From positions 261,808-325,807 of the forward strand of contig CAVZWA010000017.1 of NCBI GenBank assembly GCA_963778935.1: a stretch of 64,000 nucleotides of DNA, read 5' to 3'. This document shows positions 1-64,000 of the stretch, one piece after another (the stretch's first letter is position 1; every line of letters starts with the position of its first letter). The notes below the pieces were generated by a model. The model had not been told where the DNA came from and did no database searches. It worked only from the letters and a program-made list of their open reading frames with translations. This DNA comes from an uncultured beta proteobacterium (GTDB lineage Bacteria; Pseudomonadota; Gammaproteobacteria; Burkholderiales; Casimicrobiaceae). A program made the position numbers and the translations under genes.

Positions 1-263
1 GCGACGAGCGCGATCGCGGCATCCGGCGCCGCGGTGAGCAAGACAGTGCCGGATGCGCCCATGGAAGCTGCGCCGATCACTCCCGTCGCATCGCTTACCG
101 TGGCGAGATAGCAGCCGACGTCGTCATCGTTGGGCGCAGACACCATGCGCGCTGCGCCAGCGGCGATGGCATTGTTCTCCGCTTCGGCAAGGCGCAGGAA
201 CGCATCCGCAGCCGCGACGAATCCGGGCGCATCGTCGTGCACCGCCAGTCGCAGTGCACTCAT
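1..263 (-). CDS. hypothetical protein, N-terminal fragment running off the window edge (MSALRLAVHDDAPGFVAAADAFLRLAEAENN...)
   Basis: My own translation of the minus strand: ATG at 263-261, open to position 1 with no stop. ATGA overlap with the stop of the upstream hydrolase gene. Absent from the ORF track because it is truncated. No nameable motif. Confidence 0.4.
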   Translation of the reverse strand, partial: MSALRLAVHDDAPGFVAAADAFLRLAEAENNAIAAGAARMVSAPNDDDVGCYLATVSDATGVIGAASMGASGTVLLTAAPDAAIALV

Positions 264-1087
264 CGTTTCGCGACGGCCGCGCCTGTCGCTTTTTTCTGCG
301 CAAGGAATACGCGCAGCGCGTCGAGTACCGCATCTGGCGCTTCGGTCATCAGGCTGTGTCCGCAACCTGGAACCGTGACCACATGCTTGTCGCCGAGCGC
401 CGCGATCAGGCCCTGGGTGTTCCTGGCCGGCGCCATCTGGTCGCGCTGGCCCACGATCAGCAACACGGGACACTGCACATCGGCGGCAACCGTGAGGCCC
501 GCGGCATACTCGTGGCACGCGCGAAGATCGATGTACAGCACGCCCGGTCGCGTGCGTTCCATCAGGCGCAGCCCACTGCCGGTCATCCACATGCCCGGTT
601 GAGCATTCCCGCCCAACTGGTGCGCTTCCGAAAAACTCCAACCGGTGATGAGTTCATACGCGACATGATCATCGGCTTCGGCAGCGGTCAGCAGGACGTC
701 CGAGACGGGCATCGGTACCGCCGGGGCGAGCAGCGCGAGATTCGACACCCGCTGCGGATAGCGTCCCGCCACATCGAGCACCGCGAGCGATCCCATGCTG
801 TGTCCAACCAGCGCGGTGCGGGTGACACCGATGACATCGAGCAATGCGACGATCCATTCAGCGATGGCGTGCACTGACGGCAGCGCTCCACCCTCGCTGC
901 GGCCGTGGCCCGGAAGATCGACCGCAAGCACGTTCGCTCCATGATGCGCGAAATAGCGCGACTGTAACGCCCAGACGCTGTGGTCGTTCGCCGCACCGTG
1001 GACGAACACGATCGTCGGCAACGCGGCGTTGAACGCGCGCGCGCCGGTATAGGCGTAGACATTGCGTCCGGCAACCTCGAGCTGCAT
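260..1087 (-). CDS. alpha/beta-fold hydrolase
   Basis: Internal ATG (MQLEVAGRNVYAY...) of the 260..1702 ORF; the upstream part overlaps metY in another frame. GHSMGS nucleophile elbow and HGAANDH oxyanion region. Sits 8 nt after the metY stop. Confidence 0.85.
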   Translation of the reverse strand: MQLEVAGRNVYAYTGARAFNAALPTIVFVHGAANDHSVWALQSRYFAHHGANVLAVDLPGHGRSEGGALPSVHAIAEWIVALLDVIGVTRTALVGHSMGSLAVLDVAGRYPQRVSNLALLAPAVPMPVSDVLLTAAEADDHVAYELITGWSFSEAHQLGGNAQPGMWMTGSGLRLMERTRPGVLYIDLRACHEYAAGLTVAADVQCPVLLIVGQRDQMAPARNTQGLIAALGDKHVVTVPGCGHSLMTEAPDAVLDALRVFLAQKKATGAAVAKR

Positions 1088-1095
1088 CGTTCGAT

Positions 1096-2391
1096 TCAGA
1101 CCTTCCCGGCCGCATGCAGCGCGCGTCCGAGATCCTCGATCAGGTCGTCGACATTTTCGAGGCCGACCGACAGGCGAATCGTGCCCTCGGTGATCCCCGC
1201 CGCCTTCAGGTCTTCTGCCGCAACGCGGAAATGCGTGGTACTCGCGGGATGAATCACCAACGACTTGGCGTCGCCGACGTTGGCCAGGTGCGAAAAAATC
1301 CGCAGCGATTCGATAAACCGGCGACCCTGCTCGCGCGTGCCGCGGATGGCGAAGCTGAAGACCGCACCGCAGCCATTCGGCAATAACTTCCGCGCCAGCG
1401 CGTGATCGCGATGTGTCGGCAATTCCGGATACGCAACCGAGTCGACCATGCCATGCGCGGTGAGGTACGCGACGATTTTGCGTGTGTTGTCCACGTGCCG
1501 CTGCATGCGTAGCGGCAGGGTCTCGATGCCCTGCAGAATCTGGAAAGCGGTCATCGGCGCCATGCACGCGCCGAAATCGCGGATGCCTTCGCGCCGCGCG
1601 CGCAACAGAAACGCTGCCGTGGTCGACTCCTCGGCGAACACCATGTTGTGGAAGCCGGCGTAAGGTTGTGTGAGCGTTGGAAACTTGCCTGAGCCTGGCC
1701 AATCGAAGGTTCCCCCATCGACCAGCAGCCCCCCGATGACCACGCCGTGACCGGACAGGAACTTGGTCGCGGAGTGGTAGACCAGGTCCGCACCATGCTC
1801 GAACGGCTTGATGAGATACGGCGTGGTGAACGTGGAGTCGACGAGCAACGGCAGTCCGTGTTCATGCGCCAGCGCCGCGATTCGCGGCACGTCGAGTACA
1901 TCGAGCCCCGGATTGCCGAGCGTTTCGCCGAAGAACAGGCAGGTGTTCGGGCGGACCGCCGCGCGCCAAGCGTCGATATCGTGCGGAGCCACGAACGTTG
2001 TGTTGATGCCGAAGCGCGGCAACGTGAAGTCAAGCAGGTTGTGCGAACCGCCGTAGAGCGCGCGTGACGCGACGATGTGCGCTCCGGCGCCCATCAGCGT
2101 GGCGATCGCGAGGTGCAGCGCGGCTTGCCCACTGGCGACTGCAATGGCGCCAACACCACCTTCCAGGGCGCTGATCCGCTCTTCCAGCACCGCGCACGTC
2201 GGATTGGAAATGCGCGAATAGACGTGCCCCGCGCGCTCCATGTTGAATAGCGCGGCCGCGTGGTCGCTGTCGGGGAATACAAAAGAAGCCGACTGGTAGA
2301 TCGGCGTCGCGCGCGCGCCGGTTGCCGGATCGGGACGTGCCCCCGCGTGCAGCGACAGGGTATCGAAGTGTGGTGCTTTCGGCTTGGTCAT
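1096..2391 (-). CDS. metY: O-acetylhomoserine sulfhydrylase / aminocarboxypropyltransferase (PLP-dependent)
   Basis: 431 aa, Cys/Met-metabolism PLP family throughout. Contains SATKFLSGHG (PLP lysine) and the N-terminal FDTLSLHAG motif. Confidence 0.92.
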   Translation of the reverse strand: MTKPKAPHFDTLSLHAGARPDPATGARATPIYQSASFVFPDSDHAAALFNMERAGHVYSRISNPTCAVLEERISALEGGVGAIAVASGQAALHLAIATLMGAGAHIVASRALYGGSHNLLDFTLPRFGINTTFVAPHDIDAWRAAVRPNTCLFFGETLGNPGLDVLDVPRIAALAHEHGLPLLVDSTFTTPYLIKPFEHGADLVYHSATKFLSGHGVVIGGLLVDGGTFDWPGSGKFPTLTQPYAGFHNMVFAEESTTAAFLLRARREGIRDFGACMAPMTAFQILQGIETLPLRMQRHVDNTRKIVAYLTAHGMVDSVAYPELPTHRDHALARKLLPNGCGAVFSFAIRGTREQGRRFIESLRIFSHLANVGDAKSLVIHPASTTHFRVAAEDLKAAGITEGTIRLSVGLENVDDLIEDLGRALHAAGKV

Positions 2392-2400
2392 CGCGCAGGG

Positions 2401-2434
2401 GAAAAAGACAAGACGACTCGTCGGGAGCGACGAG
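2401..2434 (-). terminator. hairpin plus U-tract in the metY leader (possible attenuator)
   Basis: On the minus strand: CTCGTCG-CTCC-CGACGAG (2434-2417) followed by TCGTCTTGTCTTTTTCC (2416-2400), ending about 10 nt before the metY ATG. There is no T-run on the plus strand, so the signal is strand-specific. Confidence 0.35.
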
Positions 2435-2554
2435 CGTATGGTAGCGCATCACGCGAAGCCCGGCGCACATGCGGAGCATCGCGGCACTTGGCCGCGGCAC
2501 GCGACCGGCTTACACTGTACAGGTCGCAGGCAAGCAACTTCATCGGAGATCACC

Positions 2555-2980
2555 ATGCAACGCAAGGCTTCCGCCCGCTGGCAGGGCACCGGAAAGGAAG
2601 GCAGCGGCTCGATCACCACCCAGAGCGCCACGCTGAAGGACACGCCCTACTCGTTTGTCGCTCGATTCGGCGACGGCAAAGGGACCAATCCCGAGGAACT
2701 CATCGCCGCGGCGCACGCCGGATGCTTCACGATGGCGCTGTCGTTCATGTTGAACGGAGCCGGCTTCACCGCCGAAGCCATCGACACCGAGGCGGCGCTC
2801 ACGATGGACCAGGTCAGTGGCAACTGGACCGTGACTGCCATTCACCTCACCACGCGCGCGAGCGTACCGGGCATCGACGCCGCAAAATTCGCCGAAGCGG
2901 CGGGCAACGCGAAAGCAAACTGTCCGATTTCGCGTCTGCTGAATGCGACCATCACCATGGACGCGAAACTGATCAACTGA
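2555..2980 (+). CDS. osmC: OsmC family peroxiredoxin
   Basis: 141 aa from the internal ATG (MQRKASARWQGTGKEG...). OsmC signature NPEELIAAAHAGCF and the C-terminal CPIS cysteine. Confidence 0.9.
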   Translation: MQRKASARWQGTGKEGSGSITTQSATLKDTPYSFVARFGDGKGTNPEELIAAAHAGCFTMALSFMLNGAGFTAEAIDTEAALTMDQVSGNWTVTAIHLTTRASVPGIDAAKFAEAAGNAKANCPISRLLNATITMDAKLIN

Positions 2981-3000
2981 CGATCGGCAGTGTTGGCATC

Positions 3001-4146
3001 ATGAAACCGCGTGTTCCGCCGCCCGAAGAAATCGTGGCGCCGCCCGACCCATTCCGGCGCGCGCCGACTGGAACTGCGCTGCATGGCCGCGGCGCAACCT
3101 TCAATCCGGGCAATCGCTTCCGCCGCGACGTGCGCGAGAGCGTCGACGACGGCTGGTCGCCACCGCCCGCGGAGGACGCGAGCGACGACCTGCCGCCGCT
3201 CAAGACGTCGGTCATGATTCAGCACGCGCGCACCATCATCGCCCGCAACGAATCTCCCGATATTCCGTTCACGCAGTCGATCAATCCTTATCAGGGATGC
3301 GAGCACGGTTGCGTGTATTGCTACGCACGGCCGACGCACGCGTATCTCGATCTGTCTCCGGGTCTCGATTTTGAAACGAAGCTGTTCGTCAAGCCGAACG
3401 CGGTCGAAATGCTGACTGCGGAGCTTTCGAAACCAGGTTACGTGTGCGACGCCATCGCCCTGGGCACCAACACCGATCCCTACCAGCCGATCGAGCGGGA
3501 ATGGAAGATCACGCGGCAGATCATCGAACTGCTCGCCGCGTGCAATCATCCGCTCACCATCGTCACCAAGTCGGCGCTGGTCGAGCGCGACATCGATCTG
3601 CTCGCGCCCATGGCCGCGAAGAACCAGACCCGCGTCTACTTTTCGGTCACCACACTCGACAAGGAGCTTGCGCGCAAGCTCGAGCCTCGCGCCGCGACCC
3701 CGCAACGGCGGCTCGCCGCGGTCAAGGCGCTGTCCGACGCGGGAATACCCGTCGGCGTGATGGCAGCGCCGATGATCCCGCAACTCAACGACAAGGATCT
3801 CGAGGCGATCCTCGAGGCCGGCGCCGCCAACGGTGCACGCTGGGCGGGCTGGACGATGCTGCGGTTGCCGCACGAGGTGAAGGATCTGTTTCGCGACTGG
3901 CTCGCGCAGCACTATCCGCTGCGCGCCGCGCATGTGATGAGCCTGATACAGCAAGTGCGCGGTGGCCGCGACAACGATCCCAACTTCGGTTCGCGCATGC
4001 GCGGCACCGGACAGATTGCGACGCTGCTGGCGCGCCGCTTCGATCTCGCGTGCAAGAGACTCGGCCTCAACGCCGAACGCGCGACGACACTGGATACATC
4101 GCAATTCCGTCCTCCGCGCAATGCCAACCAGCTGACACTATTCTGA
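3001..4146 (+). CDS. radical SAM protein, PA0069 / SplB-like family (function unknown)
   Basis: 381 aa from ATG 3001 (MKPRVPPPEE...). CEHGCVYC is the CxxxCxxC cluster. The long 2260..4146 ORF is a 5-prime extension artefact that overlaps osmC. Confidence 0.85.
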   Translation: MKPRVPPPEEIVAPPDPFRRAPTGTALHGRGATFNPGNRFRRDVRESVDDGWSPPPAEDASDDLPPLKTSVMIQHARTIIARNESPDIPFTQSINPYQGCEHGCVYCYARPTHAYLDLSPGLDFETKLFVKPNAVEMLTAELSKPGYVCDAIALGTNTDPYQPIEREWKITRQIIELLAACNHPLTIVTKSALVERDIDLLAPMAAKNQTRVYFSVTTLDKELARKLEPRAATPQRRLAAVKALSDAGIPVGVMAAPMIPQLNDKDLEAILEAGAANGARWAGWTMLRLPHEVKDLFRDWLAQHYPLRAAHVMSLIQQVRGGRDNDPNFGSRMRGTGQIATLLARRFDLACKRLGLNAERATTLDTSQFRPPRNANQLTLF

Positions 4147-4151
4147 GCAAT

Positions 4152-4814
4152 ATGGACTCGACAGCGACATCGGCACTCACTGCGCGACTGGCACGCTGCT
4201 ATACCGGCGCGGTACACGACGTGCTGCGCATGATGGGGCACGAGCACGTCGTGCTGCCGCCGGAGATCAAGGCCATTGCGCCCGGGACGCGCCTCGCGGG
4301 GCCGGTGTGGACCGTATCCGGCCATATCGACCGGACAAAGAGTCGCGATGAAACGCTGCTCGGATGGTGCACGTTGCTCGCTCGCGCGCCCACCGGTCAC
4401 GTCATCGTGTGCCAGCCCAACAATCACGAAGTCGCGCTGATGGGCGAACTTTCGGCGCAAACGCTTGCGGCGCGGGGCGTGCTCGGCTACGTCGTCGACG
4501 GCGGTTCACGCGACACCGATCTCGTGCTCGAGCAGGGCTTTCCCGTGTTCTGCTCGTTTCTGACGCCGGCGGACATTGTCGCGCGCTGGATCCCGGATCG
4601 TTACGCCGAGCCCGTCAACATCGGCGCCGTCACCATCAGCACGGGCGACTACCTGCTTGGCGACCGCGACGGCGTGGTCATCATCCCGCAGGCATGCGCC
4701 GAGGAAGCCGTCCGCAAAACCGAGGAAGTTGTCGCCACGGAGAGCGACATGCGTCGTGCCCTCATCGGCGGCATGGATCCCGTAGCTGCCTATAACAAGT
4801 ATGGCAAGTTCTGA
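4152..4814 (+). CDS. RraA-family protein (RraA-like / 4-hydroxy-4-methyl-2-oxoglutarate aldolase family)
   Basis: 220 aa from ATG 4152. RraA-type core GELSAQTLAARGVLGYVVDGGSRD and GDRDGVVIIP. Starts 5 nt after the radical-SAM stop. Confidence 0.85.
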   Translation: MDSTATSALTARLARCYTGAVHDVLRMMGHEHVVLPPEIKAIAPGTRLAGPVWTVSGHIDRTKSRDETLLGWCTLLARAPTGHVIVCQPNNHEVALMGELSAQTLAARGVLGYVVDGGSRDTDLVLEQGFPVFCSFLTPADIVARWIPDRYAEPVNIGAVTISTGDYLLGDRDGVVIIPQACAEEAVRKTEEVVATESDMRRALIGGMDPVAAYNKYGKF

Positions 4815-5109
4815 CCGCCCCAGTGCCGCTCACGCCGCGATGAAACTCGCGCCGCAGGACAACATCGCGGTCGCGCTGCGGGCGCTGAAGACGGGAGAGA
4901 CCATCGCCGTCGATGGCACGAGCTTGCGCGTCGAACGCGACATCGCGCTGGGACACAAGCTTGCTGCGCGCGCGATCGCCCGTGGCGAGGTGATCCTCAA
5001 GTACAACTGCCCGATCGGCTCAGCAACCCGCGATATCGCTGCAGGCGATTACGTGCACACGCACAACGTTGCCAGCGACTATCTCCCGACGTACACGCTG
5101 CCCGCATGA
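4801..5109 (+). CDS. UxaA-family dehydratase small subunit (SAF domain)
   Basis: DNIAVALRALKTGE...GHKLA...GEVILKYNCPIG...GDYVHTHN is the N-terminal SAF domain of altronate/galactarate dehydratases. The start is ambiguous: ATG 4801 overlaps the RraA-like gene by 14 nt, and ATG 4840 is the alternative. Confidence 0.8.
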   Translation: MASSDRPSAAHAAMKLAPQDNIAVALRALKTGETIAVDGTSLRVERDIALGHKLAARAIARGEVILKYNCPIGSATRDIAAGDYVHTHNVASDYLPTYTLPA

Positions 5110-6317
5110 ATGACAACCACGCCACCGCACTGCGCGGCTTTGCGCGCAAAGACGGCCGCAAGGGGATTCGCAACGTCCTGGTCGTCGCGTACCTGGTCGA
5201 ATGCGCGCACCACGTCGCACGCGAAATCGCCTACGCGTACCGCGACCGCGACGTGCATCTGATCGGTTTTCCCGGCTGCTATCCGAACGACTACTCGCTG
5301 ACGATGATGGAGAAACTCTGCACGCACCCGAACGTCGGCGCGGCGCTCCTGGTGTCGCTCGGCTGCGAAGGATTCAACAAGCGCGAGTTGGCGCGAACGA
5401 TCGAAGCCAGTGGACGACCGGTCGCGACCATCGGCATCCAGGATACCGGGGGTACACGCAGCACCATAGCGGCGGGCAAGGCCTGGATCGACGCGACGCT
5501 ACCGGCGCTCGATGCGCAGGCGAGCGTGCCGATGCGTTTATCCGAGCTCGTCGTCGGCACGATCTGCGGCGGCTCCGATGCTACGTCCGGGCTGACGGCG
5601 AATCCGGCGATGGGTGTCGCCTTCGACCTGCTGGTCGAGTGCGGAGCAGCGACGATCTTCGAGGAGACCGGCGAATTGATCGGCATGGAGCACCAGATGG
5701 CGGCGCGTGCTGCGCGCCCGGAGCTGGCGACCGCGCTCAAGGAAAGCGTGGGCAAGGCGGCACGCTACTACGCAACGCTTGGCTATGCCAGCTTCGCACC
5801 GGGCAATGCCGATGGCGGCCTGACGACGATCGAGGAAAAGTCACTCGGCGCGTATGCGAAGTCGGGGCAATCGCGGATCGACGGCATTATCAAGCCGGGG
5901 ATCGCGCCGCCGACCAAGGGACTGTATCTGCTCGACGTGGTTCCCGATGGCGAAGTGCGCTTCGGCTTCCCGAACATCAACGACAACGCCGAAATCGCCG
6001 AATTGATCGCCTGCGGATCGCACCTGATCCTGTTTTCAACCGGGCGCGGCTCGGTCGTCGGCTCGGCGATCTCGCCGGTGATCAAGGTCTGCGCCAATCC
6101 CGATACGTATCTCCGCATGAGCGAGGACATGGACGTCGATGCCGGACGCATTCTCGAGGGCCACGCGACGCTGCCCGAGGTCGGGCGCGAGATCTTCGAC
6201 CTGATCGGCCGGGTTGGCAGTGGTGAACGTACGTGCTCGGAAACACTTGGACACCAGGAGTTCATCCTGACCTACAAGAGTTTCGCACCGCTGGGACCGG
6301 CCTGCCTGCCTGTGTGA
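5106..6317 (+). CDS. UxaA-family dehydratase large subunit (C-terminal catalytic domain)
   Basis: 403 aa. The GFARKDGRKGIRN start and the GCEGF, GGSD and FSTGRGS motifs match the UxaA/GarD C-terminal part. 4-nt overlap with the small subunit. Confidence 0.88.
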   Translation: MNDNHATALRGFARKDGRKGIRNVLVVAYLVECAHHVAREIAYAYRDRDVHLIGFPGCYPNDYSLTMMEKLCTHPNVGAALLVSLGCEGFNKRELARTIEASGRPVATIGIQDTGGTRSTIAAGKAWIDATLPALDAQASVPMRLSELVVGTICGGSDATSGLTANPAMGVAFDLLVECGAATIFEETGELIGMEHQMAARAARPELATALKESVGKAARYYATLGYASFAPGNADGGLTTIEEKSLGAYAKSGQSRIDGIIKPGIAPPTKGLYLLDVVPDGEVRFGFPNINDNAEIAELIACGSHLILFSTGRGSVVGSAISPVIKVCANPDTYLRMSEDMDVDAGRILEGHATLPEVGREIFDLIGRVGSGERTCSETLGHQEFILTYKSFAPLGPACLPV

Positions 6318-6345
6318 ACGCACTCGCGTCGGCTGTGACGGGCGA

Positions 6346-7242
6346 TCAACGTTGCGAATAGTGCCGCGCGATCGCGCCCGCCGTCGTCAGCCAGACGACA
6401 TCTCGATGGTTGGCGACATGCGCGAGCGCGCGGCGCAGCTGCCGCAACCGAAACGGCTGCCCGACGATATAGGCGTGCAGCGCCAGACCGAACACGAGAG
6501 GTTGCGCCTCCGATTGCTCGAGCATTTCGTCGAACTGGTCGATGATCATGTCGGCAAATTCGCCGACGCCGACCCGGCGCCCGATGATCGCGCAGGAGTC
6601 GTTCAATTCTTGCGGGTAGGGCACCGAGAGAATTCGTCCGCCGCGGGTCGATAGCCACATCGGCTGATCATCGGCGCACCAATCGAGCACATAGGAATAT
6701 CCGGCTTCGTGCAGCAGATCTGGCGTGACCGGCGTTTCGGCAATCCAGGGACCGAGCCAGCCTTCGGGACGCTTGCCCTCGCGCCGTTCGATGCTTGCGG
6801 TAACGCCGTCGATAAGCTGCCGCTCGGCGGCCTCGTCGAGCCCGGATTGCGCTTCGGAATTGGTGCGTCCATGCGCTGCGATTTCGTCGCCGCGCGCGCG
6901 AAAGGCGTCGACCAGCGCCGGACAATGTTCGTAGATCTCGCTGTTGACGAGCGCTGAAACGGGCAGCCGCAACTCGTCGAACAAGGCCAGCAGACGCCAT
7001 GCGCCGACGCGATTGCCGTAATCGCGCCACGAGTAGTTCAAAACATCCGGCTGCTTCATGCCGGGCACGAGCTCCTCGGTGAGTCCCTCCCCAAAGGCAT
7101 AGTGCTCGAGATTCAGCGCGACATAGCAGGCGAGCCGTTTTCCTCCCGGCCAGACAAACACAGGTCGGTGGACGATCGGAGAGTAGTCGTAGCGGTGGTG
7201 CGTGCGCAGCATCGAACGATTCTCCGTAGTGAACGCTGTCAA
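6346..7242 (-). CDS. polysaccharide-deacetylase-fold hydrolase, PuuE (allantoinase)-like
   Basis: 298 aa. YGNRVGAWRLLALF, EIAAHG, PEGWLGPW, YVLDW.ADDQP and LHAYIVGQPFR follow the PuuE-type pattern as I recall it, but the sequence is divergent. Confidence 0.75.
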   Translation of the reverse strand: MTAFTTENRSMLRTHHRYDYSPIVHRPVFVWPGGKRLACYVALNLEHYAFGEGLTEELVPGMKQPDVLNYSWRDYGNRVGAWRLLALFDELRLPVSALVNSEIYEHCPALVDAFRARGDEIAAHGRTNSEAQSGLDEAAERQLIDGVTASIERREGKRPEGWLGPWIAETPVTPDLLHEAGYSYVLDWCADDQPMWLSTRGGRILSVPYPQELNDSCAIIGRRVGVGEFADMIIDQFDEMLEQSEAQPLVFGLALHAYIVGQPFRLRQLRRALAHVANHRDVVWLTTAGAIARHYSQR

Positions 7243-7994
7243 CTCGGGCGTTTCGCGGCCGCGAAACGCTGCGCAATGGCGGGATCGACGTCGACTAATT
7301 CACGGTCGGTTGGCGGCGCGTAGCTGCCGGCACGCGGTTTGGGAAGTGCGAGGCGGACGAGCAGCTCTGCCTGCCGAACACCGCACGCAATGCAGTCGAT
7401 CATCGGTACGGAAACGTCAGGCTGGAGGCGCCGCGGCACGCCCGCCATGACGGCGCCGGTGAGCACGATCGTCTCCGCGAAATCGCGCAGGACGAGGTCC
7501 TGGGCTGCGGCGACAATTTCCCGATCGAGCTCGGGATGATCGCCGCGCCCATAGGCGGCAGTACTCTCGAGCACCCGCCAGCCGGCGATACGCGTGGCGA
7601 GCCCGTAGCTGGCAACCAGCTCGTGATACATCGGCAGCACCCGCCGCCCGAAAGTGATGACACCGACGCGGCCGCCGAGCATGCATGCCGTCAGCAGACC
7701 CGCTTCGGTCATTCCCACGACCGGAATCGGCAACAGCTCCCGCGCCCCGCGCAGACCGGTGTCGTACGAGACCGCGATCAGTACGGCATCGCAGGTCGGT
7801 GCGTGCTTTGACACCAATGCAATCGTCGAGTGCTCGCCGATCGCATGCTCCGCCCGTGATCCGATGACCCGTCCGCCGAAGGTGCCGGTCACGGCGACGA
7901 TTTCAGTGTCCGGCCCGGCGGCAGCGCGTGCCTCGCTCGTGACTTTCTCGGTGACGATTTCGGACGTATTGGCGTTGACGACAAGAATGCGCAT
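7239..7994 (-). CDS. Asp/Glu/hydantoin racemase family protein (hydantoin/allantoin racemase-like)
   Basis: 251 aa. MRILVVNANTS start and two Cys regions (LIAVSYDTG... / MIDCIACG). 4-nt overlap with the downstream PuuE-like gene. Confidence 0.82.
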   Translation of the reverse strand: MRILVVNANTSEIVTEKVTSEARAAAGPDTEIVAVTGTFGGRVIGSRAEHAIGEHSTIALVSKHAPTCDAVLIAVSYDTGLRGARELLPIPVVGMTEAGLLTACMLGGRVGVITFGRRVLPMYHELVASYGLATRIAGWRVLESTAAYGRGDHPELDREIVAAAQDLVLRDFAETIVLTGAVMAGVPRRLQPDVSVPMIDCIACGVRQAELLVRLALPKPRAGSYAPPTDRELVDVDPAIAQRFAAAKRPS

Positions 7995-8030
7995 GACGGT
8001 CCCGATGCGTGCGTTGCGGGCGCTGCCGCC

Positions 8031-8783
8031 CTAGGAGAACACGGCCTCGAGGTCGATGTCGCCCTTGGCCGCCAGATTCAGGTCCAGCGAGCCTTCGACA
8101 TGATTGAGGTGCTCGACCATGAGCGCGGCCGCGCGATCGGGATCGTGCGCCTCGACCGCATCGATGATGCCGCTGTGCTCGTGGTAGGGGCACGACGGGA
8201 TGTTCGGCGCGTCATACAGGATGATCACGAGGCAAGTCAGCGTCTCCAGTTCGCGCATCGTGCGGACGAGGAAGGTGTTGCCCGCCATCTCCGCGATGAT
8301 CTGGTGGAAATCGCCGGACAGCCGGATGATCGCCCGTTGGTCATTGGCCGCTCGCGCGGCCGATTCGAGCGCGACGTGTGCGCGCAATCGCGCGACCTGG
8401 CCTGCTGTCGCCGCGTCGGCAAGCCGTCGCACGAGATCCGGCTCGATCAGGCGCCGCGCTGCAAAGACGTCGCGCGCCTCCTCGACGGTCGGGCTGCTGA
8501 CGAACGCCCCCCGATTGGGAATGACGTTGACGATGGCGTCATGGGCGAGCCGCGCCAGGGCCTGGCGGATCTTGGTCCTGCTGACGCCGAACACTCCCGC
8601 AAGCCGCTCCTCCACCAATTGGGTGCCGGGCGGCAGCTGATGCGCAAGGATCGCGCCCAGCACCCGCTGATAGATCCCGTCGATGCTGAGTGGTGCTGCC
8701 TTGCGCCGGGGCTTTGCTTCGACCGTGTCGCGGTTGGCCCCCGGATCCAGCCAAGGCTTGGGTGTCAGCTCGATCTGCACCAT
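8031..8783 (-). CDS. GntR/FadR-family transcriptional regulator
   Basis: wHTH GVSRTKIRQALARLAHDAIV plus an FCD-type C-terminal domain. I prefer ATG 8783 (MVQIELTP...) over the TTG at 8807 used by the ORF track. Confidence 0.88.
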   Translation of the reverse strand: MVQIELTPKPWLDPGANRDTVEAKPRRKAAPLSIDGIYQRVLGAILAHQLPPGTQLVEERLAGVFGVSRTKIRQALARLAHDAIVNVIPNRGAFVSSPTVEEARDVFAARRLIEPDLVRRLADAATAGQVARLRAHVALESAARAANDQRAIIRLSGDFHQIIAEMAGNTFLVRTMRELETLTCLVIILYDAPNIPSCPYHEHSGIIDAVEAHDPDRAAALMVEHLNHVEGSLDLNLAAKGDIDLEAVFS

Positions 8784-8796
8784 TTTGTCCAGATGA

Positions 8797-8808
8797 ATTG
8801 TATACAAT
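8797..8808. promoter_or_regulatory. perfect palindrome ATTGTATACAAT, candidate GntR-family operator
   Basis: 12-nt perfect dyad, 14 nt upstream of the regulator ATG. It fits the generic GntR/FadR operator form T.GT-N-AC.A. Confidence 0.55.
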
Positions 8809-8849
8809 CGCAGATGTTATCAATCCGGAGGCTGGGTGTCTAGTACCTT

Positions 8850-8863
8850 AATTGTACACAATT
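8850..8863. promoter_or_regulatory. second near-palindromic box AATTGTACACAATT
   Basis: Same ATTGTA half-site as 8797-8808 with one mismatch in the dyad. A third half-site, GGATACAATT, lies at 8930-8939. Confidence 0.45.
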
Positions 8864-8919
8864 TATTTTGAGCCCCCTGGCAACCACATTCAATTGCCCA
8901 CGAAAAATGGGCAAGTTTG

Positions 8920-8948
8920 TTGACACGTTGGATACAATTTGCTTAAAT
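8920..8948 (+). promoter_or_regulatory. sigma-70-type promoter candidate for the first TRAP operon
   Basis: TTGACA (8920-8925), a 17-nt spacer, then TTAAAT (8943-8948). The spacer contains the GATACAAT half-site, so repressor binding would occlude the promoter. It leaves a leader of about 110 nt containing hairpins (AGTCGCC/GGCGACT, within 8966-8996). Confidence 0.5.
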
Positions 8949-9066
8949 CTTTGCTGCATTGCGCAAAGTCGCCTATCCGGGCCGGTATGGCGACTTGAAC
9001 GGGGAAGGCCCCAGGCAACACCCGACACCGCATCGAGTGTGGTGTCGCAGCAAAGGAGACAGGGAG

Positions 9067-10065
9067 ATGATTCGAATTCTGACGAAGTTCGCGGTGGTTG
9101 TCTGCATGACGGTGCTTGGAGCATCCGTCGCATCGGCGCAGGAAAAGCTCCGGATTGCCGGCAACTTTACGCCAGACCATTCGTCGAGCGTTGCCATCGA
9201 AGCGTTCAAGGTGGAAGTCGAGAAGGCGTCCAACGGCAAGCTCGTGATCGAGGTCTTCAACAACATGCAGCTTGGTGGCGCACAGGAGAACGTCACCCAG
9301 ACCCGCGCCGGCACGATTCACATGACCTATGTCGGCATGGCGTTTCTGTCCCGCACCGTCCCTGAACTCGAAGCCGTCAGCCTGCCCTTTCTGTTTCCGA
9401 ACCGCGAAGTCGCCTACAAGGTGATGGACGGGCCGGTGGGCGTTCTTATCGACCAGAAACTGGCGGACAAGGGCTTCGTCGCGCTCGGCTACATGGAGCT
9501 CGGCGCGCGGCAGGTGACCAACGGCGTGCGCCCGATCAAGACCATTGCCGATTTCAAGGGCTTGAAGATCCGCCTGCAGCCGAATGAAACCCATCTCGCG
9601 ACGTTCCGCGCGCTCGGCGCGAACCCGGTCGCGATGGATATCCGCGAGGTGTACTCGGCGCTGGAGCAGAAAGTGCTCGACGGCCAGGAGAATCCGTACA
9701 ACCTGATCCTCGCCAGCCGCTTTTTCGAGGTGCAGAAGTACGTCTCCAACACCGCCCATTTTTTCGACTTCATTGCGGTCGTCGCCAACAAGAAAAAAAT
9801 GGATTCACTGTCGCCCGAACATCAGCAGATCATCAAGACGGCGATGAAGAACGTTGTCGCCGTGCAGCGGGCCGGCGCCGCGAAGGCTGACGCCGACGCG
9901 CTGGTCGAGCTGCAGAAAAAAGGCATGCAGTTTGACGCCATGCCGGCCTCCGAACGCGAGGCGATGCGCAAGGCGACCGCCGGCGTCGTGGACGACATCA
10001 AGAAGCGCGTTGGCGCACCGCTCGTCGATCAGGTTCTGGCCGAAGTCAAAAAAGCCGGCGGCTGA
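9067..10065 (+). CDS. TRAP transporter substrate-binding protein (DctP family), module 1
   Basis: 332 aa from ATG 9067, preceded by AAAGGAGACAGGGAG. Signal peptide ...ASVASAQE. DctP motifs include LGARQVTNGVRPIKTIADFKGLKIR, with the conserved Arg present. Confidence 0.9.
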   Translation: MIRILTKFAVVVCMTVLGASVASAQEKLRIAGNFTPDHSSSVAIEAFKVEVEKASNGKLVIEVFNNMQLGGAQENVTQTRAGTIHMTYVGMAFLSRTVPELEAVSLPFLFPNREVAYKVMDGPVGVLIDQKLADKGFVALGYMELGARQVTNGVRPIKTIADFKGLKIRLQPNETHLATFRALGANPVAMDIREVYSALEQKVLDGQENPYNLILASRFFEVQKYVSNTAHFFDFIAVVANKKKMDSLSPEHQQIIKTAMKNVVAVQRAGAAKADADALVELQKKGMQFDAMPASEREAMRKATAGVVDDIKKRVGAPLVDQVLAEVKKAGG

Positions 10066-10092
10066 CGCTCCGCGGTTGACGGGGGTTCGAGC

Positions 10093-10638
10093 ATGAGCGG
10101 ACACACCACTTACGCACCGGCACCCGCCAGCGGCGCGCTACGACCGCTGGCGGCGCTGATCGGCGCGCTCGACGTCGCCGCCGCCTGGGCGCTGGTGGTG
10201 CTCATCGCCACGATGGTCGCGCTGGTTTCGGCGCAGGTGTTCATGCGCTACATCCTGAACAGTTCGATCGGGTGGACCGACGAAGTGTCGCGGCTGACCT
10301 TCGTCTGGTCAATCTTCCTTGCCATCCCTCTCGGCATCAAGGCCGGCGTTCACATCGGCATGGAAATCCTGACCGCGCGACTGCCGAAGAACGTGCAGGA
10401 CGTGCTCGCGCGCGCAGTGGCACTGGCGGGCGCGGCCATGATGACGCTCGTGGCGTGGCAGGCTGCCGTGCTGGCTTTCGACCAGTGGGACGAGATGATG
10501 GCGTCGGTCAACATGAGCTCCGCCTGGTTCATCGTTGCCGTGGCCATCGGCTGCGCCCACTCGGCGCTGCATCTCATCTGGATCATGTTGACCGGCAAGG
10601 GCCGCGTCGACGAAGAACTCGCCAAGGACCTCGACTGA
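10093..10638 (+). CDS. TRAP transporter small permease (DctQ family), module 1
   Basis: 181 aa, four predicted TM segments, WTDEVSRL motif, positioned between the P and M genes. Confidence 0.85.
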   Translation: MSGHTTYAPAPASGALRPLAALIGALDVAAAWALVVLIATMVALVSAQVFMRYILNSSIGWTDEVSRLTFVWSIFLAIPLGIKAGVHIGMEILTARLPKNVQDVLARAVALAGAAMMTLVAWQAAVLAFDQWDEMMASVNMSSAWFIVAVAIGCAHSALHLIWIMLTGKGRVDEELAKDLD

Positions 10639-11918
10639 TGACGCTATTGATCATCTTCCTGTTTCTCGGTATTTCGCTGCTCGGTATGCCGCTCGCGTTT
10701 GCGCTTGGCGCCAGCGCGATTGCCGGACTGGTGGTGAGCGACGTCGATTTCAATCTGCTCCCGTCGCGCATGATGAATGCGGTGAATGCGTTCCCGCTGA
10801 TGTCCATTCCGTTCTTCATTCTTGCCGGCGAGCTGATGCTGAAAGCGGGAATGATGGAACGGCTGATCGATCTCGCCAACACGATCGTCGGGCGCGTTCG
10901 CGGCGGACTCGGGCACGTCACGATGCTGGCGGGGCTGGGTCTGTCGACGGTCTCGGGTGCCGCGGTCGCCGACGCGAGCGCTCTCGGCAGTACGCTGATT
11001 CCGTCGCTGCGCAAACACTATGGCGTCGGCTTCTCGGCCGCGGTGTGCGCAGCCGCGGCCAACCTCGGCCCGATCATTCCGCCGTCGGGCGCGATGATCG
11101 TATATGCGTTCATGGCCGGGCCGACGGTTTCAGTGGGCGGCATGTTCATGGCGGGCATCATCCCGGGGCTGATCCTCGTGGCGTCGATGATGGCGATGGT
11201 GTCGATCATCGCCATCCGCCGCAATTACCCGCTCACCGGCGAGGCGTTCGCACTGGCCCGCGTCCTGCACGAACTCAAGCGGTCGATCATCATTTTCCTC
11301 ATGCCGGTGGTCGTCATCGGCGGCATCGTCGGTGGCGCGTTCACGGCAACCGAGGGCTCGGCGATCGCAGTGATCTATGCGTTGCTCATCGGCCTATTCG
11401 TCACGCGCAAGCTCAAGGTCACCGATCTGCCAGAAGCCATCATCCGCACCGCCGTCACGTCGGCGATCGTCGGGGCGATGATTGCCTTTGCCTCGGTCGT
11501 CACCTACATGTTGACGATCGACCAGCTGCCGCAGCACCTCACCGTCTTGATGAAGACGCTCACTTCCAGCCCGATCGCATATCTCCTGATCGTGGCGGTC
11601 GCGTTGTTCGTGGTGGGCATGTTCCTGGAGTCGAACGCCGCCTACATCATGCTGGTGCCGCTGCTGCATCCGATCGCGCTGCAATACGGCATCGATCCCC
11701 TGCATTTCGGTTTCCTGTTCGTGTTCAACCTCGTGATCGGAATGCTGACGCCACCGGTAGGCGTGGTGCTGTTCGTGCTGTGCGGCCTGACCGGTCTCAA
11801 GCTTGGCGAGCTGACGAAGCACGTGTGGCCGTTCATCACCATCATGTACGGTCTGCTGTTCGTCTGCATGTTCTACCCGCCGATCGTCCTGACCGTGCCG
11901 CGCATGCTTGGTTATTGA
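10638..11918 (+). CDS. TRAP transporter large permease (DctM family), module 1
   Basis: 426 aa from the ATG overlapping the dctQ stop (TGATG). Polytopic, with FFILAGELM and GPIIPPS motifs. Confidence 0.92.
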   Translation: MTLLIIFLFLGISLLGMPLAFALGASAIAGLVVSDVDFNLLPSRMMNAVNAFPLMSIPFFILAGELMLKAGMMERLIDLANTIVGRVRGGLGHVTMLAGLGLSTVSGAAVADASALGSTLIPSLRKHYGVGFSAAVCAAAANLGPIIPPSGAMIVYAFMAGPTVSVGGMFMAGIIPGLILVASMMAMVSIIAIRRNYPLTGEAFALARVLHELKRSIIIFLMPVVVIGGIVGGAFTATEGSAIAVIYALLIGLFVTRKLKVTDLPEAIIRTAVTSAIVGAMIAFASVVTYMLTIDQLPQHLTVLMKTLTSSPIAYLLIVAVALFVVGMFLESNAAYIMLVPLLHPIALQYGIDPLHFGFLFVFNLVIGMLTPPVGVVLFVLCGLTGLKLGELTKHVWPFITIMYGLLFVCMFYPPIVLTVPRMLGY

Positions 11919-11922
11919 GCCC

Positions 11923-12675
11923 ATGTCCTCAACTGGACTCAGGCCTCAGGACTTGTTCGCGGCACCGAAGCATTTCATCGGCTGGATCACGCCGTCGGCG
12001 AACAACGTTGTCGAGCGCATCACGCTCGGCATAATGCGCGATTTCCCCGAGGTCTCGCCCCATTTTTCGCGCACGTCAGTCGCGGGCGCCCGTGATCCGT
12101 TCCCCGCGAGCTACGATTTCGACGACATGCTGCTCGCGGCGCGGCTGCTCGGCGACGCGCAACTCGACGTTGTCGCCTGGAACGGCAGCAAGGGCGGCAG
12201 CCTCGATTTCGCGCTGGATCACGATCTGGTCGCCCGCATCGAAACGCTCACCGGCGCCCGATCCACGACCTCGACGCTCGCCATCGACAGCGTCTTTCGC
12301 GAGGACGGCGTGAAACGATTCGCGCTGGCATGTCCATACATCGACAGCTATCGGCAGCGGATCGTCGACACCTTTGGCAGGGAAGGCTACGAATGCGTCG
12401 CCGCGCGCAATGCGGGCCTGGCCGACAACTACTCGTTCTCGCGGATACCCGCAGACACGATCGTCACCATGCTTCGTGACGTGGCCAAGGCGAAACCCGA
12501 GGCAATCATCACCTTCTGCACCAATTTTCCGGCGGGCCCATTAGTCGCCGAAATGGAAGACGAGCTCGGCATGCCGATCTACGACACCGTGACGATGGCT
12601 GTGTGGGGAGCGCTGAAGCTGGTCGGTGTCGACACGCGCCCGGGCCGTTCCTGGGGCCGCGTGTTCGACCGATGA
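11923..12675 (+). CDS. Asp/Glu-racemase-fold protein, maleate isomerase / arylmalonate decarboxylase / EutA-like (paralogue 1)
   Basis: 250 aa. Motifs TPSANN, WNGSKGG, ITFCTNFP and SWGRVF. Starts 4 nt after dctM and shares an ATGA overlap with the next gene. Confidence 0.8.
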   Translation: MSSTGLRPQDLFAAPKHFIGWITPSANNVVERITLGIMRDFPEVSPHFSRTSVAGARDPFPASYDFDDMLLAARLLGDAQLDVVAWNGSKGGSLDFALDHDLVARIETLTGARSTTSTLAIDSVFREDGVKRFALACPYIDSYRQRIVDTFGREGYECVAARNAGLADNYSFSRIPADTIVTMLRDVAKAKPEAIITFCTNFPAGPLVAEMEDELGMPIYDTVTMAVWGALKLVGVDTRPGRSWGRVFDR

Positions 12676-14192
12676 AACCGATGGCGAAATCACTGCTCGT
12701 TCGTGGCGCGCATGTGCTGACGATGGATGACGCATGCAGTGAATGGCCACGCGCCGACGTGGTCATCGAGAACGGCGTCATCGCCGCGATCGGGCCGGAT
12801 GCTGCGCGTGGATGGCCGCGCCCATTTGACCGCTGCATCGAAGGAGACGGCCTGCTCGCGATGCCCGGACTCATCAACGCTCATTTCCATTCGCCGGGGA
12901 CGCTCCTCAAGGGTTCGCTCGACGGACTGCCGCTCGAGCTGTTCATGCTCCACGAGGTGCCACCGCTCGCCGACAACGGCGCCGGCGGGCGCACCGGCTA
13001 TGTCACTGCGCTGCTTGGCGCAGTGGAGATGCTCCGGCGCGGGATCACGGCGGTCCATGACGATGCATTTCACGTTCCCATCGCGACCGAAGCGTCGATC
13101 GACGCGATCATGCAGGCCTACCTCGACGTCGGAATACGTGCGACGGTGGCGATCGACCAGCCCAATATCGTCGAATACGACAAATATCCGTACCTGCGCG
13201 AGCTCCTGCCCGACGACGTCGTCCGGGCAATGGACGCCGCACCTCGACAATCCGGACCGGAATTGCTCGGGCTGTATCGGCACCTGATCGATCGCTGGCA
13301 TGGCGCGGGCAACGACCGGCTGCGCGTCGCGGTGTCGTGCTCGGCGCCGCAACGCGTCACGCACGACTACTTTGCCGGCCTGTCGGCGTTGAGTCGGACC
13401 CATGACCTGCCTTTCAACATTCACATCCTCGAAACCAGGTTGCAGCGCGTGCTGGGCGCCGAGAAATTCGGCAAGTCACTGGTCCGTCACGTCCACGATC
13501 TGGGCTTCCTCGACGAACGGATGATGGTGATCCACGCGATCTGGGTCGACCATGATGACATCCATCTCCTCGCCGATGCCGGGTGCACGGTCGCCCACAA
13601 TCCCGTGTGCAACCTGCGGCTCGGGAGCGGAATAATGCCGTTCTATCGCCTGCGCGAGGCGGGTGTGCCGATCTGCCTCGGTACCGACGAAGCGACCGTG
13701 GACGATTCGATCAACCTGTGGTTCGTCGCCAAGACCGCTGCCCTGCTACACACCATCACCAACCCGGAGTACCGCGACTGGCCGACTGCCGGCGAAATGT
13801 TGCGCGCGTTGACACGTGGCGGCGCGCGTGCCCTGCGGCAGCCCGATCGGCTGGGCCAGCTCGTGCCAGGTTGTGTCGCCGACCTCGCACTGATCGACCT
13901 GGACACTTTGGCCTTCACACCGCTCAACGATCTCGAACGCCAGCTCGTGTTCTGCGAGGACGGCGGCTCGGTGCGGTTCACGATCGTCGCCGGCCGTGTC
14001 GTTTTCGAAGACGGGCACGTCACCACCGTGGACGAGCACGCGCTGCGCGCGGAAGCCCGCGAACTGATGGCGGCACAGCGCGGGACATTGGCGCGCGGCA
14101 GGGAACAGGCGTCACGACTGGAACCATACTACCGACAGATGTACCTGCGCGCGGCGGATCAGGACGTCGGCATGAAACGCTGGGCCCATTGA
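12672..14192 (+). CDS. amidohydrolase-superfamily enzyme, deaminase/chlorohydrolase (TRZ/ATZ, SsnA-like) subgroup
   Basis: 506 aa from ATG 12672. GLINAHFH (HxH), FNIHILE (HxxE), VAHNP and GTDEATVDD metal and catalytic motifs. Confidence 0.88.
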   Translation: MKPMAKSLLVRGAHVLTMDDACSEWPRADVVIENGVIAAIGPDAARGWPRPFDRCIEGDGLLAMPGLINAHFHSPGTLLKGSLDGLPLELFMLHEVPPLADNGAGGRTGYVTALLGAVEMLRRGITAVHDDAFHVPIATEASIDAIMQAYLDVGIRATVAIDQPNIVEYDKYPYLRELLPDDVVRAMDAAPRQSGPELLGLYRHLIDRWHGAGNDRLRVAVSCSAPQRVTHDYFAGLSALSRTHDLPFNIHILETRLQRVLGAEKFGKSLVRHVHDLGFLDERMMVIHAIWVDHDDIHLLADAGCTVAHNPVCNLRLGSGIMPFYRLREAGVPICLGTDEATVDDSINLWFVAKTAALLHTITNPEYRDWPTAGEMLRALTRGGARALRQPDRLGQLVPGCVADLALIDLDTLAFTPLNDLERQLVFCEDGGSVRFTIVAGRVVFEDGHVTTVDEHALRAEARELMAAQRGTLARGREQASRLEPYYRQMYLRAADQDVGMKRWAH

Positions 14193-14226
14193 TTTTTCGC
14201 AACCCAATCTCTCAAGGAGCAACACC

Positions 14227-15279
14227 ATGATTGCACGATTGCTTACCACTACCGCGATTGCATCGCTGCTTGCACTGTCGCATGCCGCAACGGCCCAGAA
14301 CCCGACCACGATGCGCATCGCCGGCAATTTCTCATCGAACACCAAACACGTCGACGTGATCGAGAAGCCGTTCTTCACCGGGCTGCCGCAATCGCTGGGC
14401 CTGCCGATGGCCATCAACTACAACGCGATGGACGTCGTGAATGTGCAGGCCGCCGACGCGCTGCGCCTTCTGCGATCGGGGACGTTCGACGTCATGTCGG
14501 TGCAAATCGGCATGGCATCGCGCGACGATCCGTTCTTCGAGGGCATCGACCTGATCGGCGTATCGACCAACATGAAGGACCTGCGGCAGGCGGTCGACGC
14601 CTACCGCGAAGTTTTCGATCAACGACTGCAGTCCCGTTTCAAGGCGAAGGTGCTGACGCTCTGGCCATTCGGTCCGCAAGTGTTCTACTGCAACAAGCCA
14701 ATCAAGACCGTGGATGACATCAAAGGGTTGAAGGTGCGCAGCTTCACGCCTTCGATGGCGGCACTGATCCAGCATCTCGGCGGCACGCCGGTAACATTGC
14801 AGTTTTCGGAGGTATATCCGGCGCTGCAACGCGGTGTGGCCGACTGCGGCGTCACCTCGCCGACGTCAGGCAATACCGGCAAATGGCCCGAGGTTACGTC
14901 CTATTTTCTGCCACTGTCGGTCTCGGGCTCGGTCCAGGGCCACTTCATGAATCTCGACTACTGGAACAAGTTCACGCCGGCCGAACAAAAAAAGATACTC
15001 GCCGAGTTCAAGAAGATGGAGGACCAGATGTGGGACCTCGCGGATCGCGTCAACAGCGATGCGGTCAATTGCAACGTCGGCAAGGAGCCCTGCAAGGAGG
15101 GTGTCAAATTCGCGATGAACCTGGTCCCGGTCACGGCCGCGGATGAGGCGAAGATCAAGGCCGCGGTGACCGCGACAGTGCTGCCGCTCTGGAAGCAGAC
15201 GTGTAACAAGGTCGATCCCAAGTGTTCCGAAACCTGGAACGCCACAGTTGGCAAGACGCGTGGATTCAAGATCGAATAG
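14227..15279 (+). CDS. TRAP transporter substrate-binding protein (divergent DctP family), module 2
   Basis: 350 aa. RBS AAGGAG 8 nt upstream. Signal peptide ...SHAATAQN. Contains KPIKTVDDIKGLKVR, but no Arg where the carboxylate-clamp Arg is expected (LWPFGPQVFYCN). Confidence 0.85.
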   Translation: MIARLLTTTAIASLLALSHAATAQNPTTMRIAGNFSSNTKHVDVIEKPFFTGLPQSLGLPMAINYNAMDVVNVQAADALRLLRSGTFDVMSVQIGMASRDDPFFEGIDLIGVSTNMKDLRQAVDAYREVFDQRLQSRFKAKVLTLWPFGPQVFYCNKPIKTVDDIKGLKVRSFTPSMAALIQHLGGTPVTLQFSEVYPALQRGVADCGVTSPTSGNTGKWPEVTSYFLPLSVSGSVQGHFMNLDYWNKFTPAEQKKILAEFKKMEDQMWDLADRVNSDAVNCNVGKEPCKEGVKFAMNLVPVTAADEAKIKAAVTATVLPLWKQTCNKVDPKCSETWNATVGKTRGFKIE

Positions 15280-15343
15280 CGCCGAAAACGTCCCCCCGGC
15301 CGCGGCCAATGGTCGCGGCCACCAACATTCCGGATGAACCATC

Positions 15344-15949
15344 ATGGACAATCCCATTAGCCGGGTGGTCGAGCCCGTCGCACGCGGGGCTGCGATCGTC
15401 TGCGGCTGGGCGGTGTTGATCTACTCGTTCGCCGTCGCCTACGAAATTCTGGGCCGCAAGCTGTTCGGGTTCTCGTTCCAGGGGATCGACGACATTGGCG
15501 GTTACGCACTCGCAATCACCGCCGCCATCGGCGCATCGTATACGATGGCGATGCGCGGCCACACCCGCGTCGATGTATTCCTCGTGCGCATGCCGATCGG
15601 CTGGCAACGTGCGCTGAATACGATTGCCATGGTGACGATGGCTGTCTTTGGCTGCTACGCCGCGTGGCGCGGCCTCGCGGTCCTGCGCGAAACGATCGAG
15701 TTCCAGAGTGTCGCCACCAACCCGCTGCAGACGCCGCTGTGGCAGCCGCAAATCCTGTGGCTTACCGGGCTCACGCTGTTCGCGCTGATTTCGCTGGCCT
15801 ACGCGTTGCACGCGCTGGCGTTGTGCTTCCGCGGTGGCGGTGAACTCAACCGCTACTATGGTCCTCAAAGTGCGCAGGACGAGCTGGAGGCCGAGCTGAC
15901 CGCGCGCGCAGAGCGCGAGGCGCAGGGCGAAGCAGGAGTCAACCGATGA
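15344..15949 (+). CDS. TRAP transporter small permease (DctQ family), module 2
   Basis: 201 aa, four TM segments, 4-nt overlap with the large permease gene. Confidence 0.85.
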   Translation: MDNPISRVVEPVARGAAIVCGWAVLIYSFAVAYEILGRKLFGFSFQGIDDIGGYALAITAAIGASYTMAMRGHTRVDVFLVRMPIGWQRALNTIAMVTMAVFGCYAAWRGLAVLRETIEFQSVATNPLQTPLWQPQILWLTGLTLFALISLAYALHALALCFRGGGELNRYYGPQSAQDELEAELTARAEREAQGEAGVNR

Positions 15950-17250
15950 TCACCATCACGGCAGCTGCCGTTGGCTTCTTCCTGCTCGTCGGACTGATGG
16001 CCCTCGGCCTGCATGTGGCGTTTGTCATGTTCGCCATCAGCATGCTTGGCGCCATTTTCTATCTCGGCTTGCCGGCCACACTCGAGTTCGGGACGCAATA
16101 CTGGGGTGCAACCAACAATTTCGTTCTGGTAGCCATCCCGTTGTTTGTCCTCCTGGGCGAGCTGCTCGTGCGCGGCGGCTTCACCGACCGGATGTACCGT
16201 TCGCTTTCCGACTGGCTGAATCCGCTGCCCGGCGGCTTGTTGCACACGAACATTGGCGCCTCGGCCATGTTTGCCGCAGTGTCGGGTTCGTCGGTGGCCA
16301 CCGCCGCGACCATCGGCACGGTCGCGATTCCAGCATTCAAGGGGCGCAACTACGACCCGCGACTCGTGCTCGGGTCGATCGCCGCCGGCGCAACGCTCGG
16401 CATCCTGATCCCGCCGTCGATCAACATGATCATCTACGGCGCGATGACCAACACCTCGGTCGGTCGCTTGTACGCAGCCGGCGCAATACCAGGGTTGCTG
16501 CTCACCGCGCTGTTCATGGCGGTGATCGTGGTCGCCTGCTGGTGGAAACCGTCGCTGGCCGGAGCGGTGCCAGCGACCGCGCCACTGCGCGACCGGTTGC
16601 TGCGCTTGATCGACTTGCTGCCGCCGACCGCGATTTTCATTGTCGTCATGGGCAGCATCTACCTCGGCTGGGCAACGCCCACCGAGTCGGCTGCGCTTGG
16701 CGTGGTCATGTCGCTGCTCCTGTGCGCATGCTATCGCAAGGTCAGCATAAAAATGCTGCACGAGTGTTTCGTCACCACGGTCTCGGTGACGGCGATGATC
16801 ATGCTGATTGCAGCGGCGGCGTTCTATCTCAATTTCGTGCTCGGCTTGATGGGTGTGCCGCAGGCGCTTGCCGATTTTGTCAGCAAGCTCGGCGCCTCGC
16901 AGGGCCAGATGATTCTCATCCTCACGGTGTTCTATCTGATTCTCGGCTGCTTCCTCGACGCACTGGCGATGATCATCGGCACCATTCCCATCGTGTTTCC
17001 GCTGGTGGTGGCGCTCGGGATCGACCCGGTGTGGTTCGGCATTTTCCTCGTGGTCATGGCTGAACTCGCCCTCATCACGCCGCCGGTTGGCATGAACCTC
17101 TATGTGGTTCAGGGCATTCGCAAGGAAGGCCTGATCACCGATGTGATCGTCGGCACGCTGCCGTTCCTGTTCATGATGTTGTTGCTCGTGGTCTTGCTGT
17201 GGCTGTTTCCGGACATAGCCCTATGGTTGCCGCGAGTTTCGTTCGGGTGA
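15946..17250 (+). CDS. TRAP transporter large permease (DctM family), module 2
   Basis: 434 aa, polytopic, with LFVLLGELL and GILIPPS motifs. Confidence 0.92.
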   Translation: MITITAAAVGFFLLVGLMALGLHVAFVMFAISMLGAIFYLGLPATLEFGTQYWGATNNFVLVAIPLFVLLGELLVRGGFTDRMYRSLSDWLNPLPGGLLHTNIGASAMFAAVSGSSVATAATIGTVAIPAFKGRNYDPRLVLGSIAAGATLGILIPPSINMIIYGAMTNTSVGRLYAAGAIPGLLLTALFMAVIVVACWWKPSLAGAVPATAPLRDRLLRLIDLLPPTAIFIVVMGSIYLGWATPTESAALGVVMSLLLCACYRKVSIKMLHECFVTTVSVTAMIMLIAAAAFYLNFVLGLMGVPQALADFVSKLGASQGQMILILTVFYLILGCFLDALAMIIGTIPIVFPLVVALGIDPVWFGIFLVVMAELALITPPVGMNLYVVQGIRKEGLITDVIVGTLPFLFMMLLLVVLLWLFPDIALWLPRVSFG

Positions 17251-17290
17251 TGTGACCCATCCCCGAATCACCAGACGAGTGTTGCCGACA

Positions 17291-18019
17291 ATGACGAACC
17301 GAATCCTGCTCGGAATGCTGACCCCGTCCTCCAACACCACGCTGGAGCCGGTGACCACCGCCATGATCGCCGGCATCGCCGAGGCGAGCGCGCATTTCGG
17401 GCGTTTCCGCGTCACCGAGATCGCACTGTCAGATCAGGCATTGGGGCAATTCAACGACAGCGAAATCCTGCGCGCGGCCGAGCTGCTGGCGCACGCCAAG
17501 GTGCAGGTCATCGGCTGGAACGGCACCTCGTCGGGCTGGCTCGGATTCGGAGCGGACCAACGCCTGTGCCAGCGCATCACAGAAGCCACGGGAATACCGG
17601 CGTGCACATCGGTGCTCGCGCTCAATGAGATTTTCCAGCACACCGGCGTGAAGCGCTTCGGCCTGGTGACGCCCTACCGCGATGACGTGCAGGCAGCGAT
17701 CGTGAAGAACTATGCAGCATCCGGATTCGAATGCGTCGCCGAGCGACACCTGCGCAAGCAGGACAATTTCTCGTTCTCGGAGGTTGGTGCCGACGAAATT
17801 CGCCGCATGGTGCGTGAGGTCGCGCAGGAAAAGCCGCAAGCCATCACGATCTTCTGCACCAATCTGCGCGGCGCGCCACTGGTCGCGGAGCTCGAAGCCG
17901 AGACTGGCATCCCGATCTACGACACGATTGCCACCGTCGTGTGGAAATCGCTCGAGCTCGCCGGCGCCGATCCGAAGCGGATCAAGGGTTGGGGCCGGCT
18001 GTTCCAGAAGACCGCCTGA
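17291..18019 (+). CDS. Asp/Glu-racemase-fold protein, maleate isomerase / arylmalonate decarboxylase / EutA-like (paralogue 2)
   Basis: Clear paralogue of 11923..12675: TPSSNTT, WNGTSSG, TIFCTNLR, GWGRLF. The start is either ATG 17291 or GTG 17252. Confidence 0.8.
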   Translation: MTNRILLGMLTPSSNTTLEPVTTAMIAGIAEASAHFGRFRVTEIALSDQALGQFNDSEILRAAELLAHAKVQVIGWNGTSSGWLGFGADQRLCQRITEATGIPACTSVLALNEIFQHTGVKRFGLVTPYRDDVQAAIVKNYAASGFECVAERHLRKQDNFSFSEVGADEIRRMVREVAQEKPQAITIFCTNLRGAPLVAELEAETGIPIYDTIATVVWKSLELAGADPKRIKGWGRLFQKTA

Positions 18020-18026
18020 CCGCCCC

Positions 18027-18536
18027 ATGCCAGACGCGACCGACCAGGATTTGCGCCTGCTGCGTGCTGCCATCGCGCTGTCTGCGCGAGCACGTGAGCA
18101 CGGCAATGAACCCTACGGCGCGTTGCTCGGCGACGCGGGTGGCAAGGTGCGCCTCGAGGCGGAGAACACGCAGGTCAGCGACCGCGATTGCACCGGTCAC
18201 GCCGAGCTAAACCTGATGCGCGAGGCTTCGCGGCGTTTCGATGCCAAGGCGTTGGCGGATTGCACTGTCTATGCGAGCGGCGAACCCTGCCCGATGTGTG
18301 CCGGTGCGATCTACTGGAGCGGCGTGGGGCGCATCGTGTACGCGCTCTCGGTGCGTTCGATGGCTGACCTCGCAGGCGAGGCGGTGGACGAGATTCACCT
18401 CGGTTGCGCTGAGGTTCTCGCGCACGGAACACGTGCGATAGAGATCGCCGGCCCCATGCTCGAGGACGAAGCGCGACGGGTGTTCGACGGTATGCCGCGT
18501 GCGCTTGTGAAGAAAGGAACCAATGCCGGAATTTGA
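18027..18536 (+). CDS. CDA-fold nucleoside/nucleobase deaminase (guanine deaminase / TadA-like)
   Basis: 169 aa from ATG 18027. Zinc motifs HAE and PCPMCAGA. Confidence 0.88.
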   Translation: MPDATDQDLRLLRAAIALSARAREHGNEPYGALLGDAGGKVRLEAENTQVSDRDCTGHAELNLMREASRRFDAKALADCTVYASGEPCPMCAGAIYWSGVGRIVYALSVRSMADLAGEAVDEIHLGCAEVLAHGTRAIEIAGPMLEDEARRVFDGMPRALVKKGTNAGI

Positions 18537-19953
18537 TCTTGTCGTCCGCAACGCGCACGTCGCGACTGCGGCAGACGTGTTCGAGTGCGACATGGGCGTC
18601 AAGGACGGGCGCATCGCCGTGCTGGCCCGCGACCTCGCGCGCGGCGCTGTCGATATCGATGCCGAAGGCCGGTGGGTACTTCCCGGAGGTGTCGACGCAC
18701 ACTGTCACCTCGATCAGCCGATGTCCGACGGCTCGAAAATGGCCGACGATTTCTACTCGGGGACGCTGTCCGCTGCATGCGGCGGAACGACCACGGTCAT
18801 TCCCTTCGCCTGCCAGCAGAAGGGCCAGTCGCTGGCTGCCGCCATCGACGACTACCATCGCCGCGCCGACGGCAAGGCGGTGATCGACTACGCGTTTCAC
18901 CTGATCGTCACCGACCCGACGCCGGACGTACTCCAGCGCGAACTGCCGCACTTCATTGCGCAGGGCTACACGTCGTTCAAGATCTACATGACCTACGACG
19001 ACCTGAAGCTCAACGACCGGCAGATTCTCCAGGTGCTCGCCGTGGCGCGGCGCGAAGGAGCGATGGTGATGATTCACGCCGAGAACACCGATTGCATCGC
19101 GTGGCTCACCGAACAGTTGCTCGAAGCGGGTCACGCAGCGCCCAGATTCCATGCAACGTCGCGGCCCATGCTGGTCGAGCGCGAGGCGACGCATCGAGCC
19201 ATTGCGCTTGGCGAACTCGTCGACTTGCCGGTGCTGATCGTGCACGTTTCCGGCCGCGAGGCGGTGGAGCAAATCCGCTGGGCGCAAGGACGCGGTCTGC
19301 GCATCTACGCCGAGACCTGCCCGCAATACCTGTTCCTCACTGCCGAAGACCTCGCGGGAGACGGTTTCGACGGGGCCAAGTGCATCTGCAGTCCGCCGCC
19401 GCGTGACAAAGCCAACCAGCAGGCGATATGGGATGGGCTCGACAATGGGGTATTTCAGGTCTTCTCGTCCGACCATGCGCCGTTCCGCTTCGGCGGGCCA
19501 GACGGAAAGGGCGTTGCGGGCGCGAACGCCCCGTTCAATCGCGTTCCGAACGGCATACCTGGCATCGAGACCCGGTTGCCGCTCCTTTTCTCCGAGGGCG
19601 TGATGACGGGCCGTATCGACATCAACACTTTTGTCGCGCTGACTTCCACCAACGCCTCGCGGCTCTATGGCCTCTATCCGCGCAAGGGAACGATCGCGGT
19701 CGGCGGCGATGCGGATCTCGTCATCTGGAACGACAAGCTCGACGTGCAGCTCAGCAACGCCATGCTTCACCACAACGTCGACTACACACCCTATGAAGGG
19801 CGCTCGCTCAACGCCTGGCCGGAGATCACGATCTCCCGTGGCGAAGTGGTCTGGCGGCGCCCCGAACCAACAGTTGCACGGGGGCGCGGCCGGTTCCTCC
19901 GCTGCGACCGTCCGCAGCTGGCAAAACCGAAACGTCGGGCGGCCCCGGACTGA
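18523..19953 (+). CDS. dihydropyrimidinase / D-hydantoinase
   Basis: 476 aa. GGVDAHCH (HxH), SFKIYM (carbamylated Lys), MIHAEN, HVS and SDHAP motifs. 14-nt overlap with the deaminase gene. Confidence 0.92.
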   Translation: MPEFDLVVRNAHVATAADVFECDMGVKDGRIAVLARDLARGAVDIDAEGRWVLPGGVDAHCHLDQPMSDGSKMADDFYSGTLSAACGGTTTVIPFACQQKGQSLAAAIDDYHRRADGKAVIDYAFHLIVTDPTPDVLQRELPHFIAQGYTSFKIYMTYDDLKLNDRQILQVLAVARREGAMVMIHAENTDCIAWLTEQLLEAGHAAPRFHATSRPMLVEREATHRAIALGELVDLPVLIVHVSGREAVEQIRWAQGRGLRIYAETCPQYLFLTAEDLAGDGFDGAKCICSPPPRDKANQQAIWDGLDNGVFQVFSSDHAPFRFGGPDGKGVAGANAPFNRVPNGIPGIETRLPLLFSEGVMTGRIDINTFVALTSTNASRLYGLYPRKGTIAVGGDADLVIWNDKLDVQLSNAMLHHNVDYTPYEGRSLNAWPEITISRGEVVWRRPEPTVARGRGRFLRCDRPQLAKPKRRAAPD

Positions 19954-20014
19954 AAGCGTCTGCGATCGGTCGGAACCGCAGCCGATCACCGCAGCGATTC
20001 GCGCAGCTTCGAAC

Positions 20015-20659
20015 TCAGGTGATGGCAGCCTCGATCAGGCAGCCGAACTCGCGCGCAAAATCGACCGACACACGCGCGTGCACCGCGCCCTGCTTGTCGA
20101 AGAAGCGCTGCCTGCCGCGCACGCTGAACACGCCCTCGTGCCAGACGCTCGGATGGATGTAGAGTCCCTGGCGACCGTCGAAGCGGAAGCAGACGAAGTT
20201 TTCCGGTTTGATGTCGTCGCGGGGCAGTGCCAGCGGCACCAGGAATGGCGCCGCGTCGAGCGGGAAAAACAGTTGGCCTCCGTCCGGGTGGTAGTTCGCA
20301 TGCCAGAGCAGGATGCGTGCAGGATCGCGCGCGTGCGTGCGGTCCGCGGCGGCCGGATCGACCGCATACGCCAGGATGTAGTGACCGCCGACGGCGTCGT
20401 TGCGTCCGAACAGGACGTCGCCCTGCCATTCGGCAATGAAGACGCCTTCGGTCGTGCCGCCCTGATTGCCGGTGTCTTCATCGACCGGACGTGTGCCGGA
20501 CGCGGGCCAGCGCACAATTTCTACCGGGCAATCCCGCGGATCGTCGACCAGGGAACCGTAGCCGCGCAGCGTTGCGTTGGTCGCAGCCACGATCGGCATG
20601 ACGACGCACGGCAGGCCCGCCGGTAAATCCGGGCGTAGAAAATCGAAGACCGGCGACAT
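20015..20659 (-). CDS. ureidoglycolate lyase (AllA)-like cupin-fold protein
   Basis: 214 aa. YHPDGGQLFFP...GRQGLYIHPSVWHEGVF resembles the AllA core (ERHP.G.Q.F.P ... G.N.H..VWH) as I recall it. It has an N-terminal extension relative to E. coli AllA. Confidence 0.6.
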   Translation of the reverse strand: MSPVFDFLRPDLPAGLPCVVMPIVAATNATLRGYGSLVDDPRDCPVEIVRWPASGTRPVDEDTGNQGGTTEGVFIAEWQGDVLFGRNDAVGGHYILAYAVDPAAADRTHARDPARILLWHANYHPDGGQLFFPLDAAPFLVPLALPRDDIKPENFVCFRFDGRQGLYIHPSVWHEGVFSVRGRQRFFDKQGAVHARVSVDFAREFGCLIEAAIT

Positions 20660-20682
20660 GTACTGCGGGGTGGATGAGGCTG

Positions 20683-20838
20683 TTACTCCGGCGGAACCTC
20701 ACCGGCGACGGGAGGTGCCAGCGGATCCGCGGCGGGCACCGCATGTCGTTCCTGTTTGCGCAGTCGCTTTTCCTCCTGCTTTTTCTTTTTCTCGAGTTCT
20801 TTTTGCCGCTTCTGGAACTGGAAGTTCGGTTTTGCCAA
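20683..20838 (-). CDS. small Lys/Glu-rich protein (51 aa), hypothetical
   Basis: TTG start 6 nt after AAAGGTG. Sequence: (M)AKPNFQFQKRQKELEKKKKQEEKRLRKQERHAVPAADPLAPPVAGEVPPE. It is the C-terminal part of ORF 20683..20985, and the upstream part looks non-coding. Confidence 0.4.
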   Translation of the reverse strand: MAKPNFQFQKRQKELEKKKKQEEKRLRKQERHAVPAADPLAPPVAGEVPPE

Positions 20839-20998
20839 CGCATCACCTTTCTTAAGCTGGGAGCTTGACCGCACGCGGTCGCGACCGGGTCGGTGACCAA
20901 GCCCACTGCGGGCCAACTTCGGGCCGACTTCTACAGGCCGGTTCGCACCGCATTGTAGAGTTATTGCGGTCGCGCCCGCCAGCAATTTTCAGGCGAAC

Positions 20999-21943
20999 TC
21001 AGGTGGCTTGCGCCGGCTCGTTCGCTGTAGCGCTGGCGCCCTGCGGCCGCGCCGCGATGGCGGCCTGCGGCGTCCACACATCGTCGAGTACATCCAAGAG
21101 CGCGCGAACGACAGGATCCTGCTCGCGCGATTGCAGATGGATGAACCACAGCGTCGTGGCCACGCGTGCGTCGCGCCAGATGCAGATCTCGCCTGCCGCT
21201 TCCCTGCGCAGCGCCAGGTCCTCGCGGATCAACGCCACACCGAGGCCGGAAGCAACCAGCGAACTCACGACCGACTCATGATCCGCGCCGATCAACTTTG
21301 TCGGGTGGGCGCCGTGCGTGCGAAACAGTGTTTGGGCGAGCCGGTGGTGAGTGCTCACCTCCGGCGGCAGGATCCATGGTTCTGCGGCAATTTCGGCCCA
21401 ACCCGCCGCCTCGATGCGGTCGCGCCAGGCAGCTGGCGCCGCCACACGATAGCCGATCTCGCGCAGGGCCTTGCCGGCCACCTGGGGACCATGCATATCG
21501 CCGTAGTAGAAGCTCCCGTCCAGCGTTCCTTCGCGGACGTGCTCGAACGCCAAGCCGGTGATTTCGTGCTTGAACTCGATGTCGAGCAGCGGATAGCGCG
21601 CGACGGCAGAGGTCATGAAGTCGCCCAGGCGAATGAACTCCGGGTCGGACAGCGAACCCAGTGTGGCCTTGCCACCGATTTCGCCCTTGAGCGAACGCGC
21701 CTCCGCCTGCAACACCTGGGCGGCCGCAAGGACCTTCTCGGCCTCGGTCAGCAGGCGCCGGCCGGCCGGTGTCAGCGTCATTCCGGCAGGGGTGCGCTCG
21801 AACAACGGGAGGTCGAGTTCGTCCTCCAGAGCCTTGATTTGCGCCGAAAGTGCGGGCTGGCTGATGTGCAGCTTTTCCGCGGCCCGGGTCAGGTGCCCGG
21901 CTTCCGCGACCGCTGCGAAGCTTTTCAGACGATTGAACTCCAT
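20999..21943 (-). CDS. LysR-family transcriptional regulator
   Basis: 314 aa. N-terminal HTH LTRAAEKLHISQPALSAQIKALE plus a LysR substrate-binding domain. Confidence 0.9.
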   Translation of the reverse strand: MEFNRLKSFAAVAEAGHLTRAAEKLHISQPALSAQIKALEDELDLPLFERTPAGMTLTPAGRRLLTEAEKVLAAAQVLQAEARSLKGEIGGKATLGSLSDPEFIRLGDFMTSAVARYPLLDIEFKHEITGLAFEHVREGTLDGSFYYGDMHGPQVAGKALREIGYRVAAPAAWRDRIEAAGWAEIAAEPWILPPEVSTHHRLAQTLFRTHGAHPTKLIGADHESVVSSLVASGLGVALIREDLALRREAAGEICIWRDARVATTLWFIHLQSREQDPVVRALLDVLDDVWTPQAAIAARPQGASATANEPAQAT

Positions 21944-22130
21944 CGACCTCGATCATGCATGAACATGGTAGGACTATAGCATAATTTGTGCAATGCAGCA
22001 ATCGGTTAGCTACGATCCGTCCCCGCTATGAGCCTTATCAGCACTGGTGATTGGACATTTGCGTCTCCCTTCTCCATCTTGTCATTGTGCGATGCACCAT
22101 AATCGCCCCAAGCAATGAAAGGAACGGAAT

Positions 22131-22490
22131 ATGAAACGCGAATTCGTCCTGCCTGACCTGCTCTCGACCATGACGGCCGATGCCTTGTTTGCACTTCCGC
22201 CCAAAGCCCCGGCCGTGCAGCCTGCTCCGACCAAGCAACGTTCGATCTTCAGCCTTGGCCGCTGGTTCAAGTCCAGACCAGGTGGCGACACCGCGGCGGC
22301 CGGGCCGCAGACGCCCCGTCTGACTTTGGACGATGACTGGGTTGGCGGCTGGTACGCCCGGACCCGGCTGCTTCAGGCGGCTACGCTGGCCAACGCGACC
22401 GCGCGCGACAAGACCGGCTCAACCAACGAGGCGGGCAGCGAGACCAGGATCTCAGCCGATGTCGTTGGCCAGGTGCGGGATTTCTCTTGA
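22131..22490 (+). CDS. hypothetical protein (119 aa), no recognisable domain
   Basis: ATG preceded by AAAGGAACGGAAT. Divergent from the LysR gene. Ala/Pro-rich with no TM segment or motif I can name. Confidence 0.45.
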   Translation: MKREFVLPDLLSTMTADALFALPPKAPAVQPAPTKQRSIFSLGRWFKSRPGGDTAAAGPQTPRLTLDDDWVGGWYARTRLLQAATLANATARDKTGSTNEAGSETRISADVVGQVRDFS

Positions 22491-22552
22491 ACCCACTGTC
22501 TTCGTAACCTGTTGGTGGTAGCGCGTGCGAACTCACACCGGTAGCGGAATTG

Positions 22553-23608
22553 TCAGTGTTCATGCCGATGGTGAATGTCCGGATAGTGGGCGTGCGCATG
22601 CTGTAGCGGCTGATGCTCATGCACATGCGTGTGCGGTTCCGTGCCATTCCAGTCCGCGCCATGCGGGTGCTTGTGGTGTTCATCATGGGTATGCGGATGC
22701 GTGTGGCTCATGGCGACGTGCACGTGATCGTGCAGGTGGCGTTCGGTGACGTGAAGCCAAACACCTGTAGCCATGAGCAAGGCTGACGCAGCGAGTTCTA
22801 CCGTAACCGGATCGTGCTGCAGGACGAGCGCGAGCACGGCGCCGAAAAATGGCGCCACTGAGAAGTACGCGCCGGTTCGTGCTGTGCCGAGTTCGCGCAG
22901 GGCGATCACGAACAGCGTAAGGCTGAGTCCATAACCCGCAAAACCCACCACGGCAGCGAAAGTGACCTCCGACCAGGAAGGTAAGTGCGCGCCCATCGCG
23001 AACGCGATCCCGATATTCACGACGCCGGATACCAGCCCCTTGACGCTGGCAATGGTCATTGCATCATTGGCAGCGACCTTTCGCGTCAGGTTGTTGTCCA
23101 CGCCCCAGCAAAAGCACGCGGCTACAACCAGAAGCGACCCCGTTGAAAGTCGCATATCGCCCGGCGTCCACGCCAAGGCCAAACCACCCGCTACGATCAA
23201 CAGCATCCCAACGGCAATGCGCCGGTCGAAATTCTCGCGAAATACCATCCACGCCAGCAAGGCGGTAAACACAGATTCGAGATTCAACAGTAGCGCGCTC
23301 ACCGACGCCGCGGTCGATTGCAGACCGAGCAGCAGCAATATCGGGCCGGCAATTCCCCCAAATACAATCGACCCGGCAAGCCATTTCAGTTCGCTTCTTT
23401 CGGGCAACACCCAGGTACGCTCGTCGCCACCCGAGATCCAGGATCGAACAGTGATGACCATTGCCAGGCCAAGGCCCGACCCGGCATAGAACAACCCTGC
23501 AAGCAGGACGGGTGGAATGTCGCCAAGCAGTGTTTTGGCGATAGGAGTGCTGGCACCGAAAAGTGCCGCCGCCATCAGTGCGGCCCATACGCCCTTTACC
23601 GGTGTCAT
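22553..23608 (-). CDS. DMT/EamA-family transporter with histidine-rich C-terminal tail
   Basis: 351 aa from ATG 23608 (MTPVKGVWAAL...). Ten predicted TM segments in two EamA repeats. In my count the last 67 residues contain 23 His (HLHDHVHVAMSHTHPHTHDEHHKHPHG...HTHVHEH...HAHAHYPDIHHRHEH). Confidence 0.85.
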   Translation of the reverse strand: MTPVKGVWAALMAAALFGASTPIAKTLLGDIPPVLLAGLFYAGSGLGLAMVITVRSWISGGDERTWVLPERSELKWLAGSIVFGGIAGPILLLLGLQSTAASVSALLLNLESVFTALLAWMVFRENFDRRIAVGMLLIVAGGLALAWTPGDMRLSTGSLLVVAACFCWGVDNNLTRKVAANDAMTIASVKGLVSGVVNIGIAFAMGAHLPSWSEVTFAAVVGFAGYGLSLTLFVIALRELGTARTGAYFSVAPFFGAVLALVLQHDPVTVELAASALLMATGVWLHVTERHLHDHVHVAMSHTHPHTHDEHHKHPHGADWNGTEPHTHVHEHQPLQHAHAHYPDIHHRHEH

Positions 23609-23655
23609 CGGTAGATCACCGACTTCACGTGTGCTCTGCCGACGCCCGCGCGGCG

Positions 23656-25395
23656 TCAGTGACTGACCTTGCCCGGCGTAGCACCCGACTTGCCGACCAG
23701 GAAGTCCAGATCGACGCCTTCGTCGGCCTGCATCACGGTCTCGCAATAGAGTTTGACCCAGCCACGGGTGGCATGCGGCGGCGGCGCCTTCCATTGCTTG
23801 CGGCGGCGGGCCAGCTCGGCGTCGGAAATGTGCAGGTGCAACTTGCGCTTGGCGACGTCGAGCTCAATCAGATCGCCGTTCTGGACCAACGCCAGCGGCC
23901 CACCGGCCGCCGCCTCGGGGGCGGTGTGCAGCACGACGGTGCCGTACGCGGTGCCCGACATGCGCGCGTCCGAGATGCGAATCATGTCCGTGATGCCCTT
24001 TTTCAGCAGCTTGGCGGGCAGTGCGAAATTGCCGACTTCCGGAAAACCGGGGTAGCCCTTCGGTCCGCAATTCTTGAGCACGAGAATGCTGCTCGCATCG
24101 ACTTGCAACCTGGGATCGTCGATGCGCGTATGCAGGTCCTCGATGTTCTCGAACACGACCGCATGTCCCTTGTGCTTCAGCAGCTTCGGTGTTGCCGCCG
24201 AGGGCTTGATCACCGCGCCCTTGGGCGCAAGATTTCCGCGCAGCACGGCAATGCCTCCCTGAGGCTTGAACGGTTTCCTGATCGGCGTGATCACCGCTTC
24301 GTTGTAATTCACGGCATCCTTGGCGTTGTCCCACAGCGTTCTGCCGTTGACCGTGAGCGCCTTTTTGTGGATGTGCTTGCCGATTTCGCGGATCACGACC
24401 GGCAAGCCGCCCGCGTAGTAGAAATCCTCCATCAGGTATTTGCCTGAAGGCATCAGGTTGACCAGGCACGGCATGTCCTGGCCAAGTCGATCCCAATCGT
24501 CGAGCGACAGCTTGATGCCCATGCGCCCGGCGATCGCGAGCAGGTGCACGACGGCATTGGTCGAGCCGCCGATCGCGCCGTTGACCATGATCGCGTTCTC
24601 GAACGCGTCCTTGGTGAGGATCTTCGACATCTTCAGGTCCTCGTGGACCATCTCGACGATGCGTCGTCCGACCATGCGCGCCAGAACCTTGCGGCGCGAA
24701 TCGACGGCGGGAATCGCCGCGTTGGTCGGCAAGCCGATGCCGAGTGCTTCCACCATCGACGCCATGGTCGATGCCGTGCCCATGGTCATGCAGTGGCCAG
24801 CCGAGCGCGACATGCACGATTCCGCTTCGACCATGTCGGCTTCATTCATCTCGCCGCGCTTCATCATTTCGGTGAACTTCCACACGTGCGTGCCCGAGCC
24901 GATGTCCTCGCCGCGGAACTTGCCGTTGAGCATGGGACCGCCGGAAACGCCGATGGTCGGCAGGTCGCACGACGCGGCACCCATCAGCAGCGCCGGGGTC
25001 GTCTTGTCGCAACCCATCATCAGCACGACGCCGTCGAACGGGTTGGCGCGGATCGATTCCTCGACGTCCATCGCGACCTGATTGCGAAACAGCATCGTCG
25101 TCGGCCGCATCACGGGCTCGCCCAGGCTCATCACCGGGAACTCGAGGGGAAAGCCGCCGGCCTCGAGCACGCCGGCCTTGACGTGCTCCGCGAGCTCACG
25201 AAAGTGCGCGTTGCACGGCGTCACCTCGGACCACGTATTGCAGATGCCGATCACCGGGCGCCCGTCGAACAGATCGTGCGGGAAGCCCTGGTTTTTCATC
25301 CATGAGCGATGGACCAGTGCGTCGCGGTCGTGGCGCCCGAACCAGACCGCCGAGCGAAGCGTGCGTTTCTTGCTCTTCGGTGATTGCCTCTTCAT
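23656..25395 (-). CDS. IlvD/Edd-family dehydratase (aldonate dehydratase-like, e.g. arabinonate/xylonate type)
   Basis: 579 aa. ICNTWSE, MGCDKTTPA and the C-terminal ARMSGTAYG motifs. ATGA overlap with the upstream ABC ATPase gene. Confidence 0.9.
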   Translation of the reverse strand: MKRQSPKSKKRTLRSAVWFGRHDRDALVHRSWMKNQGFPHDLFDGRPVIGICNTWSEVTPCNAHFRELAEHVKAGVLEAGGFPLEFPVMSLGEPVMRPTTMLFRNQVAMDVEESIRANPFDGVVLMMGCDKTTPALLMGAASCDLPTIGVSGGPMLNGKFRGEDIGSGTHVWKFTEMMKRGEMNEADMVEAESCMSRSAGHCMTMGTASTMASMVEALGIGLPTNAAIPAVDSRRKVLARMVGRRIVEMVHEDLKMSKILTKDAFENAIMVNGAIGGSTNAVVHLLAIAGRMGIKLSLDDWDRLGQDMPCLVNLMPSGKYLMEDFYYAGGLPVVIREIGKHIHKKALTVNGRTLWDNAKDAVNYNEAVITPIRKPFKPQGGIAVLRGNLAPKGAVIKPSAATPKLLKHKGHAVVFENIEDLHTRIDDPRLQVDASSILVLKNCGPKGYPGFPEVGNFALPAKLLKKGITDMIRISDARMSGTAYGTVVLHTAPEAAAGGPLALVQNGDLIELDVAKRKLHLHISDAELARRRKQWKAPPPHATRGWVKLYCETVMQADEGVDLDFLVGKSGATPGKVSH

Positions 25396-26471
25396 GCCGT
25401 AAGCCGGGCTCCGGATTTCTGATCGAAGATGTGCACCATGGACAGATCCACCGAGAGCCCGATCCGGTCGCCCGGGTTCACGCTCGGTCGCCCATGCGAG
25501 ACCAGTACGATCGGCGCTTCGCCGGCCTGAAGCAGTAATTCGGTTTCGGCACCGGTAGGTTCGACCACGGTCACCTCTGCCGCGACCGTACCTGTGGCGC
25601 CACTACCCGCGATCGACAGATGCTCCGGACGAATGCCATAGGCCACCGCCTGGCCGTCAGCGCCTGCACTTTGACCCAGCGGCCAACGAAGACCTCCGGC
25701 CGATTCCACGTGCGCACTGCCATTCGCGCGCCGCAGCGTCCCATTGACGATGTTCATCGACGGCGAGCCGATGAACTGGGCGACGAACAAATTGTCGGGC
25801 CGATCGTAGAGCGCAAGCGGCGTGCCGATCTGCTCGATGCGCCCATCGTGCATCACCACGATGCGGTCGGCCATGGTCATCGCCTCGACCTGGTCGTGGG
25901 TGACGTACACCGTCGTCGTCTTGAGCCGCTGGTGCAGCGACTTGATCTCGGCGCGCATTGCCACGCGCAGCTTGGCGTCGAGGTTCGACAGGGGTTCGTC
26001 GAACAGGAACACCTTGGGATCACGCACGATCGCGCGTCCCATCGCCACCCGCTGCCGCTGTCCGCCCGACAACTCCCGGGGAAAACGCGCGAGATACGGC
26101 TCGAGGTTGAGGATCTTCGCCGCCCGCGACACCCGCTCCTGAATCACTGAGGCCTCGGCCTTGCGCAGCTTCAGGCTGAACGCCATGTTGTCGGCCACCG
26201 TCATGTGCGGGTACAACGCGTAGCTCTGGAACACCATCGCGATGTCGCGGTCCTTGGATTCGACGTCGTTCACGATCTTGCTGTCGATGGCAATGGTGCC
26301 GGCGGTGATTTCCTCGAGTCCGGCCAGCATGCGCAGCAGCGTCGACTTGCCGCAGCCCGACGGTCCCACCAGCACCATGAACTCGCCATCCTTGATGTCG
26401 AAGCCGATGCCGTGGATGACCTTGGTGCTGCCAAAATTCTTTTCGATGTCTTTGAACGATACGGATGCCAT
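25392..26471 (-). CDS. sugar ABC transporter ATP-binding protein (MalK/UgpC type)
   Basis: Walker A GPSGCGKST, signature LSGGQRQR, Walker B FLFDEPLS, and a C-terminal TOBE-like domain. Confidence 0.93.
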   Translation of the reverse strand: MASVSFKDIEKNFGSTKVIHGIGFDIKDGEFMVLVGPSGCGKSTLLRMLAGLEEITAGTIAIDSKIVNDVESKDRDIAMVFQSYALYPHMTVADNMAFSLKLRKAEASVIQERVSRAAKILNLEPYLARFPRELSGGQRQRVAMGRAIVRDPKVFLFDEPLSNLDAKLRVAMRAEIKSLHQRLKTTTVYVTHDQVEAMTMADRIVVMHDGRIEQIGTPLALYDRPDNLFVAQFIGSPSMNIVNGTLRRANGSAHVESAGGLRWPLGQSAGADGQAVAYGIRPEHLSIAGSGATGTVAAEVTVVEPTGAETELLLQAGEAPIVLVSHGRPSVNPGDRIGLSVDLSMVHIFDQKSGARLTA

Positions 26472-26514
26472 GGTCGATGCCCGGTAAAGTGGTCAGGAAG
26501 GAACGTCGTGCGAA

Positions 26515-27357
26515 TCAGCTTTTTACCGCGCCCGCGGTGAGGCCGCCCACCATGTAGCGCTTGAAGGTGTAGTAGATGGCCGCGGGCGGCAAGGCGTAAA
26601 TCACGCCGACCGTCATCAGCAGTTCCCATGGCGAATCGTCCGCGGCCAGAAAATTGCCCAGCGCGACGCCGAGCGTGATCTGCTTGTCGTTCGACAACAG
26701 CAGGAACGCATACAGATACTCGTTCCACGCCAGCAGCAACGAATAGGTGCCGATGGCGACCAGCGACGGCATCATCAGCGGCACGTAGACCAGCCGGAAC
26801 AGCTGCAGCGGCGACGCGCCGTCCATCTTCGCGGCTTCGTCGAGTTCATAGGGAAGCTTGTCGGAGGCCTGCTTGAGCACCCAGATCGAGTACGGCGAAG
26901 CGATGGTCACCATGGCGAGGATCAGCGCCCACTGGTTGTTGAGCAGGCCGTAGGTGCCCATCGTCTTGTACATCGGCACCGCGAGAAACGCCGCCGGAAT
27001 GAAGTAGGTGAACAGCGCCAGATTCATGATCGTCCTGCCGCCCTTGACCTTGAGGCGGCTGATCGCGAATGCGGCAAATGTTGCGACGAGCAGCGTCAGC
27101 AGGCCGACGGTGACCGCGATCAGCAGCGAGTTCCAGAGTTGCAACCAGAAATGGTTCAGGTAGTGGTGCTGCTCGCTGAATACGATCGAGAAATTGCGCA
27201 GCGTCGGATTATCCGGCCACAGATGGCCGGCAAACGCGGAGTCCTTGGGCGAAATCGCGAACAGGACCATGTGATAGACCGGCAGCAGCGTCCAGATCAG
27301 CACCGGAATGCCGACCAGCAGCAGCTTAGCTTCCGTAGTGACGTCCTTCCACTTCAT
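26515..27357 (-). CDS. carbohydrate ABC transporter permease (MalG-like)
   Basis: 280 aa, six TM segments, EAA loop DEAAKMDGASPLQLF. Confidence 0.9.
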   Translation of the reverse strand: MKWKDVTTEAKLLLVGIPVLIWTLLPVYHMVLFAISPKDSAFAGHLWPDNPTLRNFSIVFSEQHHYLNHFWLQLWNSLLIAVTVGLLTLLVATFAAFAISRLKVKGGRTIMNLALFTYFIPAAFLAVPMYKTMGTYGLLNNQWALILAMVTIASPYSIWVLKQASDKLPYELDEAAKMDGASPLQLFRLVYVPLMMPSLVAIGTYSLLLAWNEYLYAFLLLSNDKQITLGVALGNFLAADDSPWELLMTVGVIYALPPAAIYYTFKRYMVGGLTAGAVKS

Positions 27358-27454
27358 CGCGTCGTCCTGGCGAAGGCGAACGCCTCCCGCAGGGCCGCCC
27401 CAAGGGAGGCGTGTGCCCCCCGGGGGGAGGCGAACGCAGTGAGCTTCGGGGGGA
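27358..27454. repeat. REP-like palindromic element, family A (between two permease cistrons)
   Basis: GCCTCCC..GGGAGGC stem (27382-27410), the CCCCCCGGGGGG palindrome and a GCTTCGGGGGG end. Its reverse complement aligns with 32883-32982. Confidence 0.75.
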
Positions 27455-28330
27455 TCATTTGGAAAGACGCTTCATCATGAAATACACCAGCGGCAACACC
27501 AGTGGCATGGCGCACACGATCGACGCCATCGACAGGTCGACCTGATCAAGGCGCAGATAGCGAATGCCCAGCGTAGCCAGCACGTGCGTGAGGTCAGCCG
27601 GACCACCCCCGGTCAGCAGATACACGCTGTTGAAGTCGCCCAGTGTCCAGATCATCGACAGGATGCTCGACGTGAGATAGAGCGTGCGCATCGACGGCCA
27701 CGTGATGAACTTGAATTTCTGCCAGTTGGTCGCACCGTCCACCGATGCAGCTTCGTACATTTCCTTCGGAATCGCCAACCGCCCGGCGATCAGGATGAGC
27801 GTCCAGAACGGCAGCGATTTCCAGATGTGCACCAGGATCGCCATCGTCAGCGCGATATACGGATCGTTGAGCCAGTTCGGCCCGTCCAACCCAGTGAAGC
27901 GGAAGATCACCGAATTGACGATCCCCCACTCCGGGTTGAGCATGAACCGGATCGACAGGATGGTCGGAATCGACGGCAACGCCCACGGCAGAATGAACAC
28001 CAGCGACAGCCACTTGATCCAGGTCCGCGCCTGCACGAAAAAGCCCGACAGAAACAACGCGACCATCATCTTCAGGTTGATGCCGACGATCAGGAAGAAC
28101 AGCGTGTTGACCACCGACCGCGCGAAGATCGGGTCGTCGACAAGGGCGACGTAACTTTCGGGATGCCGCGCCAGCCACAGACCGTAGCCAACGGGATAAA
28201 CAACGAACACAAGGAATACGACGACGTAAGGCGCAATGAGGATCATGCCCCATTTCTGCCACGGGGAGAGTCCCTTCTTGGCGGGTCCGGATGGCACCCG
28301 CTGCGCTTCGGGAAGGGCAATGCTGGCCAT
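27455..28330 (-). CDS. carbohydrate ABC transporter permease (MalF-like)
   Basis: 291 aa, six TM segments, EAA loop YEAASVDGATNWQKF. Confidence 0.9.
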   Translation of the reverse strand: MASIALPEAQRVPSGPAKKGLSPWQKWGMILIAPYVVVFLVFVVYPVGYGLWLARHPESYVALVDDPIFARSVVNTLFFLIVGINLKMMVALFLSGFFVQARTWIKWLSLVFILPWALPSIPTILSIRFMLNPEWGIVNSVIFRFTGLDGPNWLNDPYIALTMAILVHIWKSLPFWTLILIAGRLAIPKEMYEAASVDGATNWQKFKFITWPSMRTLYLTSSILSMIWTLGDFNSVYLLTGGGPADLTHVLATLGIRYLRLDQVDLSMASIVCAMPLVLPLVYFMMKRLSK

Positions 28331-28421
28331 GTAAGTGGCTTCCTCGGTTCAGGCGGAACGGCGGGCGTCACTCGCAGATACGAGGCCGCCCGCCTTTTTC
28401 GTCAACAACCCGCGGCCGTGT

Positions 28422-29789
28422 TCAGCCCGCGACCTGCTTGATCCGCGCAATCATTTCGTCGGTGGCCTTTTCCGGCGTCCAATTGTCGTTCACCACACGG
28501 CTCATCGCCTTGGCCCACACGTTCTCGTTGTTCAGGACCGTGAACTTGTAGTTCTTGGTGAACTCGAACGGCGTGGTGCCCGCACCGAACTGGTTGTACA
28601 CCGCCTTGCGATGCGGATCGGCCTGCCAGAACGCACTCTGCGTGCCCGCCTTGGTCACGGGGAACCAGCGTCCGAGCGAGCCTTCGACATAAGGCTGCAG
28701 ATTCTCTTCCTGCAGCAGGAAGGCCACGAACTCCTTCGCCCGCTTCTTGTTCTTCGAGGCCTCGAAGATCACGCCGGTCTTGACGGCCGCCCGGTAGATC
28801 ATCTTCGAACCGTCGGGCTTGTTCGGAAAACCGGCAGTCGCAATCAACTCGTCGTAGTTCTTCTTCCCTTGCGCACGCTGCTCAGCAGTGAGCGTCTCGT
28901 TCTTCGAATTATCGAGGTGCTGGGCGGCGATCGAAATCGTCGCGTTATGCGTCATCAGGATCGTCTTGTTGTGGAAGGCCACGTTGTTGTCGGGATCCTT
29001 CCAGCTCGTCGACGACGGCGGCGTGCAGCCGCGGGTGCGGATGCTGGTGTAGTCCTTGAGCGCGGCAACCAGCCCTGCCTTGACCTTGGGATCGTCGACC
29101 AACAGTTTACCGTTGTCGTCCACCAGCTTGACGTTGTATGCGTCGACGTAGGTCAGGAACGAATAGAACGAATCGCTGGAATCCACTCCCATCGGCTGGC
29201 CGACCGCGTAGGTGCGCTTGCCCGTCTTGGTCCGATGTGCGGGCTGCACCTTGTCGCACCAGAAGTCCCAATACGCCTTCCATCCCGCCGGGATGTCGGA
29301 TTCCTTGAAGCCCGCCTCGCCCAGCATGTCCTTCCAGTACTGGATGTGCATGGTCTGCTGCTTGATCGGGAACGCGTAGTAGGCCTTCTTCTTGGTCTTG
29401 TCGTTGTACAGATAGGTCGTCTCGATCGTATTCTTGAGGAAGCGGTCCTTCTGCGGCGTGATGATGTCCGAGATGTCCTCGAGCTTGCCGTCAAAGGCCC
29501 ACTTGCCAGTCACCTGGAAGTCGTACACATCGGCATACGCGACATCCGGCGGCGTGCCGGCGTCGAGCGCGGCCACCGTCTTCGGAATCATGTCCTGCAC
29601 CGGGTACTGCGACAAGTCGACCTTGACCTTGGTCTTGTCCTCGAACTTCTTGATCGCCGCGAACAGCGCGTCGTCCTCGGATTTATAGAAGCCCCTTACC
29701 CACCATACGGTAAGTACTTCCTGCGCCAGTACCTGCCCGGCGAACACCAACGCGCAACCGGCAACGATGCCGGTAAACAACTTCTTCAT
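28422..29789 (-). CDS. ABC transporter extracellular solute-binding protein (family 1, carbohydrate type)
   Basis: 455 aa, signal peptide MKKLFTGIVAGCALVFAGQVLAQE. Trp/Lys/Asp-rich periplasmic SBP composition. First gene of the ABC operon. Confidence 0.9.
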   Translation of the reverse strand: MKKLFTGIVAGCALVFAGQVLAQEVLTVWWVRGFYKSEDDALFAAIKKFEDKTKVKVDLSQYPVQDMIPKTVAALDAGTPPDVAYADVYDFQVTGKWAFDGKLEDISDIITPQKDRFLKNTIETTYLYNDKTKKKAYYAFPIKQQTMHIQYWKDMLGEAGFKESDIPAGWKAYWDFWCDKVQPAHRTKTGKRTYAVGQPMGVDSSDSFYSFLTYVDAYNVKLVDDNGKLLVDDPKVKAGLVAALKDYTSIRTRGCTPPSSTSWKDPDNNVAFHNKTILMTHNATISIAAQHLDNSKNETLTAEQRAQGKKNYDELIATAGFPNKPDGSKMIYRAAVKTGVIFEASKNKKRAKEFVAFLLQEENLQPYVEGSLGRWFPVTKAGTQSAFWQADPHRKAVYNQFGAGTTPFEFTKNYKFTVLNNENVWAKAMSRVVNDNWTPEKATDEMIARIKQVAG

Positions 29790-29908
29790 GGAACTCCTCC
29801 TGTTGCGGAATGAACTGCGGACCCCTGAATGCGTAGCTCTGTGGCTCTATGGCCGACGGTCCGTGCCAGCGTACGGGCAAGGCCCGGTGCTGTCAATCGA
29901 CGTACCGC

Positions 29909-31444
29909 TTACATCACCGCCCCCAGATACCAGGGTACGAATTCGTTCTGGCCGTAGCCGTGGCGCTCACTCTTGCTCTTCGCACCGGACGCCGTGTCGA
30001 GAATCATCTGGAAGAAGCGCTCACCCATTTGCTCGACGCTCGCCGTGCCATCGACGATCTCGCCGCAATTGATGTCGATGTCTTCTTCCTGTCGATTCCA
30101 CAGCGCCGTATTGGTCGACAATTTCAGCGAGGGCGACGGTGCGCAACCGTAGGCCGAACCGCGGCCAGTGGTGAAGCAGATCATGTTGGCACCGCCCGCG
30201 ACCTGCCCCGTCGCGGACACCGGGTCGTAGCCCGGCGTGTCCATGTAGACGAAGCCCTTCGCGGTGACTGGCTCCGCATATTCGTAAACGGCAACGAGAT
30301 TGGTGGTGCCACCTTTGGCGACTGCCCCCAGCGATTTTTCGAGAATCGTGGTCAGACCGCCCGCCTTGTTGCCGGGTGAAGGGTTGTTGTTCATTTCGCC
30401 CTTGTTGCGCGTGGTGTATTCCTCCCACCACTTGATGCGGGAAATGAGCTTTTCACCGACATCGCGCGACACCGCGCGTCGCGTGAGCAGATGCTCGGCA
30501 CCGTAGATCTCGGGAGTTTCCGAGAGGATGGCCGTGCCGCCGTGGCGTACCAGCAGGTCGACTGCCGCGCCCAGCGCCGGATTGGCGGTAATGCCCGAGT
30601 AGCCGTCGGAACCTCCGCACTGCAGGCCCAGCACCAGATGGCTCGCCGGCACCGCCTCGCGGTGCACCTTGTTCGCCTGCGGCAACATGTCCTTGACCAT
30701 CGCAATCCCTGCTGCGATCGACTTGCCGGTGCCTCCCGTGTCCTGGATGCTGAACGTGCGCAGCAGCGTGCTCTCTTCAAGCTGTTCCGCCCCGAGCAGC
30801 GCATTGATCTGGTTGGCTTCGCAGCCGAGACCGACGATGAGCACGCCGGCGAAGTTGGGATGCCGCGCGTAGCCGCCGAGCGTGCGTCGAAGGACTTGCA
30901 TGCTCTCGCCCTGCACGTCCATGCCGCAGCCGCTGCCGTGCGTGAGCGCAACGACACCGTCGACATTCGGAAACGATGCCAGCGCATCGCCCTTGAATGC
31001 GTCGGCGATGCCGTGCGCGACCGTCGCTGAACAGTTCACCGTCGACAGGATGCCGATGTAGTTGCGCGTGGCGACGCGACCCTTGTTGGGACCTTCCTTC
31101 CGCACGATGCCCTGGAAGGTGGCGGGAGCGTCGACGTATTGCGTCGGCTTGGCATCCGCGCCGAACGCGTAGTCGCGGCTGAATTCGCCCATCGCCAGAT
31201 TGTGGAGATGAACGTGCTCGCCCGCCGCGATCGGCCGCTTCGCAAAGCCGATGATCTGGTTGTAGCGCTTCACCGGCTCGCCCACTGCAATATCTCGTGT
31301 CGCGACCTTGTGCCCCGGAGGGATCAGGCCGGAGACAGGCACTTTTTCGTCGATGAGGGTCGTCCCGGTAACGAGCTGCTGCCGGGCGATGACGACGTCG
31401 TCGTTGGCGTGCAAGCGGATGGTGAGGGACGTCTTGGTCAGCAT
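29909..31444 (-). CDS. UxaA-family dehydratase, fused form (galactarate / altronate dehydratase-like)
   Basis: 511 aa with SAF and catalytic domains in a single polypeptide (GHKVA, GEHVHLHN, GLGCE, QCGGSDG, FTTGRGS). Confidence 0.9.
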   Translation of the reverse strand: MLTKTSLTIRLHANDDVVIARQQLVTGTTLIDEKVPVSGLIPPGHKVATRDIAVGEPVKRYNQIIGFAKRPIAAGEHVHLHNLAMGEFSRDYAFGADAKPTQYVDAPATFQGIVRKEGPNKGRVATRNYIGILSTVNCSATVAHGIADAFKGDALASFPNVDGVVALTHGSGCGMDVQGESMQVLRRTLGGYARHPNFAGVLIVGLGCEANQINALLGAEQLEESTLLRTFSIQDTGGTGKSIAAGIAMVKDMLPQANKVHREAVPASHLVLGLQCGGSDGYSGITANPALGAAVDLLVRHGGTAILSETPEIYGAEHLLTRRAVSRDVGEKLISRIKWWEEYTTRNKGEMNNNPSPGNKAGGLTTILEKSLGAVAKGGTTNLVAVYEYAEPVTAKGFVYMDTPGYDPVSATGQVAGGANMICFTTGRGSAYGCAPSPSLKLSTNTALWNRQEEDIDINCGEIVDGTASVEQMGERFFQMILDTASGAKSKSERHGYGQNEFVPWYLGAVM

Positions 31445-31478
31445 GATTTGACTCCTTCGATGGAACGACGCTCGCCAT

Positions 31479-32882
31479 TTACCGGTAGAGGAGCGTGGGC
31501 AGCCATAGCGAGATGGCCGGGACGTAGGTGATCAGGATGAGGCTAGCCAGCAACGGCACGAGCCACGGCAGGATGGCCATCGTCGTGCGTTCGAGCGACA
31601 TTTGCGCCACTCGCGCGAGCACGAACAGGACAATGCCCATCGGTGGATGCAGCAGCCCGATCATCAGGTTCAGCACGACGATGAGGCCGAAATGCACCGG
31701 ATCGATCCCAAGTTGCGTGACCACGGGCATGAGCACCGGCACCGCGATCAGAATGGCCGCCGTCGGCTCCAGGAAGCAGCCGACGAACAGAAACAGAGCG
31801 TTGACGAGGAGCAGGAACACCCACGGCGTGTGCGTGAACCCCAGCACCCACGCGGTGACCATGTCGGTGACGCGCGTTGCGGTCAAAAGCCAGCCGAAGA
31901 TCGACGCCGCGGCGACAATGAAAAGCACCGTCGCCGTGGTCTCGATCGTCTCCATGGACACTTTGACGAGCATCTTGGGGGTCAGCGTCCGGTACCAGAA
32001 AAGGCCAAGGAAGAGCGCCCAGATCGACGCGGCCACCGCACCCTCGGTCGGCGTGAATATCCCCGTCGTCATACCGCCGATCAGGAGCACGGGCGTCATG
32101 ATCGGCAGCACCGCCTCGAACTTCCATTTCCAGTCGGCGGCGAACAGGATCACCATCGCCACCGCGGTGACAGCAGGGGGGTTACCTCCGGCGATGACGC
32201 CAGCCCAGATCACCAGCGGGAAGGCGATGACGATGCAAAGCTCGAGCGTGGCCTTGCCCACCCTGCTCCACACGAACTTGATGTCGGCGCCCCAGTTATT
32301 CTTGTGCGCGTAGTAGGCGACGGTCAGCATCATCAGAATCGTCATCACCAGGCCGGGCAGGATGCCGGCAAGGAACAGCTGGCCGATCGAGACGTTCGCC
32401 ACCATCCCGTAGATCACGAACGGCAGGGACGGTGGGATGATCGGCCCCAGCGTCGCGGAGGCCGCGGTGACGCCCACGGAAAACTCCTTCGAGTAGCCGT
32501 GGTCGCGCATCGCCTTGATCTCGATCGTACCGAGTCCGGCCGCGTCGGCGATGGCGGTCCCCGACATGCCAGCGAAGATCACCGAGCCGATGATGTTGAC
32601 GTGGCCGAGGCCGCCCTTCATCCAGCCGACGAGCGCCAGCGCAAAGTTGTAGATGCGGTTGGTGATGCCGGCGTTGTTCATGAGGTTGCCGGCCAGGATG
32701 AAAAAAGGTACGGCGAGCAGCGGAAAGCTGTCGAGGCCGCTGATCATCCGATGCACTACGACCATCGGCGGCGTGCTGCCCGACACCCAGATGTAGATCA
32801 GGGCGGAACCCGCCATGGCGATGGCCACCGGAATGCCGGTGATCATCAACGCGAGGAAAGAACCGAGCAGCGCGCCGGTCAT
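31479..32882 (-). CDS. TRAP transporter large permease (DctM family), module 3
   Basis: 467 aa from ATG 32882 (MTGALLGSFLALMITGIPVA...). Polytopic, with FFILAGNLM and GPIIPPS motifs. Confidence 0.9.
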   Translation of the reverse strand: MTGALLGSFLALMITGIPVAIAMAGSALIYIWVSGSTPPMVVVHRMISGLDSFPLLAVPFFILAGNLMNNAGITNRIYNFALALVGWMKGGLGHVNIIGSVIFAGMSGTAIADAAGLGTIEIKAMRDHGYSKEFSVGVTAASATLGPIIPPSLPFVIYGMVANVSIGQLFLAGILPGLVMTILMMLTVAYYAHKNNWGADIKFVWSRVGKATLELCIVIAFPLVIWAGVIAGGNPPAVTAVAMVILFAADWKWKFEAVLPIMTPVLLIGGMTTGIFTPTEGAVAASIWALFLGLFWYRTLTPKMLVKVSMETIETTATVLFIVAAASIFGWLLTATRVTDMVTAWVLGFTHTPWVFLLLVNALFLFVGCFLEPTAAILIAVPVLMPVVTQLGIDPVHFGLIVVLNLMIGLLHPPMGIVLFVLARVAQMSLERTTMAILPWLVPLLASLILITYVPAISLWLPTLLYR

Positions 32883-32982
32883 GATGCCCCCCCCGAAGTC
32901 GCTTCGCGACCTCCCCCCAAGGGGGGGCGAGCGCCTTGGGACGGCCCGGCGGCGCTCAGCATGCCCCCCGCAGTCGCGGCGC
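32883..32982. repeat. REP-like palindromic element, family A (between dctQ and dctM cistrons)
   Basis: CCCCCCCGAAG...CTCCCCCCAAGGGGGGG...CTTGGGACGGCC. Same family as 27358-27454 in inverted orientation. It fills the whole 100-bp gap of an otherwise contiguous Q-M pair. Confidence 0.75.
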
Positions 32983-33567
32983 TCATTCGATGTGCTCCTC
33001 GATTGCATGCTCGGGTCGTTCGAGCAGGCTGAAGCCGCGCCGCCAGTTCTCGATCGCGACCTGCACCGAGCGGAACGCCGCGGCGGCGAAGCCGATCGTG
33101 CAAACGCCGTAGATCAGGTTCATCGGCAGGTCGATGATGGTCATCTTGAGCGAGCTCATCCGCAGCATCATCTGGATGGTGAGGCCAACGGCGATCGCGA
33201 AGAACGCGATCCGCCCGAGGTCGACCAGTGTGGACAATGCGCGACCCGCCGGCGCGGGGATGAGCCGGTACAGGAAGTCCACGTGGATATGCCGGGTCCG
33301 CCGCACGGCTGCAGCGACGCCCATGAACACCGTGCAGATCAGCAGATAGCGCGCGATCTCCTCGGTCCACGCCGCGGAGTCGTTCAAGACATACCGTGTG
33401 AAGAACTGGTAGAACACGTTGAGGCCGAGCAGCCAGAAGAACGCCAGCGACGCCCAGTCTTCGATGAGGTACTCACTGAGGTCGATCGGCGCATCCTCGA
33501 CGTGAAAATGGCCCTCTTCGTCGAGAACCTTTGCCGCCTTGGGTGCGCTGCCTTGGGGATCGTTCAT
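32983..33567 (-). CDS. TRAP transporter small permease (DctQ family), module 3
   Basis: 194 aa from ATG 33567 (MNDPQGSAPK...). Contains WTEEIARY and four TM segments. The upstream part of ORF 32983..33702 is translated REP sequence. Confidence 0.8.
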   Translation of the reverse strand: MNDPQGSAPKAAKVLDEEGHFHVEDAPIDLSEYLIEDWASLAFFWLLGLNVFYQFFTRYVLNDSAAWTEEIARYLLICTVFMGVAAAVRRTRHIHVDFLYRLIPAPAGRALSTLVDLGRIAFFAIAVGLTIQMMLRMSSLKMTIIDLPMNLIYGVCTIGFAAAAFRSVQVAIENWRRGFSLLERPEHAIEEHIE

Positions 33568-33656
33568 GGAAAGCCGCCGTTCATCCGCCTGCATGAAGAG
33601 ATCGTCGTCCTCGCACAGGCGGGGACCCGGTGTCCTTGGTTCACGCCAGAAGACAC

Positions 33657-33751
33657 TGGATCCCCGCTTTCGCGGGGATGACGCATTCCAGAAACGTCGC
33701 AAGCATTCAACACGTCGGCAACTGGATCCCCGCTTGCGCGGGGATGACGCA
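33657..33751. repeat. REP-like elements, family C, two direct copies
   Basis: CTGGATCCCCGCTTTCGCGGGGATGACGCA (33657-33686) and CTGGATCCCCGCTTGCGCGGGGATGACGCA (33722-33751). Each has an ATCCCCGC/GCGGGGAT stem. Confidence 0.8.
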
Positions 33752-33801
33752 GTTGTCTCCGATCGCCACGAGGCTTCGCCTCTTGCTCTCGGACAACTGC
33801 G

Positions 33802-34773
33802 TCACTTGATCGCGACGATGCGGTCGTAGTCCTTCTTGTCGAAGCCCATCGACTCGAGCGGCGTGTTCTTCAGCACGGCGTCCGAGAAGCTCTTGCGGTC
33901 CACCACCACGATCTGCAGGCCCTTCTTCTTGAACTCGTCGGTGAGCTCGGCTTCGCGCGCCTTGATCTTGGCGGTCGCGCGCGCGGCGGCTTCCAGCGTG
34001 ACTTCGGTGAAGATCGCCTTTTCCTCGGGCGTCAGCTTGTTCCACACGTGCGGCGCGACCTGCGTGGTGAGCCCGTCCACGATGTGGCCGGTCATCATGA
34101 TCGCCTTCTGCACTTCGTAGAACTTCTTGGCCTCGATCGTCGTCAGCGGGTTTTCCTGCGCGTCGACCGTGCCGTTTTGCAACGCGAGGTAGACCTCGGC
34201 GAAGGCGATCGGCGTCGGGTTCGCGCCGCAGGCCTTCGGTGTCGCCAGGTAGACGGGCACGTCGGGCACGCGGATCTTCAGGCCCTTCATCCCGGCGCAA
34301 TCCGTGAACGCCTTCTGCGCCGTCGTGTGGCGCGCACCGTAGTACGTGTAGGCAGTGATCTGGATACCGGTCTTCTCGCGGTAACCGTCGACCATTTCCT
34401 TGAACACCGGGCTCTTGGAGTACGCGATCAGGTGATCGCCGTCGCGGAAGATGAACGGGTAGTAGGCGATGCCGAGCCGCGGATAGCTGCGCGCCGCGAA
34501 CGACGGGCCGCTGATGATCATGTCGACCGTGCCAAGCGTCATGCCCTGGTTGATGTCGGTTTCCTTGCCGAGCGTGCTCGCCGGAAACACTTCGATATCG
34601 AATTTTCCGTTGGTGCGTTTCTTGATTTCAGCCGCCGCCCACACCGATTCGGTATGGTACGGCTCGCTCACTTCGTACACGTGCGCCCACTTCAGTTTCT
34701 GCTGTGCGAAAACGCTGCCCGTCGCGATGCACATCACCCCGATGATCAGGGCCAGTTTTCCAATCCAACGCAT
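33802..34773 (-). CDS. TRAP transporter substrate-binding protein (DctP family), module 3
   Basis: 323 aa, signal peptide ...GSVFAQQ. YGARHTT (Arg present) and MKGLKIRV motifs. Confidence 0.9.
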   Translation of the reverse strand: MRWIGKLALIIGVMCIATGSVFAQQKLKWAHVYEVSEPYHTESVWAAAEIKKRTNGKFDIEVFPASTLGKETDINQGMTLGTVDMIISGPSFAARSYPRLGIAYYPFIFRDGDHLIAYSKSPVFKEMVDGYREKTGIQITAYTYYGARHTTAQKAFTDCAGMKGLKIRVPDVPVYLATPKACGANPTPIAFAEVYLALQNGTVDAQENPLTTIEAKKFYEVQKAIMMTGHIVDGLTTQVAPHVWNKLTPEEKAIFTEVTLEAAARATAKIKAREAELTDEFKKKGLQIVVVDRKSFSDAVLKNTPLESMGFDKKDYDRIVAIK

Positions 34774-34798
34774 GGTGTTCCTCCTATTGTTGAAAATC

Positions 34799-34952
34799 CG
34801 TGAAGGGTAAAATCTGTGAAGAAGTGAAAGAGTGAAGGAGTGAAAAACTCACCCTATCTTGACGCTTTCCCTCATTCACCCATTCACTCCTTCACTGCCT
34901 TCATATCATTCACGCCTTCACTTTTTTCACTCACGCTTTTCACTGCATTCAC
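34799..34952. repeat. GTGAA pentamer array arranged as a large imperfect inverted repeat
   Basis: Five GTGAA on the plus strand (34800, 34816, 34824, 34832, 34840). Eight TTCAC (34875, 34883, 34891, 34909, 34917, 34926, 34939, 34948). Spacing is mostly 8-9 nt. The array lies between the Zn-ADH stop and the dctP start. Confidence 0.8.
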
Positions 34953-35974
34953 GCCGCGATCAGTTGCACCTTGGTACTTTGGGTCTTGTCTTTTGCAAGC
35001 TCGAATGCCTTGACCGCGTCCTTGAGCGGAAATTGGCCGGAAAGCAGCGGCTTGACGTCGACGCGGCCCGACGCGATGTATTCGACCGCCCAGTCGAATT
35101 CGATGCCCCAGCGGAACGCGCCCTTGAGGTCGAGTTCCTTGCTCATGATTTCGTTGACGACGAACGGCAGTGGCTCGTGCGGCAAGGTCCCGATCTGCAC
35201 GACCGTGCCGCCGCGCTTGGCGGCAGCCACGCACGCCTTGAGCGCAGCGAAACTGCCCGAGGCCTCGAACGCCACGTCGAATTGCGGTGACGCGAGTGCA
35301 TCGGCTTCCTTGTCGCCCCGGATGGTTCGCGCCGCACCCACGGCGCGCGCCGTCGCGAGCGGCCGGTCCAGCACGTCGGACACGGTGACCGACGTCGCTC
35401 CGGCAAGCCGCGCGGCGATGACGGTCAGGCAGCCGATCGTCCCGCCTCCGGTGACCAGAACGTTCTTGCCGAGCAGGTCGCCGGCGCGGTTGACCGCGTG
35501 GAGGCCGACTGCAAGCGGCTCGGCAAAAGCAATTTCACCCAGACTCACATTGCCCGTCACCGGGTAGCACTGGCGCTCGGCCATCACGAAGTATTCGCTG
35601 AACATGCCCTGCACGTGCGGATACAGGCTGGCGCTCCCCAGGAAGCGCATGTTGCGGCACAGGTGCTCGCGGCCTTCGCGGCAATAGTCGCAATGGCCGC
35701 ACGCGTGCGACGGACTCACCGCGATCTTGTCGCCAACCTTGACGCGGGTCACGCCGGCGCCGATCCGCGCCACCACGCCCGAGGCTTCATGGCCGGGTAT
35801 CAGCGGCTCGCGCACGATGAAGCTGCCGTTGCGGCCTTCGAAATAGTAGTGCAGGTCGGACCCGCAGATGCCGCCCGCGCCGAGCCGGATCAACACCTGG
35901 CCCGGCGCGACTGCGGGTTCGTCGGCGGTCTCGATGCGCAGGTCTTCCTTGGCGTGAATGCGGCAGGTCATCAT
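34949..35974 (-). CDS. zinc-dependent MDR dehydrogenase (L-idonate 5-dehydrogenase / sorbitol dehydrogenase-like)
   Basis: 341 aa. GICGSDLHYY, GHEASG, structural Zn site CGHCDYCREGREHLC, Rossmann VTGGGTIG. Confidence 0.88.
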   Translation of the reverse strand: MMTCRIHAKEDLRIETADEPAVAPGQVLIRLGAGGICGSDLHYYFEGRNGSFIVREPLIPGHEASGVVARIGAGVTRVKVGDKIAVSPSHACGHCDYCREGREHLCRNMRFLGSASLYPHVQGMFSEYFVMAERQCYPVTGNVSLGEIAFAEPLAVGLHAVNRAGDLLGKNVLVTGGGTIGCLTVIAARLAGATSVTVSDVLDRPLATARAVGAARTIRGDKEADALASPQFDVAFEASGSFAALKACVAAAKRGGTVVQIGTLPHEPLPFVVNEIMSKELDLKGAFRWGIEFDWAVEYIASGRVDVKPLLSGQFPLKDAVKAFELAKDKTQSTKVQLIAA

Positions 35975-35986
35975 GGTCCGTCCCTC

Positions 35987-36691
35987 CTATTGAATCGCGT
36001 CCCAGCCGGTGCTGAAGCGCTTGTGCGCATGGTTCAGGTGCCGTTGCATTGCAGTACGCGCGCCGGACTGATCGTGCGCGGCGATCGCCTTGAATACCGC
36101 GCGATGCTCGGCCAGCGCAGCTTCCCACAGATCCGGCGAGTCGTAATGATGTTCGAGTTGCTTGTACAGCGGGCCCGAGCGCTCCTCCCATAGCATCCTG
36201 ACCACTTGCACCAGTGCGCCATTGCCGGTCGCTTCGGCGATGCGCAAATGAAACAGTCGATCTGCGGCGAGTGGCGGCTTGCCCACATGGTGATCGTCCT
36301 GCATCATCGCCAGCGCCTCCTCGATCGCGGCGACTTGTGGCTTCTTGGCGGACTTCGCCGCCAGCGCAGCACATTCACCTTCGATCAACCAGCGCGCGCG
36401 CAACAGCTCGAACGGCCCCGCTGTAGCTTCGACTTCGCCGTCACCGCTGTTGGCGTGGCTCCCGTTGAGCACATAGATCCCGGAACCGATCCGAACGTCG
36501 ACGAGTCCTTCGACTTCCAGCGCGATCAGCGCTTCGCGCACCGACGGCCGCGACACACCGAGCTGCCGCGCAAGGTCACGTTCCGGGGGTAAGCGCGATC
36601 CGGCCGGGAACTCGCCGGAACGGACCAGCGTGCGTATCTGGTCCGCGATCTGGCGGTACAGCCGGCGTGGCTCGATGCTCTGGATCGGCAT
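35987..36691 (-). CDS. GntR/FadR-family transcriptional regulator
   Basis: 234 aa. wHTH LGVSRPSVREALIALEVEGLV plus an FCD domain. Divergent from the SDR-FAH operon. Confidence 0.9.
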   Translation of the reverse strand: MPIQSIEPRRLYRQIADQIRTLVRSGEFPAGSRLPPERDLARQLGVSRPSVREALIALEVEGLVDVRIGSGIYVLNGSHANSGDGEVEATAGPFELLRARWLIEGECAALAAKSAKKPQVAAIEEALAMMQDDHHVGKPPLAADRLFHLRIAEATGNGALVQVVRMLWEERSGPLYKQLEHHYDSPDLWEAALAEHRAVFKAIAAHDQSGARTAMQRHLNHAHKRFSTGWDAIQ

Positions 36692-36780
36692 GGGTCCCTA
36701 TGGCGCGCTCGCCGGTGGGACAGCACCGCCGTCGGCTTTTGTGCAAACGCGCTAGCTAATCAAAATACGGACAAGTGGTC

Positions 36781-36798
36781 AAGTGGTTTTACCAATTT
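36781..36798. promoter_or_regulatory. candidate FadR/PdhR-type operator AAGTGGTTTTACCAATTT
   Basis: TGGT-TTT-ACCA dyad at 36784-36794 in the divergent intergenic region. It resembles the (A)ATTGGT-N3-ACCAAT(T) boxes of LldR/PdhR-type GntR regulators. It is preceded by a direct AAGTGGT repeat (36773-36779). Confidence 0.45.
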
Positions 36799-36857
36799 CA
36801 CGGCTTCGCGGCAAGTCTTGATACACTACGCGGTCCAAAAGCAGGGGGAGAACGGGC

Positions 36858-37598
36858 TTGGGTGAACGCCTCGCAGGTAAGACCGCGCTGATTACCGCGG
36901 CGGGTCAGGGCATTGGCCGCGCGACCGCGCTGGCGATGGCACGCGAAGGTGCCAAGGTGATCGCCACCGACGTCAATCCCAAGTTGCTCGAGGGCTTTGC
37001 CGGCACCACCGGTATCTCCACCCGAGTGCTCGATGTGCTCGATGACGTGGCCGTCAAGAAGGCGATCGACGAATCACCACCATTGTCCATATTGTTCAAC
37101 TGCGCCGGCTTCGTACATAACGGCACTATTCTCGATTGCAGTCCCAAGGACTGGGATTTCAGTTTCAACCTGAATGTGCGCGCCATGTACGTGATGATCA
37201 AGTGCGCGCTGCCGGGCATGCTGCAGAACGGCGGCGCCAGCATCATCAACATGGCGTCGGTCGCCGGATCGATCAAGGGCATCCCGAACCGTTTCGTTTA
37301 CGGCGCGAGCAAAGCCGCCGTCATAGGATTGACCAAGGCCGTCGCGGCCGACTTCGTGACCAAGGGCATTCGCTGCAATGCGATCGCGCCCGGCACCGTG
37401 GACACGCCGTCCCTCGACGCGCGGATCAACGCGTACGCGGATCCGGTCGAAGCGCGCAAGCTATTCATCGCCAGGCAACCGATGGGGCGACTGGCGAAGC
37501 CGGAAGAGATCGCGCCGGTCGTCGTGTTTCTCGCCTCCGACGAGTCCGCATTTGCGACCGGCAACGTTTACTCGGTAGACGGCGGCATGACGATTTGA
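36858..37598 (+). CDS. SDR-family oxidoreductase (2-keto-3-deoxy-aldonate 4-dehydrogenase-like)
   Basis: 246 aa. TTG start 7 nt after GGGGGAG. Motifs TAAGQGIGRA, NCAG and YGASKAAV. Confidence 0.88.
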   Translation: MGERLAGKTALITAAGQGIGRATALAMAREGAKVIATDVNPKLLEGFAGTTGISTRVLDVLDDVAVKKAIDESPPLSILFNCAGFVHNGTILDCSPKDWDFSFNLNVRAMYVMIKCALPGMLQNGGASIINMASVAGSIKGIPNRFVYGASKAAVIGLTKAVAADFVTKGIRCNAIAPGTVDTPSLDARINAYADPVEARKLFIARQPMGRLAKPEEIAPVVVFLASDESAFATGNVYSVDGGMTI

Positions 37599-37629
37599 AG
37601 CGATCACATTCACTCGATAGGAGATGCAC

Positions 37630-38490
37630 ATGAAACTCGTACGCTACGGCCCCGCCGGAAAAGAAAAGCCCGGACTGATCGACGCCGACGGCAAGCTGCG
37701 CGACCTGTCGCGCAAGGTCAAGGACATCAATGGCGCGTCGCTGGCGCCCGCCGAGATCGCCAAGCTGCGCAAGCTCGACACCAAGAAGCTGCCGCTGGTG
37801 AAAGGCAAGCCGCGACTGGGCTCCTGCGTCGCGACGCCGTCGAAATTCGTCGCGATCGGACTGAACTATGTCGATCACGCGAAGGAAACCGGCTCGCCGA
37901 TTCCGGAGTATCCCATCGTGTTCTTCAAATCGCCGACCTCCATGGTCGGCCCCAACGACAACATCATGATGCCGCCCGACTCGACGCACACCGACTGGGA
38001 AGTCGAGCTCGGCATCGTTATCGGCCGCACGGCAAAGCATGTCTCGGTCAAGGATGCGCTCAAATACGTCGCGGGCTATTGTCTGATCAATGACGTCTCC
38101 GAGCGCCACTACCAGTTGAAGCTCAGCGGTTCGCAATGGAGCAAGGGCAAGGGCTGCGATACGTTTGGCCCGACCGGTCCATGGCTGGTCACTACCGACG
38201 AGATCAAGAACGTGCAGGATCTCGACATGTGGCTCGACGTCAATGGCGAGAAGCGGCAGCGCGGCAGCACCAAGACGATGATCTTCGGGGCGGCCGAAGT
38301 CGTCGCCGACGTGTCGAAGTACATGACGCTGCTGCCGGGCGACGTGATCACCACGGGCACCCCGCCGGGCGTCGCCATGGGCATGAAGCCGGAGCCGATC
38401 TACCTGAAGGCCGGTGACGTCGTCACGCTGGGCATCAAGGGGCTGGGCGAGCAGAAGCAGAAGGTCGTTGCTTACAAGAAGGGGCGCTAG
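37630..38490 (+). CDS. fumarylacetoacetate hydrolase (FAH)-family hydrolase (2,4-diketo-3-deoxy-aldonate hydrolase-like)
   Basis: 286 aa from ATG 37630 (AGGAG 6 nt upstream). Contains the FAH C-terminal domain motifs (GLNYVDH, DWEVELG, ND.SER, GTP.GVG-like). Confidence 0.9.
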   Translation: MKLVRYGPAGKEKPGLIDADGKLRDLSRKVKDINGASLAPAEIAKLRKLDTKKLPLVKGKPRLGSCVATPSKFVAIGLNYVDHAKETGSPIPEYPIVFFKSPTSMVGPNDNIMMPPDSTHTDWEVELGIVIGRTAKHVSVKDALKYVAGYCLINDVSERHYQLKLSGSQWSKGKGCDTFGPTGPWLVTTDEIKNVQDLDMWLDVNGEKRQRGSTKTMIFGAAEVVADVSKYMTLLPGDVITTGTPPGVAMGMKPEPIYLKAGDVVTLGIKGLGEQKQKVVAYKKGR

Positions 38491-38494
38491 GCGA

Positions 38495-39487
38495 ATGGGG
38501 TCGCTGATGAATCTACGATGCGTGCGCAGCCACGCGGCGCTCGTGCTGTTCGCGCTGGCGGCACTCAACGCGCCGCACGTCGCTGCGCAAGGCTATCCGA
38601 ACAAGCCGGTCAAGCTCGAAGTCGGGGCGCCGGCGGGGGGCGGCACCGACATCGTTGCGCGCATGCTGGGCGACAAGCTCGGCGAATCGATGAAGCAGTC
38701 GTTCGTTGTCGATAACCGTCCAGGAGCATCCAATACGATCGCCGCGGATTTCACCGCCAAGTCGCCGCCGGATGGCTATACGCTGCTCGTCGCGACCACG
38801 ACCGGCCAGGCGATCGCGCCGAACCTGATGAAGCTCAACTTCGACACGTTGAAGGACCTGGCTCCGGTCGCGCTGGTGATGGTGGTGCCCAACGTACTCG
38901 TCGTCGGGCCGGCGGTGACAGCCAAGGACGTGAAGGAGCTCGTCGCGCAGATGAAAGCCAAGCCGGACAGTTTCAATTACGCGTCGTCCGGCGCAGGCAG
39001 CACGCAGCATCTCGCCGGCGAAGCGTTCAAGAAAGTCGCGGGCGTTCAGATGACGCACATCCCGTACAAGGGCAGCAGCCAGGCACACGCCGACCTGCTC
39101 GGCGGCCAGGCGCAGATCATGTTCGACACGACGTCTTCCGCGATCGGCCAGATCAAGGGTGGGAAGCTGCGCGCCCTTGCGGTGACTTCGCCCAAGCGTT
39201 CGCCCGAGTTGCCCGATGTTCCGACGCTCGCGGAAGCGGGTTTTCCCGGGATGGAAATGACGACCTGGTACGGCGTGTTCGCGCCGGCGGGAACGCCTCC
39301 GGCAGTCGTGACCAAGCTCCACGATGAAATCATGGCGACGCTCAAGCTACCCGATGTCCAGAAGCGCATTACCGGCATGGCAGGCGAGCCGGGTACGATG
39401 ACCATCGCCGAGTTTGCCGCGTTGAACCGTGCCGACTACGATCGCTACGGCAAGCTCATTCGCGAATCGGGAATCAAACTGGAATGA
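38495..39487 (+). CDS. Bug-family (TctC-like) tripartite tricarboxylate transporter substrate-binding protein
   Basis: 330 aa with a signal peptide. YPNKPVKL, GGGTDIVAR and YASSGAGSTQHL are hallmark Bug motifs. No tctA or tctB gene in the window. Confidence 0.9.
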   Translation: MGSLMNLRCVRSHAALVLFALAALNAPHVAAQGYPNKPVKLEVGAPAGGGTDIVARMLGDKLGESMKQSFVVDNRPGASNTIAADFTAKSPPDGYTLLVATTTGQAIAPNLMKLNFDTLKDLAPVALVMVVPNVLVVGPAVTAKDVKELVAQMKAKPDSFNYASSGAGSTQHLAGEAFKKVAGVQMTHIPYKGSSQAHADLLGGQAQIMFDTTSSAIGQIKGGKLRALAVTSPKRSPELPDVPTLAEAGFPGMEMTTWYGVFAPAGTPPAVVTKLHDEIMATLKLPDVQKRITGMAGEPGTMTIAEFAALNRADYDRYGKLIRESGIKLE

Positions 39488-40476
39488 CCCCGACCATCGC
39501 ACTCGTTGCCGGCGATCCGGCGGGCATTGGCCCGGAACTCGTCGCCAAGGTTCTTGCCGATCGAGCGTCGCTGCCCGACGCGCACTTCCTGCTCATCGCC
39601 CAGCGCGCGAGCCTGGAAGCGGGTGCGCGCGCCGCAGGCGTAGGCTTGGATCTGCCGACGCAGGCGTTGTCCGACATGACGCGATCGACCGAAGTCGTGT
39701 CACGCCTGCAATGGGACGGATGGGACTCGCGTGCCTTTCCGCAGGCGCAAGCCACCGCTGCCAACGGCGCGTTCATGCTGAATTCATTGCGGCTCGCCCT
39801 TGACCTCGCGCAGCGCGGCAAGGTCGACGCTGTCTGTTTCGCCCCATTGAACAAGGCGGCGTTGCGCGCGGGAGGCATGACGCAGGAAGACGAATTGCGC
39901 TGGTTCGCCGACATTCTGAAGCACCAGGGCGTGTGCGGCGAATTCAACGTGCTCGAAAAGCTCTGGACTTCGCGCGTCACGTCGCACGTTCCGCTCAAGG
40001 ACGTCGCGGGACTGCTCACGGTCGAAGGCGTCGCCGAGGCGATCGGCATGCTGCATGATGCGCTGCGTCGCGCCGGCAACGCCACGCCGCGTATCGGCGT
40101 CTGCGGACTCAACCCGCATAACGGCGACAACGGCAACTTCGGCCGCGAAGAAATCGACATCATCGGGCCAGGCGTCAGGCTGGCCTCGACGCGGGGCCAC
40201 GCCGCCGACGGTCCGTATCCGGCGGATACCATATTTGTTCGCGCGAAAAACGGCGCCTTCGACGGCATCGTGACCATGTACCACGACCAGGGCCAGATCG
40301 CGATGAAGCTGATGGGGTTCGAGCGCGGAGTCACGGTGCAAGGCGGCCTGCCGGTAATTATCACGACGCCGGCCCACGGAACGGCCTACGAAATCGCCGG
40401 ACGCGGTATTGCGAACACGCAGGCGATGCAGAATGCGCTGACGATTGCCGCGCGAATGGGCGCCGCCGGGCACTAG
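39484..40476 (+). CDS. PdxA-family NAD-dependent (decarboxylating) dehydrogenase
   Basis: 330 aa. GDPAGIGPE, GLNPHNGDNG and MYHDQG..AMK motifs. 4-nt overlap with the Bug gene. Confidence 0.9.
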   Translation: MTPTIALVAGDPAGIGPELVAKVLADRASLPDAHFLLIAQRASLEAGARAAGVGLDLPTQALSDMTRSTEVVSRLQWDGWDSRAFPQAQATAANGAFMLNSLRLALDLAQRGKVDAVCFAPLNKAALRAGGMTQEDELRWFADILKHQGVCGEFNVLEKLWTSRVTSHVPLKDVAGLLTVEGVAEAIGMLHDALRRAGNATPRIGVCGLNPHNGDNGNFGREEIDIIGPGVRLASTRGHAADGPYPADTIFVRAKNGAFDGIVTMYHDQGQIAMKLMGFERGVTVQGGLPVIITTPAHGTAYEIAGRGIANTQAMQNALTIAARMGAAGH

Positions 40477-40485
40477 GCATCATCC

Positions 40486-41490
40486 ATGAGGGCGTCGATT
40501 CCGCTCGGGCGCGATAACGCGACGCGGGCGCTCTCGCGCGACGAGTTTCTATACCCTGTGCTCGAGCCCCTGCGCACGGGACGCCTTGCGCTCGACGCGC
40601 TGCACACGATGTATTGGGAGGAGTCGGGCAATCCGCGCGGCGTACCCGTGGTGTTCCTGCACGGCGGTCCGGGTGGCGGCAGCTCACCCGATCACCGCCG
40701 ATACTACGATCCGCGTTTCTATCGGATCATCGTCTACGATCAGCGCGGTTCCGGGCAGTCGACGCCGCTGGGCGAGCTCACCGCGAATACGACGCCCCAC
40801 CTGATCGCGGATCTCGAGCGGCTGCGCGGGCATCTCGCCGTCGACCGGTGGCTGGTGTTCGGCGGTTCATGGGGATCGACGTTGGCGCTCGCCTACGCCG
40901 AGGCGCATCCGGAACGCGTGCTGGGACTGGTGCTGCGCGGCATCTTTCTCTGCCGACCGCAGGAGATACACTGGTTTCTCTACGACATGCGCTTCCTGTT
41001 CCCCGAAGCGTGGCGCGCCTTCGCGGGATTCCTGCCGGACGTCGAGCGCAGCGACCTGCTTGGCAACTACCACCGGCGACTCATCCATCCCAATGCGGCC
41101 GTGCACCTTCCTGCCGCGCATGCATGGAGCCGCTACGAGGGCTCGTGCTCGACGCTGCTTCCGGACCCGGAGCTGGTGGCGCATTTCGACGACGATGCCG
41201 TGGCGCTCGCGATTGCGCGCATCGAAGCCCACTACTTCGTCAATCACATATTCCTGCCCGACAACGCGCTGCTCGACAACCTCGCGCGCATCAGGCACTT
41301 GCCGTGCACGATCGTCCAGGGTCGCTACGATGCGGTCTGCCCGGTCGTCTCCGCCGACGACCTGCATCGCGCCTGGCCGGAGGCCGAATACCTCATCGTC
41401 CCTGACGCTGGACACTCGGCCCGCGAACCCGGCATCGCACGGGAGCTGGTCGCAGCGACCAATCGCTTTCGCGCGCGCCTGACTCGCTGA
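40486..41490 (+). CDS. pip: prolyl aminopeptidase (proline iminopeptidase)
   Basis: 334 aa. FLHGGPGGG, DQRGSGQS, GGSWGS nucleophile, RGIFL and QGRYD motifs typical of Pip. Confidence 0.9.
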   Translation: MRASIPLGRDNATRALSRDEFLYPVLEPLRTGRLALDALHTMYWEESGNPRGVPVVFLHGGPGGGSSPDHRRYYDPRFYRIIVYDQRGSGQSTPLGELTANTTPHLIADLERLRGHLAVDRWLVFGGSWGSTLALAYAEAHPERVLGLVLRGIFLCRPQEIHWFLYDMRFLFPEAWRAFAGFLPDVERSDLLGNYHRRLIHPNAAVHLPAAHAWSRYEGSCSTLLPDPELVAHFDDDAVALAIARIEAHYFVNHIFLPDNALLDNLARIRHLPCTIVQGRYDAVCPVVSADDLHRAWPEAEYLIVPDAGHSAREPGIARELVAATNRFRARLTR

Positions 41491-41512
41491 CCCCGACAAC
41501 GCCGGAGCAATA

Positions 41513-42619
41513 GTGGCCACCATTGAACGCGTCGAGATCGTGCTGGTCGATCTCAAACCGAAGGTCAAACGCACCGATGCGATCCAGAGTTTCGTGTCGC
41601 AGGAGACGCCGATCGTTCGCGTTTTCGATCGCGACGGCATGGTCGGAACCGGCTACAGCTACACCATCGGCACGGGTGGGTCGTCGGTCATCGCGCTGCT
41701 GCGCGACCACCTCGCGCCGCGCCTGATCGGCCGCGATGCCGAACACATCGAAGCCATATGGCGTGACCTGCTGTTTCACACCCACGCCACCACGGTGGGT
41801 GCGATCACCGCGCTCGCGCTCGCGGCCATCGATAGCGCACTCTGGGACTTGCGGTGCCGGCGCGCGAAGTTGCCGCTGCACGTCCTGGCCGGCGGCGCCA
41901 AGGATTCGTGCCCGCTTTACACCACCGAAGGCGGCTGGCTGCATATCGAACCTCAAGCCCTGGTCGACGACGCGCTGGCTGCAAAAGCGAAAGGCTTCGG
42001 TGGCGCGAAGATCAAGGTCGGCCGAGCGCATGTCGCGGAGGATGTCGCGCGACTGAGCGCGGTGCGGCAAGCTGTCGGTCCGGGCTGGGACATCATGACC
42101 GATGCCAACCAGGGTTTCAGTCTCGCGGAAGCGATCCGCCGCGCACGACACCTTGAAGCGCTCGATATCGCCTGGTTCGAGGAACCGATGCCGGCCGACG
42201 ACGTTGCCGCGCATGTCGAACTCGCCCGGCACACCTCGGTGCCGATCGCGGTCGGCGAATCGCTCTACAGCATTTCGCAATTCAAGGATTATCTGCAGGC
42301 CGGCGCGTGCTCGATCGTGCAGGTCGATGTCGCGCGCATCGGCGGCATCACGCCGTGGCTCAAGGTCGCGCACATGGCGGAAGCGTTCAACGTCGCAGTG
42401 TGCCCCCATTTCCTGATGGAACTGCACGTCGGCCTTTGCTGCGCGGTGCCGAACAGCCGCTGGGTCGAGTACATCCCGCAGCTCGACACGATCACCGGCA
42501 CGCAGCTTTCGATTCGCGATGGCCGCGCGTACGCGTCGTCAGAACCGGGCCTCGGCATCGATTGGAACTGGAGCGCCATCGAGCGTCTGCGCAGCGCCGC
42601 GCCGGTAATCGTGCGCTAG
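41513..42619 (+). CDS. enolase-superfamily enzyme, mandelate racemase subgroup (acid-sugar dehydratase-like)
   Basis: 368 aa, GTG start. KIK (KxK) motif, metal ligands in TDANQG / WFEEP / VGES, and a CPH His. Confidence 0.9.
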   Translation: MATIERVEIVLVDLKPKVKRTDAIQSFVSQETPIVRVFDRDGMVGTGYSYTIGTGGSSVIALLRDHLAPRLIGRDAEHIEAIWRDLLFHTHATTVGAITALALAAIDSALWDLRCRRAKLPLHVLAGGAKDSCPLYTTEGGWLHIEPQALVDDALAAKAKGFGGAKIKVGRAHVAEDVARLSAVRQAVGPGWDIMTDANQGFSLAEAIRRARHLEALDIAWFEEPMPADDVAAHVELARHTSVPIAVGESLYSISQFKDYLQAGACSIVQVDVARIGGITPWLKVAHMAEAFNVAVCPHFLMELHVGLCCAVPNSRWVEYIPQLDTITGTQLSIRDGRAYASSEPGLGIDWNWSAIERLRSAAPVIVR

Positions 42620-42629
42620 AGGATTGTCC

Positions 42630-42710
42630 GTTCGCGGTGAGCCCCCTTCGACTTCGCTCAGGACAGGCTTCGGCAAGCTCAGGACAGGCCTGTCGAACCA
42701 CGGACGCGTC
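42630..42710. repeat. REP-like element, family E
   Basis: GCTCAGGACAGGC occurs twice (42655-42667 and 42677-42689), together with the GACAGGCCTGTC palindrome. Lies in a convergent intergenic gap. Confidence 0.7.
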
Positions 42711-42715
42711 CTGCA

Positions 42716-43279
42716 TCACGTTACCGGCGGCAAAACCATCCGGATGCGCACCGTCACCTCGTTTGCAACGGTTTCAGGGTCGGCCCATTCGGCCTCGCCT
42801 ATCTTGTAGTCGAGCCGCTTGATCGCGAAGCTGCCTTCGGCAACGCTGTTTCCCGCGGCGTCCTTTTTCAGGACGATCGGTACCACGGCATCGTGGCTGA
42901 CCCCCTTGATCGTGAGCGCACCGGCGACTTCGTATTTGTCACCGCCAAGATCCTTGATGTTCGTCGAGACGAATTTCGCGACTGGAAACTTGGCGGTATC
43001 GAACCATTTCGGGCGCCTGGCTTCGGTTTCGGACTCGTCGCTGGCGAGGTCTATGCTCCCCAGCTCGATGTCGAAATCGGCTTTGGACCTTGCCAGTTCC
43101 TTGGGCAGGAATACGATATTCGCCTTCCACCTGCGGAAGCGGCCTTCGACGTTGACCCCCATCTGCCTCGACATGAAGCGAATTTCACTCTTGTCGATGA
43201 GTACACCCTGGGCCGCCGCCTGGGTCGCAGCAAGGAGCATCATCCCCAGCGATGGTATGAATGAACGTAACAGCGCCAT
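42716..43279 (-). CDS. YceI-family periplasmic polyisoprenoid-binding protein
   Basis: 187 aa from ATG 43279, with a signal peptide. F..W. / T.D...FPVAKF / L.I.GV motifs. Confidence 0.9.
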   Translation of the reverse strand: MALLRSFIPSLGMMLLAATQAAAQGVLIDKSEIRFMSRQMGVNVEGRFRRWKANIVFLPKELARSKADFDIELGSIDLASDESETEARRPKWFDTAKFPVAKFVSTNIKDLGGDKYEVAGALTIKGVSHDAVVPIVLKKDAAGNSVAEGSFAIKRLDYKIGEAEWADPETVANEVTVRIRMVLPPVT

Positions 43280-43281
43280 GA

Positions 43282-43854
43282 TCAACCTTTCTTCATTTTC
43301 AGCGGCAGCATGCGGGTCAGGACCGTGTCGCGGTCGACGAAGTGGTGCTTGACCGCCGCAGCCACATGCAGACAGACCAGAGTCAGCAGTGTGAAGTTCA
43401 ATGTTTGATGCACTGACAGGAGGATCGCGGCGGTCTGTCGATCCTTCGGCAAAAGCTCCGGTAGCGGTACCAGGCCCAGATAGACGACCTGCACCCCGGA
43501 AGCCGAACTGAACGTCCATCCCGATAGAGGAATGGCGAGCAGCAGCACGTACAGCGCACCATGCGATACGAATGCCGCACGCACCTGCCATGCCGGCATG
43601 GACGGAAGTGCCGGAGCCGGATGCCATTGTCGCCAGGCAAGACGTGCGCAGGTGAGCAGAAACACGGTGATGCCGATCCATTTGTGCCAGGCGTACCACT
43701 GCAACTTCTGCCGCGAGATCGGTAGCCCGACCATCGACAACCCCAGCGTGAATCCGCAAACGATCAGCGTCGCCGTCAACCAGTGCAACACGATTGCCGT
43801 TGTGGTGTAACGATTCGCCGTGTCCACTGCAGCCATCCGGATTCCACTTGCCAC
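43282..43854 (-). CDS. cytochrome b561 family protein
   Basis: 190 aa, four TM segments, with His ligands in LHWL / HKW / SHG / HH contexts. Its stop lies 2 nt before the yceI-like start, a classic pairing. Confidence 0.85.
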   Translation of the reverse strand: MASGIRMAAVDTANRYTTTAIVLHWLTATLIVCGFTLGLSMVGLPISRQKLQWYAWHKWIGITVFLLTCARLAWRQWHPAPALPSMPAWQVRAAFVSHGALYVLLLAIPLSGWTFSSASGVQVVYLGLVPLPELLPKDRQTAAILLSVHQTLNFTLLTLVCLHVAAAVKHHFVDRDTVLTRMLPLKMKKG

Positions 43855-43955
43855 GCTCTGCGATTCCTTTTAGTAGTGTGCGTTGTGCCTTGTCAAGCCG
43901 CGCGAGAGTCTTGTACCGCCCGCGGAACACCGCGGTTGGCCGCTATAATCTTCCG

Positions 43956-45422
43956 ATGCAAACGGTACCGATCAAGGGTTCCAACGCGGCATGGCTCGCA
44001 TGCAGCCGATTGGTGATGGCGCTTGGCACCGCGCTGTTCGCAATTGCCGCGACGGCCGACTTGCCGCTGCCGGTCGCGCGCGCATTCACCAGCCAGCAAA
44101 TTCCGCTCACTGCGGTCACCGCTTTCGTGCAGGAGCTCGGCGTGGTGCACCCATTGATTACGCAGGACCCGTCGAAACCGATGAACCCGGCATCGACGAT
44201 GAAGCTGCTGACCACGTTCGCGGGCCTCGAATTGCTCGGCCCCGGCTATCGCTGGCGCACCGAGGCCTACGCGGACGGAAAGATTGTCGACGGCGTGCTC
44301 GAGGGCAATCTCGTGCTCAAGGGCTACGGCGACCCCAAGGTGACGCTGGAACAATTTCAGGAACTGGTTTCGCGACTGCGCGCAACCGGACTGACGACCA
44401 TCCGCGGCGATCTCGTGCTCGATCGGGCGTTCTTCGCGCCGGCCGCACACGATCCGGCCGCATTCGACGGTGAGCCGCTCAAGCCTTACAACGTCGGCCC
44501 GGATGCGCTGCTGGTGAGCTTCAAGAGCGTGCGCTTCATATTTGCGCCGAATGCCGCGGGCAATGGCGTCGAGGTGCGTGCGGAGCCCGCGCTGGCCAAC
44601 CTGACCATCCACGGCGCTCCGCGCCTCGTGACGGGCGAATGCGGCGACTGGCGTGCCGCGCTGCAGCCAACATTCTCCAGTCGGGCCGACGCCGCCGAAG
44701 CAACGTTCAGCGGGCGCTATCCAAGCGCTTGTGGCGAGCGCGACTGGTATGTGGCGGTGCTCGACCATCCGCACTTCGTCCACGCCACCTTTGCGCAGTT
44801 GTGGCATTCCGCAGGAGGCAGTTTCGCGGGGCGCGTGCGCGACGGCAGGCTGCGCGCGGGCTCGAAGCCGCTCGTGACACTCGAATCCCCACCGCTGTAC
44901 GACGTGGTTCGCGACATCAACAAGCTGTCGAACAACGTAATGGCCAGGCAACTGTTCCTGACGCTTGCGACCACCGCACATCGCCCACCCGCGACGACGG
45001 CGAACGCGACCGACGTCGTCAAGCGCTGGCTGGCCGGGCGCAAGCTCAACTTCCCCGAGCTGGTGCTGGACAACGGTTCGGGCCTGTCGAGGCATGAGCG
45101 CATCGCCGCAGGCAGCCTGGGCAGGCTGCTGATCGCGGCCTATGCGAGCGACGTCCGCGCCGACTATGTGAGCTCGCTCGCTGTTGCCGCCACCGACGGC
45201 ACGGTGCGCAAGCGCTTCGAGAACGACGCCGTCGCCGAACAGGCATTTCTCAAGACCGGCTCGCTTGAAGGTGTGCGCGCCATCGCGGGCTACGTGTTCG
45301 CGCCGAACGGGCGCAACTTCGTCGTCGTCTGTTTCGTGAATCACCCGAACGCAGCACGCGCGCAGCCGCCGCTCGATGCGCTGGTGGAGTGGGTATACGC
45401 AAACGCCGGCGGCGGGCGATAG
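43956..45422 (+). CDS. dacB: D-alanyl-D-alanine carboxypeptidase/endopeptidase (PBP4)
   Basis: 488 aa from ATG 43956. ASTMK (SxxK), LSNN (SxN) and KTGS (KTG) motifs. Confidence 0.9.
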   Translation: MQTVPIKGSNAAWLACSRLVMALGTALFAIAATADLPLPVARAFTSQQIPLTAVTAFVQELGVVHPLITQDPSKPMNPASTMKLLTTFAGLELLGPGYRWRTEAYADGKIVDGVLEGNLVLKGYGDPKVTLEQFQELVSRLRATGLTTIRGDLVLDRAFFAPAAHDPAAFDGEPLKPYNVGPDALLVSFKSVRFIFAPNAAGNGVEVRAEPALANLTIHGAPRLVTGECGDWRAALQPTFSSRADAAEATFSGRYPSACGERDWYVAVLDHPHFVHATFAQLWHSAGGSFAGRVRDGRLRAGSKPLVTLESPPLYDVVRDINKLSNNVMARQLFLTLATTAHRPPATTANATDVVKRWLAGRKLNFPELVLDNGSGLSRHERIAAGSLGRLLIAAYASDVRADYVSSLAVAATDGTVRKRFENDAVAEQAFLKTGSLEGVRAIAGYVFAPNGRNFVVVCFVNHPNAARAQPPLDALVEWVYANAGGGR

Positions 45423-45438
45423 CCAACCGGTCGCGCAG

Positions 45439-45852
45439 CTACATGCCGGGAACTGGCTTGCTGTCGTTGAACAGCACGTAGCCGCGCAACAGGCGATAGA
45501 GCACCCAGATCGTCGTCGCCACCCAGATCAGGTACCCGAGCACCAGGCCGATGAGGACGATCGCCAGCAGGACGAATACCACGGCGCCGATCGCGCCCCA
45601 CAGCAGCGAAAACCAGAACGTGCGGATCAGCCAGCGATAGTGCGATTCGAGCCAGGTGCCGGCGGCTTCGCCCCGCTTCACATAGGCGAGGACGATGCCG
45701 ACGATGCCGACGAGGCCGGTCAACGGCGCGATGAGAGGAAAGCCCGACGACACCAGGCCGACGACCGCGGCGACGCCGAACAGCGCATAGACCAGCAGCG
45801 TCGTGGAGATCAACGACGACGATGGCGTTCCGGACAGTGAACTATCGGTCAT
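45439..45852 (-). CDS. small integral membrane protein (DUF4870-like)
   Basis: 137 aa from ATG 45852, three to four TM segments, SHYRWLIRTFW motif. Confidence 0.6.
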   Translation of the reverse strand: MTDSSLSGTPSSSLISTTLLVYALFGVAAVVGLVSSGFPLIAPLTGLVGIVGIVLAYVKRGEAAGTWLESHYRWLIRTFWFSLLWGAIGAVVFVLLAIVLIGLVLGYLIWVATTIWVLYRLLRGYVLFNDSKPVPGM

Positions 45853-45917
45853 GGCATGGCTCCAGGTCGTGACGGGTGGTGACCCTGACTGCAATGTGGG
45901 GACGACCACCACCTCCT

Positions 45918-46394
45918 TCAACCATACCGCTGCCCATCCTTGTGCGCACCGTACGGTCCATCGCCTTCATCGGCCCACATGAGGTCGTCGTCCGGATAAA
46001 ATGCATTGTCCCCGTCGATGCGGTTGCCAACCTCGATATAGGTTGCCGGAACGCTGCCGCGATTGATCAGATGATGCGCATCGCGCGTCCCGGCAGGGTA
46101 GCCGGCGCACATGCCTGCGGCCAATGTCTGCTCGCCGCCGTTGGACACCAGCGCCAGTTCGCCCGAAAGCACATAGACGAACTCGTCTTCGAGCGTATGC
46201 CAGTGGCGCAGCGCCGATTGGCCGCCTGGGCCAAGCGTTACCAGGTTGACGCCGAACCGGGTCAGTCCGCAAGCGTCACCCAGCCGGCGCTTGACGCGAT
46301 CGCCCATGCGCGTCTTGAACGGCTCCGGATAACCGGAGCCACGAACCTCGGACACCGTGCCGGGATCGAGGGCGGGAAGCTTGAGTTCTGCCAT
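45918..46394 (-). CDS. cupin-domain protein
   Basis: 158 aa. Cupin motifs ALRHWHTLEDEFVYVLSGE and GYPAG...HHLIN. Confidence 0.8.
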   Translation of the reverse strand: MAELKLPALDPGTVSEVRGSGYPEPFKTRMGDRVKRRLGDACGLTRFGVNLVTLGPGGQSALRHWHTLEDEFVYVLSGELALVSNGGEQTLAAGMCAGYPAGTRDAHHLINRGSVPATYIEVGNRIDGDNAFYPDDDLMWADEGDGPYGAHKDGQRYG

Positions 46395-46527
46395 GGTGCA
46401 ACTGCTCCAAGTAGGGGAATGGACTGCGCCGCAGGCCTAAGGCACTGCGTCTTGCAGGCGCAAGGCTATAATACGCGAGCGGGTGGACCCGGTTCGGCCC
46501 ACCATTCGTCACCCACTGGAGATGCCC

Positions 46528-46842
46528 ATGACTGCCGCAAAATTCGAGCGCAGCCGCGACGCGCTGGTCAAGGATTTTACTGAAGTCCTCACCGAAGCGG
46601 ATACATTGCTCAAGCAGGCCACCAAGGAATCAGGCGAGAAGGCCAGCGACCTGCGCGCGCAGGTCGAATCCAAGCTGCGGGCGGCCAAGCTCAAGTTTCA
46701 GGATATGCAGGACGACGCGCTGGATCGCGCCAAAGCGACCGCGCGCGCCACCGACGAATACGTTCACGACAATCCTTGGCAGGCGCTTGGTGTTGCGGCG
46801 GCGCTCGGTGTACTTGTCGGCCTCCTGATCGGCCGCCGCTAG
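46528..46842 (+). CDS. ElaB/YqjD/DUF883-family membrane-anchored stress protein
   Basis: 104 aa from ATG 46528 (GGAG 7 nt upstream). Helical N-terminus and the hallmark C-terminus NPWQALGVAAALGVLVGLLIGRR. Confidence 0.85.
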   Translation: MTAAKFERSRDALVKDFTEVLTEADTLLKQATKESGEKASDLRAQVESKLRAAKLKFQDMQDDALDRAKATARATDEYVHDNPWQALGVAAALGVLVGLLIGRR

Positions 46843-46848
46843 GCGTTC

Positions 46849-47244
46849 GTGGCGGACTCGGACGAATCGCCGCGCCCCGGCGGTCTCTCGGACGCGATCT
46901 TTCGTCTGGGAGGGACGGCGCTCGCGCTGCTGCGCACGCGACTCGAGCTGGCCACAGTCGAGTTCGAGGAAGAGCGCGAGCGGGCAGCCGAACTGCTGGT
47001 CCTGGCGCTCAGCGGAGTCCTGCTGGCACTGTTCTCGCTGCTGTTCGCGTCGATCTTCGTCATCGCGTATTTCTGGGAAGCCAATCGACTGTGGGCGATC
47101 GCCGGGGTCACGCTGTTCTACGTCGCACTTACGATATTGACCGTTCTGCGCATTCAACAACGGCGACGCGACAGACCCTCGCCGTTCGCCGCGACGCTGG
47201 CCGAACTCGGCCACGATGCGGCGTCATTGCGGCGCGAGCCATGA
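46849..47244 (+). CDS. YqjE-like (DUF1469, 'phage holin family') membrane protein
   Basis: 131 aa, GTG start. RTRLELATVEFEEERE followed by two TM segments, the same layout as E. coli YqjE. Confidence 0.75.
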   Translation: MADSDESPRPGGLSDAIFRLGGTALALLRTRLELATVEFEEERERAAELLVLALSGVLLALFSLLFASIFVIAYFWEANRLWAIAGVTLFYVALTILTVLRIQQRRRDRPSPFAATLAELGHDAASLRREP

Positions 47245-47337
47245 GCGCGACGGGCCGCCCCGAGCGCGAATACCGGAGCGCGCAGCGCGAAGGCGCCCCA
47301 TGAACGCGACGGGCCTTCCTGGGCGCGAAGTCACGCC
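47245..47337. repeat. REP-like element, family B (between yqjE-like and yqjK-like cistrons)
   Basis: GAGCGCGACGGGCCGCCCCGAGCGCGAATACCGGAGCGCGCAGCGCGAAGG plus a second degenerate unit. Near-identical, as reverse complement, to 52765-52845. Confidence 0.8.
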
Positions 47338-47622
47338 ATGAGCGCCAAACTCGACGAACTGGCCGCGCGCAAGGCACTCCTTCTGGCCCGCCTGCGGCTC
47401 GAGCGGCTGCAGGTTGCGCTCTACGCCGGACAGTTGCGCGATGCGGTGCGTCCCGCCAGCCTGATCGGCGGGGCGATCGCCAAACCCGCGGCTGCAGTGG
47501 CGCTGGTCGAGGCGATTGCGCCGCTGTTCGGATTGCGGCGTCTTGCCTACTGGGTACGTCTGGGGTCGATCGCGTTCGCCGTGTTCGGCATCGCGCGCAA
47601 GTGGCGCAACACCGACCACTGA
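47338..47622 (+). CDS. YqjK-like protein
   Basis: 94 aa. N-terminal coiled segment (RKALLLARLRLERLQ) followed by hydrophobic helices. Position after the yqjD/E homologues. Confidence 0.65.
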   Translation: MSAKLDELAARKALLLARLRLERLQVALYAGQLRDAVRPASLIGGAIAKPAAAVALVEAIAPLFGLRRLAYWVRLGSIAFAVFGIARKWRNTDH

Positions 47623-47642
47623 GGTCAGGCGAGCCCGGGTCC

Positions 47643-49130
47643 CTATAGACCGAGTTCCTTCCACAGCGCGTCGACGCGACGCGAGACTTTCTCGTCCATA
47701 GCGATCGGGCGACCCCATGCCCGTGCGGTCTCGCCCGGCCACTTGTTGGTCGCATCGATGCCCATTTTCGCGCCCAGCCCGGCGACCGGCGACGCGAAAT
47801 CGAGGTAGTCGATCGGCGTGTTCTCCACGATCAGCGTGTCGCGCGCCGGATCGACGCGCGTCGTCAGCGCCCAGATCACTTCCTTCCAGTCGCGGATGTC
47901 GACATCGGCGTCGGTGACGATGATCATTTTCGTGTACATGAACTGGCGCAGAAAACTCCAGATGCCGAACATCACCCGCTTGGCATGTCCGGCGTACTGC
48001 TTGTGCATGCTGACCACGGCGAGGCGATACGAACAGCCCTCCGGAGGCAGATAGAAATCGGCAATCTCCGGGAACTGCTTTTGCAGGAGCGGCACGAAGA
48101 CTTCGTTGAGCGCCATGCCGAGCACCGCCGGTTCGTCGGGAGGCTTGCCGGTGTAGGTCGAGTGATAGATCGGGTCGCGGCGCATGGTGATGCGCGCAAT
48201 GGTGAACACCGGAAAGCGCTCGACCTCGTTGTAGTACCCGGTATGGTCGCCGAAGGGCCCTTCCAGCGCGGTCTCGTAGCCGCTGGGGTCGGCAACGTCC
48301 GGTTGAATGTGGCCCTCCAGCACGATTTCGGCCGACGCGGGCACCGAGAGGTCGTGCGTGATGCATTTCACGATTTCGGTGCGCGCACCGCGCAGCAGCC
48401 CCGCGAACTGATACTCGGACAACGAGTCGGGCACCGGCGTCACCGCGCCCAGAATCGTCGCGGGGTCCGCTCCCAGTGCGACCGCAATCGGGAACGGCGT
48501 GCCCGGATGCGCGAGCGCGTGGTCGCGGAAATCGAGCGCGCCGCCACGATGCGCCAGCCAGCGCATGATCACCTTGTTGCGGCCGATGACCTGCTGCCGG
48601 TAGATACCGAGATTCTGGCGCGCCTTGTTGGGGCCGCGCGTCACGGTCAGGCCCCAGGTGATCAGCGGTGCAATGTCATCAGGCCAGCACGTCTGTATCG
48701 GCAATCGGCCCAGGTCGACGTCAGTGCCTTCCCAGACGATCTCCTGGCAGGGGGCGGACGATCGCTCCTTGGGCGCCATGTTCATCACCTGCATGAACAC
48801 CGGCCGCGTGTTCTGCCACGCATCCTTCAAGCCTTTGGGGGGCTCCGGTTCCTTGAGAAACGCGAGCAGCTTGCCGACTTCGCGCAGCGCTTCGACCGAG
48901 TCTTCGCCCATGCCCAGCGCGACCCGCTGCTGCGTGCCGAACAAATTGCCGAGTACGGGAATCGAGTGCCCCTTGGGCTTCTCGAACAGCAGCGCCGGTC
49001 CGTCCGCCCTGAGCACCCGGTCGCATATTTCGGTCATTTCAAAACGCGGATCGACTTCGACGCCAATGCGCTTCAATTGACCTCGCATTTCGAGCTGGGC
49101 CAGGAAATCGCGTAGGTCGGCGTATTTCAT
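47643..49130 (-). CDS. ubiD: 4-hydroxy-3-polyprenylbenzoate decarboxylase
   Basis: 495 aa, full-length similarity to UbiD ([14 protein letters not shown]..., [10 protein letters not shown]). Confidence 0.95.
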
Positions 49131-49329
49131 CGTAACGGGAGGTGGGCGGCGGGTAACTGCAGAGGGACGGTACTCATCTTAACAAACCGGAATATCTGTC
49201 CCGTCGACAGAACGCGATGCATATCGATTTTTGTCGGATCCGGCGAACGATTTGGGACAATTGCCGGTCTCACGGTGACGGTTGAATAAGGGCCTGTTCA
49301 CGACTCCAAACCCCCCTTTTCAGGGTGAA

Positions 49330-49463
49330 CTGTCGGGGCAAAGCGACAGTAGGCGTGGCATTGGCGCCACAACGCCGTATAAAGCCGCCTTTGCGCCGGG
49401 GTCCGCTAGACCCCGGGCCGCGCAAACCGCTATCCTGATTTCAACGGGCCTCTGTGGAGGCCC
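49330..49463 (+). promoter_or_regulatory. hairpin-rich leader upstream of the IPTL-CTERM gene
   Basis: Four hairpins: CTGTCG/CGACAG (49330-49349); GGCGTGGC/GCCAC..CGCC (49352-49376); CCGGGGTC/GACCCCGG (49396-49416); and GGGCCTC-TGTG-GAGGCCC (49446-49463). The last one sequesters the GGAGG Shine-Dalgarno. Confidence 0.45.
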
Positions 49464-49466
49464 TCG

Positions 49467-50108
49467 TTGCCTGGAGATTCCTGCTTGAGCATTGCCGTCG
49501 TTGCGTCACGATTACTCCTCGGACCGCTGACCCTGCTTTGGGCGGTGGCCGCGTGGGCGGATGCCGGCGGAACGGTAGGCAACCCGTTGCCGGCCGCGGG
49601 TTCCGCACCGAAGTCAGCGACCATGCCGTCGATCGAGATCCTGGCCAGCCAGACCAATCTGGCAGGAACGTGCGGCGGTGCGGCATTCAACATCAACACG
49701 TACATCAATGTCGACACGCAGGCGTCGGCCGAAGTGCGCCTGTCCGCGCCGGGATTCCCGCTGCTCGAGCAGTTTACCGACGAGACCGGCAGCAACGTCG
49801 GCCCGTTTTCCGGCCCGTACCCGACGTTCACCATTCAGGCGTTCGGTGGCGGTTTGGCGCCGAACACTCCGATTCGCATCACGATCAACACGTACTCGGG
49901 ACGCGCCCTTGCCGGCAGCCTGACGTATACGAGTTCGATGCAGTACAACTGCACCACCGGCACCATCCTGGACCTGGTTGCAAAAGACTCCGGCGACGCG
50001 CCGACCATTCCGACGCTGAGCGATCTCGCGCTTGCCGCGACAGCGCTGTTGCTTGCTCTGACGGGATGGGTGACGTTGCGCAAGCGCGGCAAACATCGGT
50101 CTAGATAA
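49467..50108 (+). CDS. small secreted protein with IPTL-CTERM sorting signal
   Basis: 213 aa. The start is TTG 49467 or the in-frame TTG 49485. Signal peptide ...LWAVAAWA/DAGG. The C-terminus is IPTLSDLALAATALLLALTGWVTLRKRGKHRSR: an IPTL motif, a TM helix and a basic tail. Confidence 0.75.
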   Translation: MPGDSCLSIAVVASRLLLGPLTLLWAVAAWADAGGTVGNPLPAAGSAPKSATMPSIEILASQTNLAGTCGGAAFNINTYINVDTQASAEVRLSAPGFPLLEQFTDETGSNVGPFSGPYPTFTIQAFGGGLAPNTPIRITINTYSGRALAGSLTYTSSMQYNCTTGTILDLVAKDSGDAPTIPTLSDLALAATALLLALTGWVTLRKRGKHRSR

Positions 50109-50886
50109 CCGCGCTCGCACCACCGTCCATCGACACGATCGCACCGGTGATGTAGCTCGCCTGATCCGAGGCGAGGAACACCGCGACATTCGCAATCTCT
50201 TCCGGCCTGGCAAAGCGCCCCAACGGAATGCGCGCCTGATTGCGGGCAAGCAACGCTTCCTCGGTCAGGCCGGTCAACTTGGCTTCCGCCTTGAGCCCTT
50301 CCTGCACGCGCCCGGTCAGCGTTCCGCCAGGGTTGATGCCGTTGACCCGGATGCCACTGGCGGCGTAAGCAGCCGCCAGTCCGGTGGTCGCGAGCATCAA
50401 CGCCGCGTTCGCCGCACCACCCGGAAGATGAACCGGACTGGCCACCTTGCCGCCCATGCCGATGATATTCACGATGACGCCGCGCTTGCGCACGAGCATG
50501 CGCTTGAGCGCCGCGTCCGTCGGATGGATCGTGCTGAAGAATTTGGCGTCCATCGCATCGTGCCATGCCTGGGCGTTGAGATCCGCGGGAGCGTAGCGGC
50601 GTGCGGCGCCCGCTGAATTGACGAGAACGTCGATCCCGCCGAATTGCTTTTCGACAGCAGCGACCATTCGCTCGGCGTCGTCAGCGCGCGTCATGTCGGC
50701 CGCGATCGGCGTCGGTGCGTACATCGACTTGGGGAAACGCGTCACCGCCGCGTCGAGGTTTGCCTGGCTGCGAGACACCACGACGACGCGCGCTCCCTCC
50801 GCGGCGAAGGCTTCGGCACACGCATAGCCGATACCCTTGCTGGCACCACTTACCACCACAATTTTTCCCTGCAGCTGCAAGTCCAA
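50101..50886 (-). CDS. SDR-family oxidoreductase
   Basis: 261 aa. SGASKGIGYA and NSAG motifs, C-terminal GAIVSMDGG. Its 3-prime end overlaps the convergent IPTL gene by 8 nt. Confidence 0.9.
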   Translation of the reverse strand: MDLQLQGKIVVVSGASKGIGYACAEAFAAEGARVVVVSRSQANLDAAVTRFPKSMYAPTPIAADMTRADDAERMVAAVEKQFGGIDVLVNSAGAARRYAPADLNAQAWHDAMDAKFFSTIHPTDAALKRMLVRKRGVIVNIIGMGGKVASPVHLPGGAANAALMLATTGLAAAYAASGIRVNGINPGGTLTGRVQEGLKAEAKLTGLTEEALLARNQARIPLGRFARPEEIANVAVFLASDQASYITGAIVSMDGGASAVI

Positions 50887-50911
50887 AGTCAGTCCTCCGG
50901 GTTTGAATAGG

Positions 50912-51838
50912 TCATGGCATCAGCGCCGCGCGCAACTGCGCCTTCATTCGCGCATAGGCGTCTGCGCGCGCGGCAGCATTGGGTGCGACGGTAACACCCT
51001 GACCCGGGCGCACACCGTTGGGAACGTCGAGGTGTCGAGGTCGGGCAAGATTTGGCGTATCAAACCCGTGAAACGTGTCGGGATAGGTGCGCACCTGCAG
51101 CGGCAACCCCTTTGCTTCCATCACCTTGCCCAACGCGACGCACGGCCTGGGTGACGTCCAGTCGTCGGATTCACCGATGAACACGCTCACCGGCGCGGCA
51201 GGCGAATAGCCATCCTTGCTTTGCAACGATGCATTGCATCCGGGGTAGAACGCGATCGCCGTCACGAAAAACGCGGCCGGATCGCCGAGCCCCGCGAGGT
51301 AAGCTGCGACGTTGGGTTGGCGGGCGTTCATCGCCGCGAGCGTCGCGCTGCCGCCATGCGACCAGCCGAGCAGCGCAACGCGCTTGGTTGCGATGTCGGG
51401 CCGCGACCGCAAATATTCCAATGCGCCAAACACATCGAGGCGTCGATTGGCCTGCGTGATGGTTTGTTCACGGACAGGTTGCGTGCACAATTCGCGTCGG
51501 CCGCGTGGATTGAAACTGTCCGGAAAAAGCACCGCGTAACCTTCGGCCACGAGCAGATCGGCCATGGCCTGGTGGCGGCCACTCAGCACGCCGCGCCGGT
51601 TCGCGAGCGCGCTGTACATGCCGTCGCAGCCATGCAACGCGACGACAGCCGGAAAGCCCCCTGCGGCAGGATCCGGGGTAAAGAAGAGCCCGGTCAATTC
51701 GATGGGAACTCCGGTTTGCGGATCGATGTCGAGACTGGGGAAACTGACGCGCACGCCGGTCGTGGCGGATGCCAGCGGCATCGCGATGATTGCAGCGCAG
51801 AGTGCGCCGATCGCCGCGTGCATGACGCGGATGGTCAT
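50912..51838 (-). CDS. dienelactone hydrolase-family protein (secreted)
   Basis: 308 aa from ATG 51838, signal peptide ...MPLASA. HGCDG and GWSHGG nucleophile motifs. ATGA overlap with the ubiA stop. Confidence 0.85.
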
Positions 51839-52764
51839 TGTGGCCAGAACGGCCAGCGCTCGAAGCGCGTGCCGTAATCCATGACCACACCGGCAAAGAT
51901 GGCGAGCCCATACCAATGATTGCCGCGAAACGCGCGGAAGCAGCGCGCGCGATCGCGCCCGCGGATCAGCCAGTACTGCCAAAGCGCCAGCAACGAGGCT
52001 ACGAGCACACCGGCGTAATACCACGGCCCGAGGAATTTCGCCTGCCCGATGTACGTCAGCGCGCCGAGATGGATCGCGTAGCAGAGCATGACGATCAGCA
52101 CATCGTACCTGCCGAAGAATATCGCCGAAGTCTTCATCCCGAGCTTGACGTCATCGTCGCGATCGACCATCGCGTATTCGGTGTCGTAGGCCATCACCCA
52201 GAACAGGTTCGCGGCAAAGAGTCCCCAGCCGATCGGCGGGACCGTCTCGTTGACGGCGGCGAAAGCCATCGGAATGCCGAATGAGAACGCGATGCCCAGG
52301 AACGCCTGCGGTAGAAAGAAAAATCGCTTGAAAAACGGATAGGCGATGGTGATCGCCAGCGCCGGAAGCGAGAGCAGCATCAACGTATGGTTGAGCCGCA
52401 GGATCAGCAGGAAGGCGCATAGCGCCAGCACCGCGGCGACGACGAGCGCCTCCCACGGTGCGATCTCGCGCCTCGCCAGTGGTCGACCCGCCGTGCGCTC
52501 CACGTGCGGATCGAAGTCGCGATCGGCGTAGTCGTTGAGCGCGCAGCCCGCCGACCGCATCAGCAACGTCCCCAGCACGAAAATGCCGACGACGATCCAC
52601 GATGGCGCACCTGACGACGCCAACCAAAGCGCCATCAATGTGGGCCATAGCAGCAACAAAGTGCCGATCGGCTTGTCGAGACGGATCAGGCGTTCGTAGG
52701 CATCGAGTCGCGCAGCGATCCGTTGCACGAGCGATGGCGCCGGGCTCACGGCGGGTTCGGTCAT
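51835..52764 (-). CDS. ubiA: 4-hydroxybenzoate polyprenyltransferase
   Basis: 309 aa. NDYADRDFD (NDxxDxxxD) and a second Asp-rich motif, [13 protein letters not shown]. Confidence 0.93.
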
Positions 52765-52845
52765 AGGGGGCGGCCCGTCGCGCTCACAGGAAACCTTCGC
52801 GCTCCGCGCTACGGTGTTCGCGCTCGGGGCGGCCCGTCGCGCTCA
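52765..52845. repeat. REP-like element, family B
   Basis: CGGCCCGTCGCGCTCAC occurs twice (52770-52786 and 52829-52845), flanking TTCGCGCTC units. It is the reverse complement of the 47245-47337 element. The last copy overlaps the stop codon of the next gene. Confidence 0.8.
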
Positions 52846-53745
52846 CAGCGGCAGCGCCAATTGCTTCTTGAGCGCCCGCGGCGCAACTGCCGCAAGCAAC
52901 GTTTGCGGCGTTGGATATTTCAATCGCAGACGCAACTCGCGCTTCATGCGCGTGTTGGTCAACCTGCGGGACTCGCCCATGAACGACAGCATCATCGGCG
53001 CGATGCGCGCCTCCGCCTCGTCCCACGATACCCGCGGCGGCCGAGGCAGGTGGAATGCGTCGGCAACCGTGTCGAACCAGCCGCCCATTTTGAGCTCGGC
53101 GTCGTCGGTGATGTTGTACGCACGGTTTGGCTTGCCCCGGAAGGCCGCGGCAACGGCCGCTCGCGCAAGATCGTCGGCGTGAATATGGTTGGTGAACACA
53201 TCGTCCTCGGCGCGCAGCACCGGCGTGCCCTGCTTCAGCCGATCGAGAGGGAGGCGAGTTTCCGCGTAAATGCCGGGCGCACGCAGGATCGACAGCCTCA
53301 CGCCGTAGCGTGTGGCCCAGCGCCGGAGTCGGTCCTCGGCGGCGATGCGACGACGCGCACGCGGTGTTTGCGCCTTGCGCGGCCGCGCTTCGGTCACCCG
53401 CGCACCGGCGCAATCACCGTAGACACCGCTGGTGCTAATGTAGACGAAGCGCTGCGGTATAATCCGCGCCTTCGTCAGCGCGGCGATCAGGCGCATGGTT
53501 CGTGGGTCGTCGCGTCCGGCCGCTGGCGGCGGTGCGAAATGCAGGACCGCGAACGGCGCTGCCCGCAACCGTTCCAGACTGCGCAAGGAATCGAGGTCAC
53601 CGACGATCGGAATGACGCCGTGGGTGCGCAGTTTGGGAATGTCCTCCGCGCGACGAGTGAGGCCGTAGAGGCGCACCCTGCCACGCAGGAGATCGGCGGT
53701 ACGCAGTGCAACGTCTCCGCACCCGATCAAAAGTACCCTGATCAC
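52843..53745 (-). CDS. NAD(P)-dependent epimerase/dehydratase-family (extended SDR-like) protein
   Basis: About 300 aa from a probable GTG at 53745 (VIRVLLIGCGDVA...). The upstream part of ORF 52843..53829 is translated repeat D. Confidence 0.78.
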   Translation of the reverse strand: MIRVLLIGCGDVALRTADLLRGRVRLYGLTRRAEDIPKLRTHGVIPIVGDLDSLRSLERLRAAPFAVLHFAPPPAAGRDDPRTMRLIAALTKARIIPQRFVYISTSGVYGDCAGARVTEARPRKAQTPRARRRIAAEDRLRRWATRYGVRLSILRAPGIYAETRLPLDRLKQGTPVLRAEDDVFTNHIHADDLARAAVAAAFRGKPNRAYNITDDAELKMGGWFDTVADAFHLPRPPRVSWDEAEARIAPMMLSFMGESRRLTNTRMKRELRLRLKYPTPQTLLAAVAPRALKKQLALPL

Positions 53746-53764
53746 AATCGTTGAAATTGCACAG

Positions 53765-53877
53765 CAATCACGAACTTTCCCCTCGCCCTCGGGGAGAGGG
53801 GGAAGGGGTGAGGGAAATTTGCGCGGCAATCACGATCTTTCCCATCGCCCTCGGGGAGAGGGGGAAGGGGTGAGGGA
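53765..53877. repeat. two tandem 62-bp repeat units, family D
   Basis: CAATCACGAaCTTTCCCcTCGCCCTCGGGGAGAGGGGGAAGGGGTGAGGGA (53765-53815) is repeated at 53827-53877 with two mismatches. Each unit carries a CCCTC...GAGGG-type dyad. Confidence 0.85.
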
Positions 53878-53897
53878 CAACTCTTATACTCGCACCG

Positions 53898-54929
53898 ATG
53901 CCAGTCCAGATTACCATAAAACCCAGCGATCACTCGTTCGCCTGCGACGACGGCGAGACGGTGCTCGCCGCCGCGATGCGCGCCGATCTCATGATCCCCT
54001 ACGGCTGCCGCAACGGGGCCTGCGGCACGTGCAAGAGCCGCATCGTCGCCGGCGAGGTTGATTACGGCGCGCATCAACCGGGAACGTTGACCGACCTCGA
54101 GAAGAAACAGGGAATGGTATTGCTGTGCGTCGCCAAACCAAAAACGGCTTTGACGGTGGAAGTGCGTGAGGTCCGCCGCGCAGGCGATATTCAGATCCGC
54201 AAGCTGCCCTGCAGAATCGAAACGATCGTCAAGGTGGCCAAGGATGTCGCGGTCGTGTCGCTCAAGCTCCCCGCCAACGAGCGCCTGCAATATCTCGCCG
54301 GGCAATATGTCGATTTTCTGCTCAAGGACGGACGCCGCCGCAGCTTCTCCATCGCCACCGCGCCGGAAGATGATTCGCTGCTGGACCTGCACGTCCGCCA
54401 CGTGCCAGGTGGTTTCTTCTCCGATCAGTTGTTCACGCAATTCAAGGGCCGTGAAATCCTGCGCTTCGAAGGTCCGCTCGGCACGTTTTTCCTGCGCGAG
54501 GATTCCGACAAGCCAATCATATTCGTCGCGGGCGGCACGGGCTTCGCGCCGATCAAGGCCGTGATCGAACACGCGCTGCACCATCAGGTCACCCGCCCGA
54601 TGGTGTTGTACTGGGGCGTGCGCTCCCTCGCGGATCTGTACCTTCCGGATTTGCCGGGCGAATGGCAAAAGAAGCACCGCGATTTCACGTTCATTCCCGT
54701 GCTGTCCGATCCTCTGCCGGAAGACCATTGGCCGGGGCGCACGGGCTTCGTGCACAAGGCAGTGATGACAGATTTTTCCGATCTCTCCGGCTATCAGGTG
54801 TACGCCTGTGGCGGTCCGGCGATGATCGACGCCGCACGCAGCGAATTCACACAGCTGCGCAAGCTGCCGACGGACGAGTTTTTCGCGGATTCGTTTACCT
54901 ACGCGGCCCAGACCGAGCCACCTGCCTAG
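53898..54929 (+). CDS. [2Fe-2S] ferredoxin - FAD/NAD(P)H oxidoreductase (CDP-6-deoxy-delta-3,4-glucoseen reductase-like)
   Basis: 343 aa. CRNGACGTCKSR...LLC plant-type cluster, RRSFSIA flavin motif, GGTGFAP NAD motif. Confidence 0.88.
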   Translation: MPVQITIKPSDHSFACDDGETVLAAAMRADLMIPYGCRNGACGTCKSRIVAGEVDYGAHQPGTLTDLEKKQGMVLLCVAKPKTALTVEVREVRRAGDIQIRKLPCRIETIVKVAKDVAVVSLKLPANERLQYLAGQYVDFLLKDGRRRSFSIATAPEDDSLLDLHVRHVPGGFFSDQLFTQFKGREILRFEGPLGTFFLREDSDKPIIFVAGGTGFAPIKAVIEHALHHQVTRPMVLYWGVRSLADLYLPDLPGEWQKKHRDFTFIPVLSDPLPEDHWPGRTGFVHKAVMTDFSDLSGYQVYACGGPAMIDAARSEFTQLRKLPTDEFFADSFTYAAQTEPPA

Positions 54930-54937
54930 GGCGCTGC

Positions 54938-56128
54938 CTAACGGCGATTCAATTCGGCGGTCGCAAGTTTGAGCGCCGCCACGAGGTGGGCGTTGGCCTC
55001 GGTGTCACGCCCTTGCCGACCGAGCATCTCGCCCAGCGCCAGATGTGCGCGCCAACCGTCGTCGAGCGCGAGGCTCGCCTCCAGGTACGTCTGCGCCTTG
55101 CCCCAGAGTTGCGCACGCTGGCAAAGCCCACCCAGCACGCGCAGGAGCGCCGCATCATGATTGTGCGTCATCAGCCAGCGCTCGGCCTGTTCGAGCTGCC
55201 GAGTCGCATCGGCGAGATGACATTCGCCGTAAAGCTCGACCAGATCGGAATCCCAGTCGCGGTCGAGACTCGCACCCAGTATTTCCGTGGCTTCGCGATC
55301 ACCCCCGAGTTGCAGGAAACTTTGCGCTGCCGCGCGAGCAACCTTTGGCTGGACCTTGATCGAGTCCGGCAACCTCGCCCAGGTGTCGCGCAGGCCAGTG
55401 GCATCCTGCGCGAGCGACTTCAATTGTTCGCTGTATGCGCTCACGCGCACAAAGTCGGCCTGTACCACGTCGAATACCTTGCGCTTGACCAGTTGATCGA
55501 GCAACGGGGGGATCTCTGGCCATCGACGCGCGGCCTCCAGCGTGCGCAACTCGAGCCGCAACGCCGCCGTGTGCATGCCCGCCTCCTTGCGCAGTTCCTG
55601 CAGCAACCGCAGCGCCTCCTGCGGTTGGCCATGCTCGAGCGCGATCTCCGCAGCCAGCATCAGCCGCGGCACCGCAAGGCTCTGTGTCTGTGCATCGGCG
55701 GATGCGAGAAACCCTTCTGCCGCGCTCAGATCGCGAACGTCGATTGCAGCGCGCGCTGCAATGAGTGCATTGAGCGACGATGAGCCGGGAATCGCCAGCG
55801 CTTCCTGCGCATGCTGGCGGGCCTTGCCATAGCGTCCTTCGAGCAACGCGATGACGGCGGAATCCTGGATGCTTCGTGCGCGCTCGATTTTTTTCTGACG
55901 GCGCCACACCCGCACCTCTTCCGGCAGGCGCAACGTGCGCACGATCAGCCGAATGGAGCAATAGGTCGCGATGAAGCCGCCCACGACAATGAGCAGCAGC
56001 AGGTTCAACGACAACTCGATGCGATGTGGCGGCGCCACCAGCAGCGCATATCCGGCATTGAGCTTGACCGCAAGCGCCACGACGACGGCTGCGGCCGCGA
56101 GCATCAGGAACCAGAAAAGGACTCGCAC
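54938..56128 (-). CDS. hemY: HemY-like heme-biosynthesis-associated TPR membrane protein
   Basis: 396 aa. HemY_N-type start (two TM segments, then RLPEEVRVWRRQKK) followed by TPR-like repeats. Directly downstream of hemX. Confidence 0.85.
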   Translation of the reverse strand: MRVLFWFLMLAAAAVVVALAVKLNAGYALLVAPPHRIELSLNLLLLIVVGGFIATYCSIRLIVRTLRLPEEVRVWRRQKKIERARSIQDSAVIALLEGRYGKARQHAQEALAIPGSSSLNALIAARAAIDVRDLSAAEGFLASADAQTQSLAVPRLMLAAEIALEHGQPQEALRLLQELRKEAGMHTAALRLELRTLEAARRWPEIPPLLDQLVKRKVFDVVQADFVRVSAYSEQLKSLAQDATGLRDTWARLPDSIKVQPKVARAAAQSFLQLGGDREATEILGASLDRDWDSDLVELYGECHLADATRQLEQAERWLMTHNHDAALLRVLGGLCQRAQLWGKAQTYLEASLALDDGWRAHLALGEMLGRQGRDTEANAHLVAALKLATAELNRR

Positions 56129-56152
56129 GAATGGCCTTGGCGCGAGCGCGGG

Positions 56153-57214
56153 TCAGCGCTGCGGCTTCTCGCGGGCAAGCTTGAGGACCCGCACGGCCTC
56201 GAGGCTGCGCGCAAGATCCGGCACCTCGACCGCCATGTCGGTCGCCTGCACTTGCTTCAGGAGTGTCAACTGCGCCTGCACCGGCTGCACACGCGTATCG
56301 AAATATTTGCGCAGCCACGCATCGGCTGCGGCGAGGTCGGCCCGAAAACTCGTCTGATCACGAAACAGCAGATTCAGGCGCGCGGCCAGGAGCCGCAATT
56401 TGAGATTTTCGCGCAGGAAATATTGTTGTTGCGGCGCGAGCAAGGGCGCTTCGGGCCGGTCGAGATTCTCGACTCGCACCAGCTGCCGCACTTCCTGCCA
56501 GACTTCATGCAAAAAACGGCGCCACGGCGGTTCTTCCTTGGCGGGTGCAGTCGGAGGCGGCGCGGGCAGACGCTCCTCGAGAGCCAATGGCAGCGTATCC
56601 ACGGCCGCGATGACCTGATCCAGGCGCAGCGACACGCCGGCAACGTCGACGTACGGCACCGCTTTCAGACTGTCCATGTCTCGAGCCAAGGCACGTCGCA
56701 ACGGCGTGAACTGTGGTCGGTCCAGACGCTGGAGCTTGGAGTCGGCGAGCTGCAGCGCCGCAAGGGCCGACGATACGTTTCCCGCGAACTGCAGCTGCTG
56801 GCTCGCCAGCAGCAGGATCTGCTCGATCTCGGTCAACGCCCATTCGTCACGCGACGGCGCAAGCTCGCGGTAAAGTGCTTCGAGCGCAGCTTGTTGCGTC
56901 TGCGATTCGGCCAGGCGGTTCTCCAGCAACGTGATCTTGGCCTGGGCTTCGCGCAGGTTCTCCTGCTCGCCCTTGAGCGTCGCACGCGAGGTCTGCTCGC
57001 TGGCTTCGATGTCGCCCAGCTTTTTGGCGAGCTCGAGGCGAAGTTCACGCTGGGTATTGCGTGCGTCGATCCAGACCGTGGCCACGGCGACCGCCAACAG
57101 CAGCAGGCCCGCCACGACAAGCCAGTACCGCCGCCGATTTGCATCGGGCGGCGCGGCCAGTTCCGTCATCGCGGGCGATGCGGAAACCGGGCTTTGGTCC
57201 ACCGGGTCGGACAT
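56153..57214 (-). CDS. hemX: HemX-like membrane protein (often mis-annotated as uroporphyrinogen-III C-methyltransferase)
   Basis: 353 aa from ATG 57214. One TM segment, then a coiled-coil and the HemX domain. Position upstream of hemY. Confidence 0.8.
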   Translation of the reverse strand: MSDPVDQSPVSASPAMTELAAPPDANRRRYWLVVAGLLLLAVAVATVWIDARNTQRELRLELAKKLGDIEASEQTSRATLKGEQENLREAQAKITLLENRLAESQTQQAALEALYRELAPSRDEWALTEIEQILLLASQQLQFAGNVSSALAALQLADSKLQRLDRPQFTPLRRALARDMDSLKAVPYVDVAGVSLRLDQVIAAVDTLPLALEERLPAPPPTAPAKEEPPWRRFLHEVWQEVRQLVRVENLDRPEAPLLAPQQQYFLRENLKLRLLAARLNLLFRDQTSFRADLAAADAWLRKYFDTRVQPVQAQLTLLKQVQATDMAVEVPDLARSLEAVRVLKLAREKPQR

Positions 57215-57297
57215 GAGTGTCAAAGGCAGATAACGGGGGCGAAGATTGTAGCAGGATCGATGACCGAAACTGGCTGTGCGTGCCGCGCTCGACTAGA

Positions 57298-57969
57298 ATG
57301 GGGAATTACTCTGCGCTCGCAGTCGCCGACTTCACTCCTAGACGCCTTGCCTTGTTCATCGTCGTCCTCATCGTCGTCGTCGCGCTTGCAGCGCTTGCCG
57401 GATATTTTCTTGGTGTGCGACGCCGCGCGCCGAATCTGCCAAGCCAGTCCGCAGCGTTGCCGGCCCCCACGCCAGTCGCTGCGGCCACACCGGACACGAC
57501 GGGCACTATCGAACAGGAACGTGTCGATCACGAAAAATCGCGCATCATCCGCAGTGTCGCTGCCGAAACCTTTGCGTTGCGCGACCAACTGGACAACGTC
57601 GGCCATGCAGGTGCGGCAAGCCAGGAATTCGAAGCCGTGATCGCGGCGGCCCACGCGGAGACTGCGCGCTATCGCCAACTGGTCGTCGATATCGAGAACA
57701 ATGCACCGCCGCCGATCCTGCTCGGAACCGCCGAACCCGACGATCTCAAGTTGATCGTCGGCATCGGGCCGGTGCTGGAACGCATGTTGCGCAATCTTGG
57801 CATCGGGTCGTTTCGTCAGATCGCACGATGGACGGCACGCGACATCGCCGAGTTCGATGCCAAGCTTACGGAGTTTCCCGGGCGCATCGTGCGCGATCAG
57901 TGGGTGACCCAGGCGCGCGCGCTGCACGAGTCGAAATACGGCGTGAGTCCACTCGGCCGTCAGGGATGA
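57298..57969 (+). CDS. membrane-anchored protein with C-terminal H3TH/HhH (COG3743-like) domain
   Basis: 223 aa. One N-terminal TM segment (LALFIVVLIVVVALAALAGYFL). C-terminal DDLKLIVGIGPVLERMLRNLGIGSFRQIARWTARDIAEFDAKL..FPGRIVRDQWVTQA. Confidence 0.65.
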   Translation: MGNYSALAVADFTPRRLALFIVVLIVVVALAALAGYFLGVRRRAPNLPSQSAALPAPTPVAAATPDTTGTIEQERVDHEKSRIIRSVAAETFALRDQLDNVGHAGAASQEFEAVIAAAHAETARYRQLVVDIENNAPPPILLGTAEPDDLKLIVGIGPVLERMLRNLGIGSFRQIARWTARDIAEFDAKLTEFPGRIVRDQWVTQARALHESKYGVSPLGRQG

Positions 57970-57985
57970 GCGCGAAGGTATCTCG

Positions 57986-58942
57986 GTGACCAGCGCCGGC
58001 AAAGGCGAAATCCACGCGTCGGCGCAGCAGGCAGTACCTGCGTCGAGTCTGTTGCAGATCGGCATCCTGACCCTGGTATGGGGATGCAACTGGCCGATAT
58101 TGAAAATAGGCGTCACCGAACTCGCGCCGCTGACGTTTCGTGCCTCGTCGCTGGTATTCGCGGCGATCGGGTTGCTGCTCGTGGCCAAGTTCTCCGGTCA
58201 TTCAATCCGTATTCCTCGCCCACTGTGGGGCAAGGTCGTATTGCTCGCGCTGTTCAACATTGCCGGATGGAACGGATTCATCCTGTTCGGCGTGCTGAAC
58301 ATGCCGGCCGGCCGTTCGGCGATTCTCGCGTATACGATGCCGATCTGGGCGGTATTGTTTGGCATGGGGCTGCTGCACGAACCCCTGTCGAAGCGCAAGA
58401 TCGTCGGTCTGGCGCTTGGCCTGTGCGGCATGATCGTGCTGCTTGGGGATGATCTCCGCAACCTGCAGCGCGCCCCCGTTGGCGCACTGTTCATTCTCGC
58501 GGCCGCCGTCACCTGGGCCTTCGGAACCGTGCTGCTGCGTCGCTGGAAGCCGCCGATCCCCCAGGCGACGCTGACGGGCTGGATGATGTTCCTGGGCTGG
58601 ATTCCCATCGTGCTGTGCGTGCCCTTCTTCGACCCGCACCCACTGCACTCGCTGGCGACGATGTCGGGCACCGCCTGGTTTGCGATTCTCTACAACATCT
58701 TCCTCGCGGGCACGCTGGCGCACTGGGCGTGGTTCAAGATGGCGCGCACGCTTCCGGTCGCGGTGAGCTCGCTGTCGTCGCTGCCGGTACCCGTCGTCGG
58801 CGTGCTGTCGGGCATGCTCTTCCTCGGCGAGCGTCCGGGGTGGAGCGAGTTCATCGCGCTGGGCCTGGTGCTTGCGTCGCTGGCGGCGGTGTTGATACCG
58901 ACGACGTCGAAGCGCGCAGTGGCTGACACAATTCCCGAATAG
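57986..58942 (+). CDS. DMT/EamA-family transporter
   Basis: 318 aa, GTG start, ten TM segments in two EamA repeats. Confidence 0.88.
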   Translation: MTSAGKGEIHASAQQAVPASSLLQIGILTLVWGCNWPILKIGVTELAPLTFRASSLVFAAIGLLLVAKFSGHSIRIPRPLWGKVVLLALFNIAGWNGFILFGVLNMPAGRSAILAYTMPIWAVLFGMGLLHEPLSKRKIVGLALGLCGMIVLLGDDLRNLQRAPVGALFILAAAVTWAFGTVLLRRWKPPIPQATLTGWMMFLGWIPIVLCVPFFDPHPLHSLATMSGTAWFAILYNIFLAGTLAHWAWFKMARTLPVAVSSLSSLPVPVVGVLSGMLFLGERPGWSEFIALGLVLASLAAVLIPTTSKRAVADTIPE

Positions 58943-58962
58943 TGCCCAACATTGCTCTTGAT

Positions 58963-59041
58963 CGTCATTCCCGCGCAAGCGGGAATCCATTTTGAAGTTA
59001 CCGACGTCAAGATGGGTTCCCGCTTTCGCGGGGACGACGCG
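58963..59041. repeat. REP-like elements, family C, inverted pair
   Basis: CGTCATTCCCGCGCAAGCGGGAATCC (58963-58988) and GGGTTCCCGCTTTCGCGGGGACGACGCG (59014-59041) lie in opposite orientations. Related to 33657-33751. Confidence 0.8.
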
Positions 59042-59042
59042 T

Positions 59043-59987
59043 TTAACTGAGCTCCGGAATCAGCGTAAGTGTTTTCCGGTCGGGGAACCACGCGTCGAGA
59101 TTGGCCCGACACAGGTCGCCCATCGCCTGCCGTGTTTCGCGTGTCGCACTGCCGACGTGCGGCAGCAATACGACGTTGTCCATGGTCATCAACGGCGCGG
59201 GAATATGCGGCTCGTCGACGAACACGTCGAGGCCGGCGCCCTTGATCGTCCCGGCAGCAAGTGCCGCCACTAGCGCCGGTTCGTCGATGATCGAACCACG
59301 CGCGATGTTGACCAGCGTTCCCTTCTTGCCCAGCGCCGCCAGCACGCCGGCGTCGACGATGTTGCGCGTGGCATCGCCGCCGGGACACGCAACGACGAGG
59401 AAATCCACGGCCGCCGCCAATGACTTGAGGTCGCGCACATATTCGTAGGGCACGTCCTGCGGTTTGCGGCCGGTGTACGCGACTTTCATTTCCATCGCCG
59501 TGACGCGCTGCGCGATCGCCTTGCCGATGCGGCCCAGCCCGAGGATGCCGACCTTCTTGCCGCCCAATTTCGTTGTCAGGTCGGGCCCGCGCTTTTCCCA
59601 CTCTCCCGCGTGCACGAAACGGTTCAGGCGCACGAATCCACGCCCGGTCATCAGGATCAATCCCAATGCGACGTCGGCAACATCTTCCGTCAGCACGTCC
59701 GGCGTGTTGGTGACCTTGATGCCGCGCTGTTTGCAATACGCGACCGGAACGCCGTCGTAGCCAACGCCGAACACCGAAATGATCTCGAGCGCGGGCAGCG
59801 CATCCAGCAGCTTCGTCGGCGCCAGGGTGCCGCCACCTTGCACCAGGCCACGGATGCTCTTGCCCTGCGCCGCCAGTAATCCGGCCTTGTCGGGCGCCTG
59901 CAGGTAATCGTGGCAGCGGTACTTCGCCTTGAGGGGATCGTAAAGAAACGGCGGCAATGGCGCGGTGACGATGATATCGGCTTGCAT
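59043..59987 (-). CDS. D-2-hydroxyacid dehydrogenase family (glyoxylate/hydroxypyruvate reductase-like)
   Basis: 314 aa from ATG 59987 (AGGGGA 8 nt upstream). GILGLGRIG, the NIARG motif and the catalytic PH(V)GSAT motif. Starts 14 nt after the hemD stop. Confidence 0.9.
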   Translation of the reverse strand: MQADIIVTAPLPPFLYDPLKAKYRCHDYLQAPDKAGLLAAQGKSIRGLVQGGGTLAPTKLLDALPALEIISVFGVGYDGVPVAYCKQRGIKVTNTPDVLTEDVADVALGLILMTGRGFVRLNRFVHAGEWEKRGPDLTTKLGGKKVGILGLGRIGKAIAQRVTAMEMKVAYTGRKPQDVPYEYVRDLKSLAAAVDFLVVACPGGDATRNIVDAGVLAALGKKGTLVNIARGSIIDEPALVAALAAGTIKGAGLDVFVDEPHIPAPLMTMDNVVLLPHVGSATRETRQAMGDLCRANLDAWFPDRKTLTLIPELS

Positions 59988-60001
59988 GGTGTGATCCCCT
60001 A

Positions 60002-60772
60002 TCAATGGATGGTGGCGAAGTATTCTAACAATGCTGCCAGCAGGCCGGCGTCGGCAGGTGCTGTAACGATGATGCGGGCAATGCCCAGCTCGCTTGCACG
60101 TGCTGCAATACGCGAATGCGGCACGAACGTGGGTGTCGCGGCCATGCGTTTCCGAGCTTCGGGACCGAACAGCGCCCAGATATTGTCGAGGCCTTCGCTG
60201 CTGGTCAATGTCACGGCATCGATGCGACCCTCCCGAAGTGCCTCCTCCAGGCCCGTCGTGCCTGTTTCCGGCCGCGCGCGGCGATAGCAGTCGACCGTAT
60301 CGACGATGGCGCCACGTGCGGCCAGCGTCTCGCCCAGCAGCTCGCGGCCATCGCCGCCACGAAAAATGACAACGCGCTTGCCCGAAGCCGTCGCGAACTC
60401 CGGCAGCGCGAGCAATCCTTCGCTATCCATGGTGGTGGTCGGCTGCCGCACGTTGGCGATGCCGACCGCAGCAAGTGCAGCTGCGGTGCCGGGGCCGGGT
60501 GCGAGTGCGATCAGACGCGGCGGCCACGCCGCAGGATCGCCAACGCCGTACTCGACCGCATTGGCACTTACGAAGACGGCGAAGTCGTAACGCGCAAGTT
60601 CACGCTGGGCACGATCGAGCGCATCGCGGTTCTCCGGAGGCAATATCACGATCGCCGGAAACATGACCGGGACGCCGCCGATCGCCGCAATCTGGCGCGC
60701 AAGCCCCGCCGCTTGCCGTGCCGGGCGCGTGATCAGAATGCCGCGCCCATCCAGACGCCCAGGTGATGTCAT
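60002..60772 (-). CDS. hemD: uroporphyrinogen-III synthase
   Basis: 256 aa. HEM4 family pattern (GILITRPARQA..., two-lobe repeat). Position after hemC. Confidence 0.85.
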   Translation of the reverse strand: MTSPGRLDGRGILITRPARQAAGLARQIAAIGGVPVMFPAIVILPPENRDALDRAQRELARYDFAVFVSANAVEYGVGDPAAWPPRLIALAPGPGTAAALAAVGIANVRQPTTTMDSEGLLALPEFATASGKRVVIFRGGDGRELLGETLAARGAIVDTVDCYRRARPETGTTGLEEALREGRIDAVTLTSSEGLDNIWALFGPEARKRMAATPTFVPHSRIAARASELGIARIIVTAPADAGLLAALLEYFATIH

Positions 60773-60789
60773 TGGAGTACCTTCATGCT

Positions 60790-60860
60790 TGTAGGCGCGA
60801 ATTCACTCGCGCGCCGTGGCTCCGATGCGATCAGCGGTCCGAATGAATTCGGACCTACAG
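60790..60860. repeat. REP-like element, family F (between hemC and hemD)
   Basis: TGTAGG-[GGCGCGAATTCACTCGCGCGCC]...[GGTCCGAATGAATTCGGACC]-TACA. Two hairpins bracketed by inverted TGTAGG/CCTACA ends. Confidence 0.8.
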
Positions 60861-60872
60861 CATCCCGGTATC

Positions 60873-61805
60873 TCATGACGCCAGGATCCGCGCCGCGTCG
60901 CGCGCGAGGAATTCGGCACCCAGTTCATCGCCAAGCGCGATGGCCATGTCGACGGTCGTGACGTGCGCCGCGCGCTCGCCGCGCAAGACCTCCTTGCCGT
61001 CGCGGCTGGCGATCAGCCCGCGCAGCCAGAGTTCGTTGCCGCGCGCGGAGGCATATGCAGCCAGCGGCGTGCGACAGTCACCGGCGAGTCTGGTGCCGAA
61101 CGCGCGCTCGGCGCTCACGGCGAGCGTCGTGCGCTGGTCCGCGAGTGCGCCGAGCGTGCGGATGATATCGGCACGATTCGATCGGCATTCGATTGCCAGT
61201 GCGCCCTGCCCGACGGCCGGCAAGCTCTCCGCGGGATCGAGCAGCTCCGCGATGCGGTCGGCGAAACCGAGTCGCTTGAGACCGGCGGCAGCGAGGATGA
61301 TCGCGGCATATTGCCCTTCGTCGAGTTTGCGCAGCCGTGTGTTGACGTTGCCGCGCAACGGCTCGACGACGAGGTGCGGGAAGCGCTCGCGCAATTGCGC
61401 CTCTCGGCGCAGGCTCGACGTACCGACGATGCTTCCCGGCGGCAAGCTCGCGAATGTCTTGTGCACATTGGAAACGAACGCGTCGCGCGGATCCTCGCGC
61501 GCCATGATTGCAGCGAGCGTGAACCCCTCCGGCACGATCATCGGCACATCCTTGAGCGAATGCACGGCGAGGTCGGCGCGACCGTCCAGCATCGCCTGCT
61601 CGAGTTCCTTGATGAACAATCCTTTGCCGCCAATGTCAGCGAGCGGAACATCGAGCACACGATCGCCTTGCGTGGTCACGCCGAGCAACTCGACGATGCA
61701 GGATGGATGGAGCCCGCGCAGGCGATCACGCACATGCTCGGCCTGCCACATGGCGAGCGCGGATTGTCGCGTCGCGATGACGAGCTTCGAAGGAGACGAA
61801 TTCAT
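60873..61805 (-). CDS. hemC: hydroxymethylbilane synthase (porphobilinogen deaminase)
   Basis: 310 aa from ATG 61805 ([25 protein letters not shown]...). [13 protein letters not shown] and the cofactor Cys in GDCRTPLAA. Confidence 0.95.
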
Positions 61806-62428
61806 ATGCTCATTGTGCGCCGTTGGAACCAACCCGTCAGCGCCAGCCGCTCACGCTGCGCGGGCAGCACCTCATGCTCGAATCGTTCGGACAGAAAGCA
61901 AACCAGCGTGCCTCCGATCGGCCATACGTCGCGCCGCTCGCCGTCATCGAAATGGATGCGCAGGGCACCGCCGTCCTGCGGCGACCAGTCCTCGTTCAAA
62001 TACAGGACGCACGACAGCACGCGCGCGTCGTCATCGCGAAATCGGTCGCGGTGGCGACGATAGCAGGCGCCGGGCGGATAGATCGCATAGTGACCTTCGA
62101 ACGAGAACAGTCCAAGCAATAGCGACTGATTGAGCGCAGCGCGTAGCGCGTCCAGAGCTTCCCAGCACTGGCGCATCGGCACGTCCAGGTCAGTGTGATC
62201 CAACCAGAGTATGCGATCGCCGCGAATATCGGACCGCGCGTCACGCGCCGCGCCGCGACCGATGCCGGCGACAGAAAACCCGCCCGCCGCATCGCGTTGC
62301 CGCACATCCGCGGCCAGAGCAACGATTGCGGCAACTGGAAGGAAATCGGGAACGACGGCATAACCTTGGTCCGCAACCCCCGCACAGATCCGGTCGATTG
62401 CGGAGGGGTCGAAATCTGCGGCGTTCAC
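61802..62428 (-). CDS. 2OG-Fe(II) oxygenase-superfamily protein (prolyl 4-hydroxylase-like)
   Basis: 208 aa. HRD (HxD), distal H in FEHEV, and the RLALTGWF Arg. ATGA overlap with the hemC start. Confidence 0.85.
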
Positions 62429-62533
62429 TTGGCGGGTTTTCGAGCGGCGGGAACATCATCTTATAATGCGGCACGCGATGGCGCGAGCCGTCTGCAGTGT
62501 ATAGGTGTGCTGCCAACAAAAGGGGGAACTTCG

Positions 62534-63538
62534 ATGCGTGTCGTCATAACCGGCGGAGCCGGCTTTCTCGGAAGCAGACTTGCCCGCGCCATACTCGAGC
62601 GTGGCCGGCTCACCGATGCGCGCGGAGAATTGCGCGAGCTCACTCAACTGGTGCTGGTCGACGTGGCGCCTGCATCCGTCGTGGACAAGCGCGTTACCGC
62701 CGTCGCCGGCGATCTTGCCGACCCGGCACTGATCGAGCGCGTGGTCACGCCGGAGACTGATGCGATCTTCCATCTGGCGGCGGTCGTGAGCGGCCAGGCT
62801 GAAGCGGAGTTCGACATCGGCATGCGCGTGAACCTGGATGCGACGCGAGCGTTGCTCGAACGCTGCCGCCAATTGACGCGACCGCCGAAGGTCGTGTTCA
62901 CCAGTTCGCTCGCGGTGTTCGGCGGCGTGCTGCCGGATCCCGTACGCGATGACTCACCCATCACACCGCAAACGTCCTATGGCGCGCAAAAGGCCATGGG
63001 CGAGTTCATGGTGTACGACATGACGCGCAAAGGGTACATCGACGGCCGCTCCATGCGCCTGCCGACCGTCACCGTGCGGCCGGGCAAGCCAAATCGCGCC
63101 GCGTCGTCGTTCGCGAGCGGCATCATCCGCGAACCTCTGTCCGGCGTCGACGCGGTGTGTCCGGTGACGTCGACAGCAGCCATGTGGGTCACGTCGCCGC
63201 GATCCGTGATCGCCAACCTGATCACGGGTCACGAGGTGCCCGCGGCTGAATTTGCCCGCGCCGGTTTCGCGCATACCCGCTCGGTCAACGTGCCGGGACT
63301 GCGCGTCGGTGTGGGGCAGATGATCGACAGCTTGAAGCGCGTCGCGGGCGATGCCGTGGCAGCGCGCGTGAAATGGCAACTCGACCCGGTGATCGATCGC
63401 ATCGTGGCAACCTGGCCTGCGAACTTCGCGCCAGTGCTGGGCCCGGCGCTGGGCATGAAAGCGGATCACGATTTCGACGCGATCGTCCGGCAATATATCG
63501 AAGACGAGCGACCGGTGGCGATTGCTGCCAGCGCATGA
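62534..63538 (+). CDS. NAD-dependent epimerase/dehydratase-family dehydrogenase, D-erythronate dehydrogenase (DenD)-like
   Basis: 334 aa from ATG 62534. GGAGFLG, YGAQK and RLPTVTVRPGKPNRAASSFASGIIREPL, a block I associate with DenD-type enzymes. Confidence 0.8.
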   Translation: MRVVITGGAGFLGSRLARAILERGRLTDARGELRELTQLVLVDVAPASVVDKRVTAVAGDLADPALIERVVTPETDAIFHLAAVVSGQAEAEFDIGMRVNLDATRALLERCRQLTRPPKVVFTSSLAVFGGVLPDPVRDDSPITPQTSYGAQKAMGEFMVYDMTRKGYIDGRSMRLPTVTVRPGKPNRAASSFASGIIREPLSGVDAVCPVTSTAAMWVTSPRSVIANLITGHEVPAAEFARAGFAHTRSVNVPGLRVGVGQMIDSLKRVAGDAVAARVKWQLDPVIDRIVATWPANFAPVLGPALGMKADHDFDAIVRQYIEDERPVAIAASA

Positions 63539-64000
63539 ACGCGGTCACCGGTATCGCGGGCATTGCCCAGATCGTCGCGCGCAACGTCGTACCGCTCGCC
63601 GGAATCCTGTTCTTCCACTGGTCGGCGCCCAATGTCCTGATTCTGTACTTCCTAGACACGCTGCTGTCGATGGCCGTGATCTTCGCCGGCGTGGCCAAGA
63701 CTTTCGCACCGCCGACCAAGGAGGGTATCGCCGCGCGCATCAACGCCGAGGGCGGGTACATCCTGGCCGCATTGTTCGCGGCCGGCATCATCGCGATCCC
63801 GCTCGGCATGCCCGTCGGCATCGCCCTGGCGACGTCCGAATTCTCATTTCGGATGGCGCTCTACGACGGATCGCTGCGCAATGGCCTCATCATCCAGTGT
63901 GTGCTGTCGCTATGGTCCTACATCGAGTTGCGCCGCGCGTTGGCGACGTACACGCGCGAGCAGCTTCAGCTCAAACGCCGCTTCGCGTTCGTATTCCTGC
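63535..64000 (+). CDS. polytopic membrane protein (DUF6498-like), C-terminally truncated by the window edge
   Basis: My own translation, frame 1, from the ATG overlapping the upstream stop (ATGA): MNAVTGIAGIAQIVARNVVPLAGILFFHWSAPNVLILYFLDTLLSM... No stop before position 64000. Confidence 0.6.
   Translation, partial: MNAVTGIAGIAQIVARNVVPLAGILFFHWSAPNVLILYFLDTLLSMAVIFAGVAKTFAPPTKEGIAARINAEGGYILAALFAAGIIAIPLGMPVGIALATSEFSFRMALYDGSLRNGLIIQCVLSLWSYIELRRALATYTREQLQLKRRFAFVFL

Follow-up and report, generated by a model that had tools for sequence, protein, structure and literature searches.

A conserved GntR/FCD-controlled gene cluster of soil bacteria that most likely degrades carboxylated N-heterocycles related to oxidised uric acid

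We describe a gene cluster, conserved in many soil bacteria, in which a GntR/FCD repressor controls pairs of acid transporters, deaminases and ring-opening hydrolases together with three atypical racemase-fold proteins, and whose most likely role is the degradation of carboxylated N-heterocycles related to oxidised uric acid. Within the 64,000-nucleotide stretch of DNA that was analysed (the window), from an uncultured betaproteobacterium, the cluster comprises a divergent pair encoding a PuuE-like hydrolase and a cysteine-less racemase-like protein, together with an eleven-gene operon. In line with the initial annotation, which knew of no such pathway, searches of NCBIfam, the PDB, existing annotations and the literature found no characterised counterpart: a single protein, the hydantoinase DHP, reaches an NCBIfam equivalog cut-off, the PDB relatives are distant and the names given by annotators are generic.

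Results

All fifteen genes named in the initial annotation are intact open reading frames lying at or next to the positions it gave, and profile searches returned the families it had proposed: DctP, DctQ and DctM twice each, Amdase/Asp_Glu_race twice, Amidohydro_1 twice, dCMP_cyt_deam_1, GntR with FCD, Asp_Glu_race and, weakly, PuuE/Polysacc_deac. The gene overlaps proved real as well: R1 and AH1 share ATGA (12672-12675), and CDA and DHP share 14 nt (18523-18536). The start of DctM1 was corrected to the ATG at 10638, in a TGATG overlap. A weak Ureidogly_lyase match lies in another, unconserved gene, a cupin (20015..20659, reverse strand) that had been regarded as an AllA-like flank of the cluster. 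The match spans 65 residues and scores 37 bits, NF002949 gives 39.6 bits (cut-off 230), and the cupin has no homologue in any related locus examined. The genes upstream have no counterpart in any related locus either; like the cupin, they fall outside the conserved cluster. The flanks of the window are of a sugar-acid type, with sugar-acid dehydratases and transporters.

The divergent pair is part of the conserved core. Its PuuE-like hydrolase of the CE4 (polysaccharide-deacetylase) fold (6346..7242, reverse strand) scores 120 bits with TIGR03212 (cut-off 424.6) and 20.7 bits with Pfam Polysacc_deac_1; the closest solved structures are 3s6o, 1z7a and PuuE 3cl6 (about 94 bits), and orthologues of 61-83% identity occur in at least 38 loci. 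The gene overlaps by 4 nt that of the hydantoin/allantoin-racemase-like protein (7239..7994, reverse strand), which matches Pfam Asp_Glu_race at 137 bits and, among structures, allantoin racemase 5lfd most closely (105 bits). This protein has neither catalytic cysteine (type A), carrying instead VSYD and GAVMAG at the Cys-site positions, invariant among 30 orthologues.

The regulator gene (8031..8807, reverse strand; Pfam GntR 53 bits, FCD 91 bits) is divergent from the operon and keeps the same position in at least 36 loci. The palindromic operators predicted beside it are borne out by a motif scan, which located three operator-like palindromes of the ATTGTATACAAT type at 8797-8808, 8851-8862 and 8927-8938, with 0-2 mismatches. 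The whole window holds four such matches against 0.29 expected, a number reached in none of 100 shuffles. The operator-like motif ATTGnATnCAAT is conserved: most related loci have it next to their GntR gene and hardly anywhere else.

Dozens of beta- and alphaproteobacterial genomes and metagenome contigs carry the block of PuuE-like, racemase-like and GntR genes facing TRAP1-R1-AH1-TRAP2-R2-(CDA)-DHP, with protein identities of 60-95%. Linkage is strongly conserved, the gene order being repeated in 59 of the 83 genome loci found with R1, and in metagenome loci as well; the refutation by unconserved linkage that the initial annotation had allowed for therefore fails. The complete block is present in about 25 betaproteobacterial MAGs and also in isolates, namely Hydrogenophaga luteola, Viridibacterium curvum and two species of Uliginosibacterium. 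Variovorax, Ancylobacter, Tagaea, Telmatospirillum and Azospirillum have reduced cores, which retain the PuuE-like and racemase-like genes, R1 and AH1 but not always R2. The proposal of a conserved, co-regulated cluster for N-heterocycle catabolism is thus supported.

Two pairings, R1-AH1 and R2-(CDA)-DHP, form the true units: AH1 follows R1 in 45 of 47 cases with a recognised downstream gene, and DHP or CDA follows R2 in 49 of 54. TRAP2 accompanies the PuuE-like/racemase-like core even in loci without R2 and DHP. The tandemly duplicated modules proposed initially reduce to an old duplication of the racemase-fold genes, since identities of 42% (R1/R2), 29% (DctP1/DctP2) and 32% (DctM1/DctM2) argue against a recent event.

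The operon, on the forward strand throughout, encodes two TRAP systems: DctP1 (9067..10065; Pfam DctP 266 bits), DctQ1 (10093..10638; DctQ 98 bits) and DctM1 (10638..11918; DctM 335 bits), and DctP2 (14227..15279; 91 bits), DctQ2 (15344..15949; 83 bits) and DctM2 (15946..17250; 306 bits), where P denotes the solute-binding protein and Q and M the small and large membrane subunits. They belong to different subfamilies, as DctP1 scores 239 bits with TIGR00787 (cut-off 175) and the divergent DctP2 64 bits. DctP1 has the carboxylate-binding motif GLKIR...GQENP, and its closest solved relatives, 4p47 and 7bbr, are presumably binders of sugar or aldonic acids and hydroxy acids. DctP2, whose orthologues are 78-94% identical, retains the arginine of GLKVR with GQENP replaced, and matches its closest solved proteins, 2pfy and 2pfz, weakly. 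The carboxylate-binding arginine kept by both proteins supports an anionic substrate, as does the replacement of TRAP1 in Variovorax robiniae by an MFS transporter that we read as of the anion:cation-symporter type.

R1 (11923..12675; Pfam Amdase 61 bits) and R2 (17291..18019; 81 bits) are single-Cys proteins of the maleate-isomerase/arylmalonate decarboxylase (AMDase) fold, partnering AH1 and DHP, respectively. The AF2 model of R2 (pLDDT 86.9) superposes on maleate isomerases with TM 0.87, and on maleate-isomerase and AMDase folds with TM 0.79-0.88. Judged by published single-Cys site criteria (PMC4996985), both retain equivalents of AMDase G74, Y126 and C188: R1 has Gly at the Gly74 site and Cys199 aligned with Cys188, while in R2 G-T-S, P-Y and F-C-T align with G74-T75-S76, Y126 and C188, so that T75 and S76 are also kept. 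The maleate-isomerase nucleophile Cys76 is Gly in both. R1 and R2 thus share the Gly and the one Cys of AMDase, whose own natural substrate is an open question (PMC4996985). AMDase, however, has a hydrophobic pocket that drives CO2 loss (PMC4996985), whereas that of R1 and R2 is polar and maleate-isomerase-like (V156 to Asn, G189 to Thr), which weakens the analogy with a decarboxylase. A two-Cys racemase site is lacking in all three racemase-fold proteins, making plain racemisation the less likely reading; the menu forecast in the initial annotation (stereo-inversion or decarboxylation, deamination, ring opening) still holds.

Related loci provide a link to urate. An exported, tandem pair of 5-hydroxyisourate-hydrolase-like genes, with signal peptides and scores of 105 and 91 bits against an equivalog cut-off of 87.45, occurs in about 11 of about 110 cluster loci, in some three lineages, between the TRAP transporter and the R gene. 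It lies between DctM2 and R2 in six loci (L023-26, L090 and L091) and between DctM1 and R1 in two (L045 and L065); in L055 and L074 it follows DctM2 with no R2 after it. The placement before R mirrors the canonical order of hiuH then uraD. In L024-27, L074 and L091 the cluster adjoins genes for PuuD, an NCS2 permease, allantoate amidohydrolase, UraD and a true PuuE; as a canonical UraD stands beside the cluster in L027, R need not replace UraD there. The fate of OHCU formed in the periplasm is an open question (PMC12623156). Genes for hydroxyisourate hydrolase, urate oxidase, UraD or allantoate degradation are all missing from the window itself. The earlier view of a ureide-type island draws support from the hydroxyisourate-hydrolase and urate genes of related loci, not from the window's own flanks.

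Discussion

We give a probability of roughly 0.4 to a pathway in which carboxylated heterocycles of the urate-oxidation type are imported, decarboxylated and protonated by R1 and R2, deaminated and ring-opened. The two TRAP systems would import carboxylated ureide-type N-heterocycles, probably unstable compounds formed when urate or a related purine is oxidised, which would be OHCU-like 4-carboxy-imidazolines destined to become allantoin-type hydantoins. R1 and R2 would strip off the carboxyl group, or arrive at a planar carbanion in some other way, and protonate it from one face. Exocyclic amidine or amino groups may then be hydrolysed by AH1, as the partner of R1, and by the CDA-fold enzyme that some clusters have between R2 and DHP, before the PuuE-like enzyme and DHP open the rings to N-carbamoyl acids that would be finished elsewhere in the genome. 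In this scheme the substrate class, the decarboxylase role and the order of steps are inferred. A urate link is favoured by the divergent pair, whose closest solved relatives are allantoin racemase and PuuE allantoinase, and by the resemblance of AH1 and CDA to nucleobase deaminases. Against this model stand the missing urate genes and sugar-acid-like flanks of the window, the restriction of the hydroxyisourate-hydrolase-like pair to a minority of loci, and the kinship of DctP1 with presumed sugar- and hydroxy-acid binders.

DHP (18523..19953) also counts against it, scoring as a dihydropyrimidinase or D-hydantoinase (NF009941 809 bits, cut-off 647; TIGR02033 536 bits, cut-off 393; about 396 bits against D-hydantoinase structures) and not as an allantoinase (247 bits, under the cut-off of 358). 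Such scores suit a hydantoinase process, somewhat unlikely in our estimate, acting on carboxylated 5-substituted hydantoins or dihydropyrimidines of non-purine origin, for example 5-carboxymethylhydantoin, dihydroorotate or hydantoin-5-propionate-like acids. R1, R2 and the racemase-like protein would epimerise the ring carbon through a Cys and a non-Cys base; one enantiomer would go to DHP and the PuuE-like enzyme for ring opening, leaving the last step to a carbamoylase encoded elsewhere. R2-DHP, the most widespread unit, is found with a NitT/TauT-type ABC importer as well; in L097, L109 and L132 it adjoins an ArgE/DapE-type deacylase, forming a racemase-hydantoinase-amidohydrolase triad. For pairs in either setting, a plain hydantoinase-type pathway fits equally well. 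R1 and R2 further keep the PSxN, DN and PY residues of maleate isomerase, which we take to be carboxylate-binding and which would suggest a succinyl- or aspartyl-like moiety; both transporters retain their carboxylate-binding arginine. Yet no cluster protein has the two-Cys racemase site, and both deaminases, the exported pair and the urate genes of related loci would be left unexplained.

The deaminases invite a further, improbable reading, the breakdown of pyrimidine- or triazine-like bases that bear an amino substituent and a carboxylate (such as carboxylated cytosine or isocytosine analogues), in which AH1 or CDA acts first and DHP then opens the ring. AH1 (12672..14192; Amidohydro_1 142 bits; HxH, HxxE), present in 50 loci, had been called a ring amidohydrolase; its sequence instead indicates a cog0402-type metal-dependent deaminase or hydrolase, probably of deaminase type and not a ring opener. 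Its top NCBIfam models, all far under cut-off, are chlorohydrolase (triazine-type), 8-oxoguanine deaminase and 5'-deoxyadenosine deaminase, and its PDB relatives include 3lnp and 3hpa. The CDA-fold nucleobase-type deaminase (18027..18536; dCMP_cyt_deam_1 66 bits), with HAE and PCxxC motifs, is closest to Bacillus subtilis guanine deaminase 1wkq and to the Mycobacterium smegmatis enzyme 5xko/8wlv, presumably active on free bases such as ammeline, 5-azacytosine and isoguanine; its overlap with DHP is also suggestive. Nevertheless, CDA is accessory: about 20 loci have it between R2 and DHP, but many orthologous clusters lack it. Moreover, DHP depends on the ring being reduced (dihydro), and no reductase, cyanuric-acid hydrolase or barbiturase is encoded in the cluster; the PuuE-like/racemase-like core would also have no role.

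R1 and R2 had also been likened to EutA, an identification ruled out by scores of 67-69 bits against a cut-off of 318. These weak matches, the linkage to TRAP transporters and a CE4 fold compatible with a deacetylase would suit use of an ectoine-like cyclic amidine, with R1 and R2 as EutA analogues, AH1 opening or deaminating the amidine and the CE4 enzyme deacetylating; we consider this very improbable. Homologues of DoeA, DoeB, EutB or EutC are absent, DHP and the hydroxyisourate-hydrolase genes would go unexplained, and 2vpn and 3gyy, which we take to be periplasmic ectoine binders, match DctP2 at E about 1e-6 only.

Finally, it is scarcely credible that the enzymes are functionally unrelated neighbours of transporters for ordinary sugar acids or dicarboxylates, as the relatives of DctP1 and the flanks of the window might suggest, since two proteobacterial classes have kept the gene order, the stop/start overlaps and the shared operator amid wholly different flanks.

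Gene content and conservation

The genes between 6346 and 19953 form a real, widely conserved and uncharacterised catabolic cluster, every part of which belongs to a familiar family; orphan operons of this kind are common. All the genes named in the initial annotation proved intact by open reading frame listing and codon-position GC, with families assigned from Pfam and NCBIfam. The reverse strand carries a CE4 hydrolase gene with a weak match to PuuE and polysaccharide deacetylases (6346-7242), an Asp_Glu_race gene whose product we call the racemase-like protein (7239-7994; 137 bits on PF01177), and a regulator with GntR and FCD domains (8031-8807). Divergently, on the forward strand, follow the dctP, dctQ and dctM genes of a first TRAP transporter (TRAP1; 9067-11918, with the ATG of dctM1 at 10638), the Amdase-family gene for R1 (11923-12675), the Amidohydro_1 gene for AH1 (12672-14192), a second dctPQM set (TRAP2; 14227-17250), the gene for the R1 paralogue R2 (Amdase/Asp_Glu_race; 17291-18019), a CDA-fold deaminase gene (CDA, dCMP_cyt_deam_1; 18027-18536) and a dihydropyrimidinase gene (DHP; 18523-19953). 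The expected gene overlaps of 4 and 14 nt are both present, and the Pfam domains of all six TRAP subunits score above cut-off.

The linkage of these genes is strongly conserved in related genomes. Scanning genomes with an R1 alignment yielded 80 loci, to which the window proteins were then compared by tblastn. The recurring order is PuuE-like, racemase-like and GntR genes on one strand, and TRAP1, R1, AH1, TRAP2, R2, in some cases CDA, and DHP on the other. Protein identity is 60-95% across approximately 25 betaproteobacterial metagenome-assembled genomes with the conserved block, and the full order also occurs in Hydrogenophaga luteola, two Uliginosibacterium species and Viridibacterium curvum. 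Reduced cores, consisting of the PuuE-like, racemase-like, R1 and AH1 genes with or without R2, are found in Variovorax robiniae, Ancylobacter, Tagaea, Telmatospirillum and on an Azospirillum plasmid. Within these arrangements the pairing of genes is tight: AH1 follows R1 in 45 of 47 informative cases, and DHP or CDA follows R2 in 49 of 54. Close relatives of R1 number a few hundred and those of R2 thousands; a metagenome scan with R2 revealed R2-DHP to be the most widespread unit, variously partnered by TRAP2, a NitT/TauT-type ABC importer (the Herbaspirillum type), a DctP1-like TRAP system or an adjacent ArgE/DapE-type deacylase. TRAP1 is likewise exchanged in other genomes for an MFS transporter, which we read as an anion:cation-symporter type, and in still others for a PotABCD-like ABC system. 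In one metagenome variant (L090, 16258-18496), the place of DHP after R2 is taken by genes for a short-chain dehydrogenase, a further Asp_Glu_race protein and a member of the FAA-hydrolase family.

The cluster had been described as a tandem duplication. This is convincing for R1 and R2 only, as an ancient event (42% identity), but not for the TRAP subunits, which are 29-32% identical and belong to different subfamilies; a recent tandem duplication of a TRAP-plus-enzyme module is thus ruled out. The idea of two parallel modules, each with its own transporter, is weakened by the finding that TRAP2 stays with the R1/AH1 core where R2 and DHP are missing.

A convergent cupin gene (20015-20659, reverse strand), previously counted as an AllA-like member, had to be set aside: it scores 39.6 bits against a cut-off of 230, its ureidoglycolate-lyase-like stretch spans only 65 residues, and tblastn found no homologue in any related locus. 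The LysR, RraA-like and split UxaA-like genes of the window were rejected as members on the same ground of lacking counterparts. Since the flanking genes have no counterparts and the window outside the cluster encodes sugar-acid-type and housekeeping functions, we place the limits of the conserved cluster at 6346 and 19953. Compared with plasmids at the nucleotide level, the region matched single genes only, at 74-76%, and no known element was identified.

Operator sites and the operon leader

The palindromic operators noted initially are borne out, with three ATTGTATACAAT-type sites between the GntR gene and dctP1 where 0.29 are expected in the whole window. Furthermore, the ATTGnATnCAAT motif lies beside the GntR gene in most related loci and almost nowhere else in those loci. 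A fourth operator-like palindrome, ATCGTATACGAT, with two mismatches, lies inside dctQ2 (15535-15546) and may be due to chance. The 5' leader of the operon (8939-9066) contains two hairpin-forming inverted repeats, at 8966-8996 and 9023-9047, downstream of the operator sites and without an Rfam match. Rfam and tRNA scans of the window found nothing, from which we conclude that the 259-nt leader contains no riboswitch; a promoter and terminator scan returned no more sites than in shuffled sequence.

R1 and R2 compared with AMDase, maleate isomerase and EutA

R1 and R2 share the fold of arylmalonate decarboxylase (AMDase, EC 4.1.1.76; TM 0.79-0.85), and were compared with the criteria of PMC4996985 (Table 4), namely G74 and C188, a dioxyanion hole of T75, S76, Y126 and G189, the aryl pocket P14-P15, and a hydrophobic pocket of L40, V43, Y48, V156 and M159. 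In the alignment, Gly74 opposite a single Cys188 is matched in both proteins (WNG-S and FCTN in R1, WNG-T and FCTN in R2) and is invariant in 19 members of the R1/R2 family. The Tyr126 equivalent is kept in both, and Thr75 and Ser76 are present in R2 with Ser-Lys in their place in R1. Unlike AMDase, however, R1 and R2 have Thr in place of G189 and Pro-Ser in place of P14-P15, so that the aryl pocket is not reproduced, and the hydrophobic CO2 pocket carries an invariant Asn for V156 and Phe for M159. Scores of 56.6 and 72.6 bits against a cut-off of 225 for the AMDase equivalog model NF052327 likewise exclude both from the AMDases.

The best structural match of R2 is to the maleate cis-trans isomerases (NicE/Iso), on which its AlphaFold model (pLDDT 86.9) superposes with a TM of 0.87, followed by AMDase. 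The motifs PSSN.T.E, LVTPY and DN of these isomerases are retained in R1 and R2, as is the Cys194 equivalent; by contrast, alignment to 2xec reveals Gly in place of the nucleophilic Cys76 in all R members, which makes the covalent succinyl-Cys mechanism impossible. The features aligned to AMDase and to maleate isomerase are invariant across both paralogue families.

EutA, to which these genes had been likened, is a protein of unknown function from the same superfamily, tied to TRAP transport of a carboxylated N-heterocycle. The analogy holds for superfamily and TRAP linkage but goes no further, with scores of 66.8 (R1) and 69.4 bits (R2) against 318 for TIGR02990 and with the other ectoine-catabolic genes all absent here. 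Judged from sequence, R1 and R2 are therefore neither AMDase, maleate isomerase nor EutA, although some annotation pipelines call such proteins 'maleate isomerase'.

A racemase-like protein without the racemase cysteines

The nearest relative of the racemase-like protein, which falls within the Asp_Glu_race fold, is allantoin racemase 5lfd (105 bits). We take the two catalytic Cys of hydantoin and allantoin racemases to lie one per domain in the motifs ACFGDPG and LGC(A/G)GM, partly on the basis of the family alignment. At these sites the window protein and 30 orthologues carry VSYD and GAVMAG without exception. The sequence of 5lfd, from P. fluorescens, itself reads AGYGEHG where many hydantoin racemases have ACFGDPG; the first-Cys position may thus not be universal even in active allantoin racemases, which tempers the argument at that site and leaves it intact at the second.

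Two further subtypes occur in related loci. Type B, downstream of DHP (in L020, 17435-18184), carries AAFGDPG and AGAPLAG and has no Cys; type C, which replaces R2 (in L053, 15223-15876), carries ACFGDPG and GGAALAG and has one. Neither matches any NCBIfam model.

None of the cluster's proteins carries a two-thiol racemase site. A single acid/base residue fits decarboxylation with subsequent protonation, elimination or tautomerisation better than it fits racemisation.

Hydrolases, deaminases and binding proteins

AH1, first described as a ring amidohydrolase, proved instead to be of the deaminase type. The motifs HxH (NAHFHS) and HxxE (HILE), seen in structure-relative alignment, place it in the cog0402 deaminase/chlorohydrolase group, and best equivalog scores of 213-233 bits, far below cut-offs of 522-617, assign it to no known specificity. 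CDA has the zinc motifs of CDA-fold nucleobase deaminases, GHAEL (HAE) and PCPMC (PCxxC), and scores 66 bits on PF00383 (cut-off 25) and 61 against 150 for the TadA equivalog. Its nearest structures are an M. smegmatis CDA-fold deaminase (the 5xko/8wlv series) and B. subtilis guanine deaminase. As an accessory gene, CDA occurs in about 20 loci but is missing from others that are otherwise identical.

DHP exceeds the curated cut-offs of TIGR02033 (535.9 bits against 393.25) and NF009941 (809.1 against 647) and matches D-hydantoinase structures at about 396 bits, but falls short of the allantoinase model TIGR03178 (AllB; 247.6 against 357.85). The PuuE-like protein reaches 120 bits against 424.6 for TIGR03212 and shares about 30% identity with the true PuuE from a related locus, L027. 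Both TRAP binding proteins keep the carboxylate-binding Arg established from SiaP, within a GLKIR or GLKVR motif retained in 43 and 31 DctP orthologues. By score and motif, only DHP and the TRAP subunits qualify as full members of known families; the racemase-like protein is not a canonical racemase, nor is the CE4 enzyme, by score, a PuuE. The names given by annotators to the cluster proteins are generic or conflicting ('maleate isomerase', 'Asp/Glu/hydantoin racemase', 'MTA/SAH deaminase').

Association with urate genes in related loci

In eight related loci, dctM2 is followed by a tandem pair of transthyretin-like genes, whose products carry Tat or Sec signal peptides. R2 comes next after the pair in six of them (L023-26, L090 and L091) and does not in L055 and L074; in L045 and L065 the pair sits between dctM1 and R1. 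Its coordinates are 14521-15500 in L090 and 14556-15505 in L091, the other loci being genome contigs. The first copy ends in YRGS and, at 105 and 91 bits, exceeds the equivalog cut-off for hydroxyisourate hydrolase (87.45), while the second is divergent and lacks YRGS. The pair is confined to about 11 of some 110 loci, in about three lineages, and does not occur in the window.

In L024-27, L074 and L091 the cluster is bordered by canonical urate genes, which encode PuuD, an NCS2 permease, allantoate amidohydrolase (571 bits against 479), UraD (202 against 96), true PuuE and cytoplasmic HiuH. UraD, PuuD and allantoate amidohydrolase are limited to a few neighbours of related loci, and urate oxidase, HiuH and UraD are all missing from the window. 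In L091 (932-3613), a single 893-residue protein that adjoins the cluster fuses an N-terminal PuuD urate-oxidase domain to a xanthine/uracil permease domain.

The order of exported hydroxyisourate hydrolase, TRAP system and single-Cys AMDase-like protein mirrors the canonical hiuH-uraD order. Additionally, the product of hydroxyisourate hydrolase, OHCU, is a carboxylate and so suits a TRAP system.

Proposed function and alternatives

No characterised pathway of this composition was found in the literature, in keeping with the earlier suggestion of an undescribed one. We consider it possible, with a probability of roughly 40%, that the cluster serves TRAP uptake of carboxylated ureide-type heterocycles followed by decarboxylation, deamination and ring opening. 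Under control of the GntR repressor, the two TRAP systems would import these compounds, probably OHCU-like products of urate or purine oxidation; R1 and R2 would remove the carboxyl group and protonate from one face; AH1 and CDA would carry out deamination; and the PuuE-like enzyme and DHP would open the ring, with N-carbamoyl products finished elsewhere.

This model shares its logic of decarboxylation, stereospecific protonation and ring opening with the urate-to-allantoate pathway (PuuD or uricase, HiuH, UraD, AllR/HpxA, and PuuE or AllB). The divergent gene pair resembles allantoin racemase and PuuE, DHP shares an amidohydrolase group with AllB, and in related loci hydroxyisourate-hydrolase genes are inserted immediately before an R gene, with genes for PuuD, UraD and allantoate amidohydrolase as neighbours. 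The differences are nevertheless considerable. All members here stay below the equivalog cut-offs for PuuE (120 against 425), allantoinase (247 against 358) and AllA, and neither Cys is present in the racemase-like protein. A protein of the maleate-isomerase/AMDase fold, and not UraD, is the presumed decarboxylase; the cluster further includes two TRAP importers and one or two deaminases, and the hydroxyisourate-hydrolase copies of related loci are exported. Counting against the model are the lack of urate genes in the window, the polar pocket of the R proteins, the D-hydantoinase rather than allantoinase signature of DHP, and the nearest solved relatives of DctP1, which we take to be sugar-acid binders.

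It is tempting to speculate, though we regard it as unlikely, that R1 and R2 are cofactor-free OHCU-type carboxy-imidazoline decarboxylases, non-homologous to UraD, within a new branch of purine scavenging. Urate or guanine would be oxidised outside the cytoplasm to hydroxyisourate-type compounds, followed by exported HiuH-like hydrolysis and import of the carboxylated product by a TRAP system. Decarboxylation, deamination and ring opening would then proceed in the cytoplasm by analogous pairs, an amidohydrolase with a CDA-fold deaminase and a CE4 with a DHP-type hydrolase. Within the AMDase/maleate-isomerase branch, R1 and R2 would be the first proteins tied to a natural role.

A hydantoinase-type pathway, in which carboxylated hydantoins or dihydropyrimidines of other origin are the substrates and R1 and R2 unusual epimerases, is the main competitor, though a doubtful one. 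As in hyu clusters (hydantoin racemase, D-hydantoinase, N-carbamoylase and permease), a true D-hydantoinase stands beside Asp/Glu-racemase-superfamily genes and a transporter, and some relatives of the window cluster add an M20 deacylase. Conversely, the two-Cys site is missing from the racemase-superfamily partners here and a carbamoylase from the window, TRAP systems take the place of NCS1 permeases, and deaminases and a CE4 hydrolase are present. In its working the cluster would resemble a cross between the urate-to-allantoate pathway and hydantoin-utilisation clusters.

The remaining alternatives are minor. Carboxylated amino-pyrimidine or triazine bases could be the substrates of a cluster with one or two deaminases; the s-triazine/carboxybiuret version was rejected, as cyanuric-acid hydrolase is absent and no support was found in the literature. 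Ectoine-like amidines, prompted by the superfamily and TRAP linkage of EutA, fail on scores and missing partner genes. Lastly, it is very unlikely that the enzymes are unrelated neighbours of a sugar-acid transporter; the relatives of DctP1 lend this reading some colour, but the gene linkage conserved across loci speaks strongly against it.

Should carboxylated ureide-type heterocycles indeed be the substrates, the cluster would represent a widespread, unrecognised route by which soil Betaproteobacteria and Alphaproteobacteria recycle nitrogen from ureides and purines. It would also provide a physiological context for the AMDase/maleate-isomerase branch with a single Cys; no natural substrate has ever been found for AMDase, whose genes often adjoin TRAP, TTT or ABC transporters (PMC4996985). 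Moreover, it would suggest a fate for the OHCU that exported hydroxyisourate hydrolases, enzymes of debated role (PMC12623156, PMC3528726), produce outside the cytoplasm. The names 'maleate isomerase', 'Asp/Glu/hydantoin racemase' and 'MTA/SAH deaminase' are probably wrong for thousands of database entries. The cluster is notable for its systematic loss of racemase Cys, for AMDase-like single-Cys proteins in a defined physiological context and for the exported hydroxyisourate-hydrolase link; taken together, these features make two open questions directly testable in the cultured strains that carry the cluster.

Other gene groups in the window

Just upstream of the cluster, the stretch 3444-6317 encodes an RraA-like (aldolase) domain and a split UxaA-type dehydratase (SAF at 4801-5109, GD_AH at 5106-6317) and is not conserved with the cluster; an open reading frame with a radical-SAM domain (2260-4146) overlaps it in another frame. 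Downstream, 23656-36691 looks like a sugar-acid utilisation region, comprising an IlvD/Edd-type dehydratase, a sugar-type ABC transporter, a full-length GarD/UxaA-type dehydratase, a zinc alcohol dehydrogenase, a second GntR/FCD regulator and a third TRAP system (31479-34773) with an unusually long DctM of 509 aa. A run of SDR, FAA-hydrolase, TctC receptor, PdxA-like dehydrogenase, alpha/beta hydrolase and MR/MLE enolase-superfamily genes at 36858-42619 may be another acid-sugar or hydroxy-acid catabolic operon.

Follow-up and report, generated by a model that had tools for sequence, protein, structure and literature searches.

Two paralogous proteins of an uncultured beta proteobacterium, referred to here as P1 and P2, carry Gly at the first of the two catalytic-Cys positions of their fold (site 1) and Cys at the second (site 2). 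We tentatively interpret both as intact, functional members of a large uncharacterised clade within the maleate isomerase (MI)/arylmalonate decarboxylase (AMDase)/EutA branch (PF17645) of the Asp/Glu racemase superfamily. The clade retains one catalytic Cys and is nearly always found next to a ring-opening amidohydrolase, so that its members probably catalyse a proton transfer from one side only while a small nitrogen-ring acid is being degraded. The clade is genomically coupled to cyclic amidohydrolases, P2 to a D-hydantoinase/dihydropyrimidinase and P1 to a TRZ/ATZ-type enzyme, each behind its own importer and under a GntR/FCD regulator. Positions below refer to the window, i.e. the whole 64,000-nucleotide stretch of DNA that was analysed.

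6346..8807, minus strand: divergent arm, with a PuuE-like polysaccharide-deacetylase-fold amidohydrolase (6346-7242), a PF01177 racemase-fold protein (7239-7994) and a GntR/FCD regulator (8031-8807)
9067..11918, plus strand: TRAP transporter 1 (DctP 9067-10065, DctQ 10093-10638, DctM 10638-11918), directly upstream of P1
11923..12675, plus strand: P1 (paralogue 1), 250 aa, putative one-Cys enzyme of PF17645, G-S-K subtype; Pfam Amdase 61.2 bits
12184..12186, plus strand: codon GGC for P1 Gly88, first catalytic-Cys position (W-N-G-S-K), aligned to AMDase Gly74
12517..12519, plus strand: codon TGC for P1 Cys199, retained catalytic Cys (F-C-T-N), aligned to AMDase Cys188
12672..14192, plus strand: TRZ/ATZ-type amidohydrolase (deaminase/ring hydrolase family), overlapping the P1 stop codon
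14227..17250, plus strand: TRAP transporter 2 (divergent DctP 14227-15279, DctQ 15344-15949, DctM 15946-17250), directly upstream of P2
17291..18019, plus strand: P2 (paralogue 2), 242 aa, putative one-Cys enzyme of PF17645, G-T-S subtype; Pfam Amdase 80.9 bits
17522..17524, plus strand: codon GGC for P2 Gly78, first catalytic-Cys position (W-N-G-T-S), aligned to AMDase Gly74 and MI Cys76
17855..17857, plus strand: codon TGC for P2 Cys189, retained catalytic Cys (F-C-T-N), aligned to AMDase Cys188 and MI Cys194
18027..18536, plus strand: CDA-fold zinc deaminase (HAE...PCxxC), 169 aa; in this genome it is inserted between the genes for P2 and the hydantoinase
18523..19953, plus strand: D-hydantoinase/dihydropyrimidinase (NCBIfam PRK13404, 809 bits versus a cutoff of 647; PDB D-hydantoinases, E 1e-117)

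The start codons of P1 (ATG at 11923) and P2 (ATG at 17291) were chosen from the lengths of homologues, of which P1 has 280, typically ~250 aa long, and P2 at least 7980 clusters. The two proteins share 42% identity, and an AF2 model of P2 has a pLDDT of 85.8. Both score above the gathering cutoff of PF17645 (Amdase; 25.9 bits), which covers the MI/AMDase/EutA branch, while the Asp_Glu_race profile (PF01177; cutoff 31 bits) is passed by P2 (37 bits) and failed by P1 (21.9 bits).

The first-pass annotation of this DNA had placed a Gly at site 1 within VVAWNGSKGG of P1 and VIGWNGTSSG of P2, with no Cys nearby, and a retained Cys at site 2 within ITFCTNFP and TIFCTNLR, respectively; it had also pointed to common motifs at the N-terminus (TPSAN in P1, TPSSN in P2) and at the C-terminus (SWGRVF and GWGRLF). 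All of these strings were found in the translations, the Gly and Cys residues were confirmed by alignments, and the three residues on either side of site 1 include no Cys in P1 or P2. Alignments to the solved AMDase and MI, whether pairwise or with a profile HMM, agree with each other, and neither kind places a Cys at site 1. In pairwise phmmer alignments, Gly88 of P1 and Gly78 of P2 fall on AMDase Gly74, and Cys199 of P1 and Cys189 of P2 on AMDase Cys188; Gly78 and Cys189 of P2 also fall on Cys76 and Cys194, respectively, of the Nocardia farcinica MI. The same Gly/Cys register was obtained when a 74-sequence family profile was compared with the PDB. The sole other Cys common to P1 and P2 (C148 in P2) is not a conserved catalytic residue, since 61 of the 150 family representatives have Val there and 55 have Cys. 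Two-base Asp/Glu/hydantoin racemases (PF01177) have a Cys or Thr base at both positions, and P1 and P2 have Gly at site 1. With only one thiol, a classical Cys/Cys two-base racemase and a covalent maleate isomerase are both excluded, and the earlier argument against simple two-base racemisation holds to this extent. In P1, a Lys two residues after the Gly (G-S-K) is invariant in the subfamily, so that a non-thiol base near site 1 is possible.

The same arrangement was found throughout the family, which was sampled as 150 representatives of 50%-identity clusters (288 such clusters at E<1e-30). Site 1 is Gly in 140 of 148 representatives, Ala in six and Cys in none, whereas site 2 is Cys in 116 of the 131 that could be aligned; the N-G-[TS] and C-T motifs are invariant in 240 closer homologues. 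Residues N15, E19, H35, R38, Y129, N159, T190, N191 and D211 (P2 numbering) are nearly invariant. The Gly/Cys pattern is a family trait, far beyond chance. The one-Cys clade is monophyletic (support 100/98). Its nearest two-Cys relatives (EutA-like and other proteins, including the fourth paralogue of this genome) display [YF]-[GAVS]-C-T-[SG] at site 1, e.g. G-C-T-S, and do not have Asp211. The comparison indicates that the clade has swapped the first catalytic Cys for Gly inside an otherwise conserved x-C-T-S loop and kept the second in an invariant C-T-N. Literature searches revealed no published work on the one-Cys clade or on the pairing of P2 with a hydantoinase.

The island is conserved in its entirety on the three metagenome contigs examined that cover its full length. 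In loci L005-L007, orthologues of TRAP transporter 1 hold the same position, those of the TRZ/ATZ-type amidohydrolase (68-80%) come after P1, and the divergent arm is kept, being rearranged in L037; orthologues of TRAP transporter 2 adjoin P2-type genes in L005-L007, L038, L062, L066 and L069. No CDA-fold deaminase was found between P2 and the hydantoinase in L006, L007 or the other P2-hydantoinase loci. A recent tandem duplication of the whole module is unsupported, because clear paralogy is limited to P1 and P2. The two amidohydrolases have nothing but their fold in common, the DctP pair shares ~25-30% and the DctM pair ~29-33%; DctP1 is closest to 4p47 (E 1e-58) and 7bbr (E 1e-55), and 2pfy/2pfz are only remote relatives of DctP2 (E 1e-13).

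Of 16 loci from 15 other genomes, 12 have a D-hydantoinase/dihydropyrimidinase orthologue no more than 10 kb away from the P2-type gene, and in nine the two genes are direct neighbours; the P2 orthologues are 50-86% and the hydantoinase orthologues 52-82% identical to those of the island. The pairing also occurs in Herbaspirillum and on metagenome contigs, and the accompanying importers are of various types (TRAP, NMT1-type ABC, MFS). No hydantoinase was found near the P2-type gene in the other four loci, and one P1-like gene is solitary. P2-type loci frequently contain a further racemase-fold gene of the PF01177 type, so that P2 need not be the ring racemase. A carbamoylase-type (CN_hydrolase) gene is present in one annotated locus only (L063), in line with an enzyme that removes the ring-opened product by a different route. 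In the hydantoinase of the island, Met and Tyr stand at the positions of L65 and F152 in the specificity loops of the Bacillus enzyme, and the loop at F159 is altered; no carboxylate clamp is obvious. More distant family representatives are found on short contigs or have uninformative neighbours.

Among proteins of solved structure, the best match to the family profile is MI (EC 5.2.1.1; references N. farcinica, 2xec/2xed, and Pseudomonas putida S16 Iso, 4fq5/4fq7), with E 5.7e-34 over the full length, compared to 3.5e-28 over positions 58-242 only for AMDase; Foldseek TM-scores are likewise 0.86-0.88 to MI and 0.76-0.84 to AMDase. The P1/P2 clade shares with MI the PSSN...E and HxxR blocks, the Tyr of the PY motif, the Asn of the DN motif and the second Cys. 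Residues Asn14, Tyr133 and Asn163 of MI, which we take to be its carboxylate-binding positions, align to N15, Y129 and N159 of P2. In contrast to MI, the two residues after site 1 are Thr-Ser (P2) or Ser-Lys (P1) rather than Leu-Val, C-V-Q is replaced by C-T-N, and the family-specific Asp211 is present. Of the two catalytic Cys of MI, only the equivalent of Cys194 is kept. The lost one, Cys76, is the covalent nucleophile of MI, as 2xed is described in its title as the C194S mutant with a covalently bound succinylcysteine intermediate. With Gly at this position, covalent cis-trans isomerisation as described for MI is impossible in P1 and P2, and the defining residues rule out a true maleate isomerase.

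Our preferred reading, which we advance with some reserve, is that P1 and P2 are lone-thiol enediolate enzymes working with cyclic amidohydrolases, most likely of a lyase/hydratase type that performs half of the MI reaction. They would participate in the catabolism of an imported small acidic N-heterocycle (of the ureide, imide or pyrimidine type), acting on its ring-opened product or on a ring precursor. The Cys thiol(ate), as the only proton-transfer residue, would add or remove a proton at the carbon beside a carboxylate or carbonyl, which would be held in an oxyanion hole to give the enediolate. The partner event would not involve another thiol; the likeliest option is that a group supplied by water or by the substrate would be added, or leave, in the space opened by the Cys-to-Gly replacement. 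Candidate helpers on this face are the invariant Asp (D211 in P2) and the Lys after the Gly in P1, their location with respect to the substrate site, and that of N77, being deduced from fold topology only. In effect, the enzymes would run the latter half of the maleate isomerase reaction on its own, as a lyase or hydratase, for example converting N-carbamoyl-aspartate to fumarate and urea or hydrating a conjugated C=C bond. Some loci encode amidase-signature, CN_hydrolase and aldehyde dehydrogenase proteins, which suggest other downstream routes, and the four loci without a nearby hydantoinase and the solitary P1-like gene also weigh against such a role. A mechanistic precedent, albeit in an unrelated fold and on an unrelated substrate, is trans-3-hydroxy-L-proline dehydratase, in which a two-Cys cofactor-free racemase scaffold has lost one Cys to become a one-base elimination enzyme; in the proline racemase family, racemase or epimerase activity belongs to Cys-Cys proteins and dehydratase activity to the Cys-Thr type (PMC3958920).

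A broader version of this proposal, which we consider decidedly unlikely as it stands, is that the WNG[TS]/CTN clade as a whole would represent cofactor-free carbon-heteroatom lyases/hydratases that evolved from maleate isomerase by deletion of the enzyme nucleophile, with a water- or substrate-borne group taking its place. Together with the hydantoinase, they would define a carbamoylase-independent catabolism of ureide/pyrimidine-type rings (e.g. ring to N-carbamoyl-aspartate-like acid to fumarate-like acid plus urea), P1 and P2 serving two different imported substrates or enantiomers.

The main reading of the first-pass annotation was that of an AMDase-like cofactor-free decarboxylase, in which a gem-dicarboxylate or alpha-carboxy heterocycle (for instance an aminomalonate-type or ureidomalonate-type ring-opening product) would be bound, CO2 expelled and the enediolate protonated by Cys189 from one face. 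When P1 and P2 are compared with the Bordetella bronchiseptica enzyme (3dg9/3ip8/3dtv; EC 4.1.1.76) by the residues listed in Table 4 of Maimanakos et al. 2016 (PMC4996985), the one-thiol part of this claim stands: Gly74 and Cys188 are present as G88/C199 in P1 and G78/C189 in P2. The likeness extends to the G-T-S of P2 (G74-T75-S76 in AMDase), Tyr126, the C-terminal GxGRLF and membership in PF17645, and AMDase genes, too, have TRAP, TTT and ABC importers as neighbours (PMC4996985). The rest of the pocket is MI-like. Of the dioxyanion hole (T75, S76, Y126, G189), P2 keeps T, S and Y, which would be compatible with a decarboxylase, but has Thr at 189; P1 reads S, K, Y and Thr. The large aryl pocket (P14-P15 with G189-G190) is not retained, P-S and C-T-N standing for P-P and C-G-G, nor is the hydrophobic pocket (L40, V43, Y48, V156, M159): M159 is replaced by Phe, V156 by an Asn common to MI (116 of 140 representatives), and the poorly aligned L40/V43/Y48 region is occupied by an H-F-x-R block that is also common to MI. 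AMDase, for its part, does not have the N-terminal PSxN and HxxR blocks of P1 and P2. AMDase is said to need its hydrophobic pocket for decarboxylation, MI having a second dioxyanion hole there (bioRxiv 10.64898/2026.01.14.699310); a polar second pocket should stabilise a carboxylate rather than expel it. Since P1 and P2 resemble MI at this pocket, they may decarboxylate a gem-dicarboxylate, but this is not the favoured option, whereas one-sided protonation, which had also been proposed, remains compatible. In the unrooted tree three clades meet at one node, AMDases attaching at the same node as the one-Cys clade; when PF01177 proteins, whose branch is very long, are used as the root, AMDases instead group weakly (93/99) with the two-Cys proteins. 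P1 and P2 reach only 56.6 and 72.4 bits against the AMDase equivalog profile NF052327 (arylmal_decarb; cutoff 225), and this score and the residues at Pro15, Gly189 and Val156 rule out a true AMDase. An AMDase-like decarboxylase appears unlikely.

EutA is an ectoine-utilisation protein whose function is not established, and its genes also adjoin TRAP importers and ring amidohydrolases in ectoine loci. P1 and P2 match its profile with similar strength (TIGR02990; 66.7 and 69.2 bits; best family member E 4e-35), far under the cutoff of 318 bits, and unlike them the retrieved EutA-like proteins keep the site-1 Cys (G-C-T-S) and are devoid of PSxN and Asp211, so that identity with EutA is ruled out.

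It is also doubtful that P1 and P2 are racemases or epimerases in which Cys189 acts with a non-thiol second base (the Lys in P1; Asp211 or an Asp-activated water in P2). Such an enzyme would interconvert the enantiomers of a ring compound or of an N-carbamoyl/half-amide product, allowing a stereospecific amidohydrolase to consume both. The partner matches D-hydantoinases, of which a racemase is the classical companion, and the invariant Lys of P1, the Asp211 missing from the two-Cys relatives and the PF01177 score of P2 are in line with this possibility. However, Gly cannot serve as a base, Cys never recurs at site 1 in the 148 representatives, the Thr/Ser residues that follow it match oxyanion-hole residues of AMDase rather than bases, and the loci often encode a PF01177 protein of their own. 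Moreover, 5-substituted hydantoins racemise fairly easily unaided.

Very unlikely, in our estimate, is a tautomerase or 1,3-proton-shift isomerase, whose single base would move a proton suprafacially or ketonise an enol(ate), for example by supplying the hydantoinase with the hydrolysable keto form of a barbiturate-type ring or by ketonising a deaminase-made enamine/enol. One base suffices for such reactions, the genes are tightly paired with both deaminase-type and ring-opening amidohydrolases, and NMT1-type binding proteins, a family with pyrimidine-binding members, recur beside P2. In one locus the P2-hydantoinase pair adjoins a xanthine-dehydrogenase-type Mo hydroxylase and an amidase, recalling oxidative pyrimidine breakdown, but this context is confined to that locus; the reaction is without precedent in this fold, and the TRAP importers and MI-like pocket point to a true carboxylate substrate. 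That the loss of a catalytic residue has turned an isomerase into an inert protein with a binding or accessory role is extremely improbable, given that the remaining Cys and ~15 pocket positions are strongly conserved across at least 288 clusters and that the genes occupy enzyme positions in catabolic operons.

To our knowledge, AMDase is the only source of biochemical data on natural one-cysteine members of this cofactor-free fold. The one-Cys clade, with at least 288 clusters at 50% identity, is much larger than that of AMDases, whose own physiological substrate is still unknown (PMC4996985). Its MI-like pocket and its repeatable partners (D-hydantoinase/dihydropyrimidinase, importer and GntR regulator) make the natural role of one-thiol racemase-fold enzymes directly testable. 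The clade is also a pointer to a hitherto undescribed route by which soil Proteobacteria would catabolise small nitrogen-ring acids, and such enzymes are attractive in practice as stereoselective, cofactor-free biocatalysts to complement the industrial hydantoinase process.

All motif strings that the first-pass annotation had quoted from the racemase-fold paralogues P1 and P2 (Pfam PF17645) were found in their translations. Phmmer and profile alignments to arylmalonate decarboxylase (AMDase) and maleate isomerase (MI) upheld its register, with Gly and Cys at the positions of the first and second catalytic cysteines of racemase/isomerase relatives (sites 1 and 2). In phmmer alignments to solved AMDase, P1 Gly88 and P2 Gly78 fall on Gly74, and P1 Cys199 and P2 Cys189 on Cys188; P2 Gly78 and Cys189 align with Cys76 and Cys194 of N. 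farcinica MI (chain numbering checked by count from Asn14). An identical register was obtained with a family profile built from 74 diverse sequences. The AlphaFold2 model of P2 (pLDDT 85.8, pTM 0.87) has TM-scores of 0.86–0.88 to MI and 0.76–0.84 to AMDase. Each paralogue keeps one conserved thiol, that of the canonical second catalytic position.

When 1.84 billion cluster representatives were searched with a profile, 288 clusters had E<1e-30 and 1859 had E<1e-10. Among the best 150 representatives, site 1 is Gly in 140, Ala in 6 and Cys in none, site 2 is Cys in 116 of the 131 aligned, and P-S-x-N, E19, H-F-x-R, P-Y, N159, C-T-N and D211 are nearly invariant. The one-Cys pattern is a property of the whole family. 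The clade is monophyletic (support 100/98), and a literature search for it (WNG[TS]/CTN) found no paper. The nearest two-Cys relatives from genomes, EutA-like (ectoine-utilisation) proteins and others, read [YF]-[GAVS]-C-T-[SG] at site 1; therefore, the clade swapped Cys for Gly in an otherwise conserved loop. Specific to the clade are Trp-Asn preceding the site-1 Gly, the pair that follows it (Thr-Ser in P2, Ser-Lys in P1), Asn following C-T, and an invariant Asp, D211 in P2, where the last strand of the N-terminal domain ends; the fold topology would put this Asp on the Gly side of the cleft. One of these relatives, a fourth PF17645 paralogue elsewhere in the same genome (L021, contig C5:444153-444869), keeps both Cys (AYVCTGG and ISCTNIL), has IPPGN in place of TPSxN, and is a useful internal two-Cys comparator.

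The claim that the active site is AMDase-like held only in part. Of the residues in the twelve AMDase criteria of Maimanakos et al. (PMC4996985), both paralogues share G74/C188 and Y126, and P2 also T75/S76; however, Ser replaces P15, Thr replaces G189 and Asn replaces V156 of the hydrophobic pocket. On these three differences, and on scores of 57–72 bits with the NCBIfam AMDase equivalog (cutoff 225), true AMDases were rejected. MI itself was excluded since the Cys that forms the covalent succinyl-cysteine is the one lost from P1 and P2 (PDB 2xed is titled as the MI C194S mutant with the succinyl-cysteine intermediate bound). EutA was set aside because the scores with its model, TIGR02990, were 67–69 bits (cutoff 318) and EutA-like proteins, unlike P1 and P2, keep the first Cys.

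The best match of the clade profile was MI, over the full length (E 5.7e-34), while AMDase was matched from position 58 onward only (E 3.5e-28). The clade conserves the positions that align with Asn14, the His/Arg pair, Tyr133 and Asn163 of MI. [quoted passage not shown] By this discriminator the clade proteins resemble MI, and their pocket is predicted to be polar and MI-like. An AMDase-type decarboxylase, with the Gly/Cys pair in its favour and the pocket against it, therefore seems unlikely. In the unrooted tree, the clade, the AMDases and the two-Cys proteins join at one node. Rooting with PF01177, on a very long branch, groups the AMDases with the two-Cys proteins (93/99, not starred), which would mean independent loss of the Cys; this rooting was not relied on.

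A racemase with a non-thiol second base is likewise doubtful. It is a notable reading for P1, in which the Lys of G-S-K is invariant; site 1 of P2 is without a thiol or an obvious base.

P1 and P2, 42% identical, lie in a gene run on one strand, from the first TRAP transporter to the hydantoinase, preceded by a divergent arm:

6346-7242, minus strand, PuuE-like deacetylase-fold amidohydrolase, divergent arm
7239-7994, minus strand, PF01177 racemase-fold protein (137 bits), divergent arm
8031-8807, minus strand, GntR/FCD regulator, divergent upstream arm
9067-10065, 10093-10638 and 10638-11918, plus strand, DctP, DctQ and DctM of TRAP transporter 1
11923-12675, plus strand, P1 (250 aa)
12672-14192, plus strand, TRZ/ATZ-type amidohydrolase
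14227-17250, plus strand, TRAP transporter 2, with divergent DctP
17291-18019, plus strand, P2 (242 aa)
18027-18536, plus strand, CDA-fold zinc deaminase (169 aa; HAE...PCPMC)
18523-19953, plus strand, D-hydantoinase/dihydropyrimidinase (NCBIfam PRK13404, 809 bits, cutoff 647; PDB D-hydantoinases, E 1e-117)

The amidohydrolases 3' of P1 and of P2 are unrelated to each other beyond fold. The previously unlisted deaminase gene accounts for the 500-bp 'gap' that separates P2 from the hydantoinase, whose start it overlaps by 14 nt; its best NCBIfam match is TadA-like (61 bits, under cutoff). It looks like a second deaminase and a lineage-specific insertion, because most related loci have the hydantoinase immediately after P2. 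The PF01177 protein, third of the racemase fold in the island, has Val and Gly at the positions of Cys79 and Cys184 in one phmmer alignment to Klebsiella allantoin racemase chains, and so appears to be without Cys at either catalytic position; its orthologues were found with P2-type genes in several genomes. DctP of TRAP 2 (14227-15279, plus strand) diverges strongly (91 bits with Pfam DctP, versus 265 for DctP1), and its nearest solved relatives are the Bordetella pyroglutamate binders 2pfy/2pfz (E 1e-13). Neither the binding proteins nor the hydantoinase loops revealed the substrate.

Three metagenome contigs, L005-L007, carry the whole island in conserved form (P1 identity 73–80%), in the order PuuE-like, PF01177 protein, GntR, TRAP1, P1, TRZ/ATZ, TRAP2, P2, hydantoinase; a fourth contig has a matching gene order, judged without its DNA sequence. 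At L005:12407-14331 only ~198 of the 242 P2 residues align with the orthologue, which is not called as a gene, and the gene call for the hydantoinase gives 403 aa versus about 473; this could reflect assembly error or local decay. In locus L037 (G541:C1:1456000-1475900), P2 and GntR on one strand are followed by a run of the PF01177 protein, TRZ/ATZ and PuuE-like genes, then by TRAP1, a diverged P1-like gene (38%) and DctP2. The island genes here travel together in altered order; the genome search flagged one in-frame TGA in the P1-like gene, and decay of one copy is possible.

P1-type genes are rare, with 280 homologous clusters, and P2-type genes abundant, with at least 7980. In evenly sampled genomes the clade is patchy: it occurs in 9 of 400 from the phylum and 7 of 300 others from the order, and in none of the 6 sampled from the same family. 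Among 16 P2 loci from 15 genomes, a hydantoinase orthologue (52–82% identical) lies within 10 kb of P2 in 12 and directly adjoins it in nine. A Herbaspirillum operon comprises GntR, an NMT1-type ABC importer, a P2 orthologue (86%) and the hydantoinase. Importers at P2 loci vary (TRAP, NMT1-ABC, MFS); GntR/FCD regulators and PF01177 racemase-fold genes are frequent companions, and amidase-signature enzymes occasional ones (L065, L069). The partnership of the clade with ring-opening amidohydrolases and importers is obligate-looking. Just upstream of the P2-hydantoinase pair in one large genome (L065:3334-8043) are a LysR regulator, an amidase-signature enzyme and the large and FAD subunits of a xanthine-dehydrogenase-type Mo hydroxylase; in another genome (L063:11625-17373), genes for an aldehyde dehydrogenase, a CN-hydrolase and a second hydantoinase come after the pair. 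Both gene sets are reminiscent of pyrimidine-type catabolism. Among the annotated loci, a carbamoylase-type (CN_hydrolase) gene was found in L063 only.

A tautomerase or 1,3-shift isomerase appears improbable, and an inert protein, set beside the near-invariant motifs of the family, is very hard to credit. We tentatively favour a one-base, amidohydrolase-coupled enzyme in general, with a lyase or hydratase as its most likely subtype. P1 and P2 would use enediolate chemistry, with Cys189 as sole proton donor/acceptor at the carbon adjoining a bound carboxylate or carbonyl. The MI nucleophile is missing, and in the MI reaction its second half would be a beta-elimination from a 2-substituted succinate, driven by Cys194; the most economical proposal is therefore a stand-alone lyase or hydratase, with water or a substrate group filling the space left by the Cys-to-Gly change. 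The proline racemase family offers a precedent, its Cys-Cys types being racemases/epimerases and its Cys-Thr type a dehydratase (PMC3958920). Such a lyase or hydratase would also explain how the ring-opened product could be consumed without a carbamoylase.
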